Shown: positions 1 to 64,000 of the stretch, piece after piece
How the letters are laid out: each line of letters starts with the position of its first letter
Position numbering within the stretch: the first letter of the stretch is position 1
Source of the DNA: Styela clava
Taxonomy: Eukaryota
NCBI RefSeq assembly: GCF_964204865.1
Contig: NC_135261.1
Coordinates: 7,502,001-7,566,000, forward strand
Length of the DNA stretch: 64,000 nt
Reading direction: 5' to 3'
Position numbers and translations under genes: made by a program
The notes under the pieces: generated by a model
The model's input: only the letters and a program-made list of their open reading frames with translations
What the model was told of the DNA's origin: nothing
The model's database searches: none

Positions 1-810
1 GCAACGTTCCGATTATTGACAAATTCTGAGATATCTAATTATCTTGCGGCCTGTGTATTTTGATATAAAATGCAATATAACATAAAGCAATAAATTTTAA
101 TTCTCAGACAAGAAATTGATATTTTAAACATTTAGTGCATGGATAAATTCTTCGATCATCTGTTTTATAGCGGAAAACCAATTTTATAATTTATGTAAAT
201 TACACCAATGGCGATAACGTCATCAATATTTATTATATATATATATATATTTTTCTTTTAATAGTCGTATAATCCCAAATTGAATTTTTCATTATCGCTT
301 TCGGAATGTGGCCTTCATGGGTTCGAATAGAATTAAAAAAATTTATTTATTCTCAAGTCTATCATTAACTATTTTCAACAGAAAATAATCGCAATTTGAA
401 AAGGTATTTGCCAATCGTTTGCAGAGAGCATTCAAATAGTCCTTTTTTTCTTTTTTCTCTTCGGATCAGAGATCAAATCTGTCTCGGATCAGTGTCATAT
501 TGACACGTCATATCATATAGAAACACTATTGCTACTGATTACAAACAAAGTTAACGCATGCTGTCTGTATTTAACCTCGTCTGATTTGTGAATGATATTT
601 TATTCATTATATGAGTTGGGATAAAGATTAAATATTTTATCTTGTATTTTTGATTCCAGCTTTTTGTACATTTAACAATTTCCCTGAAACATGCCATATG
701 GTTGCTTGCTACAATATACAAATACTCGTGACTCCAATCCACAAATAACATACATAATATATTTATTTGTTGTATCAGTTTTATATAGTATGCCAACGGT
801 TTTCAAACTT
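1..810 (+). repeat. Local segmental duplication, paralogous to ~5906-7320
   Basis: cgattattgacaaattctgaga... is colinear in both; the second copy has insertions (e.g. ~6405-6730). Confidence 0.85.
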
Positions 811-959
811 TTTGTTCGTTTGGTGGGAGATTGTCTGAGAAAAAACTCACAAAGAGTCGCAAATGCAATAATTTAAAAAATTTATCTCAGTCGCACGCGT
901 GGTTTAGACATTGATTATTTACCCTATAAGCTGATCGCTATACATCGTTTAATTATCGT

Positions 960-1200
960 ATTATACTGCGATGTTATTGTACCGTGATTGTAAGTTGGAA
1001 GCTGATAAATAAAGCCATTGTCTCTTTTAAAGTGTCTGACAAAGACGGGACGTATTTTTTAGTCAAGGCGTTGCTGTTGCTACTCGATTAGCAACAGACG
1101 ATAAGCTGTCGTCCACAAACCAACAAAAAACAAGTCAATATATACTTTCTTACTCCCAAACTGGTACTAAGACAGCACTAGCTTTACCGCGTCCTGTGAC
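960..1200 (+). repeat. Interspersed repeat fragment
   Basis: Matches ~30340-30575 (ctgcgatgttattg...ctagctttac). Confidence 0.75.
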
Positions 1201-1293
1201 AATGGTGATTTATGTGTCTTGTGCTAACGTGAATTTGAATTTTCCCCAAATTTTCTGTCAGTATATCAGTAAAACATATATATATATATATAT

Positions 1294-1876
1294 CAGGGGT
1301 GGCCAACCTGCTTCCGACCGCGATTGACTAAAATCTTCAAAATAGCTCGCGATCGACGGATCGGTTGTAATGCCATAAACAAAAATGAATGGATACGAAT
1401 ACGCAGATAACCGCACAAACGCATACATAAACCTCACTACTGCCAATAAGCTCGACTCTGCGGGCGCATTCTCAATGAAATTGCCACAAAAATTGGCATT
1501 TTTTTATATTCCATTCAATTTGTTAAATTTTTGACTACGTAATTGTACCCGGAGTAGATTTTTTATCATTTATTTAAGATTTATTCAAATCATACAATTC
1601 AGATCTAGGGCCTGTCTAATTTCTAGTCGTAAGTGTTTTCAATTCCTCCAAAAACTTTGGATGAAAGTATCCATGGATTATCTAAACAGCGAATAATGAC
1701 CAATCTCAAACCATAATTGTTACATGACTGCTCAAACTTCTAATTTACAATGGTCTTCAAGTCCGATTCTTTTCTCGCTTGGAACTTTGGTAAATTTACT
1801 CAACTTCAGAAGCGATCGACTACTCGAAACGTGGCGATCGACCGGTCTATCGCGATCGGCGTGTTGGCCACCCTTG
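1294..1876. mobile_element. hAT-type MITE
   Basis: TIRs caggggtggccaac ... gttggccacccttg; inserted in a TA-rich tract. Confidence 0.7.
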
Positions 1877-2139
1877 CAATATATATAGTACAACAAAATA
1901 TTTTTTCCGTTTGCATTTTCAAAATTTTGCAAATATTAATTTTATGTGCTGACAGAATTAAAAGGCTAAAAACGATAAAGACTTGTTACAATTGACCCGC
2001 GAAATCTTGTTTTAGCATATTTACTGCCGAAAAGCATAATATTTACGGATAAGGGATTTAATAAAACTGATTTGCAATAAGTGTGCCGCGACTTTTTAAT
2101 CTTGAAATTAGTGTGCCGCAAGCTGAAGTTTGGGAAACC

Positions 2140-5100
2140 CTGGAATAGAGTGCTATGAAAAGACAATAGTACACAAATTTTAAGAAGATTAATGAGCGAA
2201 TTTAAGTTTGAACTATAGTCAGTGTTTGGCTGCTACGAAAAAATTCATTAGCGTCTTAGACAGGTATGTGAGATATAGAAATCTAGTTTTCTAATAATAA
2301 ACGACACAGAAATATATTATGATTTCAGTCGAGGCCGTACTACTTGTACTAAAACGTACTGGGATAGACTGTAAGAAGATGGTTGTGCACTCCTGCTCTA
2401 AATATTGAGAAATTGTCCTATTGTATAACTCACGTCTCATTGATTTGCTCGGCGCCAAGGAGACTTGAGGCCGCGCTGGGTGAAGCACGAAGAACCGCAC
2501 TGAAACTGCACTCTATCTGCAATACTGACAACCGCAGAACTATTACTCTCAAATTGTATCAGAATAATTGGATTGAAAATGTACAAATGAACAGTTTTCA
2601 AAATTTTATATCAAATTATCTTTTCACAATGTAGAGCAGAGTAGGGTTTTTAAAATCATAATTTGCTTCGCATATGAATGTTGCGTTCCCTCAGAGTTGT
2701 ATTATGCCGTATGAAAATCTACTCTCGTTATTCCTCTGAAAATTAAGATACCATCAAGCAAAAGCATGGCGGGTGATGTACACCGTAATTGAAAAAATAT
2801 CATTCAAAATTTTCAAACACCTATACTCATTTCTTCAACTGTGCCACGCATTCTAATTACTGATATTTTCAAAATTCTAATTTACAAATAAATCGAAATC
2901 CAGATGCTGATTTGATCTCAGCAGTCAGGACGTTATAGATCAGACAAAAACTTTGTCAGATTTCACAAAAAACTTCACATTTTCTAATTTATAGTATTTT
3001 ATAACCATTATGTCCTCCAAACTATTATGAATTAAATTTGTTAACTGTGCAAATATTCAATGTACTATAAAATCTTTAAAAAAAAAACAGACGTAATTTA
3101 CGACCAATATATCATTATCGGTATCCAATTTTAAAAAAGCTGAAAATAATTAATACACCGTTGCCACGTCTGCACTTCACAATACTGTATTTACTGGCAC
3201 TCTCCTCATTTTAAACATTTTCATCTTGTTGTTCTACGAAGCTGTTATTCGTCTGATTTATATAATATTGTATGGCGCACTCATTGATTTGCTTGGCTCC
3301 AAGAAGATGTGTGGGTGATGCACAAAGTGCCACATTGAAAAGCACCCTCCCTATCTGTAATACTGACAACCGCAGAACTATTAATCTCAAATTGTATTAG
3401 CAGAATTGGATTAAAAATGTATGATTGTGAAGATTTTCAAAATGTTATATAAATTTATTTTTTTTATCTTATATAAAGCTAAGTAGGTTTTTTAAATCCT
3501 AACTTGCTTCACATATGAAGCATGCTTAAATTGGCTTTATACTATTAGTAGTATGGGATGTTGGCAATATCTAAAAAATTAAAGATATGCTATTTACAAT
3601 TTATACTTATTTTTCAGATGTTACTGCGCCGTATGAAAATCTATCTTCTTTATACATTACCCTCTGAAAATTAAGACACCCTCAAACAAAGCATGGCGGG
3701 TGAGAAACAAAATAATTGACAAAATAATTTCATTTCAAATTTCAAACACCTCTCCTCATTTCTTTGACTGTGTCACGAATTCTAATTACTTGTTTTGACA
3801 AAATTAGAATACACAAATAAATAGAAATTGTGATGCTGATTTAAACTTAGTTAGGAAGCTAATGATCAAACAAAAACTCGTCAGATTTCATAACAAACTC
3901 TTCACATTTTCCTATTTCTATTATTTTATAATCATTATGTCCTCAAAACTATAATGCATTCATTTTTGAACTGCACAAAGGTTCGATGTACTAGAAATTC
4001 TTACTCATGAAAAACAGACGTAATTTACGTCCAATATATCATTACCGGTATCAAAGTTTAAAATAGATCAAAATAAATACACCGTTGTGTCATTAAAAAT
4101 TTTATATATTTTATTGGAAAATAACTTTATAATAAATAAATAAATATGATACATCATATTTTTTATCATATAAATATGCTTCGTCATATGTAAGAGTAGC
4201 AAAAATGATATTTTTGAATTTCGCCGAATTTTTGCAAAAAATCGAAAGATTCTTGATTCAGAATTGTTTATTTAAAATTAATAATAGATAATTTACAACA
4301 AAATTAATTATTTACATTTAACAATTTTACTTGTGGTGCACCCACAGATTCGTCTACACTTCATAATGCAGTACTTACCAACACTTTCACATTTTTAAAA
4401 CATTCTCATTTTTTTGTTCTACAAAGCTGGTAATCGTCTGATTTATATAATATCGGAGTGAAGTATTTTTTCATAAATTATTATCTGTTTTTGACAGAGT
4501 AAGTGTAATACTATCTGATTAAATTCGAGGTGATTTATGAGTTAAGTATGGGCGGAATTGCATAGGTTAATTGTCCAATTTTGAGGTTTGGTTATATCTT
4601 GTTATCTTCAAAACATTCCCTCGAAGTAGGTTTTCAAGGGAATCTAATATGATTGATAGCGTTTAAAACCGGGTAACTCTTTCTTGGTAATTACGTGTGA
4701 ACTTTTCTGGCAAATAACACCTATTTAATAAAAATTACGATAGAATTATTGAAACCAGTAAATTACGAAAGTTCTATTTGAAGACAATTAACTTCGCTAT
4801 GTAAATGGGGTGAATACTGGGACGAAGAAATTTGGGAAGTCTCTACCACGAGCTCACGTCATAAATTATAACTGGAAACATTACGAGTCATCTCTAAATC
4901 AAGGGGACACAACATGCGATCGCGGCGGTGTGTGTTTCAACTGCACTGTAAGCACAATGCAAGAATATTTGAGACGTAATTAAAGGTGGGGGCGTAATAA
5001 ACAGTCGTGGGCTATAGCACATTCGCGAAACTTGTTCCGTTTATAGAAATGGATCGTACCTAACCAAATTGTCTCCTAAGATTAAGGAAAGACCTTGACG

Positions 5101-5615
5101 ACCACCAAGCTCTCCCATCCCATCAGAAGATAAAATATATGTATTAGAATACATGTTTAATTGATTTGTAATAATCTTGTTTTTTTCACTTCACTTTATT
5201 TTTTGTATTGTCGGGTGCGATAATAATGTATGGAGTGCTACAAATGCGCAATAGTACAAAAATTATAAACAGATTAATAAGCGAATTTATCTTTGAGAAT
5301 GTCACTGTTTGGCTGCTACAAGAAAAAAATTCATTACCGTCTTAGGCACGAGTATATGAGATATGTGAATCCAAATTTCTAATAAAAAACGACCAAAAAA
5401 AAAAATACTTTGATTTCAGTCGCGACCGTACTGCTTATACTAAAACGTACATGTAGGAACAAGGATGTGCACTCCTGCTCTAATTATTGAGAATTTGTTA
5501 TGTTGCATAGTTTACGTCTCATTGATTAGCTCGGCGCCAAGGAGACTCGAGGCCAAGCAGACTGACGCACGAAAACCGCACTGCAAAACACCCTGTCTGC
5601 AATCCTGTCAACCAC
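2140..5615 (+). repeat. Internally repeated block homologous to the 5' flanks of collagen-discoidin copies 3 and 4
   Basis: ~4570-5610 matches ~53620-54780; ~2530-3250 and ~3360-4450 match each other, ~54770-55320 and partly 42440-42675 and 53355-53480. Confidence 0.85.
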
Positions 5616-8222
5616 GGTTCACGTAACCGAGCAAAATTGAGCAAAATTTTTAGTAGATAAAAATTTTAGTAAATTTTAGTAGAGCAAAAAGTAGATATTT
5701 TCATTACAACACTCATTAGGCAATAGAATTCCTTTTTCAGAAAAAAAAAAAAAATTAATTTGCTCCAGTTTAAGGGTGAACAAACGGTTTTGTTTCGGGG
5801 ACTTCCTTATTTGGATGATATCAAGCTTTTCATTACTTACCTTAACAGTTAAACCTTTGCGCTATTTCACAGGTTTCGTGTTCGGAAATAAAAAATGAAA
5901 AACTTGCGACGTACCGATTATTGACAAATTCTGAGAAATATAATTATCTTGCGGCCTGTGTATTTTGATATAAAATGCATTATAACATAAAGCAATGAAT
6001 TTTAATTCTCAGACAGGAAATTTATTTTTTAAAAATTTAGGGCTCGGATTAATTCTTCGATTATCTGTTTTATAGCGAACAACCAATTTTATAATTTATG
6101 TAAATTACATCATTGGCGATAACGTCATCAATATTTAATATATTTATATATGCTTGGTAAATTTGTTTAATAGTCGTATATTTAATCTCAAATTGATTTT
6201 TTTTTATAATCATTTTCGAAATATGACCTTCGACGCACCAGTGAAAATATAATTGAAAACAATATAATAAAACTAATATAATCAAAGTTCAATTTATCAA
6301 TGCTTGGAAGGTATTGACCAATCGTTTGCAGAGAAGCATTCAAATAGTCGGTATATTCCTTTTTCTTTTACGGATCAGAGATCAACGTATTGACACGTCA
6401 TATCGGTATTTCGCTTTATGAGCATGTTGCGGGGTACGCAACTGTCATATATATCTGGGGGCTTCTGTGTAGGCTATGTATCACATGTCACAACTTTCGC
6501 CACGGGCTTCTGTACATGCTATGTATCACAAAGCATGACCTAGTAATTGCGAGTCGTGAAATAGAGATAGTTTCAAACATTGACAGCGCAAGTTGCTTTA
6601 TTAAATGACTGTAATGTATTCTGAGAATATAATGTTAACTGCCTAATATGCCAGATAATTAATTTTCTCAGACAGTTAGATTCATGCCATATATAAATAG
6701 AAACTTGCGAATATGCCCTTTCCGGAATAATATAGAAAGACTATGGTTACTGATTTCAAACAAAGGTTAACGCATGCTATCTGTATTTTAACTTTATGTG
6801 ATCTGTGAATCTTTTTTTATACATTAGATTGAAACTAAACGTCACTTCACCTTAAAATTTATATTTAACATTAGCCGTGGAATAAAGTTACATTTAAGGT
6901 ATTCAGAATAATTTATGTTTGTATTGAATTCATGGATTTATTGAAAATAAAATATATGCAGTATATGCACGACTCATTTGCTTTAGTCCGGCAGTTTCAA
7001 AACTGTTCTGATCTCGTTAGTTTGGACATGTAATCGAGGGCGCTAAGTGGTCTTCAAGACTACTTTGACATTTCCAAATCGAACCGGTTCATTGGACTGG
7101 TTTTGATGGACATGTAATCAGGCCTTATGTCTCCTGATGCAATAAGTTTGTCAAGCTGGTCTCTGATTTTTTGGCGTAAGTGGGACGGAAGAGGTCTAGT
7201 TTTCGAATGTATACCTTAAAAGATACAAATAACATCTACGGTCTACAAATAACACAATTAATATATTCATTTGTAGTATCAATTTTCTATACCAGCGGTT
7301 TCCAAACTTTCTGTTCGTGGGGCGCCAAATTATTAGGAAAAAACACACGGCGCACTTGGATAAAAAAAAATATACATAAATAAATAATAAACAGAAGAAC
7401 GATGCTTCAATATATAACCTCGAAAGCCAAAACGAAGTATGAAGGGAATGTAATCACAGTACACTACAGGTGCCGTAGTCTTCACGACTAACAAAAGCGG
7501 AACTGGCACAAGGTGCGCAAGTTTGGATGACGTCTTCCCACACTAAAAACGAATTCCATAGAGCCGACAGAAATTTGCGGAGAAAAGTTTGGAGTAAAGT
7601 CCAAGTGTGGTCGTTTAATAGCTCTCAATGTATTATAGCAATGAGTGGGTACCTATTCTGCGTGCTCTTACCCCAGTACTATTAAACGTACTTAAGTTGA
7701 GTGACCCCACTGACTCCCTCAGACGTCTATAAGCACGCAATAGGCTGTAATGCCAAATGTTCACATATTGCAGATTTGCACAATCGAATTGATCCAAATA
7801 CCTGATAAAGAATACACTCAAAATCTAAACGAAAGTATATGTGATGAAACTAAATTTCCAACTAACTAAAAACGATAAAACATAGACAAGCAACCCTTGA
7901 GAGAGGGAAAATACGTCATCAACATTTTCGCTTAAAATGTTGTACAAAAATATCACAAGGAAACGACTGAGGCAACGACTTTGTGCCAGGCAAATAACAC
8001 ACACTATTAACAATGAGTGGTGAAAAGTATTAGAATACACAGAAACTATTTATATGTAATCGCTAAAATAGCATAAGTATCACTGCATTATATTACAATG
8101 CACTACTTGTTCTGTCTTTATATCTCTTTGTATATATATGTCTTATGTGTTTGGCTAGACAACTCATGACATGTTCGGTAATAATGATGTTGCTCGGGTA
8201 TATTGGTAATCTTTCCTTTACA

Positions 8223-11200
8223 CTAAGCAGCTGGACGTATCTTCATCTCGGTGAATTTCAGTGAATAATGATGTCCCCTCCATGTAAACCAATTTATACC
8301 GTCCGCGTAGGACTTGTGTTCACCTTCATAGTATTTGGCGTTTAAATTGGACGTATGACAAGCACTATACCACCATGCTCCTTTGTGCGCCACAGCGCAA
8401 TTTACTTTTTCGTGCGTGTCAAGATCCCTATTCTTTGTCGTAAATTTCTTCCCATTTGTCCCACTGAAAGAATCGCCAGCGTTGCCCCAATACCCATTCA
8501 CACCTATTTGATATTTGACGGCATAGGATTCAATTTTAAACAATCTGTAACAAAATGATATGCATTTGAAACAGGCCATCTCAAAAGCAAAGAGATATTT
8601 ATATTAAACTGGTGAACGAATCCCTGGCGTGGGAATGGCATGTTTCTAATCCAATCTATGAAATAAAATTTTAGCTTTCACATCAGAAAACCATGTTCTT
8701 TGTTCACCCACTAAGATTTGTCTGCATTTACTCAGTGTGCAAATGAACACAATTTGAGTGTATAGTAATCGATAGGCTAATAAAGTCTATATAGCAGTGG
8801 TGACAAGTCGTTTACAATATAGCAAAAACAACTGGTAAATTAATTTGTTGATTTGTAAAACTCCCCCTTTTTGGTTACTTGTCAGCTGCGATTTCACCTA
8901 GTATTTTATCCACATTGGTTGTAGATCAGCAAGTTTGCTGTTCAGCGAGTTTTTGTTGAATATTTGGGCATTATTATTCAAAGACGAAAGCATTATAAAA
9001 TGTGAACAACGGGCTTACGAATATTTTGCATATCTTTTTTGTCCTTCCCAATCTTCCATGTCAACTCTGAGTTCATATTTTCTTCCATCGGATGTTAGTT
9101 TGTGCAGGGTTTCAAGTCCTGAAAGTAGTCATAAGATATGTATCAGGTGCCGAACTCTAGAAGACCAGTAGTCCAGTAGTCCAACAGAAACCTACCTAAC
9201 CAAAACTCCTTTTCTTTGTTTCTGAATCCGAGCACAAAATCGTCCCATCCCCGATAAAAATCAACCGATCCGTCTATCCGGCGTTGAAATACCTGAATAA
9301 TTAATATATAGGCAAAGCGATAAATGTATAAAAAAATACTTTGTTTATCATTGAAATCTGACTTATTCTTCTGAAAAACAAAATATACCTCGGGGTAAGA
9401 ATGTTGTTTCACTTATTAGACTTCGTAAAATTACAATACTTTCCGAGTTTGATTCGATTCACTATTTATTAAAAACTCGTATTGTCTGTAGTCGTTATAA
9501 CGAAGTCCATTACTCAATAAATGACCCGATTTCGAAATCAGACTTGAGAATGACGAGTGAATCGATTTGACTCGCGACGAGCAGTTTTGATATATACACT
9601 CAATTTAGTGCGATGTGCAAATTGTTTACTCACAATCCATCCACCTCCATCTGTCTCTAAATCACAGAAAACTTCTATCTCACGACGATTGTGATAAATA
9701 TCGAATAGGCCTCCGTTTCTGCTCAAAATCTTTGCATTATCCAGCGATACTTTTCTGCAATCAGATGTTTCGCGTATATGACGTTCTTAACAGTAAGTAA
9801 GTTGGTGATAATTGAGAAATTATTTATTGCATTTCACATTAAGAGACATATTTATATTTACCGTTTGAAATAAAATTTCAATACCCTTTGATAGCTCTCC
9901 TTCGATATTTGACATGTGTGATGAAATTTCATTTAATTGTTCAGAATGTTCACGAAGTTGTCGAATTTGCTCTGATAAATATTAAAAAGATGTCTAAACA
10001 GTTTCTATCAAAATTTTGGAAATTTCCTAACCCCGGAATTGGCGTGTATTCACGCTGTCCTCGATTCAATTTAGGAGTTGTTATCATCTAAAACAGGGGT
10101 CGTCAACCTACGGCCCGCGGGCCGGATCCGCTTAACTGAATTATAGTAACAAAACAGCTGTTGTGACGATTATATTTTTACGTAACAGAATTTATTGTGA
10201 AAAACTTGTAGACTAAATTATATTATAATCTAACAAGTATAAAATTCACAATTACTCGTTAATGAGCCTATAATTTAATTATAATTTGACAAATGGCAAC
10301 AAAACGCAGAAAAGTTGATGCTAAGTGCAAAGGGTTCAATGGCGCCGAAAAAATTCAAATATAATTTTTTGAGATGCAATGCAATGAGGAAATAAATCTA
10401 TTTTCTATTCGAGAGATGTATGCTTGATTTTTATTATAAAAAGTATCATCCGTTCGGTTTTCAACTTTCTAAAAATATGTGCGGCCCGCCAATGACTTGC
10501 AAGTTGCAACCCTCAATTTTGGCCTGCGAGCGACAAAAGTTGCCTACCCCTGATCTAGACTGTTCTAAATATTGCTGGAGAATATTTGCATTGTTATTAA
10601 ATTAGGGGAAAGTGGGGAAGGTTGGGACACTTTTTTTCTTTTTCATATTTTGAGCCCTTTATTCTGCACATTCATATGACTTTGCGGGATTAATGCAGAG
10701 AGGGGTAAATGTGGTTTTTATTCAGCGACTAAGAAATTTGCTCGCGACACACATCTTACCACCAAAATGCTTTGAAAAACGTTTGTCAAGTGTCCCACTG
10801 TACCCCATTTGTGGGGCACATTTGGACAGACCCTGGGGCACAATGGGTCACTCTGTTAAAATTCAACGAAGTATGCCCCCAAAAATAAGCAATCAATCAG
10901 CATAATCGTCTAAAGAACAGGGAGACCTCAAATTTCAAGATTTAAGATTTTTAAAATCAATGTTTAACCGAAATATTTCAGATATTTCACCAAAAATTCG
11001 CTTACAAATAAAAATATTTTCTAATCCGAATCTAAATCTGGAAATATTTTTGATTCTCGAATATATTTCATATTGGACCATGAGTCGAAAGATAACATGA
11101 TGTTACGTAAAAATATAACGCATCTCTAGGTCTCTAAGCACTTGTTGTATCAAACACTGTCGAATTGTGCCATGTAGGGCATGTCCCACTGAACCCCGGT

Positions 11201-13345
11201 CCAATGTTCCCCATAATCAACAAATATCTTCAGATCATCCCACGGCGAAATTCGGTGGGCACATCCAGTCGCCAACGTTATAAATATTTCACGGTGGACT
11301 ATAGCTGAAAGATATCAGACAGTGGTTTGTCACGTTGAAAAGGCTAAGTTAGAAAAAAGAAAAAACTGGAAGGGTGAAATTTTAGTTTCAACCCCTCAAA
11401 ACCAATTTCACCTCATAGCTTGCGTCGCTCTACCCGTCCGCTGTCCGTTTGCGGGGACGTTGTAACTCACCGAAGGGCGGATTGAAACATCAAACCGCGG
11501 AACGGATTCCGAATATAGTATTAGTGTGAGAGCTGATTTTCCACTGTGCCCCATGCCCCAACGTGCCCCACCTTCCCCTACAACACTTCGTGATTTACGT
11601 CATGAAGTACGAAATACAGATTCACCAGGGTCATGAGTAAAGCGACACTTTAGCGTTAGGGCAATAGGTTATTCGATACAGGCAACGCATACCTTCACGA
11701 TGTATCATATTGTTCCACACGACAAATGAGAATATCGTCACAACAACCATAATTCCAGTTGTGTAAAATGCTTTTCGGAGTGGCGAAACTGAAAATTAAA
11801 ATGGTTGTTATTTTTCAGCAACTATTTACTCAGTTTCGGATTAAATATGAAAATTATGAGACTTGGTTTTTCTTTTCGGGAGTGTAGGCTACAATCGTTG
11901 GATTCGGAGGGTTCGCACGAGTTCGAACGAACCCGTTTTTAGCATATCGCTAGTATTTTCGGAGCAATATGTTCGCCATGGCTTTCTGAAATGACGGAAT
12001 CTTTTGTTACTGAGTCCAACATAAAAGAAAACCGTTTAAACTTTTGAATCCCACCACTGGTCGTCTACTCAAAGCAATATACACTGTAGACATGGAGTTG
12101 ACATTGGAAAATGAATATATATTGATATTAAATCTATAATACCCACGTCAGGGCAGTAATGAGACAAGTACATGTGTGATTTTCCATGTTTCTACCAGCT
12201 CAGCATTACAACTCAGCAATAAAATTTGAGAAACCAGACAGTAATTTGAAAAGAATGGTGGGTTTTACCGTCAGCATTTTTATTAAAATCTTCTTGTTCC
12301 AATTCTTTCATTCTATTTTCATAAGTCTCAATTCTTCTTGTTAACTCAGCATGGATGCCTGAAAATGTAATGTAGAATATTAACGGACAATCAGATGCTG
12401 ATTGACCCAATGAGATAGTCAGGCTTTTCCATGGGAAATATTGTTCTGATGTCCTATCCCATGGGAATCCCATTCACATCGACAAGGCCTGGGGGTTTCA
12501 TTGGGAAAGGTGTCCCATCACAAAATAAATAATACATACACCCAGTTAAACTAAAAAAATTAAGCCACGCCCCCTTTCTAGAATTTGTCAAGTCTCGCGC
12601 CCTACCTCGCAAATAACGAGCTAACAATAAGCTATAACAGATAGTAAGTCGAATGTACGTTTTATTCAAAAACACGTTGCAAATACGTGGGTGGAACGTA
12701 AATAATGAAATAAATGAAAAGTTTTGAAATGTAAAAGAGGTCAAAATCAAATCTAACAAATATCTCGATTTTTAATGAGCTTAAATAATCTTCTACGCTC
12801 GAGAACCTCAGCATTGTCTGTATACAAGCATATAAAGAAAAAATGGGGAGTAAAAAGGTATAAAGTTTAGCTTTGACGTATCACGTTGCTATGACATAGC
12901 ATCTGTCCTGTGGAGAATACAAATGTGTGATGGACGTTTCCTGTGGACAAGCCGTCTGGATATATATGATTCATTCCCAGTTCTATGCTAACCTGAATCG
13001 CTTGTTGTATTCGATACATCATCCACCAGGTTGGATATGGTTTCCACATTCTCTAAATCTTCTCCTACCTTTTCGATCTGAGAATTAGAAATAAGAAAAT
13101 TGATGCAAAGCAGATATTTTTCTCTGTTTGCCAAGATAAATCCAGATATGACATTGAATCAAAGAGCAGATATGATTATGGTTGCACAAGACGCCACACG
13201 AGGGCGTCAAAGTGTGGATAAACACACAGATTTCAATAAATCCATATACCGTAATTTAAATTCAATAAAAATAGCCGCATTATTTGTTTAATAACCTACT
13301 TACTTTTCCAACCGACTTCTTCGCACGATTATTTAACGCAGCCAT
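8223..13345 (-). CDS. Type II transmembrane fibrinogen-related-domain (FReD) lectin, ~356 aa, FIBCD1/ficolin-like C-terminal domain
   Basis: Manually spliced GT-AG exons, all in frame (1071 nt): 13345-13304 ([14 protein letters not shown]), 13077-12993, 12358-12269 (coiled-coil-like), 11788-11693 (hydrophobic [19 protein letters not shown]), 9971-9885, 9785-9634 (SDC...[13 protein letters not shown]), 9292-9196 ([16 protein letters not shown]...EFWL), 9118-9019 (GLETLH...[12 protein letters not shown]), 8544-8223 (GDSF...NCA...[14 protein letters not shown]...GINWFTWRG...TEMKIRP). The FReD motifs are unambiguous; the start codon is less certain. Confidence 0.9.
10094..10552 (+). mobile_element. 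hAT (Buster/SPIN-like) MITE in FReD intron
   Basis: TIRs caggggtcgtcaac ... gttgcctacccctg; imperfect 8-bp TSD atctaaaa/atctagac; internal [16 protein letters not shown] transposase-start remnant; same family as 30629-31087. Confidence 0.8.
10605..11578. mobile_element. Non-autonomous DNA transposon with TA target duplication
   Basis: TIRs ggggaaagtggggaaggttggg ... cccaacgtgccccaccttcccc, TA on both sides; repeated subterminal TGGGGCACAnTGGG-like motifs in both orientations. Superfamily not assigned. Confidence 0.75.
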
Positions 13346-14104
13346 ATTCCAAAGCTCCTGAGGACAAAGGTATGGCAATTCTTTCGCGAGATGCTAAACG
13401 CTTCACCTGATACCTCTAGTCTAGACAATATAAAACAGAATAATGGTAACAATACAGGTATCAGTTCCAAAGAATGCACCGACGATAAATGCGCTGTCAC
13501 GCTTTTCAGCCGAAACAAAATACTTCAGGCATAGCAGGGCTATTATCTCATATCTACAACGGGCAAAAAACTTTACTTTTAATCTATAACTCTAATGTAA
13601 TATGGGCAATGCGTCCAAGTTTTACACGTATATAATATGATTCTGATTCGTTACGATATTTGTGGACAGTTATTTTTCCTCATAGTATCTGAAAATTCAA
13701 ACTTATTTTAAAACAATTTTCGTGTCTGAAATATCCGTAAGTCTCGCCAATACGAAACAAGCAGACCCTGAAATCGTCCAGGTAGAACAGTTTTGAGTTC
13801 CCACGCTCGATATTTCAGAATGTATGACATTCAAGACAGCCATTTATACGCCAGTAGGCATGAGTGAAACGTGCAAACGATATATATAATATAGTATCCA
13901 TAGAATTCTTTTTGATTGTAGAAAAATATAGTTGGTCTGGAATTTAACCATTCGTATTAGCTAACACCGGTAGCGCGTTTTCTAAGTAAACTATAGTAAC
14001 ATTGTAATTTGAATCTATATTCGCCATTAATGCTAGTTCTGTTTTATAGCAAAGAATTAGAACCATATAAATAATAGCTGAAACATTTTAAAATATTTAC
14101 AACA
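13346..14104. promoter_or_regulatory. Putative bidirectional promoter / 5' region shared by the FReD and C-type lectin genes
   Basis: About 760 bp between divergent start codons; TATA-like catataaata near 14064 and tatataat near 13629 and 13883. Positional inference only. Confidence 0.45.
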
Positions 14105-17100
14105 ATGCCAGCAATCGAAAAGAACAAACCATCAAACTTTATTGATAAAGGCAAGTATTCAGTGACTAGCAAGTGATTTAGTGTCATGAGAAAATATGGT
14201 GTAGTGGGATGACAATATAACTATTTTAAGGTAAAGGTGATTGACAAAGGGATCTTCCTAACATGAAGCATATTATAATTGACTCAAGTTTATTCGATTA
14301 AATTTATTTTATACATGAAAATAGTAATGTTCCGGAACGTCTTTATTTACACATTTTATATTATCAGTCTCGTTGCATTGCATCTTCACATATTCTTCTA
14401 AATTGAGTTGATCCAATCGTTTTACCTTTGTTTTCAGTCTCTTTGGACAAAATCAACAAAATTGGAGACAAAGTTGAAAATCTTGACAAAATTATGAGAA
14501 CTGTCAAATATGTTGTGTCAGAGAAAATGAAGAACACCAGAGAAGATTTTCGCAGAGATATAGTTGAAGGTTCAATTTATTCTTATGTAATATGTATTTG
14601 CCTTCATGATTACCCTATTCCTGGAGTGGGCAAATGGGTCCTTCTAATGTAAACTATGCATAAAAATCGTTTCTGTTTCAGTGGTACCTGAACGTTGTTC
14701 GTCCTTTAGTATATGTATGTTTCGCATAATTCACATGCTGTGACTGATAGATCTATTATGCGAAGCTAAGCGACTAAGCGTAGTAAGCTGAAGCGTCTTT
14801 AATCGAAAAATTCCAACCGTATTCACGGAGCATGAGTCGAATTGTCGATAAATTGTGGTTTCGTATTTTCTATATGTACATAAGGCGCGTCGGCCCATTA
14901 GGTGAAACATAGTTTATTACGTAAGACGGCGATCTGTATGGAAAGGATTTACATATTTATCCCGGTGGAGAGGAAAGCCGATAGGACGGCTTATCCATAT
15001 GGCGAACCACGGCCTCTCGTCCAATTACCATTCCAAGTCGGGTATGGGATTAGTTATATTGTTTGTTTTCGGAAGCATGGTGGTGGAGGAAGCCGTAACC
15101 GACCAGCGGTAACGTGAACCACCCAACGACGGCGAGGAGTCCAGCAATCCTCTCGCACATAACCATCTCTGCATGGGATTCGAACCTGCGAACCCACGCA
15201 GAGTAATTAGAGGTGCGGTGGTGAGTGTATTCCTAACGCTTAGCCCGTTGAGCCACGCATCCGCGCAGCGTACCGATTCTCTGATCTATATACATTAGCT
15301 TTACAAGACACACGATTGATTTGTGCGAAAAAATGAATTTTAAAAGTGTTTTATTGTCCGTAAAATTCGGTAATCGAAAGTGTAAAAACTGTCTACTGAA
15401 GTTGGCTGCAATTTTATATTCTCCTATAATTTCACCATCGCTTTGCCACAGAATTATTGCAGCTGAATTCTACTGATTACTTTATGCCTGAAGCGTGAAC
15501 TAATACCGATTCCATTTGAAATCGTAATTTCAGTCGTGTCAATAATTCCAGAAAACTTTAATAGTGCAAGTTATTCCAACTTTACTTATCTTCAGAGATT
15601 CAACGGAACGTATCATATATTACTGTGCTAATAATCTCTGCAAGTCTGGTAACGTTGGCAATGCTTGACATTTGGACGGTACTACCGATGGTAGGTAAAA
15701 CATGGTTTTTTGAATTTACAGCTAATCATTGAAGAAAAATATAATTTTTGTTTTAAATTATATAGTTGTCCAAACGGAAACAAATATTAGGATGCAAAAA
15801 GTGAAATCGGGATTAAGTGATTTGCGGCAAAATCTGGAAAATGCCGTCAAAGAAATGGAATCTACAACAGAAAGAAAGGAAAACAAATTCATGGATGGTA
15901 TATGGCATTCATTTTCATTCGAAGATCAACGTTTCAAATTTTATCTACTAAATGTTGAAATTTTTTTAGATATTCTTCAACTGAATACAAGCATTGCATT
16001 ACTGAAGAGTCAACTAGAGGCGAAAATATTTACAATTCAGCAAAATGTCAACACTATCGATTCCAAACTAGCTGATGCTGTATGTTTTTTCATGTTATAA
16101 TGTCGGCTACCTTTAAATTCGACACTCTCGTATTTAATAAAACGTAACTATATGATATGGTCTTTTAAAACGAATAATTAATTTTCGCTAAATCACCCCT
16201 CAACGCAAAATCTTTGCCCACATCTGCGCAAGAAGAATGCAAATATTGGCTGTTGCTTTAGATAATAAAAGGTGGAGTTGACCAAAATGAAAACGTCCTG
16301 TTCCTGAGGGAGTCAACCGTGGCTAGCCGGCGGCGGTGTGGCTCAACGGGCTAAGCGTTAGGAATACGCTCGCCACCGCACCTCTAATTACTCTGCGTGG
16401 GTTCGCAGGTTCGAATCCCATGCAGGGATGGTTATGTGCGAGAGGATTGCTGGACTCCTCGCCGTCGTTGGGTGGTTCACGTAACCGCTGGTCGGTTACG
16501 GCTTCCTCCACCACCAAGTCCGTGCTTCCGAAAACAAACAATACAGTAAAACTAATCCCATACCCGACTTGGAATGGTAACCGGACGAGAGGCCGTGGTT
16601 CGCCATATGAATAAGCCGTCTTATCGGCTTTCCTCTCCCCCGGGATAAATATGTAAATCCTATCCTAATATTTTCATTGAAAATATAACGAGGATTGCAG
16701 ATGTTCTGAGTTTTTATGCAGCGTCATCAGTATGTTTCACGTTTAGATAGAAACCGCCCGAGTAATAAAAGAGAAGCAAAGAGCTCAAGCATCAGAAGTT
16801 GGGTGGTATATTGCAGCAAACAATAAGATGTACAGGCTCCTGTACACTCAAGTACAATATCAAGACGCGGTAAAGAAATGTGAGAGCTTGGGTGCCATGA
16901 CCGCATCTGCGGGATTGAGAGATGCAGGAATACGAAAGTAAGTACCATGTAGAATAAACATTATTTCAGTAGCCAGACAGGCCTGTTATGGACTATGAAA
17001 TATATATATAAGACGTCCTTCTGGTTACCTACAATGAATTAGGCGAACTAATTCATTCTGTCTGTGCACCAAAAAATGGATCGGAGGTAAAAAGACTTGA

Positions 17101-17743
17101 ATTAAAGGCGAATTATCACCCGTTATCAGTCCATTTTGAGTATCCAGTTAATCCTTCCCGATGTATGCAATAATATTTCAGCAATCTCAACGCACCTATC
17201 CATTATCTATTAAGTTACGTTTGCCACTGCTTGAAAACCAGTAATATATTGTTTTTTCGGGTCTCCACTCGCCTTGAAATACCTTCTTCCTCATTCTGTT
17301 TGCACACAAATGTATTTTTAGAATGGTGAAAAAAATTACTGATTGCGATAGGAAACCTCATAACGTGTGATGATTAGTGAATAGTGATTATTCTATTATT
17401 GGATATAAGTTCGTGAAAACGATACTGTAATTTTCTCAATATATATATATATAATATAATATTTTTAACTGTTTTTTTTTTCAGTGAAATAACATTGAAA
17501 TTATTACAAGGAAGCAACAGTCACGTGTGGGCAGGTTTGACAGACATTGCAAAGGAAGGCCACTGGGTATGGGCCGATGGAACGCCATCAACTCGTTCTA
17601 ATACCAACTGGATGGGCAGGGAACCAAACAACTATCGTGGTGTGGAGGATTGTGCGGCGATGGATAGAGCGCGGGGGTGGCAAATTAATGACGTTCCATG
17701 TTACGATCGATGGTACATGCTTTGCGAAAAAGCGAGGTTATAA
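14105..17743 (+). CDS. Type II transmembrane C-type lectin receptor, ~322 aa, EPN-type carbohydrate-recognition domain with coiled-coil neck
   Basis: Exons in frame (969 nt): 14105-14150 (GC donor AAG|gcaagt), 14438-14569, 15596-15694 (hydrophobic YITVLIISASLVTLAMLDIWTVLPMV), 15766-15897, 15970-16079, 16747-16937 (GW...YQDAVKKCESLG), 17485-17743 (VWAGLTD..KEGHWVWADG...W...EPNN...EDCAAM...INDVPC...LCEK). The first exon is least certain. Confidence 0.88.
14944..15262 (-). mobile_element. tRNA-derived SINE, same family, inverted orientation
   Basis: Reverse complement closely matches 16326-16668 (gggattcgaacc B-box at ~15175). Confidence 0.85.
16326..16668 (+). mobile_element. tRNA-derived SINE (~340 bp)
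   Basis: A-box TGGCTCAACGG (~16339), B-box GGTTCGAATCCC (16408-16419), atcct-repeat tail; further copies in the window. Confidence 0.85.
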
Positions 17744-18387
17744 AATTGGATATTGGAGATCATTTAGTTCAGGCGTGCCACACTCCGCGCGTTGTAAGAC
17801 ATGTCTAATATTTAAAATACGATGAATGCCCAACGTAACATAGTTTTTTGCTCACGAAATACGGGCATTTCGGTATCAATTGACGTCGACAATACTCATC
17901 TTAGCGATATATACAAATTTACAATTTTTTTCACGTTTCATCTCACGTTTATTAATTCGGAAATGTGAAACCTGTATTGAATTTTGGCAATTCTTTCAAA
18001 ATGATTAGTATGGTATGGCAAATTATATTTTCTTGATGTTTTTTAATCCTTTTTATGTTATCTATTGGCTTGTACGTGTGTGATAGTTTGTACGGTTCAA
18101 ACAATTCCATATATTTTTGCTAAGTGAACATGCATTTTTCTCTTGTAAAATCATTTTATTCAAATGTTTCACTTTACATAGGTTTCATTCGCTGTTCCAA
18201 ATTTATAATCTGGATTTGTTTTATTGACGGCAAATTCGATTATGACGTTCTCGAAATAAACATATTGCTTTGGACTATTTCTATCAAAAGATTTCAATAT
18301 GATACTTTAGGCTACTCCATTCATACCGGACGATCGAACGAAATTGATCCCACAATCATAATCCTATCCATAAAGTCTTTTGGTACT

Positions 18388-18700
18388 TAGGATAGGATTT
18401 ACATATTTATGCCTGGGAAAGGAATGCCGATAAGACGGCTTAATCATATGGCGAACCTTGGCAACTCGTCCAGTTACAGTCCATGTCGTGTATGGGTTTA
18501 GTTAGCTAGTTATTTTTATTTAGATGGATGGATTTGATGGTAGTGGAAGCCATAACTGGTCAATAGCTACGGGAACCACCCTGTGGCGTCGAGGAGTCCA
18601 GCGGCATATTTATCGAATCGAACCTGCGAAGCCAGCAGGGTAATTAGAGGTGCGGTGGTGGGTGTACCGCTTAGCCTTAGCCGGATGCGCCACACCGCCC
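18388..18700 (-). mobile_element. tRNA-derived SINE, diverged copy
   Basis: taggataggatttacatatttat tail and gtaattagaggtgcggtgg core match the other copies; a more decayed fragment lies at ~19610-19720. Confidence 0.75.
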
Positions 18701-20317
18701 GAGCTGATGAACTTAATGCGGGAAAAAATAAAAATAGAAAAATGGCAAAAATAACTCTAACATTCCATAAATGCTAGTTTATTCGAAGACAGACCGCAAG
18801 AAAAATATAATGTACAGAAAATGCATAAATTCACCAAAAACCCTAAATCCCTCCAGCTAACAAGTCTACATCGGAATGAGTAAATTAAAGAACTAAAATA
18901 TCCATTTTGGCATCCACTTCCACATCCTGAAGTTTTAATTACAACTCCATATTTGTCAAAAAATAATAACAAACTAAATAAAAATAAACAAGTTATCACA
19001 TGATTTTAAAACAAAAGCAGAAACCTGCTTGTGTATGCTAAATACTAGAATAAGCAAAAATGATATTCAACCGAAATTGGTACAATGGTAACAATGATAC
19101 AACAATTGTGTGACACTTGTGGCTCCACATAACAAAACTCTAATTGGAAAACAATACAATTTGTAGTTGTTGAATTATCAAATATATCTCTACAATTCAT
19201 ATCAAAAAAAAATTCACCGACATCTGATTAATTATAGCAATCATCTATGAGTTTGAAATATCACAATACGCAACACAATGTACAAATATCATGCTAAATT
19301 TTTACATAGTTCTAGCAAACCACCAAAAAGAGAGTAATTTATATAACAATATCTAAATAACTATTATAAACAGAAAAACCCTCACATTTCAAAGTTATCG
19401 TCAATATGACTTAAGAATATGATAATAATATTTCATTTGGAATATGGAACAAAAATTTGGCCCCATAGAAATTCATGGTGTTCAAGGCCATAACTGCTAA
19501 TATTCATTTGCACTATATATTCACCAATTTGAAAAATAAAACCAACGAGTTTAAAAAAAATACTGTCTGATCAACTGTGACAAGAAAAAGGTATAACAAA
19601 ACTACTCAAATAGTAGGATAAGACAGGATTTTTGTATTTATATCAAGATATGAAAGTTCGTAGGATGACTTAACACATGGTGAGCAACGACTTCTCGCCT
19701 AGTTACCATTCCAGGTTTGATATGAGAAAAGTTTATCTTGTAGTATACTAGACTAAATCAATTTCATTTGAAAACTGAACAAAGTGTTTAACATGCTTGT
19801 AAAAAAAGATAGTCCAGTTTTTAGGTACAGACATGCCACGAAGAAGCAGGCACCAAACTATAACAGCCCTACTCACAATGCTATCTGAACACCTTAGCTT
19901 ATTCTCACACAAAATATCACACCAAAACTAAAAGCAACACCACTTAGAGTTGACACTCAGGCATATCATAACTAACAGAACATTTTTCATCCTTTTCTAT
20001 TGGTTACAAATTGTAGATAGAACTTGCATATTTAACATTATCACAACACAATAGTAAGAAACTGGCAGTTTTAGAAGTTTCAAAAATTGCAAAATATCGC
20101 TATTTTTTCGTATCAGCAATGATTTGATTTAGTTAGATTTCAAAATTTGATCAATCGTTTTCACGATTACGCAGTATTAACAGATCCATAATTGTTTACC
20201 AAGCAAGTTGAAAACTCATGCCAGATATGGCAAAAACTGAAAAAACAAGTAGTAATGTCCTGAATTGAATCAAAGACAAAACCGACAAAAATACTTGAAT
20301 AAAAAAGATAGATCAAC

Positions 20318-20650
20318 CAGGGCTGTAGAGTCAGATTCTGGAGTTTTGCATGATTTCATTCAAACTGGAGGCTGAGATTGAGTTAAATTTCTAATTCTGG
20401 AGTCCAAATTTTGAATCCTCGAGTTGTAGCCAGAAGTCAGATTTTTAATGATCTAAGTCAAAATTTTTAGCAGCAAAGCATGATTTTTCCTTGCATTTTT
20501 AAAAGATAATTGAAAATCATGTATAAACCAAAGTTTTTGTTATCAATGTTCTGTTTTCTTGGAATTGTTTAGTGTTTGGTGAGTCTAAATTTAACCCGCG
20601 GCGTTGGAGTCCGAAATCTAATGTAGACTTTCTCAGACTCCACATGTTTA
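20318..20650. mobile_element. MITE with GGAGTC-type internal repeats
   Basis: Starts cagggctgtagagtc, ends gactccacatgttta; 8-bp TSD agatcaac/ggatcaac. Confidence 0.6.
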
Positions 20651-22159
20651 GGATCAACTGTTTACATGAAGCAAAGAGTATTTGAGCAGTAAGTATGTAT
20701 AACAGGTTCCAGTTTCTTAGCTTGTCTTAATAGACTTCACAAGAAGATTATTACTAAATCAGTAAAAACAAAAGTATATCAGCTTAGTATAGTATTCGTG
20801 TACCCAGTTTGTTTCAGACATTCCTGCAAAGTCTTGTATATATTTCAACACTTGAAGTTGGTTGCAAATATGGTAGCAAGTGGCACAAAAACATATAGAC
20901 ATGAAAGAATCACTTCTCGGGCTGAAGCAGGACATTGTACAGATTGCTGAACCGAAGATCTAAAAATTATTCGAACAATATTCCTTGGAACATGACAAAT
21001 TATCGAGTTTAGGAACAGACACAAAAAATAAAATAGAAAATATAAGAGCGCAGGCTAAGATGATAACTCACAGATAAGCATAACGTAAAAATCAAATTCG
21101 AATATTTCCAAAACGCAATATAGCATATACCTCATTTTGGTATCTGCATCATGGGCATGATATTTGCTGAAAATTTTTTCAAAAACGTAGCGAAGACATA
21201 ATTTAATCACACATCCTTAACATATTCAAACACGTTTCCCATATTATCGTATTGTATCCCAATATTTTCACCTCCTTCCTCAATTTTCTAATAATATTGT
21301 TGACTTTCTACTCTGAGTGATGTCTTTTCTTAAACTCCTTCAAAATCATTATTTGCATTTGCCAATCGTTGCTAACTTGATTTCGTACGCTTTTCTAACA
21401 AATAATACATAGCTAACAAAACGACCTGGTCCCAGACCCATGTTATAGAACTGAAAACAAATACGGAGCATATTGTATTGTAACAACAAAGATAACATGT
21501 CGCTGACATAGAATGACAGTTGAGCTAAAATTCATCGAACACAAAACACATTAATATGGCAATATACACGGCCAAAAATTAATAAATGACAAAACTGTTG
21601 TCACGACAATTATCCGCGTTTAGAAGCAGATTTTCATCATTGAGTTGATTTGAGATTCGTGATTTACTAATTACATAATTTTTGTTCTCATAATATGATA
21701 AAGCAAAGACCGACCATCAGATATATTGAAGACTTTTCACAAGATATAAACATATAGGTCGACTGTTTCATTTGACTAACTGTTCTAAGCAAGATCAATT
21801 TAATACATTTTGTACCAAAGTTTTTCAGGAAACAAACTGTTCGAATACACTTACCTTAACAAATGTTTAAAAAGTTCCTGAACTATTATACCTTTTGACA
21901 AGGGGCGATGCTCAAGTATATTAGCGCGAAAAACAAAGTAAAGCAGAACAGTCGACAATTGACGAAAATGGATTGTTTTATCTACACGCACTATGGATAA
22001 ATAAAAGTTTAAAAACAAAATTATAAACTTAACATTGGTTGGCATGCATTCTAGTTAAGTCGTGAAGCTGAAGAATTGAGATCAACGAACGCCATTCGCT
22101 ATAACACCACCGCACTGCAGATTGGTATTTACTGTTAATCTAAGTTGATTCCATGTCAG

Positions 22160-24931
22160 TTACAATAAACCATGACACATTCCATCAATGTATTCCAATC
22201 TCATGCACATGTGACCATACCATGTTTGAGGATAAACTCGAATGTATCGGCATATTATTACATTCGGAAACATGTTGGTGACCTTGGTTCTTCTATCATT
22301 ATTTCCAGTAAATATCTAAAATATATAATAAGGATCAAAAGTATCACAATAAGTTCAGTAGATCATATCAAAATATAGTAAATATAAGTGATAGTTGGAT
22401 TACAGTTGAGTATATATTAATCTAAATTAGGGGATTGCAACATTTTCTGTCGTTGGGCCCTATAACCAACTTCAGACATCTAGCTGGGCTACACAAAAAA
22501 TAGTTTTTTCATGTAAATACCGAATAAAAAAATTCTTGTTCAGCCTTACAGCTATAAAGGCAACAGGCAAACGGCCGAAGATTTAACGCAGCGACAAGAA
22601 TCATGTGAGCGCTTTTTTAAACATAAATGTCGGATTAGGATTTTATTCTTGATGAAAAAAATCTTGAGTGTTGACAAAGGCTCTGATATAAGTAAGAAAT
22701 AGCCACTATGAAGTGTAGAACTCCCCGCTTGTCAACAAATTTCTCTGATAAGAGTTTTTCATGCATTTTGCTGTCTCCTTGCCAAGTTAACTGGTATCTA
22801 ATTTAATTAATGAGTATAGTTTTATAATAAGTCACTATTTCTTTTATATATATATGTTTTTTATTTGAATTCCATATGAAAGACCCCAAATTCGCTGCTG
22901 ACTAGCTTGTTAACAATGACTAGAAAATCCCATATTATGATAAAACTGTTGAAAATCATTATTATTTGCAAATCGAGCTTGATTACTAAATACATCCTAA
23001 ATGCAGTTTTATAAAGGCAAAAAGAGTTTCGAGATACTATCTTACCTTGTCTGAACCATTCTCTTGTATTGTTATCATTGCGCTGGTAGAATTTCCATAC
23101 GATATTTTGAAAGACCGAACCCAATTATCGTTGCGTGCTCGTCCCTGTGTCACGATTCCTCCTATTGGTTTTGGCGCCTTGAAATATACCTGATGCCATT
23201 CTCCTATTGCACCTATAAAAATGAATCATTTATTTTAATATTCTACGAAGAGATCATCCCACTTACATTTTTTAATGCACACAGTCTAAATTCTATAATT
23301 TTGCAACAGGCAGAAGAACTTACTAGAAATCAAAGTTAAATCAAATAGTAACCACATTGCACTATAAGTGCAGAAAGATTTACCAGAAATAACTACTATA
23401 CGATTCATTGCATTCTGTGTTATATGATAGATATTTTTGACCGTGATAATGAACTCTTTCAATTTCATAATTGAGTGCGAAATAATTTAAAGTTTGTTTT
23501 GAAGTTTTATTGAGAACTTATGTACTTGTCAAATATGATATAATTTAACAAACATTCAAATAAATTTGTATAAATAAAAAATTTGGATAAAGACATAGTT
23601 TCCGCAAACGCGAAAATAGTATATTTTGAAGCGCAAACTGTCAGTGATTTTCCATGATTATTTATTTTAATTGTAGAAAATCAAAATAACTTACTTCTAC
23701 CAGGAATCCAAACAGCGTACTTTCCGCCAGAACGATCCACATTGTCCAATCTTCCATAATAAGCTTGATAACTGGGACCATCAAATGATGAAGCTGTGAT
23801 TTGTGAGTCAGGAATGATATAACGATTCTTGACACCCATGTAGCAAATCTCAGCTGAAATTAGAAGTGACCACGCTGTGTATGGTAGGCAATTTCATATC
23901 TTGATTGTTTTTAGTTGGGAGCATTGTAGGGAGACAGAACTTCGGAAACAAATGTGGGAACATGCGATTGAAACCATAATTATTTTATAAGTTTTTGATA
24001 ATATTTTTTCGTCGAGGTTAGATATATTAACAGACTATCGTATTTATTATGAGCAACCATAATTAATTCAGTGACATGAAGTAAAGTCTCTCAACCTTAT
24101 AATAAAAGTTGCCATTGTCATATGATTGCCGCTCAAAACGACTCAGTTTGCCTATTTCTCTAAAATGCTTTATTTATGCAATATTTATATTTATTTATTC
24201 ATGCAATATTTATGTCTGATATAAAAACAGTTATTGGCACAGAGTGTGCCGTACACAGATATTACTCTTGTTTAATTTCAATGATTTTGACATTAATCTG
24301 TTTTATTTTCAAGCAAATGATTGAAGCCGGAAAAGGTGGAAATATACAAATGCAATTCAAATCAAGATCTTCGGCATATGTTTGACAGCAGTGAAATGCT
24401 TACAATTTAGCATATTCTTCATGAACTTTTGACTCTTCAGGAATGAATCTGAAATGAATAAATTAGATGATTAACAAATTGTTAAAATATTTTGAAATTT
24501 AGAGTTTTAATAACAGTTCTGTCTTGAACAATACAAGAGTCGTGTTCAGTTTGAGGTGAATTTCTTTGCACGTTAAATCAAAAAATATTATATTGAGAAT
24601 AAATGATTTGTAATAAATTGAAATTTATCAATCTAATGGAAAAATCTTTCCGATATGATTCGTTCAAACAATCACCTTCCAATTTCCTCATTCTTTCTTC
24701 TAGGTGTTCCGCTGTTCCTGGTTCACCCCGTTCTCCTTTTATTCCGGGTAATCCACGTATTCCTTCATTTCCTCTTTTTCCTGGCCTTCCCTGGCACTGA
24801 CTCGAGTCACATCTGGCGAGACTCGCATTGCCGTTTGCCACCACGTGTGAACAAAATTCATACAATGTTGGCATGTGACATAAGACACAAGGAAGCAGCA
24901 ATATAGAACAGCAAACAACAAAAGAATTCAT
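22160..24931 (-). CDS. Secreted collagen + FA58C/discoidin-domain protein, copy 1 (260 aa)
   Basis: Exons 24931-24676 (signal peptide, 3 Cys, 9 Gly-X-Y), 24448-24404 (neck), 23853-23695 (ICYMG...IPDSQITASS...GRLD...W), 23212-23046 (EWHQV...GIVTQGR...WVRSFKISY), 22315-22160 (IFTGNNDR...CRYIRVYPQTW...MRLEY..GMC). 783 nt, in frame, all GT-AG. Confidence 0.92.
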
Positions 24932-27094
24932 ATTGTTATATCTAAATGCAGGAAGGAGAATATGAAAAGCTTTACAAAATATGTACAAATTTCAATAACA
25001 TAAATTGTCTCAAAAAGGTTAATTAATTTCCTGTACACTTCAACAACAAAATAGAATATACCTCCGTTCGATATCTGCATCGTGGGCATAATATTTGCTG
25101 GAAATTTTTCCAAAAACGTAGCAAATTCATAATTTAATCCCATCCCCTAATATATTCAAACAAGTCTCCCATAATATCGTTTTGTACTCTAATAATTTTA
25201 CCTTCTTCCTCAATTTACTAAGAATATTGTGGACTTTCTACACTGAGTGATGTCTTAAACCTCTTCTCAGCATACACGAATTTACAGACTAAATCTATTT
25301 CTGTCTTCTTCAATAAATAAAGTCTTAAATCTGATTTTCTGAGTGGAAATAGTCTGTGACGTACATAAGTTAAGTTTGCTTTTACCAAATTTGCAGATTG
25401 AAAGCGCCTTGTGTTGTTTAAACTTCTCAGCAGGGGTGAAATAACAAAAGATATCAATGGAGTCACTTGAGACAAGTGTTTCAGTTGAAGTTTGGGTCAT
25501 CTTCTCACGACCTTTAATATTTATATGTAAATCTTCCAATCAAATTGCGTGCGAAAGAAAACTAGTAGAAAAATTCCGTCGGTGGTAAATATTTTACCGT
25601 GAATCAACGAGACTATAAATCAATCCGTAAATTTCTGTTGCAAATTCATTCAATAAAAGGCAAATTAAATTATATGCAAATTAAATTCCGTTTAAATCAT
25701 TAACTTTCTATCATATTGATAATGTTATCAATTATTTCTTCTAATCTAAAATCCCTGTTTTCACATTTGAAAACCTAGATTTCCACCCAATCGAAATATA
25801 CTTATCGGTTACTTACTTACGAAAATTGATACAAATAAAGAATTAAACAAAAAACTGATGACGTCCCATCGTACCTTTCTCGTATTTGGTTTTGTAATGT
25901 CGCTTCAAATTATATTCTTTCGTGACGGATATTACTTGAAAACACACCAGACACTGTGGTTTAACGTTGTTGTGGGTAAGGAAACACATTGCTTTCCAGT
26001 TCACTTCGGTCACCTTTGTCAATAAACAACCAAGTCCGTCTGAGTTGAGTCTCCTGACTCAGCTAAAAAAAAACGAACTGCGTGGCTCTAACTAACTTTT
26101 ATTAGAAAAGTAGTACTAGTAAAGCACCTCACGAATACAGCAATGAATTCGATTACTGAAACTTAATCATTTGTTATTTTAATCACCATTTGTGTTTATA
26201 AATATTCATATACAGATATTTAAAGAAAGTTCGGTATAGTAATTATATATGGTAAATCATAACTGTCATCATTTAAAACCATATTAGAGATAACAACTTA
26301 TCTAAGATTGGTATATGTCTTATCAAATAGGATTATGCAACTGTGTTTACAAGCTGTTAACAACTATATATGATAATTTAAAACCAATCCACGCATGATT
26401 ACACGATGAAACGAAGTTACGTTCTTGGAAACGTGAATAACACTATCAAGAAGACGTTTCATTCATATCCGGAGCAAAAGTTTAAAAAGTACCAAGGTGA
26501 CTTCATATAGTGTTGAATGTGATGAACATTTATCGCATGATGCTCCTATGAACACACGCGCTTATTTATTTCAATTGGAAATAAACGCATTTGACTTCTT
26601 ATCTTCAGCAATGACGTATTTAAGCTCAGTCAATCTTTAGACTTATGTTATAGTGATAAAAGCGTAGGTATGGTTGTGTCAGTCATTGGAAATGCAGAAT
26701 AAAATCACGGGCTAGGCTTAATTTACTTGCCAACCTTTTTCCGGAGCAATCGTTTGAATACATCTTATAAATGTCAAAAATATATTACATTTTACGGCTT
26801 AATCAAAGTCTATGCATCTGGGACAAATCTTCTTCGAGCAAGAGAAGTGCCAAATCTTCCTTCATCTCTTTAATAGTAACACACTATATAATCTGAGTTT
26901 ATTGGATGAAAGTCTTTTTTCATATTACCTCATGATTGAAGTTAGGTTTTACGAAGTGAGAGGTGGCGAACTCGTGGTTTAAGATAGTGTAGCGTACCGG
27001 CAATGTATGAAATAATTATCCAGGTTCAGAATATCTTCTAATATGATCTGACCTCTAGTTTCCTCTCAATAGTCCAAGTCTTTACGCTATATTA

Positions 27095-27748
27095 TGTCAT
27101 TTATTAACAACTCGAACAGTGAACGATCCAAAACAACCAAACACTCCAAAGGAACGGAAAGCATAAAATAAAAATAACAGATACCAGGCAGTAAAATACA
27201 AGAAAGACCACATACACAATAAAAAACACTGACCAACCCTGAAATCGAAGACACTTTCAATAGAAACTAAATGACCCCCAGAATCCAGTACAATAAACTA
27301 GCTACTGCAATTTACAAAACAGGCCGAGACATTTAAAAAGACTATAAACAGTTCTATAGGTGCACAACATTTGAACAATACTGATGAAAGCTAATTCCAC
27401 GACAAAACTGGAAACACAACACCAAATGAACTGTAATTGCACTGTACTGATAAAAACAATAACACGGTCCCTACGTCAGCACACTGTCCAGCACTAAACA
27501 TCCAACGGTCACACAACCACAGACAAACATCCCCGAAGACCAGAGGCACCCACACAGACACAAAACACCCACCAATTCAACCGAAACACTCAGACGACTG
27601 GCCCTCGTCAACCCACGGTGCAGACCACGCCGCAAAAAGGGAAGGCTGACAGTGTCACAGCGCCACCAAGTGTCCTCGCAGATAGAATACCAAATATGGA
27701 AACGATATCACATGACGTCATTTAACAGGCAAAACAAGGGTCGTCACA
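27095..27748 (-). mobile_element. Possible solo LTR
   Basis: TG...CA termini (TGTGACGACC...AATAAATGACA on -) and strong strand compositional skew, but no clean TSD. Confidence 0.35.
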
Positions 27749-27941
27749 ATAGGTATGGATAAGAGTATTGATTTTCAACTGCAAAAACGCAATTCTTTAT
27801 TTAATAATATCAACTAGAATACCTTTATTGAATAATATTGGCGTCTGTACGTAGCGGGAACATATTTTAAGCTATGAGTAGGGTTACCATATTTTTGTGA
27901 CTTCAAAGCGGGACGCCTCCAAAGATCAAGACCCTCAGCTG

Positions 27942-29045
27942 CAGTGGTGTATCTAGGTAAAATGGCGCCCATGGCAAAGGTTTAGAAATGCGCCCCCTAC
28001 TTCGCTTGTTTCCTCTTTCGTTTACATGAAATTGATTGCTCTCAACTACGCAACATAACAAGCAATTTAATAACTACACAATAAACAATAAGCAGTAGAC
28101 GGTCGGGCAATAACAAGATCTTAGAATAGTATATTTCGTGACGCAAATTTGCCAATGATTTCATCAAAATTTTTTGTTTTTGTTTTTACCCTCTTTATAC
28201 TTAATATAGCCAGATCGCAAAGCTTTCCTGGCTAATTGAAGATCGAAGGTATGATGTTTTAGTTCACTAAACGACCGATCGCAATTTTCTATGGATACTG
28301 CCAATGTCAGCAAAATTTGCAAAGCTATCCGGAGATTGAGGAAATTCAAAAATTACTCTTTGACACACACTGTTTTCTCGTCATAGTCTATATCTTACAT
28401 GGGCAATCTACGGCCTGCTGGCCAAATCCGGCCCGTTGGCTATTTCAAACTAGCCCGCCTGATGCTTCCACAACCAAACTAAAGCCAAATTTTGATGTTT
28501 TAGCTGAAAAATAGCTCGAGCAGTTTGTTTAGATTGCGATTAAATTTAGTTTTGGTACGATGCTTGTTGTTTTCCACTTTTGCTTTTGTAATACTGTAAA
28601 TATTGTCCATAATATGTAACTATTTACGTCACAATTACATGGCCCGTCACTATAGGCGGGCAAAATATGGGCCCGTGAACCAAAGACCATTTTATTCCAT
28701 GCGATATTCATTTAAGAATCCCACTACATTTTTGCCTTTCCTTTTTAATTTGTACATGGAAATCGGCGTCAATAATTCCTGTTTATTGCTCAGATTTCTA
28801 TCCACGCTCCACAAGCATGAGGTTTCTCTCCGGTATGGATTTATAAGTGACTGAACAAACTGCATTGATCGTTGGAAACTGCAAACTGCATTGACTTTTG
28901 TTAAATTTGTTCTGATTTAATTAGAAATACGAGTTTCATTCATTTTCAAGTTTTATTGAAAATTAAACAATTAGAACTTTTTGCGTTTTTGCGCCCCCGT
29001 CCAAACGGCACGAGCCATGGCTGCCATACCCTAGATACGCCAATG
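27942..29045 (-). mobile_element. Internally deleted hAT element with a dimerisation-domain remnant
   Basis: TIRs cagtggtgtatctagg ... cctagatacgccaatg; TSD ctcagctg/cttagctg; ORF 28164-28349 contains NLRIALQILLTLAVSIENCDRSFSELK, resembling the hAT C-terminal dimerisation motif. Confidence 0.8.
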
Positions 29046-30628
29046 CTTAGCTGTGATTTTTTGACTTTACATTTTCCGATTTTGCCAAATAGGCCTACAT
29101 TTAAAGCCATCCCGACTGTCTTCATTGACCATATCGAGAGTTTATGAGCTGTCTGTCTAAATATCGGTTTCAGTTCGAAAAATAGAAGGAATTGACGGTA
29201 TCGATACAAAATAATTTAAATTTAACCACACAACGATTGCAGTGCACTTTATCTGTATCATTAACGTTTTTTTTAAATATGGGTATTCTCGTTTTAAGTC
29301 CTTTGTAAATGTACATTTACAGGTACAGACAGAGACAGGGCTTACACGTCACAAATTGTTATTGCTGGCGGAAATCAACGAAACAAACAAAATCTCGCAT
29401 TCACCAGTAGCCTAGCACAATGGTTCCCAACCTCTCTACTCTGGTGAACCCGTAAAATTAAATGTACTCGCGGTCCGGCAAAAACTTGAAATGACCGAAA
29501 CAGAAAAGAATAACATACAGTTGCGTAATATAATGCAACGTCGGGCATTCAGTATATGCTTCTAGACAAAAAAGGCACACTTCAAAACACTTAACACGAA
29601 GAAAAACTATCAAATAATGTGCCAGCCTCAAATTGAAATGGGTGAAACATAGAACAATACCATATATTTGCGTAATGAAATGCAGTGCTGGGCACCCGTT
29701 ATGCGTGAGGACGGTACACATAAAACTTCTCACATGTAGCCTCACATGTACGTTCTCAAAATGTAGCATACAGGCCAAATCATGTATAAACACAATCTAG
29801 TGAGAATTTTTCAGCTATTTCGTTTCCAATATATATTTCAAACGAGGACTCGTCGAAAATACGGACTACAGCTTGATTGCTCGATTACATAGCGATGGGT
29901 ATTCGTTATCAAGAGATATCCAAAACAGTGACAGTGATTCTTTTTTAAATCTGGACTGTAAAGTAGAATTACAATTTTATTCAATCTTTTTTCTTTTTCA
30001 TCGGATTTATAATATTAATTCCTCTGCAGCTGATCGACGCCTCAAGCGAAGTGAATTTACATTACAATGACAAAGTCATCCGCAACTTGGCACCAGGCTC
30101 AAAATACTGGGAAAGATCCCTGCAGCCCATGCTTTTTTGCGCGTCTCGTGACCACATGCAGGTTTGCATTAAGTTCATATCTTACTGTAATATTGTACAG
30201 TTCTTGACTGTTTTTGGTTTAAACAAAGAAATAGTCATAAAGTTATATATGTATGGTCATATTAAGCACGCAGTAAAGAAAAAGCACGCGTGTCGATATG
30301 ACGCAATATGACGGCGGAAGAGAAATTGCGTGATGAACCAACGCTGCGATGTTATTGCACCGTAATCGTAAGTTGGAAGCCGATAAATAAAGACATTGTC
30401 TCGTTAAAGTGTCTGACATAGACGTGACGTATTTTGTAGTCGAGGCGTTGCTGTTGCTAATCGATTAGCGACAGACGATTAGCTGTCGTCCACAAACCAA
30501 CAAACAACAAGTCAATATATACTATCTCACCCCCAAACTGGTACCAAAATAGCACTAGCTTTACTGCGTTCTATGACGCAGTAAATAAGTCTGTTAATAA
30601 ATTTATCGACGAGGAGGTCCGTGTAACC

Positions 30629-31087
30629 CAGGGCTCGGCAACCTTTTTTCGCTCGCGGGCCAAAATAAAGGTTGCAAGTCATTTGCGGACCGCACATATT
30701 TTTAGAAAGTTGAAAACCGAACGGATGATACTTTTTATGATAAAAATCAAGCAGCGATACACCTATTGAATAGAATATAGATTTATTTCCTCATTGCATT
30801 TCATAAAATTCCATTTAAATATTTTCAGCGCTATTGAACCCTTTGCACTTAGCATCAAATTTTCTGCGTTTTGTTGCCATTTGTCTAATTATATTTAAAC
30901 CATATGCTCATTAATTAAACGAGTAATTGTGAATTATATACCTGTTAGGTTATAATACAATTCAATCTAAAGAATATAATCGTTAAAACGGCTGTTTTGT
31001 TATGATAATTCAGTGAAGTATCACGGGCCGGATTATATTACTCTGCGGGCCGGATCCGACCCGCAGGCCGCAGGTTGCCGACCCCTG
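30629..31087 (-). mobile_element. hAT MITE, inverted copy of the 10094-10552 family
   Basis: TIRs cagggctcggcaacc ... ggttgccgacccctg; absent from the paralogous sites near 33240 and 38530 (empty sites). Confidence 0.8.
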
Positions 31088-31129
31088 GACTGTAGCCGAT
31101 ATACGTCTGCGTAAACGTTAACTGCTCAA

Positions 31130-34100
31130 TATTCGATTTTATGTCAGTCTCTTAACAAGATAAATATGCGCTGCTTTCGTTGGCGAGCGATATCAGCAAT
31201 CATATCCATCTTAACCAGTGGCATACCACTAACACTCATTAACCTCTGAGCACTAGGAAAATTATAAAATTTAGAAAAATTCATTCATAAGACTGTATTT
31301 GATTTTTAACCTTGTAAATAGATAATATTTGCGACAAGAATTATGACCCAATTAGAAAAATAAATGATTGCTGATTTTAAAAATGTTTAGACCGGTTAAA
31401 TTCTTTCAAAATTGAACAGCGAGGTATAAATGAATAACATTTTGAATGTCGGGACCTCTAGGCTTCATCCCACCTTGCCTAATGGGAAATCCGGCACTGC
31501 TGTACGCCCTATGTCAAATCGCAAAACAGTTATATTGTATGGGCGCGTTACCTCGACAATAATTTATCGTTGTCACGGGGCCGTGTTCCCTAGCGGTCGT
31601 TATCTGTGGATTGTCAACTGCACGCCTGTTCACAAAATATAAATCAAGAATATTGTCGACGTGCGCTATATCGAACGATAGTTGACTATTGCCTTGTTCT
31701 GAGCTGGTTGACGAAATAAAATATTCTGTAATTAATTCACCAGATGGCGAATACGTTTTTTTTACTGGAAGGTATGTCGTCAGCGACTTTATCATGAGTT
31801 TGAGAGTTAACTAGCCATTTGAGACATAAATTATTCAAAGTTGAGATGGGACTACAACTAAGTCTATATTTTGTGATGTAATAATACGATTGGCATTTGA
31901 CCATTTGCTAACTTAATTTCGTACGCTTTTCTAGCAAATAATACAAAGTTAACAAAGCAACCTGACCCCAGACCCAACGTTATAGAACGAACAACAGATA
32001 CAGAACATATTATATTGTGAAGCGACAAAGATAACTAGTAGCTGATATAGAATGACAGTCGAGCAAAAATTCATGGAACACAAAAAACATTACTATGGCA
32101 ATCATGTAGAATAGATATATACACGGTCATAAATGAATAAATGACAGAACTATTGTGACGACAATTATCCGCGTTTAAAAGCAGATTTTAAACGTTAAGT
32201 TGATTTATGATTCGTGATTTACTAATTACATAATTTTTGTTCACATAATATGATAAAGCAAAGATCTTCTGAAATATAAAAGGATTTTCACTAGATGGAA
32301 TAAAGTCCTACATAAAGGTCGACTGTTCCATTTGACTAACTATTCTAAGCAATTTAATAGTTTTTATACCAAAGTTTAATTTTATCTTATGAATTTATAC
32401 GTATAGTTCAGTGCGCAAAACAAAAATAAATTTTATGACCATCTGAACAGATGTTTGAAAATCTTCTGAACAATTACCAATCGATCAACATTTACCAAAT
32501 ATATGCCATACAAGCAGAAACTCTCCCTTTTCAACACAATTGCAGACTAGATATTTTGAAGCATTCAAAAACCAAAAACAACACGAATTTACAGAATAAA
32601 AATGTTTCTTTTTTGTTCTGTAGAAAAAAATCCTAAATATCTAATCCAATGACGTACAAGATTGTTAGCGCCATCTGCTGTGTTAAATTCCCAGTAGGGT
32701 TGAAATAATAAAAGATATCAATGGATTAAATTGAAACAAGTATTTCAGTTGAAGTTCGGGGTCATTTTCTCACGACCTTTAATATTTATATGTAAATCCT
32801 CCAGGTGAATTGCGTTTAAAATAAAACTAGTGGAAAAATTCCGTCGATGATAAATACTTTGACGCAAATCAACGAGGCTATAAATAAATCCGTAAACTTT
32901 TGTTACAAATCCATCCATTAAACTGCAAAAGAAATTATATGCATATTAACTAGCATTTGAATCATTTATTTTCTATTGCATTTAATATGGCATCAATTAT
33001 TTTTTCTGATCTGAAAACCCTGTTTTTACATTTGAAAACTTAGATTTCCAGCCAATCGCAGAATTCAAAACGGTTCAAATTAAAGGTGTTTTTCCGACTA
33101 TGACGAGCAATCATTACAAAATTGTTTATTTCACTTAGCACAGCTAGAGGACAATACTTAGCTAGTGTCTGTATTCTGATATGGCCAATTATTCTACTGG
33201 GAGGTCTGTTTTAATAAACACATCATCGAGAAGGTCCGTGTAACCGCACAATATTTAATTTAAACCAATCTCTTTAACAAGATAAAGATGCTCTGCTTTG
33301 GTAAGCAATTTCAGCAATAAAATCCATCTTAACCCGTGGCATCGTTAAAACTCATTAACCTACGAGCACTAGGCTAAATTTTCGAATATAAAAAAATTCA
33401 TTCGTTCGATTGTATTTAATTTTTAACCTTCTAAGTAAAAATCATTTGCGACAATACAGACCTAATATACAGAGCATATTGTAATGTGAAACAACAAAGA
33501 TAACTAGTAGCTGACAGAGAATGACAATCGAGCAAAAATTCATGGAACACAAAAACATAATCATGGCAATAATGTGGAATAGGAATAATATAAGTATATA
33601 CATAGCCAAAAATGAATAAATGGCAGAACTGTTGTGACGACAATTATCCGGGTTTATAGGCAAATTTTTTACCATTAAGTTGATATATGATTCGTGATTT
33701 ACTAATTAGATAAATTGTGTTCACATGATATGATAAAGCAAAGATCTTCTGAAATATTAAAGGATTTTCACACGATGAAATAATGTTTTACATAAAGGTC
33801 GACCGTTTCATTTGACTAACTGTTCTAAGCAAGATCAATTTAATACATTTTATATCAAAGTTTCAATTTAATCTTATGAATTTATTCAAATAGTTCAGTG
33901 AGTAAAAATAGATAAATTTCACGAAACAAAGTGTCCGAATACACTTATCCGAACAGATGTTTGAAAAATTTCTGAACTATTTTTCCTTTTGAAAGAGGAC
34001 GATGCTCAAATATATTAACACGAAAATCAAAGTAAAGCAGAACAGTTGATGAAAATAGATTGTTTTATCTACGCGCCCTATGGATAAGTAGAATTTGAAA

Positions 34101-34319
34101 ACAAAATTAGAAATTTTCCATTGCTTGACATGCCTTCTAGTTAAATTGTGGATAAATTGGAACAAAACAAAAAGCTGAAGAATTGAGATCAACGAACGCC
34201 AGTCGCTATAACACCAACACACAGCAGTCTGTCATTAACTGTTAACCTAACCCGGTGTAAAATTATTAGTATTGTAATTATGGGAATCTCGGGATATTGA
34301 CAAGTTGATTCCATGTCAG
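31130..34319 (+). repeat. Shuffled 3'-flank segmental repeats of the collagen-discoidin array
   Basis: Blocks recur at ~21370-22140, ~38200-40050 and ~62680-63940. Confidence 0.85.
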
Positions 34320-37141
34320 TTACAATAAACCATGACACATTTCATCAATGTATTCCACTCTCATGCTCATGTAATTATGCCATGTTTGAGGATAAACTCG
34401 AATGTATCGACATATTATTACATGCGGAAACATGTTGGTGACCTTGGTGTTTCTGTCATTATTTCCAGTGAATACCTGAAATATATAATAAAGATCAAAA
34501 ATATCACAATAACCTCAGTAGGAACTAACAAAATATAGTAAATAGTGAATATAAGTGATAGTTCGATTACAGTTGAGTATATATTAAACTAACACAGGGG
34601 TTTGCAACATTTTTGTCGTTGGGCCATATAACCAACTTCAGACATCTAGCTGGGCTACACAAAATATAGTTTTTTCATGTAAATAACGAATTAAAAAATT
34701 CTTGTTCAGCCTTACAGTTATAAAGACAACAGGCAAACGGCCGAAGATTCACGCAGCGACAAGGGCCATGTGAGCGCTTTTTTAAACATAAACTGTCGGA
34801 TTAGGATTTTATGCTTGATGAAAAAAATCTTGAGTGTTGACAAGGGCCACACTAAATCGCGTTCCTGGTTGTGGCCCGCAGCCCGCCTGTTGCACATCCC
34901 TGATCTAAATATTAAATAGCCACTATGTAGTGTAGAATTCCCCGCCTGTCAACAAATTTCTCTGATAAGAGTTTTTCATGCATTTTGCTGTCTTCTTGCC
35001 AAGTTAACTGGTATCTAATTTAATTAATGAGTATAATTTTATAATAAGTCACTATTTCTTTTCTATAGATGTTTTTTATTTGAATTTTATATGAAAAACA
35101 GCAATTTCTCTGCTGGAAAGCTCGTTAACAATGACTAGAAAATTCCATATTATGATAAAACTGTTAAAATCATTTTCATTTGCAAATCTAGCTTGATTAC
35201 TAAATACATCCTAAATGCTGTTTTATTAAGGCAAAAACAGTTTCAAGATACTATCTTACCTTGTCTGAACCATTCTCTTGTATTGTTATCATTGCGCTGG
35301 TAGAATTCCCGTACGATATTTTGAAAGACCGAACCCATTGATCGTAGTCTGGTCGTCCCTGTGTCACGATTCCTTCTATTTGTTTTGGCGCCTTGAAATC
35401 TACCTGATGCCATTCTCCTATCGCATCTATGAAAATGAATCATTTATTTTAATATTCTACGAAGAGGTCATCCCCACTCACATTTTCCAATGCACCCAGT
35501 CTAAATTCTATAATTTTGCAACAGGCAGAAGAACTAACTAGAAATCAAAGTTAAATCAAATAGCAACCACATTGCACCACATATAAGTATACGTTTGATT
35601 GCATTCTGTGTTATATGATAGATATTTTTTACCGTGATTATGAACTCTTTCGAGTTCATAATTAGTTGTGAATTAATTTAAAGTTTTTTTTGAAGTTTTA
35701 TTGAGAATTTATGTACTTGTCAAATATGATATAATTTAACAAACATTCAAATAAATTTGTATAAGTTAAGAATTTGGATAAAGACATAGTTTCCACAAAC
35801 GCGAGAAAAAAGTATATTTTGCAGCGCTAATTGTCAGTGATTTTCAATGATCATTTATGATAATTGTAGAAAATCAAAATAACTTACTTCTAACAGAAGC
35901 CCATACAGCCCACTTTCCCCCAGAACGATCCACATTGTCCAATCTCCCATAATAAGCTTGATAACTGGAACTAGAAATTGATGAAGCTGTGATTTGTGAG
36001 TCAGGAATGATATGACGATTCTTTACACCCATGTAGCAAATCTCAGCTGAAATTAGAAGTGACCACGCTGTGTATGGTAGATAATTTCATTTCTTGATTG
36101 TTTTTAGTTGGAAGCATTGTAGGGAGGAAGAACTTATGTGCGGAAACAAATGTGGGAACATGCGATTGAAACCATAATTATTGTAAATGTTTTTGATTAT
36201 ATTTTTTCGGCGAGGTTAGATATAATAACAGACTATCGTATTTATTATGAGCAACCATAATTAATTCAGTGACATAAAGTAAAGTCTCTTAACCTTATAA
36301 TAAAAGTTGCCATTGTCATATATGATTGCCGCTCAAAACGACTCAGTTTGCCTATTTCTCTAAAATGCTTCATTTATGCAATATTTATAAATATTTATTT
36401 ATGCAATATTTATGTCTGATATAAAAACAGTTATTGGCACAGAGTGTGCCGTACACAGATATTACTCTTGTTTAATTTCAATGATTTTGACATTAATCTG
36501 TTTTATTTTCAAGCAAATAATTGAAGTTGGAAAAGTTGGAAATATACAAATGTAATTAAAATTAAGAACTTCGGCATATGTTTGACAGCAGTAAAATGCT
36601 TACGATTTAGCATCTTCTTCATGAACTTTTGACCCTTCAGGAATGAATCTTAAATGAATAAAGTAGATGAATAACAAATTGTTAAAATATTTTGAAATTT
36701 AGAGTTTTAATAACAGTTCTGTCTCGTAAAATTCAAAATTCGAGTTCAGATCGAGTTATAATTCTTCGCACACTAAATTAAAAAATAACATATTGAAAAT
36801 AAATGATTCGTAATAAATTGAAATTAATTGAAAATTATTTATCTGATGGAAAAATCTTTCCGATATGATTCATTCAAACAATCACCTTCCAACTTATTTA
36901 TTCTTTCTTCTAAGTGTTCCGCTGTTCCGGGTTCACCCCGTTCTCCTTTTATTCCCGGTAATCCACGTATTCCTCCATTTCCTCTTTTTCCTGGCCTTCC
37001 TTGGCACTGACTCGAGTCACATCTGGCGAGACTCGCATTGCCGTTTGCCACCACGTGTGAACAAAAGTCATACAATGTTGGCATATGACAAAGAACACAG
37101 GGAATCAGCAATACAAAACAACAAACAACAAGTAATTTCAT
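34320..37141 (-). CDS. Secreted collagen + FA58C/discoidin-domain protein, copy 2 (260 aa)
   Basis: Exons 37141-36886, 36648-36604, 36046-35888, 35426-35260, 34475-34320; same exon sizes as copy 1 (256/45/159/167/156), open frame. Confidence 0.92.
34595..34902. mobile_element. hAT MITE in intron 4 of collagen-discoidin copy 2
   Basis: caggggtttgcaaca ... tgttgcacatccctg followed by atctaaat; partial paralogous copies at ~22428-22680 and ~40290-40550. Confidence 0.75.
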
Positions 37142-37269
37142 GATTGTAATACCGTTAACCTATTAATGCAGGAAGAAGAATATGAAAAGCTTTCCAAAAT
37201 AGGTACAAATTTCAATAACATAAATTGTCTCAAAAAGGGTAATTAATTTTTTGTACACTCCAACAGCAA

Positions 37270-38180
37270 TATAGCTTATCTATCATTTTGGTATCTGCAT
37301 CATGGGCATGATATTTGCTGAAAAATTCTTCAAAAACGTAGGGAATTCATAATTTAATCACACACCCTTAATATGTTCAAACACCAATCCCGTAATATCG
37401 TATTGTACTCTAATAATTTTACCTTCTTCCTCGATTTACTAAGAATATTGTTGACTTTCTACTCTGAGTGATGTCTTGTCTTAAACCCCGTCAAAATCAA
37501 TATTTCTTTCGATCAACATTTATCAATATATTATGCTATACAAGCAGAAACTCGAACTTTCCACCACAATCGCAGTCTAGATTTTGAAACATTCAAAAAC
37601 AACATACACGTATTTAAAGACTGGAACTGTTTCTGCATTGTTCTATGAAAAATCTCAAATCTAATTTTCTGAGTGGAAAGAGTCAGTGACGTACAAGCGT
37701 ATAACTTAAGTTTGCTTTTACCAAATAGGCAGATTGAAGGCGCCTTGATTTGTTTAAACTTTTCAGCAGGGTTGAAGGATCAAAAGATATCAATGAAGTC
37801 ACTTGAGACAAGTGCTTCAGTTGAAGTTCGAATCATCTTCTCACGACCCTTAATATTTACATGTGAGTCCTTCAAGTCAATTGCGTGCTAAGGAAAAATT
37901 CCGTCGATTATAAATATTGTGACGTGAATTAATGAGGCATTTATTAAATCCGTAAACTCCTGTTAGGAATTCATCCATTCAAATTAAATATATTCATTAT
38001 TTAACTGCATTTGAATCACTAATTTTCTAATATATTTAAAATGTTAGCAATTATCTCTTATTATCTGAAAACCCTGTTTTTACATTTGAAAATCTAGATT
38101 TCCATCCAATCCAAATATACTTACAATGCAAAAACCAAAACGGTTCCAGAAAAAAGGAATTTTTTTGACTATGACATGCA
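37270..38180 (-). pseudogene. Decayed multi-exon companion gene (possibly a mitochondrial MAM33/C1QBP-like protein), co-duplicated with the collagen-discoidin genes
   Basis: Homologous blocks at ~25060-25810, ~32470-33110 and ~21120-21330. Conserved splice signals (ttttcatag| near 37645, |gtaaaa near 37720); stop-interrupted frames with RRNFSTS (32.8 kb copy) and a composite GDLFEYI...GLNYEFATFLEKF. The family assignment is by eye only. Confidence 0.4.
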
Positions 38181-40052
38181 TCAATTACAAAATAATTTTT
38201 TTCACTTAGCCCTACTAGAGGCTAACACTCAGCCAGTGTCTGTATTCTGGTATGGCTAATAATTCTACTGGAAAGTCGATACTCCTGTAGTGTGTGTACG
38301 AGGTTAGAGTTAAGCCATAATATTATTCCGATTTTCCTTGTTAGAGTTCTATTACGAGTTTGAAAACTGTCTCTGTTAGCTAAGTGAATATACCCCCTAC
38401 CCATAAATTTTAGTCCATTTATACAACTTGATTTAAAATAGGCGAACAAAATTATATACCTCTATATTGGTACACAGACTTCTGGAGCGCTGGAAAGTCT
38501 GATTATACACACATCAACGAGGAGGTACATGTAACCGATATACCGCACGATATTTGATTTTAAATCAATCTTCTGAACAAGATAAGGATGCGCTGCTTTG
38601 GTAAGCAATATCAGCAATAATATCTATCTTAACCCGTGGTATGTCATTGACACTCATTAGCCTACGAGTACTATAATAAATTTTCAAATTTAGAAAGATT
38701 CATTTTATAACAATATTTAATTTTTAACCTTGTAAATAGAAAATTTTGCGACAAGAAATATTAACCCAATTGAAAAAATAAATAAATGCTGGTTTTAAAA
38801 ATGTTTGAACCGGTTAAATTCTTAACAAGCCTTGAAAATTTAACAGCGAGTTATAAATGAATAATATTTTGAATGTCGAGACCCCTACGCTACCTTGCCG
38901 AATAGTAAATTCCGCACTGTGGTACCGTTGCCACAGTGCCATGTTCCCCTAGCGGTCGTTATCTAGTGAATTGCCGCTTCTCCTGCAGTGTGTGTACCAA
39001 CTTAGAGCCAGGCCATAATTTTATTCCGATTTTCCTTATTTTAGTTTATTACGAGTTCGGGGAATGTCTGTGGTGGCCCAGTGAATATACCCCTTCCCAT
39101 AGGCTTCCGTCTCTTTACACAACTTGATTTAAAATTGGTGAAAAAATTAGTTACCTTTATATTGGTACACACACTTCTGGAGCGCCGGATTGTCAACTGC
39201 ACGCGTGATAACAAAACATAAAACAGGTATATTGTCGATGTGCGCTACTCCAAACAACAGTTGACTACTGACTTGTTCTGACCTGGTCGACGAAATAAAA
39301 CATTCTGTAATTTGTTCACCAGATGGCGAATTTATATACACGGTAAAAAATGTATAAATGACAGAACTGTTGTGACGATAATTAACCGTGTTTAAAAGCC
39401 GATTTTTATCATTAAGTTGATTTATGATTCGTGATTTACTAATTCCATAATTTTTGTTCACATAATATGATAAAGCAAAGATCTTCTGAAATATTAAAGG
39501 TTTTGCACAAGATGAAATAATGTTCTACATAAAAGTCGACAGTTTCATTTGACTAACTGTTCTAAGCAAGATCAATTCAATACATTTTATACCAAAGTTT
39601 TAATTTTATCTTATGCATTCATACGTATAGGTCAGTAAGTAAAAATTAATATAAAATTGCATAAAACAAACTGTCCAAATATACCAACTATACTAAGAAT
39701 TTTCGAACAATTATTCCTTTTGAAAGAGGGCGATGCTCAAATATATTTACACGAAGATCAAAGAGAAGCAGAGCAGTCGACAATTGATAAAAATGAACTC
39801 TCTTATCTACGCGCACTGTGTATAAGTAGACTTTGAAAACAAAATTCCAAATTTAACGTTGGTTGGCGTGCATACTAGCTAAATCATGGTCAATTGGAAC
39901 AAAGCAAAAAGCTGAAGAACTGAGATCAAAGAACGGCGGTCGCTATAACATCACCGCACTGCAGACTGTCATTTACTGTTCCTGGTGTAGAATCATTAGT
40001 ATTGTACATATTACAATCTTATTGATAGATTGCCAAGTTGATTCCATGTCAG

Positions 40053-42414
40053 TTACAATAAACCATGACACATTCCATCAATGTATTCCACTCTCATTAT
40101 CATGTGATTATTCCATGTCTGAGGATAAACTCGAATGTATCGACATATTATTACATGCGGAAACATGTTGGTGACCTTGGTGGTTCTGTCGTTATTTCCA
40201 TTAAATACCTGAAATATAAATAGGGATCAAAAGTACAACAATAAGTTCAGTAAACCATATCAGAGTATAGTAAATACATTGTAATTGTCGTTGGGCCATA
40301 TAACCGACTTCAGACATCTAGCTGTGCTACACAGCAAATTAAAAAATTCTTCCTCAGCCTTACAGTTATAAAGGCAGCAGGCAAAACAGAAGAAGATTTT
40401 ACGTAGCGAAAGAGCCATGCGAGCGCATTTTTATACATAAACTGTCGGATTAGATTTTTATGCTTGATTGAAGAAAATCTAAGTGTTGGCAGCGGCCACA
40501 CTGAAGAGCGGGCCTGGTTGTGGCCGACGGACGCCTGTTGCACACACCTGATCTAAATCATAAATCGCCAATATAAAAAAAATGTAGAATTCCACGCTTG
40601 ATAACGAATTTCTCCGATGTGAAATTTTCATTCGTTTCGCTTTCTCTTTGCCATCTTAACTGGTGTCTACTTCAATAAGAGTATTTATTAAGTATAATAG
40701 TATAAAAGATTAAATTTTAGATGAAAGACCGCAACCTTGATTGAAGCAACCTTGATGACCCGGAAATCCCATATTGTGATAAGAGTGTTGAAAATCATTT
40801 TATAATAGCAAAATGGGTTTAGAAATACTACCTTACCTTGTTTATTAAGTATAATAGTATAAAAGATTAAATTTTAGATGAAAGACCGCAACCTTGATTG
40901 AAGCAACCTTGATGACCCGGAAATCCCATATTGTGATAAGAGTGTTGAAAATCATTTTATAATAGCAAAATGGGTTTAGAAATACCACCTTACCTTGTCT
41001 GAACCATTCTCTCGTATTGTGATCATTTCGCTGGTCGAATTTCCATACGATATTTTGAAAGACCGAACCCAATTATTGGCATCTGGGCTTCCCTGTGTCA
41101 CGACTCCTCCTATTGGTTTGAGCGTCTTGAAATCTACCTGATGCCATTCTCCTATTGTATCTATAAATATCAAATATTTTATTATTCTACGAAGAGGTCA
41201 TCCCCACTCACATTTTTTAATGCAGTCAGTCTAAATTCTAGTATTTTGCAACAGGCAGAAAAACTAACAGAAATCAAAGTTGAATCAAATACTACCACAT
41301 TGTACTATAAGTGCAGAAACGATTTACGAGGAATAACTACTATACGTTTTATTGCATTCTGTGTAATATGATAGTCTTACTCTTGGCAATGATAATGAAC
41401 TCTTCCGAGTTCATAATTGGGTGTGAAATAATTCAGAGCTTGTTTTAAAGCTTTTAAAAAATAACTTCATAATAACTCAAATATGCCATAATTTACCAAA
41501 CATTTACAAAAATTAGTATAAGTTGAGAATTCGGATAAAGACACAGTGTTCACAAACGTGAAAAGAGCATACTTTTCAGCAAAGAATGTCAGTGATTTTT
41601 AATGATTATTCTTATATTAATTATAGAAAATCAAAATAACTTACCTCTTCTAGATAACCATACAGCATACTTTCCCCCAGAACGATCCACATTGTCCAAT
41701 CTCCCATAATAAGCTTGATATTGGTTATTGTAAATTGATGAAGCTGTGATTTGTGAGTCAGGAATGATATGGCGATTCTTTACACCCATGTAGCAAATCT
41801 CAGCTGAAATTTATATCAGAATTATAAGCTGGTATATATGTTTTATAATGTGACATTTCATTTCTTGATTGTTTCATTTGTATTAGCAGGAAACACTGAA
41901 GTATTCCGAGGAACATTACTTAAACCGGGAATATGAAAATACAATTCCACGTAATGATTCTGCATATGTTAACAGTAGCAGAATACTTACGATTTTTGAT
42001 TGCCAAAAGCTGCTTTTGAGTCATCAGGAAAGAATCTTGAAAGAAAAAAAAAGGATGTTGAAATATTTAGGAATATGTACTATGTATAACATGTATTAAT
42101 TGAAAGGTAATTAACCGATTACAATACATGCTCAGACTTATTTGGTTCAACTCATCACCTTCCAACTTCTTTATCCTTTCTTCTAGATGTTCCGCCGTTC
42201 CAGGTTCGCCCTGTTCTCCTTTTATTCCGGGTAGTCCACGTATTCCTTCATTTCCTCTTTTTCCTGGCCTTCCCTGGCACTGACTCGAGTCACATCTGGC
42301 GAGACTCGAATTGCCGTTTGCCACCACGTGTGAACAAAATTCATACAACGCTGGCATGTGACATAGCACACAGGGAAAGAGCAAAATCAAGGTAACAGCA
42401 ACGGAAAATTTCAT
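40053..42414 (-). CDS. Secreted collagen + FA58C/discoidin-domain protein, copy 3 (260 aa)
   Basis: Exons 42414-42159, 42035-41991, 41803-41645, 41160-40994, 40208-40053; same exon sizes, open frame. Confidence 0.92.
40684..40999. repeat. 157-bp near-perfect tandem duplication including the exon-4 donor of copy 3
   Basis: tttattaagtataatag...ccttaccttg occurs at 40684 and again at 40841. Confidence 0.95.
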
Positions 42415-42828
42415 ATTAGATTTTCGGATAATATTTCCTGAAATATATCAGCAGATTTGAATTAAAAAAAAACATATAAAAAGTTTTCAAAATCTTATAA
42501 ATTTTCATCTTTTTACAATATAGAGCTAAGTAGGGATTTTAAAATCATAATTTGCTTCACATATAAATTTTAATTATTCTATATTTCATTTAGTCGTATA
42601 GGATTTTTCAACACCTCAAAATTTGAAGATACGCTATTTACTACTTATATGTGTTCTCAGGTGGAATATTGCCGTACATTGGCGTAGCTAGGGGGAGTTT
42701 GCGTGTCGGACCCACATCGAAGTTTCCACATCTTCACCATTTACAAGGTTCTGAATATTAGGCTGATACACAAAAATTTTCTATTTTTGCATTGATTGTA
42801 ATTTTACAGATTTAGGTTTGTTTATATA

Positions 42829-45800
42829 ATATATGGCGGATAAATGAAGACATAGTTAATCGTTTAAATCATACAATTTCGCTTTTAGTGTTGGTAGGAA
42901 CTCGTCTGCACTAGACGCCATGGAACCTGACTACTCACTACAATCACTTTTTTTTGTACTTAGCTGCAATTTATCGAATTCGTATCAACACAAAGCGAAA
43001 TTATTGTCTGTTACGAAAGACAAATAGGGTTGTTGAAAGAAGCGTAAAATTCTATGAATTAATTTAAGACAGGGCAAAATTGAGCCTCAGTCAAGCTTGC
43101 GTTTTCCAGTATTTCCTTTCACATGTATTTAATGTGTGCTGGCCTTGCTTTTTCCGTGCAGAATTATATAGCGACAAACTTGACCCAATGCTGTAAGAAC
43201 GTAGATGATATATATCGGCGATAAACGTTGCTACAAAATAGATACACAACACAAGATCGGTCACGCGAAAACCATACATCATAATAATAAATACAAAATG
43301 AAATCATGCAGAATTGAAATATTTGTTCATCTGACAAATAAATCATGAATTAGCAAAACGATAGCGATAGCGAAACGAAAGCGATACCTTTTTCAACGAT
43401 AATTACATGTAAAAGCTGATTTTGTATTGTTAGATGACGTATGAACGTAGTTATCAATTTCCAAGAAACTAATTAAGTAATTATTTCTCGGGAAAATAAT
43501 ATGATTGATTGAAGACGAAAAAATGCCAATGAGACATCGTGCATAGACGATTCGACTGTTTTCAATAAATATTTTTTCAATCAGCAAGATCACGAGTGAA
43601 TTAATTATAACTCGAAAATACTCATTCGTGAACAAGTTCATGGAATTGCAAATTCTTAAAAGTAGCTTAAAAGGAAAACAACAAGCAATTGATTCATAGA
43701 AAATATTGCTTAAACGCATTTTGAAGAAATGTTTAAAATGTCCTCATACCAATACCAATTTAATTACCGACAAGTTTTTCAAACAATACTAGGGTGCTTA
43801 AAAACATTGGTCAATTTGTGATAACCATACCGATTCGTATTTGATTCCACAGTGACTGGTATTGAATATATAAAATGTTTGTAATATATGAGACTGTTAA
43901 TATTAATCTGTTGTTTAATGTTTGTAAGAATTCTTCTGCCTCTTCGTTGGCTGAGTCCCTCATTTTTGGAAATTTGGGATAACAGCTTTTCTTTGTGAAT
44001 TGTATGAACTTATTCAGGAACATTTTAGTCTTATTTTGAAAGTGACAATGAAATTTCTGTTAAAATACGGTACACTCCGATCTCAAGAAATTGGGGCAAT
44101 AACTGTTAAAATTGAATTAGAATGTCATCTTTAAGATAAATTTGAGAGTCCGAGGTTTTTCATGGCACTTGATTCTCCACTACAATCAACACGGCAATGC
44201 CAAGTGCGTGCGTTACTTAATACACTTATAAAGATGGGTCAACTGTAGTTGTAACTGAATATTTTTAGAATATACAATGCAAAGTTACGATTAGGTGGGT
44301 GGTATATTGTTGTGTTCAAATTTTATTTATCTTTTATTATTTATTATGAGTAATTTAGCAGGCTATTGAATCAATTATAAAACAAAGTTAATTCATTATC
44401 AAAACACTTTTTAAAATGAAAAACAAAAGACGTATATGATGCTTCTTATTCCTGCATTGTAGAGGTCCTCAGTTGAAGGCCAATTTTTTTGCGCTTGCGC
44501 TTATCCGAAGTCTCACTCACGTAACTGTTTCTTGACTTGACTAATCATGAATGGCTCATTGTCAACTGCTTTCTACTCAACATCCATGCAGCAAAGATAA
44601 ATCTTAGCACGGCCCATACAACGCCAGTAATCGCTCTCAATTGCTCAATCAGTTGACTTGACTTTTATTATTAAGATAAGATACCTATAGTAGCTGACAT
44701 AGAAATAATGACAATAATTTACAATATAAATATATGCATGGCTTATCAATCATGATTTAATGATGAAACCATGGTGACTCTTCCAGCGATATTCACGTTT
44801 GAAATCAGATTACCGTAAGTTGGCTTATAAACTCTGATACTTACATTTTGTCGAGAAAATAATATGAAAAACGACCTAATATATGGCGGATAAATGACGA
44901 CATAGTTAATCGTTTAAATCATACAATTTCGCTTTTAGCATACGTACGAACTCGTCTACACTAGACGCCATGGAACCTGACTACTCACTATAATCACTTT
45001 TTTTTGACTTAGCTACAATTTATCGGATTCGTATCAACACAAAAAGAAGTTATTGTCTGTTTCGAAAGACAAATAGGGTTTTTGAAAGAAGCGTAAAATT
45101 CTATGAATTAATTTGAGACAGGGCAAAAATGAGTCTCAGTCAAGCTTGCGTTTGCCAGTATTTCCTTTCACATGTATTTAATGTGTGCTGGACTTGCTTT
45201 TTCCGTGCAGAATTATATAGCGACAAACTTGACCCAATGCTGTAAGAACGTAGATGATATATATCGGCGATAAACGTTGCTACAAAATAAATACACAACA
45301 CAAGATCGGTCACGCAAAAACCATCCATCATAATAATGAATACAAAATGAAATCATGCAGAATTGAAATATTTGTTCATCTGACAAATAAATCATAAATT
45401 AGCAAAACCTAGCGATATCTTTTTCAAAGATAATAACATGTAAAAGCTGATTTTGTATTGTTAGATGACGTATGAACGTAGTTATCAATTTCCAAGATAC
45501 TAGGTAAGTATTTATTCCTCGGGAAAATAATATGATTGATTGAAGACAAGAAAATGCCAATGAGACATCGTGCATAGACGATTCGACTGTTTTCAATAAA
45601 TATTTTTTCAATCAGCAAGATCACGCGTGAATTAATTATAACTCGAAAATACTCGTTCGTGAACAAGTTCATGGAATTGCAAATTCTTGAAAGTAGCTTA
45701 AAAGTAAAACAACAAGCAATTGATTTATAAAAAATAGTGCTTAAACGCATTCCGAAGAAATGTTTAAAATGTCCTCCAACCAATACCAATTTTATTACCG

Positions 45801-48712
45801 ACAAGTTATTCAAACAATACTAGGGTGCTTAAAAACATTGGTCAATTTCTGATAACCATACCGATTCGTATTTGATCCCACAATGACTGGTATTGAATAT
45901 ATAAAATGTTTAATATATATGAGACTGTTAATATTTATCTGTTTGTTAATTTTTGTAAACATTAATGCAACTTCTGCCTCTTCGTTGGCTGAGTCCCTCA
46001 TTTTTGGAAATTTGTAATAACAACTTTTCTTTGTGAATTGTATGAGCTTATTCTGGAAAATTGTAGTCTCATTTTGGAAGTGACAATAAAATTTGGGCTA
46101 AAATACGGCACACTCTAATCTCAAGAACATGGGGCAATAACTGTTAAAATTGAATTAGAATGTCATGTTTAAAATAAATTTGAGAATCCGAGGTCTTTCA
46201 TGGCACGTGATTCCCCACTACAATCAACAAACCAATGCCAAGTGCGTGCGTTACTTAATAACACTTATAAAGATGGGTTAACTGTAATTATGAATATTTT
46301 TAGAATTCACAATGCAAAGTCACGATTAGGTGGGTAGGTGGTACTGGGCCATAGAATATTGTTGTGTTAAAATTATTTTTTACCTTTTTTTTGGCACGAC
46401 GTTTTAGTTATTTAGCATTAGGCTATTGAATAAATTATAAAACAAAGTTTATTCATTTTCAAAACACTTGTCGTTAAAATGAAGTATTTAATGCTTTTTA
46501 TTCATGCATTATAGAGGTCCTCAGTTGAAGGCAAATTTTTTTGCGCTTGCGCTTATCCGAAGTCTCATTCACGTAACTGTTTCTTGACTTGACTAATCAT
46601 GAATGGCTCATTGTCAACTGCTTTCTACTCAACATCCATGCAGCAAAGATAAATCTTAACACAGCCCATACAACGCCAGTAATCTCTCTCAAATGCTCAA
46701 TCAGGTGACTTGATTTTTTATTATTAAGATAAGATACCTAGCAGCTGACATAGAAATAATGTCAATAATTTACAATATAAATATATGCATGGCTTATCAA
46801 TCATGATTTAATGATGAAACCATGGTGACTCTTCCAGCGATATTCACGTTTGATATCAGATTACCGTAAGTTGGCTTATAAACCCTGATACTTACATTTT
46901 GTCGAGAGAATAATAAAAAAACAACCTAATATATGGCGGATAAATGACGACATAGTTAATCGTTTAAATCATACAATTTCGCTTTTAGTGTACGTACGAA
47001 CTCGTCTACACTAGACGCCATGGAACCTGACTACTCACTACAATCACTTTTTTGACTTAGCTGCAATTTATCGGATTCGTATCAACACAAAAAGAAGTTA
47101 TTGTCTGTTTCGTAAGACAAATAGGGTTGTTGAAAGAATCGTAAATTTCTATGAATTAATTTGAGACAGGGCAAAATTGAGTCTCAGTCAAGCTTGCGTT
47201 TGCCAGTATTTCCTTTCACATGTATTTAATGTGTGCTGGCCTTGCTTTTTCCATGCAGAATTATAAAACGACAAACTTGACCCAATGCTGTAAGAACGTA
47301 GATGATATATATCGGCGATAAACGTTGCTACAAAATAAATACACAACACAAGATCGGTCATGCAAAAACCATCCATCATAATAATGAATACAAAATGAAA
47401 TCATGCAGAATTGAAATATTTGTTCATCTGACAAATAAATCATGAATTAGCAAAAGCTAGCGATACCTTTTTCAAAGATAATAACATGTAAAAGCTGATT
47501 TTGTATTGTTAGATGACGTATGAACAAAGTTATCAATTTCCAAGATACTAGGTAAGTATTTATTCCTCGGGAAAATAATATGATTGATTGAAGACAAGAA
47601 AATGCCAATGAGACATCGTGCATAGACGTTTCGACTGTTTTCAATAAATATTTTTTCAATCAGCAAGGTCACGCGTGAATTAATTATAACTCGAAAATAC
47701 TCGTTCGTGAACAAGTTCATGGAATTGCAAATTCTTAAAAGTAGCTTAAAAGGAAAATAACAAGCAATTGATTTATAGAAAATAGTACTTAAACGCATTC
47801 TGAACGAATGTATGAAATGTTCTCAAACCAATACCAATTTAATTACCAACAAGTTTTTCAAACAATACTAGGGTGCTTAAAAACATTGGCCAACATTTGA
47901 TAATCATACCGATTCGTAATTGATCCCACAATGACTGGTATGGAATATATAAAATGTTTAATATATATGAGTCTGTTAATATTAATCTGTTGTTAATTTT
48001 TGTAAAAATTAATGCAACTTCTGCCTCTTCGTTGGCTGGGTCCCTCATTTTTAGAAATTTGTAATAACAACTTTTCTTTGTGAATTGTATGAGCTTATTC
48101 AGGAAAATTATAGTCTTATTTTGAAAGTGACAATAAAATTTGGGCTAAAATACGGCACACTCTAATCTCAAGAAAATGGAGCAATAACTGTTAAAATTGA
48201 ATTAGAATGTCATGTTTAAAATAAATTTGAGAATCCGAGTTTTAGTAATTTAGCATTAGGCTATTGAATAAATTATAAAACAAAGTTGATTCATTTTCAA
48301 AACACTTATCGTTAAAATGAAGTATCTGATGCTTCTTATTCGTGCATTATAGAGGGCCTCAGTTGATGACAAAATGTTTTTGCGCTTCCGCTTATTGGAA
48401 GTCTGATCCGCGTAGCTGTTTCTTGCAGCAGGGATAAGTCTTAACACAGCCCATACAACGCCAGTAATCGCTCTCAAATACTCAATCAGGTGACTTGATT
48501 TTTATTATTAGGTTAGGAAACCTAGCAGCTGACATAGGAATAATGACAATACTTTATAATATGAATATATGCATGCCTTATCAATCATGATTTAATGATT
48601 AAACCATGGTGACTCTTCCATCGATATTCACGTTTGAAATCAGATTACCGTAAATTGGCTTATGAACCCTGATACTTACATTTTGTCGAAAAACAAAATA
48701 TAAAAGAAACAA
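42829..48712. repeat. Tandem triplication, unit ~2.05 kb
   Basis: Units start atatatggcggataaatga near 42829, 44879 and 46929; equivalent ORFs are offset by 2049 and 2048 bp; the third unit carries deletions. Confidence 0.95.
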
Positions 48713-49148
48713 CCATTTCAAGCAATACTTGATATTGTTTTAAAAGAAGCAATGATATACGTAAGATTAGACTATTTCGTTTGATATTTATTTTGAGCAA
48801 GTTTATGTGAATAAAATTTATACCTTCATCTACTAAACTTGTATGTAGTTTAATAAATAAGCAGAACAAAAATGTTAACTCCATTTTTTAGATATTTCTA
48901 GACTACCCTAAATATTGACGAGGTATTTGTTTTTTCATAAAACTCTTATCTGTCAATCATGTGGATAAATTTAGATAATCAACATTGTTCGACAACCACT
49001 CATAGGTATCGACATATTATTAAATGCGAAAACATGTTAGTGACCTTCGTGTTTGTGTCAATATTTCCTGTAAATATCTTAAATTAAGAAATGATTCAAA
49101 ATATTAAAGTTAGATCAATATTTAATTACATACGGGTATATTTTTTTT

Positions 49149-49156
<8 letters not shown>

Positions 49157-49181
<25 letters not shown>
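49157..49181. repeat. (TA)n microsatellite
   Basis: About 12 TA units. Confidence 0.9.
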
Positions 49182-49773
49182 CAACTGTGGAATGTGGGAA
49201 CACTCACTTGTCAACGAAGTTTTCATAATAAAAATTTTCTGAGAAGTTTATTGAGAAATCTGCAGAATTCGCTATCAATAACTTCATATATTTTAAATAC
49301 ATGTTAACATGCATCTACTTAAATATCTGAACAGAAAATGGAAATGATATGTATGTTCTTTGGCGTTAGGGGTCGCTGTAGAGTTGTGACTGTTCTAGAG
49401 GTATCTTTTCAATTTCGGACAAAGGCTTTGAAATATCAGAAATATATTATCAATTTATAACAATGGGGCCCAAATATACTAAATTCACGCTTGTGTTCTT
49501 GTTGGATTAAAAGCGGGTAAATTATATTTGATTAATTCAAAAATAAGTTTTGATACTACAGTACCTTGTCTGAACCATTATCACGTGTTGTTATCATTGT
49601 TTAAAAACTTGTCTTACTTGTGTCACGATTCCTCATTTTGGTTTAGATGTCTTGGAATCTATTTCATGTCATTCTCCTACTTTATCTATCAAAATTCTTT
49701 ATTCATTTCAAAGAGTTTTCAATTTTATACTCCGACTAACATTTAAGAAGCTCCTGCACTGTATACTATAGAT

Positions 49774-50069
49774 CAGGAGTGGGTAAAGTTTTTTGAACCA
49801 GGGGCCAAAATGTTGCCCACCTAGCCCGGCGGGCCATGTAAGTGTGACGTAAAGAGTTACATTTCATAAACAATATTCACAGTATTACAAAGCAAAGCTG
49901 GAAAACAATAAACCTCGTGCCAAAACTAAATTTAACCGCAATCTCAACAAATACCTTGAGCTATTTTTAGCCAATTGGTTTCAGTTTGGCAGTGGCAGCA
50001 TCAGGCGGACCAGATTGAAATATCCAACGGGCCGGATTTGGCCCGTGGGCCGTACTTTGACTATGTCTA
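49774..50069. mobile_element. hAT MITE in copy-4 intron 3
   Basis: Perfect 8-bp TSD ctatagat; degenerate TIRs; ggccggatttggcccgtgggcc subterminal motif. Confidence 0.7.
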
Positions 50070-51128
50070 CTATAGATGAACGTTCTTTCGTAACATGCAG
50101 ATGAATTAGAAAGATTGAATCAAGGACCATAATGCATCAAAAGTTTAGTAGCTTCAAACACATCTGACCATTAATATCGCCAAATCCCGACACATTTCGA
50201 GTACACGTTTCAAACATTTCTTTGTATTTTGGCTGAAGTCAGCTAAATTGGACTTCTCTAACAAGTAACAAACAATTGAAATAGTTTCCAAATACTAACT
50301 TCTGTAATTGTAAATTTGAATGAATTCTAAAGTTATTCAAATATACAACTCCAAATTTAGAGGATTTGTATTGAAACCGGATGTTTCCATATCTATTTTG
50401 AATATATTCCTTTTTTTGGCCATCATCCCTGTTGCAAATTAAATTTAAATATAATCTCAGCACGTCAGCAAATGCTCGTCCTAGAATGCAGATAACAGAT
50501 CTGGAGCGATAAAGTTTATTACAAAACGAAAAATGCAACACGCAGCTGGAATAGAATCATTATTGAGCTAAAAAACCATTCAATACAATAATAATTACAA
50601 TGAACAATCATATACCATATACCAAGCCTGTTGAGTTATAGGGAATAGAAATAAAGATGCTACAACTTGTACCAGTTGGTTCCCCAGCTTTTTATTCCAA
50701 ATTTGGAGGGTGGTAGATATTTTGTTATTGGCGATAAAACTATTTACAACTGATAAAAATGTGTTATGTATTTGGCTGATAATTTTTACCGGCATATGTG
50801 CCACTTTTTGAATATTCAAATACAATTTTATTTACGTTAAGAATTAAAGTATTGTGTCAGACCCAAAAATGAGAGGGGGTGTTTGAAAGTTTAGGGGGTG
50901 TTCACCCCCTATAGGAGGGGAGGGGTTGAAGGGAAATCACTGACTTGTACAACGATATTTATGTTTGAAAGAAGATTATAACAGCAAATACACATTATCA
51001 CAATTTAAGCACGTGTATATCGTAACAATTCAATTATACCGGTATCTTAACGTACGTACCGGTATGAGGATTGCGTACGACAGTCTTTTAGGTATCACGT
51101 ATCAGCCCTATATTAAGGAAGCTTGAAG

Positions 51129-52100
51129 ATGTCACAAAAACGAAAACTAGACACTGAAAACAGGCGTTTTTCGGATAAATGGCAACGTTCTTATTTCTTT
51201 ATTGAAAAGAATCAAACTTCAGCAATTTATATTCTTTGCCAACAAGCTATTCTTGTTCTATTCCTGTTATAAACTACGGTCCAGACTGACAGATAATCAC
51301 TTAGAGTGCGGTATTGCAAATACAATGTAACAAATTGGAGCCACGTTTTGAACATCAGTTTTCAAGCAAACCCCAATTACAAGTATCTACAAAAATGCAA
51401 GTGAACTATGTTGGCTATTCGTTTTTTTTTAATATTCATATACATTGAGACGTTTTTTTGTTTAACAAAAAAAAAACATGAGTCGCTATCTGGGGTCATC
51501 TCTTATCTCTGGGGTCAATCTCAACCTCTGTGTCAGTGGATAATATTGGTAGTACAACTGCAAAAACCATACTCACCAGAGATAACAGTGTTTTATAAAC
51601 TTCAACTACAAATTTAATTAGATAACAAACCTTGGGTGTCGCTGCCTGATAAACAGTTCCCAGCGATTTCCCTTCCCAGTAAAATGTGTGTCAATTTTAC
51701 TTTTTTCATAATTTCGTTTGTTATTTTTACTGGATGGAAAAAATAAACTTGACCATGATATGAGTAGACATTTATACAAAGCCGTACTCCAGATGAGCAA
51801 GTAACTTCATTAGTCGCTATCAGTTACAAATCCTTTTTGAAAGTCGTGCTTGTTATTCCTCGGGTATTCTATCACCCAACTATTATACTTTTGAATTTTA
51901 TTACAAACAAACTGCGATACTGGGTGTATCTAAAATGAATCTTGCAGCCTATTTTGGTGCCTATTTTTCAAAAATTTTTCAGGGAACGCCCTGAACCCCA
52001 GCCTTTACGTCGGGTTTTTTTGGTCATCTCGCTTTACTGGCCCGCGAGTATCCTCACCTTGAAATTTTGGCCCGCGGCCAAATAAGTTTGGGAACCCCTG
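51129..52100 (+). mobile_element. Decayed hAT (SPIN/GTF2IRD2-like) transposon remnant
   Basis: MSQKRKLDTENRRFSDKWQRSYFFIEK...ILCQQAI resembles the N-terminal zinc-finger region of this transposase group; right TIR gtttgggaacccctg followed by atctagat. Confidence 0.6.
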
Positions 52101-55100
52101 ATCTAGATTGTGACGCATCGTGTCGTCTGACTTTTTTCCAGTGCTTCTGTTTGGCTTCAATATACGCCAGCATAGCCGCCAAATCCTATATTTTGAACTT
52201 TTTTTTCATAGGATTTTGTATGTGGACGGCCGCATTTTTTTCGCGACGGCCACATGCGGCCGTACGCCGCAGGTTGTGCACCGTTGCTCTAGATCTTAAA
52301 AATGTATATTGTTATTCAAGTTACTATCATATTTTGGTTTCCCTTAATATTACCCTTAACTTGTTGTGAAGATTCTAAAAATAACATCTGTACTTTAAAT
52401 GTGTACTGTATCTGTACATCTGTAAATTTTAAGATGTTCAAATAAAATTGCATAATTGAGAAATTGGAAAAACATCTTCACATTTGTAAAATTTTCATGC
52501 AAACAAATATCGGTCAATTGGAACGATTATTGAATAATAATTATGTAAAATCAAAATCACTTACTTATCTGTGTAGCCCAGTATGGATACCTTCCCCGAT
52601 CTAGATTGTCCAATCGTCCATAATAAGCATGATGATTGTTATAGAAAACTGATGAGGCTGTGATTTGTGAGTCAGCAATGATGTGACGATTCTTTACACC
52701 CATGTAGCAAATCTCGGCTGGAATTTATATCAGAATTATGAGGAAATAGTAAATATTGTATATTATGACGTTTCATTTCATGATTGTCTCATTTGTATTA
52801 GCTGGGAACAATGAGCACTGTAGGTGTTTCGAGTTAATTAAACCGGGAATATGAAAATACAATTCAACGTAATAACATATATCAACAGTGGTAGAATACT
52901 TACGATTTGTCATCGCCATGAGTCTTTTATTCATCAAGAAAGAATCTTGAAAGAAAAAAAAACAAGAACGTTGAAATATTCAAAAATATGTACTATGTAT
53001 AACATGTATCAATTGAACCGTAATTAACCAATTACATTACATTTTCGGAATTATTCGTTTCAAATCATCACCTTCCAACTTCTTTATTCTTTCTTCTAGA
53101 TGTTCTGGTGTTCCAGGTTCTCCTCTTACCCCGGGTAATCCACGTTCTCCTTTATTTCCTTTTTTTCCTGGCCTTCTTTGGCACTGACTCGAGTCACATC
53201 TGGCGAGACTCGCGTTGACGTTTGCCACCACGTGTGAAAAAAAATCATACAATGTCGGCATATGACATAAGTCACATAACACACAGGGAAAAAGCAAAAT
53301 CAAGGTGACCACAACGATAAATTTCATATTAGATTTTCGGATAATATTTCCTAAAATATATTAGCAGAATTGGATTAAAATGGTACAAATGGTAAGTTCT
53401 TCAAAAAATTATATAAATTTATCATTTTACACTTTGAAGCTAAGAAGAGATTTTGAAAGCATAATTTGCTTTACATATGAAGCATGCGTTTCAGATAAAT
53501 CAGCTCTATTATTTCATTGGTGTTGGCGTAATTAGCTAGCGTAATATTCCCAATTAAATGTAGGGGTGAGTGAAGTTGACTATGTTGCTAACCTACATAT
53601 ATGTTAATTTTATGTTTTCCAATTTTCAGGTTTGGTGATATATTGTTATCTTCAAAACATTCACCCAAAGTATGTTTTGAAGGAATATAATATGATTAAT
53701 AGCGTTTAGAACTAGGTAACTCTTTCTTAGTTATTACGTGTAAACTTTTCTGTAAAATATCTAAATATTTAACAAAAAAATTACGGTAGAATTATTGAAA
53801 CCAATAAATTAGAATAGTGGTATTTGTAGAAAATAAACATCGCTATGTATAAGGGGTAAATATTTTTAGAGGATTAGGCGAGGAAATTTAAAGAAGCCTC
53901 TACCACACGCTCACATCATAAATTATAACTGTAAACATTAGAAATCATCACTAAATCAGGGCGGAATAACCTGTGCGGTGGTGTGTTTCGGTTGCACTAT
54001 ATAGCAAAATTCAAAAATATTCTAGACGTAATTAGTAATTAATTACCTATAATTAGATAATTGCTTGGCGTGCTTCTCTGTGTTAATACATATATAATAT
54101 GACACCTCCATTTCATCTATCAGTGATTCCAAAAGTGGGCAACATATCTCTCTGGAGGTCAAAGGGAGATACATTATGGGGCAAAAAACGACAGGCGATA
54201 GCACATTCAATTTTCGCTTATAGGTTGTACCTATAACCAAATTGTCTCCTAATATTAAGAAAACTTCTTGACAATCAACAAGCTGCCCACCCCATTAGAG
54301 GAGAAGACACCATAAACACATTAGAACACTTGTTTAATTGATTTGTAATGATCTTGTTTTTAATTTACTTTAATTTTTGAATTGCCGGGTGCCATAATAA
54401 CGTATAAAGTGCTGTAAATGCGCAATGGTACATAAATACAAGAGAATAATAAGCGAATTTATGTTTGAGATAAAAACAATTCCTTACCATCTTAGGCACA
54501 AGTATATGAGATATAGAAATCCAATTTTCTAGCGAAAAACGACCCAGAAAAATACTTTGATTTCAGTCGCATCGTACAGCTTATACCAAAACGTACAGGG
54601 TTAGAGTGTGGAAAAAGTTTCTGCATCCCTGCTCTGAATAATGACAATTTCTGCTAATGTACAACTCACGCTTCATTGATTTGCTCGGCGCCAAGGAGAC
54701 TTGAGGCCGAGCTGGCTGAGGTACGAAGAACCTCAGTGAAAAGCACCCTATCTGCAAAACTAACAACCGAAGAACTATTACTCTCAAATTGTATCAGCGG
54801 AATTGAAATAAAAATATACAAATGGTGAGTTTTTCAAAATTTCATATGAATTGATCCTTTTACGACATAGAGCTGAGTAGGGTTTTTAAAGTCATAATTT
54901 GCTTCACATATGAAACATGAGTTCCAGTTTAATCAGCTCTATTTAGTTTAGTAGTAGTATTTTAGAAGATACGTATTTACTATAGTACTTGTAATACTTT
55001 ACTTATACTTGTTTTTGCAGATGTTATTATGTCGTATGAAAATCTACCCTTTTTATACCTTACCGTCTGAAAATTAGACATCTGAATCAAAAGCATGACG

Positions 55101-56757
55101 GGTGGGGAACACAGTGAATAACAAAATAATTGCATTCAAAATTTTCAAACACCTATCCTCATTCATTTTACTGTGTCACACTTTCTAATTACTGGTGTTG
55201 TTAAAATTAAAATACACAAATAAATAGAAATTGGGATGCTGGTTTTAACTTAATTAGGAAGTTAATTATTATCAAATAAAAACTTCGTCAGATTTCATAA
55301 AAAAACGTTCCTATTTTCTAATTTGAAAACAACTCCTAACTATATATCTTAAAACATAACATATTTTTATGAGGAGTTTCACATCTCCCCCACATCCAAC
55401 TTTGAATCTAACAATTTCGCTTATGATGCACCGGCGGACTCGGCCGCACTAAGCAGCAGAGTACTTGGTTACGCTCTTCATGTTTTAAATATTTTTTTTC
55501 AATGAGCAATATAGTGTTATTCATCTGATTCATATAATCTCTGAATTCATCTTTTTTTAGAAAACATTTTTATGAAAAGTAAAAATTTAAATGGGAAATT
55601 TAATACACTCAGACATAAAATAAATTGTTTATTTTATCTACTCTTGAGAGAGTCTAACAATTTATTTAACGCATTAATTGCTGTTAAAATACTGCATTGT
55701 CACGATGATTGGTATTCATCTGTTTAATATGGAATATGTCCTCAAAGTGAAATGATTTAAGTGACCATTAATTTATTTTTTGATGAAAATAAGTGGGGAT
55801 ATGTTATACTCATGTAAATGATCAAGTATTGTTATTTCAACTAAAACTGAGTGCACTCAGCCAATGTCAATACCGCCACGCGTTTATTGACGTAGCCGAT
55901 ATTATTTGATATTGAAATATTCCAATCTCACGATGATGGTAAATGTTTGTCGATAACTTCAAGATCGAGAAGCGCTGCTTAGGTATTCGATCTCAGAATA
56001 TCTCAACAGATGTACTATCCTGATATCATTAATTCGAAATTAGAATTATTTTTTCATGACCATGCCAAAATATAGGCCGTTAAATTATCTGAAATTCGAA
56101 AGCAATTCATTTTAAAAGAAAATACTCTCTGATAATGCTGTCGTAGTTTGTCATGGCGTTAGAAATTCCTGTTCAAATGTTGGAGATCATTAACAAACAC
56201 ATGGTAAAAGTTGCGACATGAGCGCCTGGGCAGTATAAATTGGTAAATTAACCACCAAGCGAGTGATACCTGGTAAACGTGGAATCCCAGTAATAGTTTG
56301 CCCGCACCTTTATTTAGCACGGGTTTTCTAGTAGTTGCAGGCACAACAATTTTGGTTGTTGATTTTATGCCACGCTGTATTCGTTTATTTTTCAATAGTA
56401 GGCCTCGACCCACCGATACTTACCTTGATTCATACTTACATGTTGCAGCTTCACACAAGCTAGCTGTTATGACATTGTAATGTTATGGGCATAGATAATA
56501 AAATGGACTCTTGTTTAGATATAATAAGTGGTACAAAAAAGAAATGCTCAAATATATAGTCTTCTAGCGATAACAACAATATTTAACCACAGGAAATTTT
56601 AAAGCAATTGGTCCAATAATTAAAAAGAATAGCGATTTTTTCACTACAACAATAACGATGAAAAAAGAAGACCTCAACAACAACATTATAACAAATCTTG
56701 GTTTCTACTAATACGGATAATAAAAAGTATCGACTTAACTTTTTTACTTCTTGTTAG

Positions 56758-57749
56758 GTGGGAACAATTATCATATGTATGTATCACATTATTGCCATCA
56801 TAGTATTGGTGAATATGTTGATCGCTATGATGAGCAACAGCTTCCAGAAAACTCACGACGATGCGGAGAGAGAATGGAAGTTTCATCGGTGAGTTTTCTC
56901 TCTCTCGTTTTTTTTCTCTCCTTTCTTCCGTTGGTAATTAATTGCACAATCAACTTGTGTGCCGATACCACCTTTTTTGCCGATATCGATCCGATACCAA
57001 TGAAAAGCCGCCGATACCGACAAGACGACATTTTGAATTGCCAATATTCTCTTCTAGATAAAATAAAAAAACTGAAAAAAGCAAAAATATCGGTCTGTTT
57101 TAGCAGATACCAATACAATTTCTGATATCGACAAAATTGCCGATATTGCCCGATACACGAAATCGATTTATCGGCATATCTCTACTTAGCCTACGGCGGA
57201 TGTTCCTAAACATAAAACTCCCAACGCAGTCACTTTGTGTTATGCAAATCACGGCGCATTGCAAAGAAATTTACTTTACTAAACTTTTATCGGAAAAGTT
57301 TTGAATATACCACTGGTTTACAGAATAGTATATGCGAGTGTAAAATGTGAACTAATTGGTTTCGGTACATCTCATAGCGTGGGCCCTCTTTAAAATTTCA
57401 ATCCCCCATTTCTACTGAAATAAATTGATTAATTCCACCAAAATGTAGCTGCTCTCTATATATGCGGTTGGCCAGAACCTTGCCTATTCCATTATTTAGA
57501 ATCAACTCATTGATATTTTGTATTTGTCTAGAATTAGCTCACTCTATTAAGATTTTTCACAGGATGCAACTTTGGTTAAAATTCATTCGAAATGAAATCA
57601 ATCGGCCTCCCCCTAGGAATTTGCTTCCGCGACCAAAACAAATACGACTATTGGCAAATAAATTGATGAAAAAGTTCCAATTTTGTGGACGAGGAGAAGA
57701 CACAAATACTATCGAAGAAGATGGGAGATTACAGAATCCAATACGAATG
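56758..57749 (+). CDS. Two exons of a TRPC-like cation channel (S6 helix, TRP box, proline-rich TRP box 2); fragmentary
   Basis: Exon 56758-56888 VGTIIICMYHIIAIIVLVNMLIAMMSNSFQKTHDDAEREWKFHR (cf. TRPC LNMLIAMMSNS...EWKFAR) splices in phase to exon 57563-57749 MQLWLKFIRNEINRPPPRNLLP...; canonical splice sites. No other channel exons recognised. Confidence 0.82.
56957..57184. mobile_element. MITE fragment with CCGATAC repeats in the TRP intron
   Basis: Multiple ccgatac/ccgatat units, ending tatcggcatatctcta. Confidence 0.55.
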
Positions 57750-59861
57750 GTAAAATAAAAACCATACTTTTATCCTTTGTAAATACGCTCCAAATGTCCT
57801 TAATTCACAAAGTATAAACATCGCTAAATATTACATTCTTTTATTTTCAAAAATATATCTCCTGAATATGTTTAAAAGTTGGGTCAGGGCTTTATGGCAT
57901 TTTTTTTTTATCAGAGTCAAAGCATGGCATCTGCTATTCTCTAGCTATCTAGATTCTAGAATGTGATACTCACAACAGTGATAGTGTCAAACTGTTCATA
58001 AAAACTGATTTAGCGTTTTTAGCAGGATATTAAAGAAGGACTAAGCACGCCAAAGTTGTTTTCGCCAAAATTTTGTTTTCTCAAAGTTCTAAACTGGACT
58101 AGGAGTCTAATGTTTTCTAAACCCGGAATAAAATTCAGAGCTCCGGTTATATTTCTATAACTTGAGGTCGGATTCGATTGTAAATTTTTTCCTCCTCACA
58201 ACCATGCGCTAACAAGTAAAGTTTCATAGTTTTCTCCGAACAAGGCTTTTATCGAGTAATTTTAGATTCATTTCCTGTTAGAATTAAATTGGTAAAACTT
58301 TTGTGACCGCATGGAGAAGTCAACTACACATCTGTATTGTACACGCGTAATATAAAACCATTTCTGTTAATTGTTTATTCATTCGTTAAATGTGTAATTC
58401 AAGATACTAAACGTCTAAATCAGGGGTGGGCAACTTCTCTAGTCGGCGGGCCAGATGAAAAAAAATAAAGCCCTCGGCGGGCCGGATTATTACAAAAAAT
58501 ACTCCGATATCCAATCTTTGTTAAATGCTCGACACTCTCTGTCAACTTTACGTTTCTTGGGATATTACATGGTTAATAAAACCTAATATAAAACCTAATT
58601 TCTAAAATCTTTTTATATTTAGATTCCAAATATAACTGATAACAGTAGTGGGGAATGTTCACAACGCTCTCTGCTCTGACCTTATATTGTTTGTATAACA
58701 AGTGTGCTAACGCAATTGTTTGTTTACTAAGACAATTGTTTATTTCACCAGCCCACACTGACGGTGCGGTGAGAGTAGAGCAATCGGCAACTTTCATGAA
58801 TGATGCGTCGGACCACATTACAGAGTGGTTGGATACGAGCTACTTGATGATAAAATATAGCTCAGTTGCACTTTACCATTACGAATCGCGGTTGGAAAAA
58901 AGACTAGTCGTGTTATCCAGATCTAATGAATAACTTGTTTCACTTTTCTTTAAAAAATTTGAGACATTAGAAATGGATGTTTAGGGAAGACTGTTTTATA
59001 TGCCAATTGCTATAATGACGTCCCGATGTTTTATGATGGATAAAAAGAGAGTCAAATTGTGTAGACGTATATGACGTCACCAATGATGTCACAAATTCGA
59101 AGTATTATTATACAAAGTTAAGGTATGCCATAATGATTATTCTGAGTCTAAATATCTTAAAATATTCCGTAACATCAACTTTTTATAAATTGTAGCTAGT
59201 TTTAATTGATTGATCTTTAAAATGAAAACCATTTTTCAACCTTTTTAAATGACACAATTTGATTCTTAAATGTCATCAGAAACTGATTTTTTTTGTAATG
59301 ACATCACAGTCTCAATAATCGAATTTGACGGCACTAACTATCTATCGTTTCAAAAACTGAAATCTTTGACTGGCGTAATAAACTAAGTATTATAATGACG
59401 TTTATATGATGTTTATTATGACGTCACGGATGCAAGCTTTAAAATGGCGTCATAAATTCGAGATTCTGAAAGACGTCACAAACTTAAGATTTAAACGAGT
59501 TCACAAAATTTAGCTGCTTTTGAATAAAATTTCTGGAATGACGTAGAAAACGTAGAAAGTTTTTGATGATTTGCTGAAAACCGAAATTTTTGAACTGGGC
59601 TAAACTTTCAGAAACTTAGCCCGGTAAATGAAAAATAAACGTCTTACTTTTAACTTCTGTGTGAGATATACTAAAGGTGCTAATGAGATATGCTGTAATC
59701 ATTTCTGTACGTTTTCCACATAATCTAGTTCATAGTATTTCATGTTGGTTTGCTATGGGATATATTTATAGCCTGTTACAAATATATATCATAAATTCTT
59801 GAAATAATGTTTTTTTTTATTTAGCTGGACATTATTAGTATTACATAAAATCTTGCTTTAA

Positions 59862-61304
59862 AGGTGGGTTATCACACAAACATTTTTGTAGCAAATTTGA
59901 TTCTATATAATTTATTACGATTTTTGGCGTTTATCGTTTGCATAAAATGGACCTCGTTTGCGAGACTCGTATTTTTAAAAGTCGACCCTGCCGAAATCGA
60001 ACGCAAATTAGTATGTCCCGTTGATGACGTAGTAGTGAGATCTCGTAGGCGAAACTTTGCATTAGGTCAAAGGCAATTATAGCATTCTGTGTACTCGTTT
60101 TGAACCGTGTGCTAGTTCTATTGGGCGGCGCATTTGGAGGAAGCTTTTGTGATTTAAATCAATACCAATATCTTTAAATAATATTATTGCATTATGAGAA
60201 ATTGCAATGTGGAATGTGAAAATGGAATGTGTAGTTGGTGGTTACAGCAGATTTTACAGGGATGGATCTGTCTTGAAGCAGAAAACTATGGATAAAATTT
60301 TCGCAAGTAACCTCTCCGTGGAACTAAAAGAAGACCTCTAAGTCGAAGGATCGTTTCAGCCTTAAAATTATGTTGGAATCCTTGCAAACTTCTACCCACA
60401 GCCCGAAACGACAATACTTCACGCAGTTATTCAAATCAGTTTTTATTTATTTTTAACATTTTATTACAAGTTTTCATCATATGTAATTCATTCATGCCAA
60501 AAAATGTGTTGTCACGAATCTCCATTAGTTGATCGATAACAACTGGACTGTGTTGTTAATAGCAGAGTGCACTGGAAAACGAAGTATACATTAAATTGAT
60601 GGAACTGACATAAAAATAAGATCAGGATAATATCACCAGACAGTTTAGTAAGGTTCAACATACAACAGTGTCTTGTTGCATAATAATGTGAAATGAATAT
60701 AAAAAAAAACTGAGCCATTATTGGGATTGTACGTTTATCTGGTACCGGTAGTAGACTATCACTCTTTTGGTAAATGTACAAATTGGCGATTTGTATTTGT
60801 TGGTTCATACAAAAGTGTGACTGGGTATCATCATGCTTTGACTAAATATTTTTATCAACCAGTCGATAAACGAAATAAAGTGGTAAATACTTACTCTAGA
60901 ATCAGTTCTTCAAAGCCTCCTGACGTACCGGTACGATCATTACATAAAACGCCTTGGCTTGATCCCCTCACATTCAGAACTTCTTATGCATTAGCATTTA
61001 GGCTTAACAATACATTATTGTTTCAATCTTTATTATGCTAAGCGATGAGAAACTAGATTTAAACGCCAAAAGCAGGTTGAACACCTAACTCGCCAATGAC
61101 GAGGGAGCTAATTTCTGGAATGAGTTCTCACTACTACGTCATCGAAGGCCGTTTCCGATACTGGGTCGATTTTCGTTGAAGCGGTTTTTAAAAATTCCTA
61201 AGTAGAAAACTAAGTCCACTTTATGCAAGCGGTAAACGTTAAAAATCTTAAAATAATATATAGAATCAAATTTTCCACAAAAATGTGTGCGTGATAACCC
61301 ACCT
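59862..61304. mobile_element. Kolobok-like non-autonomous DNA transposon (~1.44 kb)
   Basis: ~28-bp TIRs aggtgggttatcacacaaacatttttgt / acaaaaatgtgtgcgtgataacccacct, TTAA on both sides, AG...CT termini. Confidence 0.8.
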
Positions 61305-61391
61305 TTAAGCCACAAAATGTTGCCTATTATTCAAAGTATTGTCGTGTGACGTCAAAAACGTATTGGAAACGTCTTTCATCATTCTTTAAAG

Positions 61392-61704
61392 CGTGGTTCT
61401 CAAACTTTTTAAATCACGACTCCTTTTAAGAATTTGTCAAGTCTTGCGAACATCTCAAAAATAACTCGCTAACAATAATCTACAAAGAACAGATATTAAG
61501 GCGAAAGTATATTTTATTCGAAAAACACGTCGGAAATACTTGGATGAAAAATAAATATCCAAAATAAAGAAATTTAAAGATTCAAAATAAGATCAAATCT
61601 AAGAAATATTTTTTAATTTCAATTAGCCTGGCGCCCCCTCGAAAATTTTGCTACGCCCTCAGCACCCCCAATTTGGATGGCACCCAACCGTGAAAGAACC
61701 ACTG
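61392..61704. mobile_element. hAT-type MITE
   Basis: gtggttctcaaac ... gaaagaaccactg; internal sequence related to ~12580-12780 and ~62600-62680. Confidence 0.6.
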
Positions 61705-63939
61705 ATTTAGCAGATGATATTGTATACTTTTAAATAACAGTGAACAAATTGATTCATTTTAATCGCGCTGAAGTCCTATTTTTTCGGTTTTTCAACCTGC
61801 ATCTCTTTCTTCAATTTTGCCCCAAATATGACCCATGATTAACTAGATATTATGCCCCTAATAATCCGAAATTTCTAAACTTTAAATGATAGGGAAAATT
61901 CTCAAAAACATTGCCTGATACAATCTTTCAACGTTTCTTCCAGTTTACCGCCATTCTTGGTTTTCCATTACTTATAATGGTAAAATATTATGTTCAAAAT
62001 TAAAAGCATTATCAGAGTAACAGTGTTTCGTGATTGATCGAAATGATCTAGTTATTGGTCATGAAATGGGATCCTTTTTCCAATTGTTGTTTATTCAAAT
62101 CTTCTTCTTGTTGTTGCTGTTTTTTGTTGTACGGGAACAATTGGCCTTTCTATCGATTTTCGAATTACCTGTTCTGTGAACACGGTTGCACCAAAATGTT
62201 GCTGTTTCGTTAATTCAATGGTGATTATGGGAACACTGGGATTAAGGGGGGACACTACGCATTAATATCTCTTTGTTTGATGACATTTTGACTTGAATAT
62301 AATAAGTGTAATATATATACAATTGAGTATGAAATGAAATGGGGTTCAGTGATATGTGACCTGTCATTATTCAAAATTTAGTGAGTGCAACCGGGTGTAA
62401 ATCTTCTCTTCTTTCACGTCATTTCGTCAAATAAAACTCAAGCAAACGCTTCTAAAATGCCATGAGTAAGGTTTTAGAGCCTATTATTTGACAAAAAAAA
62501 CGTTCTTTTTTAAAATTGACCATTGGATAACAGTTTGAATAGAGGGAATCCTGTTGCCCTGATTCAAATATATTTCTTGGAAACGTCTTTCTTTGGAACA
62601 GTGGTTCTCAAACTTTTTAAACCTCGTCTCATTTTAGAATTTGCCTTGCGCCTCACCTGAAATATAACTAGCTAACTAACACCGAGTTATAAATGAATAA
62701 CATTTTGAATGTCTGGGCTCCTAGGCTCCAGCCTACCTGGCCTAATGGTAAAAATCCGATACTGCTATAAGCCCAATGTCAAAACGCAAAACAGTTATAT
62801 TTTCTTACCGTTGCCACAGTGCCGCGTTCCCTAGCGGTCGTTATCTGATGAATTATTTCTATTCCCGTAGTGTGTGTACCACTTCGGGGCTACGCCATAA
62901 TTTTATTCCGATTTTCCTTATTTTATTCACAAGTTCGGGGACTGTCTGTGGTGGCCCAGTGAACATACCCCCCCATAGGCTTCCGTCCCTTTACACAACG
63001 ACAACTTGATGTGAAGTAGGCGAACAAAATTAATTACCTCCATATTGGTACACACTTCTGGAACGCCGCATTGTCAACTGCACGCCTAATGACAAAACAT
63101 ATAACAGGTTTATTGTCGATGTGCGCTACCTCGAACAACAGTTGACTACTGCCTTGATCTAATCTGATCGGCGAAATAAAATATTCTGTAATTATTCCAC
63201 CAGATGGGGAATAGGTTTTTTTACAGGAAGGTATGACCGATAAATGCCGTCAGCGACGTTATCATGAATTTGCGAGTTAAGCAGCCATTTGAGACATTGT
63301 TTAATCAAAAGTGTGTGATATATATTTTGTGATGTAGTAATACAATTAGCATTTGACAATTGTCGCTAACTTAATTTCGTACGCTTTTTTAGCAAAAAGA
63401 CCTGGCCCCAGTCCCAATGTTGTAGAACTTACAGATACATAGCATATTGTATTGCAAAACAACAAAGATATCTAGTAGCTGACATAGAATGACAAATGAG
63501 AAAAAATTCATCGAACACTAAAAACATTGATATGGCAATAATGTAGAATAGGTATATTATATACACGGTAAAAAACTGAATGAATGCCAGAAGTGTATTT
63601 AACGGAGAGCCATGCTCAAATAGATTAACACGAAGATCAACGCGAAGCAGAACAGTCCCACAATTGGGGAAAATGGATTGTTTTAACTTCGCGCTCTATG
63701 AATATTGAGAGTTGGAAAATAAAATCAAAAAATTTAATATTGCGTGGCGTGCATTCAAACTAAATCGTGGATAAAATGGAACAAAGAAAAAAACTGAAGA
63801 ATAGAAATCAACGAAAGACATGCGTTTTAACATCACCGTATAACAGATTGGTATTTGCTGTTAAATCTAACCCGGTGTAAAATTATTAGTATTGTAATTA
63901 TAGGAATCTCGGGATATTGACAAGTTGATTCCATGTCAG

Positions 63940-64000
63940 TTACAATAAACCATGACACATTCCATCAATGTATTCCAATCTCATGCTCATGTAGCTTTTC
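63940..64000 (-). CDS. Collagen + discoidin family copy 5, 3' end of last exon (gene continues beyond window)
   Basis: Reads KSYMSMRLEYIDGMCHGLL-stop and has the same 3' flank as copies 1-3. Confidence 0.85.
   Translation of the reverse strand, partial: KSYMSMRLEYIDGMCHGLL

Follow-up and report, generated by a model that had tools for sequence, protein, structure and literature searches.

Head-to-head type II lectin receptor genes in Styela clava: ordinary architectures with marginally similar cytoplasmic tails

Do two neighboring receptor genes with unrelated extracellular heads and similar cytoplasmic tails form a functional pair, share a tail module, or merely lie side by side? The question is raised by a 64,000-nucleotide stretch of Styela clava DNA (the window), in which a gene for a fibrinogen-related domain (FReD) protein (minus strand, 8223-13345) and a gene for a CTLD (C-type lectin domain) protein (plus strand, 14105-17743) lie head to head within a lectin gene cluster. 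An earlier note on this DNA placed their starts 760 bp apart, and sequence, splice sites and reading frames bear out both this distance (ATG to ATG, 14105-13345) and the anatomy (Table 1). The reading we prefer, which we hold at about an even chance, is that these are ordinary type II lectins, each acting alone, with tails of faint common descent by exon shuffling. In the literature searched, neither these S. clava genes nor a tail common to FReD and CTLD proteins was the subject of any paper.

Table 1. Features of the FReD and CTLD genes and the region between them (window coordinates)
Feature	Coordinates	Strand	Description and support
FReD exon 1	13304..13345	-	ATG 13345; 14 codons; ends in phase 0; GT donor and frame
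FReD exon 2	12993..13077	-	85 nt; motif core; AG/GT sites
Extra cytoplasmic exon	12269..12358	-	90 nt, phase 1/1; NCBI model P0008; AG/GT sites located
FReD transmembrane exon	11693..11788	-	96 nt, phase 1/1; hydropathy
FReD neck exon	9885..9971	-	model and frame
Four Fibrinogen_C exons	9634..9785, 9196..9292, 9019..9118, 8223..8544	-	Pfam PF00147
Divergent intergenic/promoter region	13346..14054	.	FReD ATG to 5' end of CTLD contig
CTLD exon 1	14055..14150	+	5'UTR from at least 14055; ATG 14105; 15 codons + 1 nt
CTLD exon 2	14438..14569	+	132 nt, phase 1/1; contig joints on both sides (X1, X2)
CTLD transmembrane exon	15596..15694	+	99 nt, phase 1/1; contig joints
CTLD neck exons	15766..15897, 15970..16079	+	frame and splice sites
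CTLD domain exons	16747..16937, 17485..17743	+	EPN, E, ND, four Cys; Pfam PF00059

The FReD gene model comprises eight exons (981 nt, 326 codons, single terminal stop) and is identical at 326 of 326 aligned residues to P0008, the NCBI model of the same gene. P0008 is 30 residues longer than the model of the earlier note; the extra exon has a counterpart in a paralogous FReD gene 67 kb away (77-80% identical, with an indel), is absent from NCBI model P0003, and had no read cover in four runs of spliced contigs. We refer to the gene in the window as FReD-1 and to its copy at the paralogous locus as FReD-2. The N-terminus encoded by exon 1 matches both P0008 and P0003. Exons 1 and 2 were covered by spliced contigs in none of the four runs; they are backed by the paralogue and by the NCBI S. 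clava models. Identity to FReD-2 is 41/42 nt in exon 1 and 94/96 nt in the transmembrane exon, and the second copy of exon 2 (C16:7582471-7582554) is 96% identical in amino acids. The joint between the transmembrane exon and exon 4 (11693 to 9971, GT..AG on the minus strand) is present in two of four runs (X1, X2), and the match to PF00147 spans profile positions 14-220 across the four 3' exons. The protein has a hydrophilic stretch of 30 residues at its N-terminus and one hydrophobic segment (residues 48-72), with the charge rule weakly indicating an N-in orientation. Its neck of 35 residues is heptad-like, with no marked basic run.

The CTLD gene model has seven exons (969 nt, 322 codons) and agrees with P0002 at 288 of 288 residues. 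In-frame stops were found upstream of its ATG. The first intron (14151-14437) is of the GC-AG type; the joints between exons 1 and 2 and between exon 2 and the transmembrane exon each occur in two of four runs (X1, X2), the former as a 14148(+2) to 14436(+2) join in contigs X1 rec4 and X2 rec7. Exon 1 is contained in the older NCBI model P0006, and the current NCBI isoform X1 begins at an internal Met, with the GC-AG intron outside its coding sequence. Three of four runs (X1, X2, X6) contain the joint between the transmembrane exon and exon 4, with the base at 15692 read as T>A. A competing GT donor lies 4 nt upstream (15691), adjoining this polymorphic base, and its use in a contig of run X5 results in a frameshift and a stop 12 codons on. 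The Pfam Lectin_C domain was found on the last exon. Hydropathy reveals a hydrophilic N-terminus and a single hydrophobic segment. Both genes had been described as lacking a signal peptide and as having phase-1/1 transmembrane exons (96 nt in the FReD gene, 99 nt in the CTLD gene), a description that hydropathy and the spliced contigs confirm.

FIBCD1-like type II FReD receptors and type II CTLD receptors are known architectures. Since both kinds are established and automatic NCBI models of the genes exist, the genes themselves are ordinary. FIBCD1 resembles the FReD gene in its short cytoplasmic tail, transmembrane helix, helical neck and C-terminal FReD, and it is the best solved-structure match to the last FReD exon (4m7f, E=1.1e-32). 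The FIBCD1 paper (PMC3908420) lists a calcium site (Asp393, Asp395) and an S1 acetyl pocket (Tyr405, His415, Tyr431, Ala432, Trp443), the position of Trp443 being Tyr in ficolins and TL5A. Of the residues named there, the FReD gene keeps both Asp residues, Cys414 and three of the five pocket residues (His415, Tyr431, Ala432). Unlike in FIBCD1, Tyr405 is replaced by His in FReD-1 (Phe in the paralogue) and Trp443 by His. FIBCD1 is further defined by an ectodomain coiled coil, a polycationic region and a homotetramer; the FReD gene has the heptad-like neck and no clear polycationic region, and its tail is unrelated to that of FIBCD1 as far as tested. In the NCBI annotation the protein is called 'microfibril-associated glycoprotein 4-like', and the best database relatives beyond the two copies ('ficolin', 'MFAP4-like', 'ryncolin-like') are at most 60% identical, in the head only.

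The CTLD gene shares its tail, signal-anchor transmembrane segment, neck and single C-terminal CTLD with group II C-type lectin receptors (Mincle/CLEC4E, DC-SIGN/CD209, ASGR), and its older NCBI name is 'hepatic lectin-like'. Mincle is the closest solved structure (E=2.6e-15), followed by MRC2, collectin-11 and DC-SIGN. In the alignment to Mincle, EPN, the Glu of VEDC, ND and four canonical Cys are present, in agreement with the EPN-type domain proposed earlier, whereas the WND of group II lectins reads IND (Trp to Ile). Ascidian blood cells are already known to carry membrane CTLD proteins of type II, described according to PMC5465252 as BsCD94-1 of Botryllus and CiCD94-1 of Ciona. The CTLD gene is likened to these by description, both being type II CTLD proteins, and keeps the EPN calcium/sugar site.

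The two loci would be read as unremarkable genes for lectin receptors of type II topology (N-in, single-pass), placed head to head in a lectin cluster. The FReD product would be FIBCD1-like, with a tail, transmembrane segment, short helical neck and a fibrinogen-related domain bearing a calcium site and a partial acetyl pocket. The CTLD product would be group II-like (CLEC4 / hepatic lectin), with a tail, transmembrane segment, neck of roughly 80 residues and an EPN carbohydrate-recognition domain. By analogy with FIBCD1 and CLEC4 receptors, each most likely acts singly, oligomerised through its neck and binding glycans at the cell surface.

The tails are where the two proteins, different in their heads, may be related. 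CTLD exon 2 encodes (V)SLDKINKIGDKVENLDKI and VKYVVS. The 20-residue segments aligned in the earlier note are both present, are identical at 9 of 20 positions (ungapped BLOSUM62 score 49), and each straddles the exon 1/exon 2 junction of its own gene. Their similarity, which was to be checked against shuffled controls, lies moderately above chance: the Smith-Waterman tail score of 54 (shuffles 25+-5) was reached by 6 of 20000 shuffles. Shuffling that preserved the hydrophobic pattern raised this to 55 of 20000, and use of the longer NCBI tail to 195 of 20000 (overall p ~3e-4 to 1e-2). On these comparisons homology of the tails appears marginal, at the edge of significance. A chance alignment of short amphipathic segments rich in Lys, Glu, Asp, Ile and Val, in genes that are merely neighboring type II lectins, is a possibility that we take seriously while doubting it. 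It is favored by the frequency with which pattern-preserving shuffles reach the tail score, by the single-comparison BLASTP values (E=0.018 and 0.028), and by a profile of four non-CTLD tails, which ranks CTLD exon 2 second among non-training segments at E=0.1 (5218 segments in all). The motif was, moreover, picked post hoc by a reader scanning the whole window. A second block of similarity sought in the extra NCBI exon of the FReD gene (EDF...) was rejected, its score of 21 being reached by 6618 of 20000 shuffles, which likewise favors chance. Against chance stands the reciprocal best non-self match of the two exons 2 among 4105 stop-free segments of the window (scores of 44 vs 36 for the next match, and 42 vs 35), which falls at the place, strand and phase required of a 5' exon. 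The CTLD tail was also compared with 121 other FReD-family N-termini (first 120 residues), and its top four matches are the four candidate family members: FReD-1 (54), P0113 (50), FReD-2 (45) and P0004 (42), with the next best at 39 and a median of 24. Control type II FReD tails of S. clava (P0081, P0108) score 17-23. FReD-1 and P0113, on the other side, score 44 with each other, which does not stand out from a natural background of 43 and 40.

Gene structure adds to the case for chance. The tail intron of the FReD gene follows codon 14 in phase 0, and those of the CTLD gene and P0113 fall in phase 1, in codon 16 and codon 12 respectively; that of the CTLD gene lies five aligned residues earlier than that of the FReD gene, and no common place and phase links the three tails. 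The transmembrane exons of the two genes gave no reciprocal match among the window segments, and the necks are not alike (scores 25-32). The Glu of EN, supposedly invariant in the motif, is Lys in FReD-2 and P0004. Structure prediction was uninformative: single-sequence AlphaFold2 models were unusable (mean pLDDT 43 for P0006 and 39 for P0008), and the ESM Atlas gave no feature match and, as structure matches, generic long helices. Compared by eye with the consensus patterns, the CTLD tail contains no ITIM, hemITAM, YxxPhi, di-Leu or tri-acidic motif; VKYVVS is the sole near-motif, with Ser at +3 in place of the hydrophobic residue. The CTLD transmembrane segment has no charged residue for an adaptor.

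Further candidate carriers of the tail were found within S. clava. One is P0113 on contig C3, a different chromosome; this third FReD gene of type II has a tail related to that of the CTLD gene. P0004 (NCBI XP_039252601.1) joins an FReD-type tail and transmembrane segment (68/74 identical) to an F5/8 type C (discoidin) head; it is an automatic model unplaced on DNA, and its junction would require, in the present assembly, a purine-rich acceptor within a collagen exon. Together the P0113 tail and the P0004 model make a common, shuffled tail module plausible. In a coarse first pass of the genome, CTLD exon 2 found only itself, as a single copy, and FReD exon 2 two copies; S. clava carries several other type II FReD lineages. 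Extra matches of a two-row profile on C19 (E 0.4 and 1.7) were unrelated open frames, and those of a five-row profile (E>5) were discarded as one noise match and one transmembrane-like segment on C9. Searching 1.84 billion representatives yielded four proteins at E<=0.001, three of them from S. clava; P0001 (1076 aa, 13-fold repeat) matches columns 21-40 only and was treated as spurious. Tail word searches returned S. clava proteins only, with no member found outside this species.

The paralogous locus bears directly on whether the genes work together. It lacks the counterpart of window positions ~14111-17765, the CTLD gene body, and retains the CTLD 5'UTR, ATG and 3' flank, which indicates that the CTLD gene body is cleanly lost there and the FReD copy kept. 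FReD-2 has all eight exons; its splice sites are intact and its frame is open. Exons 1 and 2 differ between FReD-1 and FReD-2 by six synonymous and two non-synonymous changes (binomial p=0.002), and dN/dS is 0.08 in the tail vs 0.33 across the whole gene, making the tail the most constrained part. Judged from these substitutions, the FReD-2 frame is under purifying selection.

The ATGs lie less than 1 kb apart, as in divergent gene pairs, which are also marked by correlated expression, and the CTLD contig extends 5' to 14055, leaving at most 710 bp from CTLD transcript start to FReD ATG; the contigs cannot rank expression. The first 300 nt of the region are ~89% identical to the paralogous locus. 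The two genes may have a bidirectional promoter in common, though this does not imply an obligate pair. A repeat search of 11500-15800 returned 25 short pairs, none linking the two exons 2 as an inverted duplication of the 5' exons at the DNA level would. The best of them (13348-13372 / 14423-14447; 25 nt, 80%), which pairs the FReD 5'UTR with the acceptor of CTLD exon 2, was taken as chance. An Rfam scan of the window gave no match. A neighboring array in the window carries discoidin heads on a collagen stalk.

The earlier note proposed a paired-receptor system, co-regulated and possibly hetero-oligomeric or connected through the tails to a common cytosolic adaptor, a proposal that we consider improbable. 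The head-to-head arrangement, the short distance between the genes, the occurrence of both transcripts together in two runs (X1, X2) and the constraint on the FReD tail all favor it. It is unsupported because the CTLD gene is lost at the paralogous locus, where a constrained FReD gene was retained, because P0113, with its related tail, lacks a CTLD neighbor in the 10 kb flanking its locus on each side, and because the transmembrane exons are unrelated and the tail introns differ. The necks, where oligomerisation would be expected, are dissimilar; CTLD transcripts occur without FReD in two of four runs (X5, X6), and the X5 contig takes the frame-shifting donor. Paired receptors (KIR, Ly49, CLEC families) are defined by like heads on tails of opposite signaling. 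Vertebrate paired immune receptors are likewise clustered, duplicating genes of lectin type, but the arrangement here is the reverse, with unrelated heads and weakly similar tails.

Another parallel is offered by collectins and ficolins, where phase-compatible exons allow one N-terminal module to be combined with either a CTLD or an FReD head. Those proteins are secreted and have a collagen stalk, whereas the common module here would consist of a cytoplasmic tail, alone or together with its transmembrane segment. In the preferred reading of two singly acting lectins, the tail similarity is most probably a faint trace of descent from one ancestral cytoplasmic tail exon, which would have circulated among S. 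clava type II lectin genes by duplication and exon shuffling. Such shuffling is permitted because the transmembrane and neck exons are in phase 1/1. The tail has a Lys-flanked Ser and an amphipathic stretch, so any role in sorting, phosphorylation or docking is a guess. The common cytoplasmic module on alternative heads suggested by the earlier note has some support from P0113 and P0004, with the homology of the tails marginal.

A stronger version, in which S. clava has a portable tail module shuffled onto fibrinogen-related, C-type and discoidin heads to give glycan sensors that feed one cytosolic partner, appears unlikely. The module would read roughly [AD]-K-[KV]-S-x2-[KD]-[IL]-x-[KN]-[IVM]-[GE]-[ED]-x2-[EK]-N-[ILV]-[ED], and in one member is followed by an ITIM-like I-E-Y-V-V-L. 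A common tail module is testable on present evidence and short of demonstrated. Were the portable module real, it would provide a concrete case of tail-and-transmembrane exon shuffling within a lectin cluster and suggest that lectin receptors in the vertebrates' sister group use one adaptor or sorting machine in common. The module would then represent an early-chordate wiring of many pattern-recognition heads into one pathway.

Two lectin receptor genes with similar N-terminal tails lie head to head in the window, as the earlier note had observed. Models of the FReD (fibrinogen-related domain) gene and the CTLD (C-type lectin) gene were built by reading both strands and checking frames by script. 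They reproduce the 760 bp ATG-to-ATG distance and the lengths and phases of the TM exons that had been reported. All splice sites are canonical, with the sole exception of CTLD intron 1 (GC-AG). In Pfam, the Fibrinogen_C profile matches the last four FReD exons and Lectin_C the final CTLD exon, and the tail exons of either gene are unmatched; Rfam has no match in the window, which is AT-rich (GC 0.30-0.40) and belongs to a 377 Mb assembly.

Features of the two lectin receptor genes, their surroundings and a related gene (window positions unless a contig is named)
Feature	Position	Strand	Details
FReD gene	13345..8223	-	8 exons, 981 nt, 326 codons
FReD TM exon	11788-11693	-	96 nt, phase 1 in and out
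Extra FReD exon of NCBI model P0008	12358-12269	-	90 nt, phase 1/1, 30 added residues
CTLD gene	14105..17743	+	7 exons, 969 nt, 322 codons
CTLD intron 1	14151-14437	+	GC..AG; contigs X1 and X2, allowing 2-nt slack
CTLD intron 2	14570-15595	+	GT..AG; contigs, allowing 2-nt slack
CTLD TM exon	15596-15694	+	99 nt, phase 1 in and out
Repeated element in CTLD introns	14940-15245 and 16332-16668	inverted copies	also ~18583-18700
Collagen-discoidin array genes	22163-24988, 36839-37141, 42067-42414, 53037-53327	-	runs past both window ends
P0113 gene	G000:C3:20256683-20260000	+	loci L043/L044, NCBI 'FIBCD1-like'

Both genes belong to already known receptor kinds. The nearest solved structure to the last FReD exon is FIBCD1 (E=1.1e-32), with tachylectin-5A and ficolin-2 ranking behind. 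Mapped through this alignment (chain offset 235, verified on eight residue identities) onto the residues named in PMC3908420, FReD retains Asp393, Asp395, Cys414, His415, Tyr431 and Ala432, and has His at both Tyr405 and Trp443 (FIBCD1 numbering). The same paper describes FIBCD1 as having a short cytoplasmic tail, TM helix, coiled coil, polycationic region and FReD, and as tetrameric. The domain layout of the FReD gene is alike, with a heptad-like neck as putative coiled coil and no clear polycationic run. For the last CTLD exon the nearest solved structure is Mincle (E=2.6e-15), followed by MRC2, collectin-11 and DC-SIGN; the exon has EPN, ND and the Glu of VEDC, with Ile replacing the W of WND. 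Ascidian CTLD receptors of type II have been described before (PMC5465252).

The proposed type II topology rests on three features: neither protein has a signal peptide, each has one TM segment, and the C-terminal heads bear disulphides. The positive-inside rule is weak for FReD and ambiguous for CTLD. The helical hydrophobic moment of the motif, a 20-residue stretch of each tail that spans the junction of exons 1 and 2, is high in CTLD (equalled by 59/5000 shuffles) and not in FReD (737/5000). AlphaFold2 single-sequence models were too poor in quality for use, and the ESM Atlas gave no feature match.

Parts of the region occur in thirteen sequencing runs, of which nine were guessed from their small shares to be RNA; contigs from four of these nine (X1, X2, X5 and X6; three studies) were aligned to 9870-15869. 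For CTLD, a 1383 nt contig from X1 and one of 1341 nt from X2 cover 14055-14148, 14436-14567, 15594-15691 and 15764-15869. The third joint appears in contigs of X1, X2 and X6 as 15691 to 15764 plus one additional 'A', and is read as a junction of 15694 with 15766 together with a T>A difference at 15692; this reading yields the 'MEV' of the older NCBI model P0006, where the reference gives 'MVV'. Tandem GT donors 4 nt apart close the TM exon (15690-15694). T>A destroys the upstream GT, and the contigs carrying it are spliced at the in-frame donor. In X5, by the donor 4 nt upstream, the contig joins 15689/90 to 15765/66, a frameshift that runs into a stop after 12 codons. NCBI lists a TM-less isoform X2 (P0005, N-terminus MQKVK), which may be related to the X5-type splice form. 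The current isoform X1 (P0002) begins at an internal Met just past the motif, so the first 34 CTLD codons, motif included, are absent from its coding sequence. The repeat in the CTLD introns holds open frames such as GFEPANPRRVIRGAVVSVFLTLSPLSH, has very high contig depth (up to ~87,000 in X5) and resembles a SINE-like or tRNA-related element that is abundant and transcribed. The FReD introns contain two more high-depth repeat stretches (10070-10670 and 12470-12870), where partial contigs and loose ends are numerous.

FReD contigs (X1, X2) join 11693 to 9971 (GT..AG, minus strand) and derive from the copy in the window, FReD-1, since exon 4 matched without mismatch. They end at 11776; exons 1 and 2 are without read support, as depth is 0 across 12870-13669 in all four runs. 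Independently of reads, comparison with a paralogue and NCBI models supports these exons. A search of the species' own genome located a second copy of exon 2 at 67.5 kb distance, within FReD-2 (P0003). All eight exons are present there at 85-98% nucleotide identity, AG/GT sites are preserved at 8/8, and the frame is open for 325 codons with a single in-frame 3-nt deletion. Exons 1 and 2 are identical at 119/127 nt with zero indels (intron 1: 195/218, 50 gap columns) and differ by six synonymous and two non-synonymous changes, with a binomial chance of 0.002 for at least six synonymous of eight; dN/dS is 0.08 here, 0.33 for the whole gene and 0.42 for the head. P0008 agrees with the FReD-1 model at 326/326 aligned residues, and the FReD-2 counterpart of its extra exon is degenerate and carries an indel. 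Just upstream of the FReD ATG (13348-13372, minus-strand view), tttgtcctcag/GAGCTTTGGAATATG is acceptor-like and in frame with the ATG, and given this site an additional upstream 5' exon is conceivable.

The two 20-mers aligned in the earlier note are both present, with 9/20 identities and an ungapped score of 49. The tails score 54 by Smith-Waterman (shuffles 25+-5), a value matched by 6, 5 and 4 per 20000 shuffles under three schemes, and the necks, taken as controls for coiled-coil similarity, reach 25-32. Of the 4105 stop-free segments in the window, the two exons 2 are mutual best non-self matches (44 vs next 36 one way, 42 vs next 35 the other). When first 120 residues are compared, the CTLD tail scores highest with FReD-1 (54), P0113 (a FReD protein on contig C3; 50), FReD-2 (45) and P0004 (42), against a next value of 39, a 95th percentile of 33 and a median of 24 among 121 other FReD-family proteins; two other S. 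clava type II FReD tails, of P0081 and P0108, score 17-23. The similarity is real in sequence and above average coincidence.

Pattern-preserving shuffles equal the score more often: 55 and 17 per 20000 when hydrophobic positions are kept, and 195 and 125 with the longer NCBI FReD tail, for which plain shuffles give 18 and 17. BLASTP gives E=0.018 to P0008 and E=0.028 to P0004 in single comparisons, and an HMM of four non-CTLD tails placed CTLD exon 2 second among non-training segments at E=0.1 (5218 segments in total). The score of FReD-1 with P0113 (44) is not separated from background (43, 40). K replaces the E of 'EN' in FReD-2 and P0004, and tail intron positions differ between the two genes. 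Similarity between their TM exons was sought and not found, and no inverted DNA repeat links the 5' exons of the two genes. Common descent of the tails is not established by these sequence comparisons.

A profile of the two exon-2 peptides against 1.84 billion representative proteins (E<=0.001) returned P0001, P0002, P0003 and P0004; P0001 was set aside as a repeat protein. P0004 (XP_039252601.1, 'lactadherin-like') is identical to FReD-1 at 68/74 positions of tail and TM; beyond these it runs through the last part of a collagen/neck segment into an F5/8 type C domain (Pfam 5.4e-21). This head matches at 88-98% the first gene of the window's tandem array. In the genes of that array a signal peptide and a short run of collagen sequence (GRPGKRGNEGIRGLPGIKGERGEPG) are followed by a neck and discoidin (F5/8 type C) exons, and the predicted products are collagen-stalked discoidin proteins. 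The own-genome search found the P0004 tail encoded only in the two FReD copies, and the junction would here require a purine-rich acceptor, AAAAG/GA, within a collagen exon. The P0004 accession follows that of P0006, a hint that the P0004 and CTLD genes may adjoin in the older assembly. P0004 is a lead from annotation, putatively a chimeric transcript.

Word searches with the tails matched S. clava proteins only, and the 19 matches examined from a whole-protein search with P0008 include more type II FReD proteins in this species. Among them is P0113, in which AKKS, ENIE and YVV..K[LM] line up with the same positions of the other tails. Its IEYVVL, which fits the ITIM consensus, aligns with VKYVVS in CTLD. 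No CTLD or discoidin match lies within 10 kb either side of its gene. The type II FReD proteins P0081 and P0108 carry NFYEIP and NIYETP in unrelated tails.

The claim of a paired-receptor system was not supported. Window 3756-21114 is copied at C16:7572891-7586931 as a direct segmental duplication (~17 kb, 85-95% identical; dS ~0.2 between the FReD copies). The duplicate includes FReD and the flanks of CTLD and lacks ~14111-17765, the CTLD gene body. It retains the CTLD 5'UTR, the ATG plus several following bases, and everything from the 22nd nt past the stop; the body was deleted there and not inserted in the window. FReD-2 is intact and constrained beside this deletion, P0113 stands alone, and runs X5 and X6 yielded CTLD contigs without FReD; taken together, these points speak against the two genes being an obligate pair. 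They may share a bidirectional promoter. Of the earlier interpretation, the type II lectins stand, and a tail module shared among lectin heads is possible from sequence; a bolder reading would be that one tail module serves several lectin heads.

What the first reader, a model, noticed from the sequence alone, without database searches (positions are those of the whole stretch)
22160..64000. Tandem family of collectin/ficolin-style defence collagens with a discoidin (FA58C) head
Seen: at least five copies encoding signal peptide, three N-terminal Cys (FC...RCDSSQC), 9 Gly-X-Y triplets, a short helical neck (EHLEERIKKLEDSFL...) and a single FA58C domain. Established: this is the layout of MBL/collectins (CTLD head), ficolins (FReD head) and C1q (gC1q head), and discoidin domains bind glycans, phospholipids or collagen. 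Inference: a further class of oligomeric pattern-recognition collagen with a discoidin head. Automated annotation would probably label it lactadherin- or retinoschisin-like and miss the architecture. I cannot confirm that it is undescribed.
Basis: partly seen in the sequence, partly recalled or inferred. Interest (0 to 1): 0.85.

Follow-up and report, generated by a model that had tools for sequence, protein, structure and literature searches.

The report
Collagen-stalked discoidin proteins, sea squirt
The window holds a tandem array of expressed sea-squirt (Styela clava) genes for small secreted proteins that carry a discoidin (F5/8 type C) head on a short collagen stalk and coiled-coil neck, the build of collectins and ficolins with a different head. 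Databases call them "lactadherin-like", and their function is untested.

Summary
On the minus strand there are three intact 5-exon genes of 260 aa, one pseudogene, and the tail of a fifth gene cut by the window end.

- **Build:** signal peptide, three mature N-terminal Cys, 9 Gly-X-Y triplets, a 28-residue heptad neck and one F5/8 type C domain.
- **Expression:** spliced contigs in RNA-like runs confirm all four introns of gene B.
- **Annotation:** the organism is Styela clava.
- **Family size and range:** at least 46 loci on 11 chromosome-scale contigs. Orthologues of the same build occur in Ciona and Clavelina, and none was found outside tunicates.
- **Trimer:** a three-copy fold passed its controls (0.43 against 0.01), with contacts along the stalk and the neck heptad core.
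- **Variation:** differences between paralogues concentrate in four head loops that align with the neuropilin b1 ligand pocket (dN/dS 1.0 against 0.22).
- **Stalk motif:** a Pro-Gly-Lys-Arg-Gly motif is nearly invariant and matches the MASP-docking motif by sequence only.

The most likely reading is a multivalent soluble recognition or agglutinating protein. An immune role and complement docking are untested.

The scan had already noted this family on other DNA of this genome (s1-817517, s1-815983). A 2019 paper on an agglutinating S. clava "lactadherin" could not be read.

The parts
22160..24931 (-). Gene A, intact, 260 aa. Exons 24931-24676, 24448-24404, 23853-23695, 23212-23046, 22315-22160 (stop included).
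   Evidence: GT-AG model. Identical to RefSeq protein P0157, 'lactadherin-like [Styela clava]'. Pfam F5_F8_type_C 75.5 bits.
34320..37141 (-). Gene B, intact, 260 aa. Exons 37141-36886, 36648-36604, 36046-35888, 35426-35260, 34475-34320.
   Evidence: All four introns appear as joints in RNA-like runs X1, X4 or X6 and not in the DNA-like run X10. Identical to P0155. Pfam F5_F8_type_C 88.8 bits.
40053..42414 (-). Gene C, intact, 260 aa. Exons 42414-42159, 42035-41991, 41803-41645, 41160-40994, 40208-40053.
   Evidence: Identical to P0183.
48940..53327 (-). Pseudogene D. Exon 1 (53327-53072) is open but has lost the first Gly of the stalk and Cys27. The micro-exon (52945-52904, 42 nt) and exon 3 (about 52717-52563) are open. 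The exon 4 remnant (49695-49562) has stops and a frameshift, and the exon 5 remnant (49071-48940) has stops.
63940..64000 (-). 3' end of gene E (last 17 codons and stop). The rest of the gene lies beyond the window end, with exon 1 at G000:C16:7570852-7571094.
   Evidence: locus L015 follows the window directly.
36998..37086 (-). Mature N-terminal Cys-rich segment of gene B (HMPTLYDFC...RCDSSQCQG). It is the most constrained part of the protein.
   Evidence: dN/dS 0.11. Cys27, Cys46, Gln47 and Gly48 are invariant and Cys41 is at least 90% conserved in 13 proteins.
36920..37000 (-). Collagen stalk of gene B, 9 Gly-X-Y triplets, with Pro-Gly-Lys-Arg-Gly at triplets 1-2.
   Evidence: In the trimer fold, residues 47-74 are in contact in all three chains.
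36604..36648 (-). 45-nt phase 1-1 micro-exon of gene B, encoding the second half of the neck (SFLKGQKFMKKMLN).
   Evidence: Joints 36046|36604 and 36648|36886 with CT..AC ends in RNA-like runs. Homologous exons occur in A, C and D.

Best explanation
These are secreted Styela clava proteins of about 27 kDa before glycosylation. Three chains are held together by a 9-triplet collagen helix and a three-and-a-half-heptad coiled-coil neck, and so present three discoidin (F5/8 type C) heads. The three N-terminal cysteines probably link chains, and possibly link trimers into larger bouquets. The heads bind a ligand through four loops at one end of the barrel, and these loops differ between paralogues. 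The family would therefore work as a repertoire of multivalent soluble recognition or agglutinating molecules, functionally like collectins and ficolins but with a different head. Shown here: gene structure, expression, domain content, family size, the pattern of conservation and variation, and a controlled trimer prediction. Inferred: secretion, disulfide oligomers, the kind of ligand, and any role in defence.
For: Five-exon models are confirmed by spliced contigs in RNA-like runs and are absent from a DNA-like run. They are identical to RefSeq proteins. FA58C scores 75-89 bits, with flanking Cys104 and Cys256 invariant. A fold of three copies of residues 47-260 scored 0.43 against a best control of 0.01. 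The runs agreed in at least 92% of contacts and pLDDT was at least 84. The mark was reached by 21 of 30 solved homo-pairs and by 0 of 23 proteins solved as single chains. Contacts lie at 47-74 and at neck positions 77, 81, 84, 88, 94 and 98, i.e. Leu, Ile, Leu, Phe, Phe, Met. At least 46 loci pair this exon 1 with FA58C exons, and all the family loci sampled from every cluster show the same build. Among 7 close paralogues, variation falls in residues 125-129, 147-154, 178-183 and 242-246, with pooled dN/dS 1.00 against 0.22 for the rest of the head. In the youngest pair, A against B, the loops show 20 nonsynonymous and 1 synonymous differences, against 13 and 9 elsewhere in the head. These patches align with the neuropilin-1 b1 loops that carry its pocket residues (alignment; pocket residues from my own knowledge). 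The same build is kept in Ciona and Clavelina.
Against: There are no binding, localisation, challenge or tissue data, because run metadata are coded. The stalk is short, and Pfam Collagen is below its cut-off. The trimer pass may come from the model's memory of collectin-like structures, and the test was calibrated on two copies, not three. The AF2 monomer model was poor (pLDDT 59). The loop patches were chosen after seeing the variation, so their high dN is partly circular. A ratio near 1 also fits relaxed constraint. Discoidin domains also bind collagen, phospholipid and peptides, so 'lectin' is not established.
Confidence: 0.6

Rival explanations
1. The proteins are lectin-pathway recognition subunits. 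The conserved Lys in the Xaa position of stalk triplet 2 docks the CUB domains of ascidian MASPs, so ligand binding by the discoidin heads triggers C3 activation.
For: Lys sits at Xaa of triplet 2 in 31 of 34 distinct stalks. Pro precedes it in 32 and follows the next Gly in 16. X/Y entropy is 0.4-1.0 bit at triplets 1-2 and mostly 2.1-3.2 bits at later positions. Ciona keeps GRPGKRGPPG. [quoted passage not shown] MBLs, ficolins and MASPs are described in ascidians (PMC5465252).
Against: The match is by sequence only. The Yaa residue is Arg, which was not among the tested residues. The site lies one triplet from the Cys knot, where access may be hindered. The stalk is much shorter than that of MBL. 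Clavelina has Arg in place of the Lys. Conservation could instead reflect helix nucleation next to the knot. I did not identify a MASP gene in S. clava: the CUB search gave too many hits to resolve.
Confidence: 0.2
2. The proteins are matrix or tunic components. The discoidin head binds collagen, cellulose-associated glycans or other matrix, as DDR discoidin domains bind collagen, and the trimer cross-links matrix. The role is not immune.
For: The discoidin fold binds collagen in DDRs (established knowledge). The proteins are collagenous and secreted. Ascidians build a large extracellular tunic. One relative carries an extra ILEI domain (P0143).
Against: A structural role does not predict at least 46 paralogues with changes focused in the pocket loops. 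The stalk of 27 residues is far too short for fibrils. The neighbouring gene is a fibrinogen-related (ficolin-type head) gene, which hints at a lectin-rich neighbourhood, though this is weak evidence.
Confidence: 0.15
3. The proteins are phosphatidylserine-binding bridging molecules like true lactadherin (MFG-E8). They would mark apoptotic cells or membranes for uptake.
For: The head is 35-38% identical to mammalian lactadherin C domains. The PDB match to lactadherin C2 has E = 5e-27.
Against: There are no EGF domains, no RGD and no second C domain. The loops that insert hydrophobic side chains into membranes in lactadherin and factor V/VIII (my knowledge) are mostly polar here, for example SSSSY, DGPSY and RPDYDQ. 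The variability of the loops argues against a single invariant lipid ligand.
Confidence: 0.05

Closest known systems
Collectins (MBL, SP-A, SP-D, CL-K1)
   Same: Signal peptide, N-terminal Cys-rich segment, collagen stalk, alpha-helical coiled-coil neck and a C-terminal globular recognition head on a trimer. A Lys in the Xaa position lies within a Pro-Gly-Lys-X-Gly context.
   Different: The head is an F5/8 type C (discoidin) domain, not a C-type lectin domain. The stalk has only 9 triplets and no kink. The Lys lies at triplet 2, next to the Cys knot.
Ficolins and C1q / C1q-like proteins
   Same: A collagen stalk carries a trimeric globular head. They are soluble 'defence collagens', and both occur in ascidians (PMC5465252).
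   Different: The head is neither fibrinogen-related nor gC1q. Unlike ficolins and C1q, this family has a coiled-coil neck.
Lactadherin / MFG-E8, the name given by RefSeq
   Same: A secreted protein with an FA58C domain of 35-38% identity.
   Different: No EGF repeats and no tandem C1-C2 pair. A collagen stalk and neck take their place, and the loops are polar and variable.
Retinoschisin
   Same: A small secreted protein with a single discoidin domain that works as a disulfide-linked oligomer (PDB match E = 3e-19).
   Different: Retinoschisin oligomerises through its RS1 domain into octameric rings. It has no collagen and no coiled coil.
Other collagen-plus-head chimeras of invertebrates (cnidarian nematogalectin and CniFL, colmedins)
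   Same: The same modular logic: a short collagen trimeriser fused to a binding domain (my knowledge, not tested here).
   Different: The heads differ (SUEL lectin, Ig plus FReD, olfactomedin). They are not homologous to this family apart from the Gly-X-Y repeats.
Microbial collagen-like proteins with FA58C domains (P0073, from metagenome contigs)
   Same: Collagen repeats and F5/8 type C domains occur in one chain.
   Different: 1109 aa with five FA58C domains and long collagen runs, from small metagenomic contigs. It has no Cys-rich end or neck and is not the same architecture.

Membership tests
F5/8 type C (discoidin) domain, PF00754 | Profile match above the curated cut-off over the whole domain | tested here: met
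   P0155 (gene B) 88.8 bits and P0157 (gene A) 75.5 bits against 28.2, covering profile positions 1-126. Exons 4 and 5 pass the cut-off alone.
F5/8 type C (discoidin) domain, PF00754 | Cysteines flanking the domain, which form the N-to-C disulfide in solved members | tested here: met
   Cys104 and Cys256 are invariant in 13 family proteins. The disulfide itself was not tested.
Collagen triple helix | Uninterrupted Gly-X-Y repeats able to form a trimer | tested here: met
   There are 9 triplets in A, B and C and 7-13 across the family. All three chains are in contact along residues 47-74 in the controlled fold.
Collagen triple helix | Pfam PF01391 above its gathering score | tested here: not met
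   17-23 bits against 27.2, because the stalk is short. This is why annotation misses it.
Collectins | C-type lectin domain as the head | tested here: not met
   No PF00059 hit. The head is PF00754.
Collectins | Cys-rich N-terminus, collagen and alpha-helical coiled-coil neck | tested here: met
   Cys27/41/46, 9 triplets and helix 74-98. Heptad positions are in contact in the trimer fold.
Ficolins | Fibrinogen-related domain as the head | tested here: not met
   There is no PF00147 in these proteins. A separate FReD gene lies at 8226-9786.
Lactadherin / MFG-E8 | N-terminal EGF domain(s) followed by two tandem discoidin domains | tested here: not met
   A single FA58C domain and no EGF. Mammalian lactadherins match only 55% of the query, i.e. 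the head.
Lectin-pathway recognition molecules (MASP-binding collagens) | [quoted passage not shown] | tested here: inconclusive
   Pro-Gly-Lys-Arg-Gly is present. Lys occurs in 31 of 34 stalks and the following Pro in 16 of 34. The window copies have Asn there. Hydroxylation and binding were not tested.
Lectin-pathway recognition molecules (MASP-binding collagens) | Physical association with a MASP and activation of C3/C4 | not testable with these tools
   This needs protein biochemistry.

The most novel reading that the evidence does not exclude
Tunicates possess a further class of complement lectin-pathway recognition molecule. It would be a discoidin-headed defence collagen that docks MASP through the conserved stalk lysine. 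It is ancestral to ascidians (Ciona, Clavelina, Styela) and has expanded in Styela clava to about 46 loci whose pocket loops diversify, giving a germline repertoire of specificities.
Probability: 0.2. Interest if true: 0.8.

Novelty: new variant of a known kind. Interest (0 to 1): 0.55.

Why it matters
Collectins, ficolins and C1q show that a collagen stalk bearing a trimeric binding head is the recurring design for soluble innate recognition in chordates. A discoidin-headed version would add a head type to that design. It is conserved across the three ascidian orders and expanded in one species, with change focused in the ligand pocket. That would give a tractable system for asking how new recognition molecules plug into, or stay outside, the complement lectin pathway in the closest relatives of vertebrates. 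It also shows a systematic annotation gap. Short stalks fall below the Pfam Collagen cut-off, so such proteins are named after the head alone ("lactadherin-like", "retinoschisin-like", "carboxypeptidase-like protein X2").

Tried and rejected
- **First gene model.** My first 4-exon, 245-aa model was wrong. Joints in RNA-like runs revealed a 45-nt exon.
- **Representative search.** The search with an exon-4 profile was flooded by multi-domain FA58C proteins. Only single-stretch hits of 215-300 aa were useful.
- **Monomer fold.** The AF2 model from 13 sequences was poor (pLDDT 59), so no fold search was run. The fold rests on Pfam and on PDB sequence matches.
- **MASP gene.** An attempt to find a MASP locus by scanning the genome for CUB domains gave 125 matches and was abandoned. 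MASP presence in S. clava is not shown here.
- **Type II membrane isoform.** This was suggested by the old RefSeq model P0082. I rejected it for this assembly because its N-terminal exons match 11685-13345 at 85-94% identity and lie downstream of gene A on the same strand. It looks like a chimeric prediction.
- **Exon shuffling of the stalk onto other heads.** Rejected, because every exon-1 hit that I could pair is followed by FA58C exons.
- **Literature.** Eight full-text searches found no description of the architecture. Guo, Dou & Dong 2019 (PMID 31140104) and Green et al. 2006 (PMID 16716625, collagenous lectin of Styela plicata) are not held. No supplements are held for PMC10980280.
- **Atlas.** The search returned only the family's own cluster.
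Full report
**What is in the window**

The window is AT-rich (about 33% G+C). A six-frame scan found four Gly-X-Y runs, all on the minus strand. Exon peptides of the first copy matched five places.

My first models had four exons and 245 aa. Contigs of three RNA-like runs from three studies were then laid on 34250-37250. They cover the predicted exons and a repeat-rich stretch of the last intron (also very deep in the DNA-like run), and little else. They carry joints at 34475|35260, 35426|35888, 36046|36604 and 36648|36886. Apart from small offsets in run X6, all have CT..AC ends, which is GT..AG on the minus strand. The DNA-like run X10 covers the introns and shows none of these joints.

The last two joints define a 45-nt exon that I had missed. 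Homologous exons with AG/GT borders exist in the other copies. The corrected genes have five exons, intron phases 1, 1, 1 and 0, and encode 260 aa.

- **Genes A, B and C** are intact.
- **Copy D** keeps open 5' exons, but it has lost the first stalk glycine and Cys27. Its exon 4 and 5 remnants carry stops and a frameshift.
- **Copy E** has only its last 17 codons in the window. Its other exons lie in the next 5 kb of the chromosome.

**How the spliced model was handled**

The joined sequence was never sent to a search tool. Exons were joined only inside local scripts, for translation and substitution counts.

The exon-4 profile search returned database proteins. From one of these, a word-index search returned RefSeq records that are letter-for-letter my models: P0157 is A, P0155 is B and P0183 is C. 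All later whole-protein steps used those records.

**Organism and annotation**

The records are from Styela clava. They sit on contigs of exactly the lengths of this genome's C13, C16 and others.

They are named "lactadherin-like". Relatives are named "retinoschisin-like", "inactive carboxypeptidase-like protein X2" or "discoidin, CUB and LCCL domain-containing protein 2-like". The stored Pfam lists for nearly all of them hold only discoidin-type families, with no Collagen.

**Domain content**

- **Head:** on the full proteins PF00754 scores 75-89 bits over profile positions 1-126. The domain is bracketed by invariant Cys104 and Cys256. The best solved relatives by sequence are neuropilin-1 b1/b2 (5e-29), lactadherin C2 (5e-27), factor VIII and V C domains, and retinoschisin (3e-19).
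- **Stalk:** PF01391 reaches only 17-23 bits against a cut-off of 27.2, because the stalk has 9 triplets.
- **N-terminus:** the signal peptide probably ends at Cys18 (inference from the -3/-1 pattern and from paralogues that have Gly or Ser there). The mature end HMPTLYEFC...C....CQG then has three cysteines. An odd number suggests at least one interchain bond.

**Trimer**

Three copies of residues 47-260 of P0155 were folded with controls. The score was 0.43 and the best control 0.01. Runs agreed in at least 92% of contacts and pLDDT was at least 84. The mark was reached by 21 of 30 proteins solved as homo-pairs and by 0 of 23 solved as single chains.

Confident contacts run along the whole stalk (47-74). 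They also fall at Leu77, Ile81, Leu84, Phe88, Phe94 and Met98, a 3-4 heptad core.

The tool warns that the calibration used two copies, and that a pass may reflect memory of similar solved assemblies. I take the result as support, not proof.

**Family**

Exon 1 of gene A finds 68 matches in the 377-Mb genome. For 45 of them, PF00754 exon matches lie 1-6 kb downstream on the same strand. One more was confirmed in a fetched locus (L006), giving at least 46 loci. They sit in clusters on C16, C13, C2, C4, C3, C1 and C18, with single loci on C10, C14, C17 and C6.

Twenty fetched regions were examined, taken from every cluster plus three regions with FA58C matches only. All the family loci among them show exon 1 followed by three FA58C exons, at identities down to about 37%. 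I found no case of this stalk joined to another head.

A tree separates 19 S. clava proteins from the Ciona and Clavelina proteins (100/100). It places A, B and C in a six-member clade of chromosome-16-type genes (99/97).

A and B are a recent duplicate with a 12.2-kb unit, and their intronic stretches are 91-95% identical.

**Relatives elsewhere**

A profile of 13 full proteins found two ascidian relatives:

- **Ciona intestinalis** XP_026696052.1: 254 aa, GRPGKRGPPG..., a Cys-x-Cys after the stalk, a heptad neck and FA58C.
- **Clavelina lepadiformis** CAK8680029.1: 253 aa, 8 triplets, with GRRG where the others have GKRG.

S. clava keeps a gene of that Cys-x-Cys type 245 kb away (L002). Hits from cnidarians, amphioxus, a hemichordate and vertebrates match the head only.

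The build is therefore shared by three ascidian species (of all three orders, by my own knowledge of their taxonomy). Within the limits of a word-indexed, length-filtered search, it was not seen outside tunicates.

**Pattern of change**

Among seven chromosome-16-type paralogues, dN/dS by region is:

| Region | dN/dS |
|---|---|
| Cys-rich end | 0.11 |
| Stalk | 0.30 |
| Neck | 0.46 |
| Head | 0.42 |

Within the head, sites with three or more residue types cluster at 125-129, 147-154, 178-183 and 242-246. Pooled dN/dS there is 1.00, against 0.22 for the other 130 head codons. In the youngest pair, A against B, the patches hold 20 nonsynonymous and 1 synonymous differences, against 13 and 9 elsewhere in the head.

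In the alignment to neuropilin-1 b1, the patches fall on the loops that carry Tyr297/Trp301, Thr316/Asp320 and Ser346-Tyr353, and just after Trp411. From my own knowledge, these residues form the neuropilin ligand pocket, and the corresponding loops are the "spikes" of factor V/VIII and lactadherin C2.

The patches were defined after I had seen the variation, and a ratio near 1 also fits relaxed constraint. I therefore claim focused change at the binding end, not proven positive selection. The loops here are mostly polar. That fits a glycan or protein ligand better than membrane insertion, but this is an inference.

**The lysine motif**

In 34 distinct stalks:

- Pro at the Yaa position of triplet 1 occurs in 32.
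- Lys at the Xaa position of triplet 2 occurs in 31.
- Arg follows the Lys in 28.
- Pro follows the next Gly in 16.

Entropy is 0.4-1.0 bit at these positions. Most later X and Y positions have 2.1-3.2 bits; the exception is the Yaa of triplet 6 (1.07 bits, Lys in 28 of 34).

[quoted passage not shown] Only the Lys is essential, and three substitutions sufficed to give SP-A MASP binding (PMC2856262). Ascidians have MBL-like lectins, ficolins and MASPs (PMC5465252).

The sequence test is therefore met, with these cautions:

- The Yaa residue is Arg.
- The site is one triplet from the Cys knot.
- Clavelina has Arg in place of the Lys.
- No binding was tested.
- I did not find the S. clava MASP gene.

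I re-derived the motif counts independently but could not add functional evidence.

**Literature**

Eight full-text searches found no paper describing a collagen-stalked discoidin protein in tunicates or other animals.

[quoted passage not shown] The paper is not held, so I cannot tell whether its protein belongs to this family. If it does, agglutination is already published.

Collagenous lectins purified from Styela plicata (Nair 2000, Green 2006; listed in PMC5465252) could not be read either. Their heads are unknown to me.

**Verdict**

The architecture reading is supported, and the immune reading is plausible but untested.

The thing is real, expressed and already predicted in RefSeq under misleading names. 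This scan had already noted it on other DNA of the same genome (s1-815983, s1-817517).

It is best filed as a new variant of the defence-collagen design. It is not a collectin, a ficolin or a true lactadherin.

Noticed in passing
window 8226-9786 (-), with upstream exons at about 11685-13345 (-): A fibrinogen-related (ficolin-type head) gene lies next to the array: PF00147 scores 108.9 bits on 8226-8603 and 26.4 bits on 9541-9786. Its upstream exons encode a cytoplasmic tail and a hydrophobic span, i.e. a type II membrane FReD protein.
   Followed up: partly
window 42951-48100: A tandem repeat of three units of about 2.05 kb, 95-97% alike, lies between gene C and pseudogene D. Its ORFs have no Pfam match.
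   Followed up: partly
P0082 (XP_039252601.1); window 11685-13345 and 22160-24739: An older RefSeq model joins type II membrane N-terminal exons to gene A from GERGEPG onward. In this assembly those exons lie downstream of gene A and match at only 85-94%, so the model looks chimeric.
   Followed up: yes
L019 (G000:C18:18149000-18154000); P0143: One family member carries an extra C-terminal ILEI (FAM3-like) domain after the discoidin head (PF15711, 56.5 bits). Its build is therefore collagen, FA58C, ILEI.
   Followed up: no
P0149 / P0181 on G000:C16: These are type II membrane proteins with a closely related FA58C head but no collagen, named 'adipocyte enhancer-binding protein 1-like'. They could be membrane-bound counterparts of the soluble family.
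   Followed up: no
L002 (G000:C16:7808000-7814000): Two FA58C genes lie 245 kb from the window. One has a stalk followed by Cys-Lys-Cys-Asp and a neck, as in the Ciona and Clavelina proteins. It is probably the ancestral type of the family.
   Followed up: partly
G000:C14:14860000-14880000 (L018 holds the first 10 kb): Several whole FA58C domains sit in long open frames of 359-712 aa without introns, unlike the exon-split family genes.
   Followed up: no
G000:C2:17569900-17607500: The family genes on C2 recur with a period of about 12.26 kb and identical match scores. This is a very recent tandem amplification of a two-gene unit.
   Followed up: no
P0073 (metagenome contigs): A 1109-aa protein from small metagenomic contigs combines long collagen runs with five FA58C domains. 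It is an unrelated, probably microbial, case of the same two domains in one chain.
   Followed up: partly

Follow-up and report, generated by a model that had tools for sequence, protein, structure and literature searches.

How can the members of one gene family stay nearly identical over most of a protein domain and differ radically in four short segments of it? The question is raised by a stretch of 64,000 nucleotides of the Styela clava genome (contig NC_135261.1, positions 7,502,001 to 7,566,000), which is referred to here as the window. Its minus strand carries three intact genes (c1–c3), the pseudogene c4 and the last exon of c5. As explained below, the region probably belongs to a tandem family of Styela clava lectin genes that evolves by birth and death and whose loops diversify by fast substitution and by the exchange of loop-sized patches.

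The gene family and its protein

The protein encoded by each intact gene begins with a signal peptide and a cysteine-rich N-terminus, continues through a collagen stretch of 8 GXY repeats and a coiled-coil neck, and ends in a single F5/8-type-C (discoidin) domain. The peptide strings quoted in the initial annotation were all found on the minus strand where it had placed them. Two of its details had to be corrected: genes described as having four exons have five, as a 45-nt neck exon lies within the apparent intron 1, and copy 4, treated there like the other copies, is a pseudogene with stop codons in the remnants of exons 3 and 4. The features are:

22160..24931, minus strand: gene c1, 260 aa, identical to P0120 (splice sites and translation)
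24676-24931, minus strand: c1 exon 1, with signal peptide, Cys-rich N-terminus, 8 GXY repeats and the start of the neck
24404-24448, minus strand: c1 neck exon
23695-23853, 23046-23212 and 22160-22315, minus strand: c1 discoidin exons, the last with the stop
34320..37141, minus strand: gene c2, 260 aa, identical to P0118
36886-37141, 36604-36648, 35888-36046, 35260-35426 and 34320-34475, minus strand: c2 exons
40053..42414, minus strand: gene c3, 260 aa
42159-42414, 41991-42035, 41645-41803, 40994-41160 and 40053-40208, minus strand: c3 exons
48940..53327, minus strand: pseudogene c4 (tblastn, with stops)
53073-53327 (exon 1), about 52904-52945 (neck exon) and 52560-52724 (exon 2), minus strand: open exons of c4
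49565-49680 (exon 3) and 48940-49071 (exon 4), minus strand: c4 remnants with stop codons
63940..64000, minus strand: end of the last exon of c5, with the KSYMS loop; the remainder lies beyond the window (locus L032)

The c1 gene is expressed and spliced: contigs of the RNA-like run X5 join 24676 to 24448, 24404 to 23853 and 23043 to 22312, and all c1 introns tested matched. The neck exon of c5 contains a stop codon. A Pfam search also placed a fibrinogen-domain lectin gene within the window.

There are 11 intact close paralogues in the genome, the window genes among them, and each has its own loop set, so the germline repertoire that had been claimed is real. Six copies are clustered within 73 kb, two more lie 300 kb off (d1 is 300 kb from c2) and the others are on other chromosomes. 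Among public Styela clava proteins, P0120, P0118, P0119 and P0001 are reproduced exactly by the translated exon models of c1, c2, d1 and y2, respectively. In the NCBI annotation the copies are separate genes on one chromosome-scale contig and are named "lactadherin-like". Identity with lactadherin (MFG-E8) is rejected: these proteins have a collagen stalk followed by a single discoidin domain and lack EGF domains, whereas lactadherin has EGF and two tandem discoidin domains. Mammalian lactadherins align to only 55% of the query.

In the first model of c1, Pfam found Collagen on exon 1 and PF00754 on exons 3 and 4. Single exons scored 29.4 and 30.9 bits, above the cut-off of 28.2, and full-length relatives scored 67-86 bits. 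The AF2 model has a neck helix at residues 74-99 and a discoidin domain spanning residues 110-256 at pLDDT>90, which is predicted to be a beta-sandwich with loops projecting at one end. Its best Foldseek matches were the factor VIII C2, lactadherin C2 and neuropilin b1 domains (E=3e-15, TM 0.80-0.86 target-normalised, rmsd 1.5-2.5 A). The cysteines at the two ends of the domain, C104 and C256, are present in every one of 19 family members and may form a disulfide.

The N-terminal cysteines, short collagen stalk and coiled-coil neck probably combine to form a trimer. A homotrimer model, from a predictor whose calibration used two copies and not three, gave an ipSAE of 0.34 versus 0.02 for the best control; the ipSAE mark is reached in 21/30 solved homo-pairs and 0/23 single chains. 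The runs had at least 91% of their contacts in common, with a partner pLDDT of at least 83, and the modelled contacts involve GXY residues 46-72 and heptad positions 74-95. The collagen stretch has 8 repeats only, which counts against a collectin- or ficolin-like reading.

Four variable loops on a near-constant head

An alignment of nine close paralogues has its columns with 4-7 different residues clustered in four blocks: L1 follows ITASS, L2 surrounds the conserved W and runs to the exon 2/3 junction, L3 follows TQG and L4 follows QTW. In pairwise amino-acid comparisons the copies are on average 36% identical over the 29 loop codons and 87% identical over the 132 framework codons. The near-invariance originally ascribed to the framework stands for most of it, but a few positions vary too, for example the residue after VDF and one in NNDRx. 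Loop length is constant in the nine copies, which have neither indels nor stops. Residues Y, A, N, H and W are over-represented in the loops, and L, F and M are under-represented. A second subfamily, located on a different chromosome, has its variability peaks at the same four places. The loops in the intact window genes are:

23768..23785, minus strand: c1 L1, FDGPSY, equivalent of spike 1 and neuropilin loop L1; P127 has P(omega>1)=0.85-1.0
23695..23722, minus strand: c1 L2, KYAVWIPGR, then S/A at 23208-23212 in the next exon, equivalent of spike 2; G152 has P=1.0
23124..23141, minus strand: c1 L3, RARNDN, equivalent of spike 3; high-omega sites R178 and N181
22205..22219, minus strand: c1 L4, YGHMC, equivalent of the factor VIII W2313-H2315 segment; sites Y242, G243 and C246 (exon-4 fit)
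35961-35978 (L1), 35888-35915 with 35422-35426 (L2), 35338-35355 (L3) and 34365-34379 (L4), minus strand: c2 loops
41718-41735 (L1), 41645-41672 with 41156-41160 (L2), 41072-41089 (L3) and 40098-40112 (L4), minus strand: c3 loops

The four segments had been equated with the "spike" loops of discoidin domains, and both alignment and structure agree. A HMMER alignment to neuropilin-1 b1 places L1-L3 on the stretches with Y297/W301, T316/D320 and S346-Y353, which are the three loops that form its ligand site (PMC8945599). The best structural matches include factor VIII C2 entries with spike residues L2251/L2252 and W2313-H2315 in their titles, and W241 is aligned to factor VIII W2313 via the gap-free alignment end. 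By analogy, the variable loops would bind ligands. As they vary on a constant head, the family can be regarded as a set of heads with differing binding surfaces.

Loop divergence, mosaicism and selection

Intron trees pair c1 with c2 and c3 with c0 (bootstrap 100), and these young pairs allow loops to be compared with introns. The c1 and c2 introns differ at 153/1960 sites (7.8%). The corresponding count is 23/67.5 (34%; Fisher p=1.8e-9) for loop replacement sites and 2/16.5 (12%) for loop silent sites. The pairwise omega is 3.4, and a McDonald–Kreitman-like contrast of loops and framework in the young pairs gave p=0.0075. The c1/c2 loop codons thus outpace the neighbouring non-coding DNA, as the initial annotation had proposed.

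The second pair differs in its silent sites. Here, c3 and c0 are 97% identical over a block of 5 kb or more around them, and the c3 loops are nonetheless unique in the genome. Loop replacement sites differ at 25% versus 2.9% in introns (p=1e-10), and loop silent sites show 6.7 differences in 14.8 (45%), which is beyond the reach of point mutation and selection. The block could also be read as an assembly artefact, with c0 and c3 (perhaps also c1 and c2) being alleles or haplotypes in tandem and the loops being old allelic lineages under balancing selection. Deep silent divergence in loops alone is expected when old balanced alleles have flanks that recombine, and another 1 kb of c0 flank matches sequence beside c2 at 97% identity. 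An artefact is nevertheless very improbable: c1 and c2 sit between c0 and c3, the c0/c3 similarity stops after about 5 kb, the flanks have different repeat numbers and are distinguished by a 181-nt indel, and NCBI places the genes separately on its single contig.

The loops are also mosaic. Nearest loop neighbours conflict with the intron trees (c2 with d1, c0 with d2; p=0.06), and loops are shared between non-sister copies, as c0 has L1 and L2 in common with d2, and c2 has L1 and L3 in common with d1. Recombination was detected by the PHI test, both over the whole gene (p<0.0005) and within the discoidin exons (p=0.009-0.015). For the loops of c1 or c3 no donor was found in this assembly, so patch exchange would be presumed there. 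An older RefSeq protein, P0122, has yet another loop combination. Population polymorphism was looked at in c1, where a second DNA sample has intron variants and none in L1-L3, and there is therefore no sign of allelic hypervariability in this gene.

Codon models give two answers. Comparison of M1a with M2a (LRT 29.3, p=4e-7) and of M7 with M8 (LRT 33.8), as well as per-exon fits (p=0.02, 0.017 and 0.044), indicate omega above 1, in tests that are inflated by recombination. The site models assign omega 4-7 to seven sites, which are confined to the loops. However, the loop block overall has an omega of about 0.7-0.8, which does not differ from 1, and its synonymous rate is 1.8 times the rate of the gene; framework omega is 0.22. 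When the loops are given their own rate multiplier (r=3.3), the likelihood gains 35 lnL units and the M2a signal drops to an LRT of 0, and dN/dS>1 is consequently not robust. The diversifying selection proposed initially is therefore favoured by the site models and disfavoured by the loop-rate model and the block omega; whether loop dN/dS exceeds 1 is equivocal, and such selection is not established as the cause of loop variability. Selection may be the force that maintains loop diversity.

Under relaxed constraint, the loops would drift at omega about 1, the framework and young-pair introns would be homogenised by conversion or recent duplication, and the mismatch-dense loops would escape conversion. 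This explanation, which is rather unlikely, accommodates the block omega, the synonymous rate raised 1.8-3.3x and the recombination, and also a framework dS (0.29 for c1/c5) that is below the intron divergence of distant pairs (0.5-1.0). Drift cannot, however, bring c1/c2 loop replacement sites to 4-5x intron divergence while loop silent sites stay at the intron level. In c3/c0, this account would also require that all four patches, each 15-33 nt long, were spared by a tract of conversion or duplication that covers at least 5 kb. The constant loop length, the skewed composition and the restriction of high-omega sites to loops argue against drift as well.

A locally raised mutation rate at the loop patches, either clustered, multi-nucleotide or directed hypermutation, would change silent and replacement sites together. 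The fit is far better with the multiplier of 3.3 and omega<=1 than with omega>1 at a uniform rate. The excess of silent differences in c3/c0, the many loop codons that differ at two or three positions and the lack of a donor for c1 and c3 loops in the assembly point the same way. Even so, we consider this quite improbable. Tunicates are not known to have a mechanism of this kind, silent sites are not raised in c1/c2 loops, and identical loops in non-sister copies suggest exchange or retention, not fresh mutation. Donors outside the sample are plausible, as the loop combination of P0122 illustrates.

The preferred reading, substitution plus patch exchange, would involve two processes. Rapid amino-acid replacement would follow duplication, as in c1 versus c2, and loop-sized patches would be replaced or exchanged between paralogues, as in c0-d2, c2-d1 and c3 versus c0. 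The framework would be kept uniform by purifying selection and probably by exon-limited gene conversion, and selection for distinct loop sets would spare the loops from homogenisation. Active, patch-wise diversification of the spike loops, either by cassette-like micro-conversion from a variable paralogue or allele pool or by targeted mutation, is unlikely.

Proposed role and known systems

The gene product would be small and secreted, with a collectin- or ficolin-like plan in which a trimer-forming stalk and neck carry a single discoidin head, with four ligand-face loops that vary among paralogues on a head that is otherwise near constant. Its most likely role would be multivalent recognition of non-self or other extracellular ligands, and an immune role is suggested. 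Alternatively, the proteins could serve in gamete recognition, self-sterility or assembly of a tunic or adhesive matrix, with the fast loops reflecting sexual conflict or another arms race. There are precedents: mammalian lactadherin (SED1) mediates sperm-egg binding via its discoidin domains, and oyster bindin is a fast-evolving lectin of similar fold. A non-immune role is doubtful, given that the order of N-terminal cysteines, collagen, neck and C-terminal head is the layout of soluble defence collagens, that a lectin gene of the fibrinogen-domain type shares the window, and that a Styela clava "lactadherin" is an agglutinating glycoprotein according to the title of a report (Guo, Dou, Dong 2019, PMID 31140104; via the reference list of PMC10980280). 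That agglutinin comes from the same species and bears the name that NCBI gives to these genes, and it is by name that the two are likened.

The closest architecture is that of the collectins and ficolins (mannan-binding lectin, surfactant protein D and ficolins, or "defence collagens"), which likewise have a signal peptide, N-terminal cysteines, a GXY stalk, a neck and a C-terminal head, and which the predicted trimer via stalk and neck would also resemble. Both stalks contain a Pro-Gly-Lys-X-Gly stretch. The vertebrate MASP docking motif is Hyp-Gly-Lys-X-Gly-Pro, whereas the sequence here is RPGKRG[N/I/T/M], without the Pro, and d1 has PGIRG, with Ile for Lys. The head differs, being C-type lectin or fibrinogen-like in collectins and ficolins and a PF00754 discoidin domain here, and so does the stalk, with its few repeats.

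The head itself shares its fold and Pfam family with factor VIII/V C2, lactadherin C2 and neuropilin b1, and the variable loops coincide with their membrane- or peptide-binding spikes and loops. However, those vertebrate genes are single-copy with conserved loops, and here the loops differ among paralogues. The spike tips of factor VIII and lactadherin are hydrophobic, whereas these loops are polar or aromatic. The discoidin domain follows EGF, A or CUB domains in the vertebrate proteins and a collagen stalk in Styela clava.

Snail FREPs, amphioxus and Ciona VCBPs, bivalve C1q-domain proteins and the oyster bindin F-lectin are tandem secreted families with variable binding faces, to which recombination or conversion contributes. 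The Styela clava family is alike in its tandem multigene organisation and binding-face variability, but its recognition fold is the discoidin domain; this analysis gave no evidence of somatic diversification or alternative splicing in it. In the MHC peptide-binding region, short, deep mosaic segments have raised silent divergence and flanks homogenised by recombination or conversion, and the diversity is mainly allelic. The segment pattern is similar here, but it lies between paralogues, with no allelic excess in the one gene examined (c1). Families of this kind call for caution, as standard site models may report positive selection where fast substitution and patch exchange mix.

Tunicates are the sister group of vertebrates and have no antibodies, and how they gain breadth of recognition is therefore an open question. 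A discoidin head on a collectin-like stalk, with only four ligand loops varied, would add a new scaffold to those that encode recognition diversity in the germline. The genes are expressed, and their small size makes them convenient to produce; c1/c2 and c3/c0, which differ almost only in their loops, are suited to loop swaps on ligand specificity. If patch-wise diversification were true, the family would be the third chordate scaffold, after Ig and LRR, for combinatorial loop-based recognition. An engineered parallel is the "Discobody" (PDB 4pt6), by its entry title a factor VIII C2 domain with randomised loops, which shows that CDR-like variation of discoidin loops on a fixed framework can yield new specificities. 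The Discobody is a laboratory construct, whereas the Styela clava family would be the natural, germline-encoded counterpart of such discoidin binders and, on the patch-wise account, a "discobody" repertoire of natural origin in the invertebrates most closely related to vertebrates.

Gene models and family members

The window, at 7502001-7566000 of the chromosome-scale Styela clava contig C16, is rich in A and T, with a GC content of about 34%; it lacks runs of N, and nothing resembling human sequence was met in the analysis. All of the peptide strings quoted in the initial annotation are present on its minus strand. Searches with exon peptides (tblastn) placed three complete units here, the genes c1, c2 and c3, together with the pseudogene c4, which has stop codons in its last two discoidin exons, and c5, whose last exon sits at the window end. 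Each unit has its own ATG, hydrophobic leader or signal peptide and stop codon, and these are therefore separate genes and not domains of one; this rules out a single multi-domain gene holding all of the discoidin domains. Splice sites are conserved across the units, with phases 1, 1, 1, 0. A first model with four exons was dropped when public proteins named 'lactadherin-like [Styela clava]' exposed a neck exon of 45 nt in the presumed intron 1, which was found in 10 of 11 copies. When the neck exon is included, the models of c1, c2 and the paralogues d1 and y2 translate exactly to P0120, P0118, P0119 and P0001, respectively. Spliced contigs of an RNA-like run join 24676 to 24448, 24404 to 23853 and 23043 to 22312 in c1, which are the predicted introns, so that c1 is transcribed and its splicing follows the model.

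Searching the whole genome with exon 2 gave 12 close members:

c0 to c5 (c0 outside the window): within 73 kb
d1 and d2: 300 kb away, on the opposite strand
x10, x14, y1 and y2: the remaining close members found by this search

Eleven of the 12 are intact, although c5 has a stop in its neck exon. This stop is a TGA, and intron 1 of c5 (L032:3655-5851) is expanded to 2.2 kb; c5 may skip the neck exon, which keeps the frame, or may be decaying. Genome-wide searches with exons 3 and 4 returned no further close copies or orphan exons, and the more distant discoidin exons that they found, at least 60, are clustered on many chromosomes.

Other sequence within and beside the array (window positions):

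8223-8579, minus strand: open frame for the C-terminal half of a fibrinogen-related domain (Pfam Fibrinogen_C, E=5e-31), another lectin-type gene adjoining the array
22391-22680, c1 intron 3: in each of four runs, contig depth is 20- to 500-fold higher here, and loose ends and odd joints are numerous; an interspersed high-copy repeat is the probable cause
42415-48243, upstream of c3: a repeat unit of about 2.1 kb occurs three times in tandem
43393-43719, 45424-45813 and 47472-47798: related ORFs in this repeat

At least one unit of the 2.1-kb repeat is also found at c0, where it is 97% identical to the first unit upstream of c3. In addition, the downstream flank of c0 (L031:1-1021) is 97% identical to window 31279-32305, which lies downstream of c2. 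The c0 region thus resembles the c2-c3 region minus c2, and looks like the trace of a larger segmental duplication or deletion.

Variable segments of the discoidin domain

In the nine close copies, the alignment columns with four to seven different residues fall into four blocks: after ITASS (L1), around the conserved W (L2), after TQG (L3) and after QTW (L4). Mean identity among these copies is 36% over the 29 loop codons versus 87% over the 132 framework codons. In the nucleotide alignment, framework codons are nearly invariant, third positions included, and loop codons commonly show changes at two or three of their positions. A second subfamily, located on C13, has its peaks of variability at the same four places.

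Alignment to neuropilin-1 b1 (HMMER) places L1-L3 on the segments containing Y297/W301, T316/D320 and S346-Y353, which are the three ligand-site loops of that domain (PMC8945599). In structure, the top-ranking neighbours are entries for factor VIII C2 with titles naming L2251/L2252 and W2313-H2315. Here, W241 aligns with factor VIII W2313 (gap-free alignment end, query 252 being residue 2324), and L4 therefore corresponds to the W2313-H2315 segment. Residue by residue, L1-L3 would correspond to factor VIII spikes 1-3. All four blocks are predicted by the AlphaFold model to be non-strand segments between strands. Extra cysteines occur in two places: L4 of c1 (YGHMC) has one, and L3 of x10 (exon 3, L035:4675-4841) is CPICDE, with two that could make a within-loop disulfide.

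Divergence and mosaic history of the loops

The initial annotation suggested that loop codons in c1 and c2 change faster than neighbouring non-coding DNA, and this is borne out: loop replacement sites differ at 34% (23/67.5) versus 7.8% for introns (153/1960 sites; p=1.8e-9). Silent sites differ at 12% in the loops (2/16.5) and at 9.7% in the framework, and the comparison of N:S between loops and framework gives p=0.0075. The pair c3/c0 is younger in its introns, which are only 2.9% different (40/1398), and its exon 1 is identical. Loop replacement sites here differ at 25% and loop silent sites at 45% (6.7/14.8; p=1.5e-7 versus introns), with two purely silent differences and at least three obligatory silent steps in the loop codons. 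Point mutation and selection since the introns became alike cannot account for this silent excess.

Codon models were fitted with our own implementation (GY94 F3x4). M0 gave an omega of 0.32. The comparison of M1a with M2a gave an LRT of 29.3 (p=4e-7) and an omega of 4.6 at 3.2% of sites, and that of M7 with M8 an LRT of 33.8; with exon-specific trees, the three discoidin exons gave p=0.0225, 0.017 and 0.044. Posterior probability was above 0.5 at seven sites, all of them in loops: P127, G152, R178, N181, Y242, G243 and C246. Taken as a whole, the loop block has an omega that does not differ from 1 either with the gene tree (0.80) or with a tree of the block itself (0.72), and its synonymous rate is 1.8x that of the gene; the framework omega is 0.22. 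When loop codons were given their own rate multiplier (3.3), lnL rose by 35 units and the M2a signal was entirely gone.

By the measure that the initial annotation had itself set for diversifying selection, dN/dS above 1 at loop codons, the outcome is equivocal: M2a and M8 with their seven loop sites speak for it, but the block omega and the loss of the M2a signal speak against it. Pure relaxation of the loops, with the remainder homogenised by conversion, sits well with a block omega not different from 1 and poorly with the replacement excess of c1/c2 over introns, and is unlikely. With all copies pooled, the loops are far faster than their surroundings, in silent as much as in replacement changes. 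A local mutation process at the loops could be read from this pooled rate, less so from the c1/c2 silent sites, and we regard it as improbable.

Trees of the introns pair c1 with c2 and c3 with c0 (bootstrap 100), and these are also the nearest pairs in every intron when compared by segment. The framework tree is a short-branched star. The loop tree has long tips for c1, c3, d2, c5, x10 and x14 and nearly none for c2 and c0. Nearest neighbours in L1 are c2 with d1 and c0 with d2 (p=0.06), in L2 the group of d1, d2 and c0, and in L3 c2 with d1. In three-way comparisons, L1 and L2 contain stretches, six to eight successive sites long, in which c0 equals d2 against c3; these are bordered by sites where c0 equals c3. 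The PHI test is significant for the whole gene (0/2000 permutations), with p=0.009-0.015 for the discoidin exons. A block of at least 5 kb, 2.2 kb of it upstream, is about 97% identical between c0 and c3. The loop sequences of c1 and those of c3 occur nowhere else in the genome, and whole-genome queries with exons 2, 3 and 4 found no orphan donor exons or pseudogene cassettes for them.

For the d2 locus, an older RefSeq annotation gives P0122, which shows 89% identity to d2 (P0142, L034). P0122 has the one-codon deletion of d2, but another neck and another loop combination, and the differences between the two proteins are concentrated in the neck exon and the loops. Since P0122 differs from d2, variants missing from the current assembly exist; P0122 would be a divergent allele or else a copy-number variant. 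In a second DNA sample, no variants of c1 L1-L3 were found versus about 15 intron variants, a weak result as contigs drop rare variants, and allelic hypervariability at c1 left no sign there. Variants in exon 4 of c1 do occur in the RNA-like contigs, but they look like transcripts of paralogues aligned to the wrong copy. That the divergent copies are mis-assembled alleles is very improbable.

The simplest account fitting all of the data is a birth-and-death lectin family. Here, new duplicates would gain new loop sets, that of c1 through replacement substitutions and that of c3 as patches of deeper origin. The sister copy would retain the parental loops, with c2 like d1 and c0 like d2; relative-rate counts given for these sister copies are 15 vs 6 and 17 vs 5. 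Uniformity of the framework would result from purifying selection, probably plus exon-limited conversion. We infer that selection against homogenised loops is the most economical cause of four patches differing within sequence that is 92-97% identical. A collagen-discoidin lectin or hypervariable discoidin loops were not found described in the literature searched. The loop hypervariability and the mosaic history of the loops are the contribution of the present analysis.

Protein architecture and known lectins

Exon 1 codes for a leader, an N-terminus with Cys, eight GXY repeats (Pfam Collagen) and the first part of a helix, which is prolonged by the neck exon. The head, one F5/8 type C domain by Pfam, occupies the last three exons. 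Within the array, the stalk contains the stretch RPGKRG followed by N, I, T or M, and in d1 Ile replaces the Lys. In the AlphaFold model of P0120, residues 74-99 form a helix and the discoidin domain has pLDDT above 90; Foldseek sets this model beside factor VIII C2, lactadherin C2 and neuropilin b1 (target TM 0.80-0.86).

A three-copy model of residues 44-260 gave an ipSAE of 0.34 versus 0.02 for the best control, the mark, reached by 21/30 solved homo-pairs and 0/23 single chains, being calibrated on two copies and not three. At least 91% of contacts are common to the runs, and partner pLDDT is at least 83. Contacts are made by the GXY stretch 46-72 and by heptad positions 74, 77-78, 81, 84-85, 88, 91-92 and 95. 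This predicted complex supports a trimer but is no proof of one.

In one family member on another Styela clava chromosome, P0008, the collagen stalk and discoidin head are followed by an ILEI domain (PF15711). A search of 1.8 billion representatives with the N-terminal/collagen exon gave relatives with the full layout in Styela clava alone, plus two short contigs, which does not imply absence elsewhere. A Styela clava 'lactadherin' agglutinin was reportedly the subject of Guo et al. 2019 (PMID 31140104).

The NCBI name 'lactadherin' does not fit the array proteins, which differ from lactadherin in having only one discoidin domain and no EGF domain. The loops contain little L, F and M and are enriched in Y, A, N, H and W, a composition that would argue against membrane insertion of the kind known from factor VIII. 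The overall layout is that of a collectin or ficolin, but with a discoidin head.
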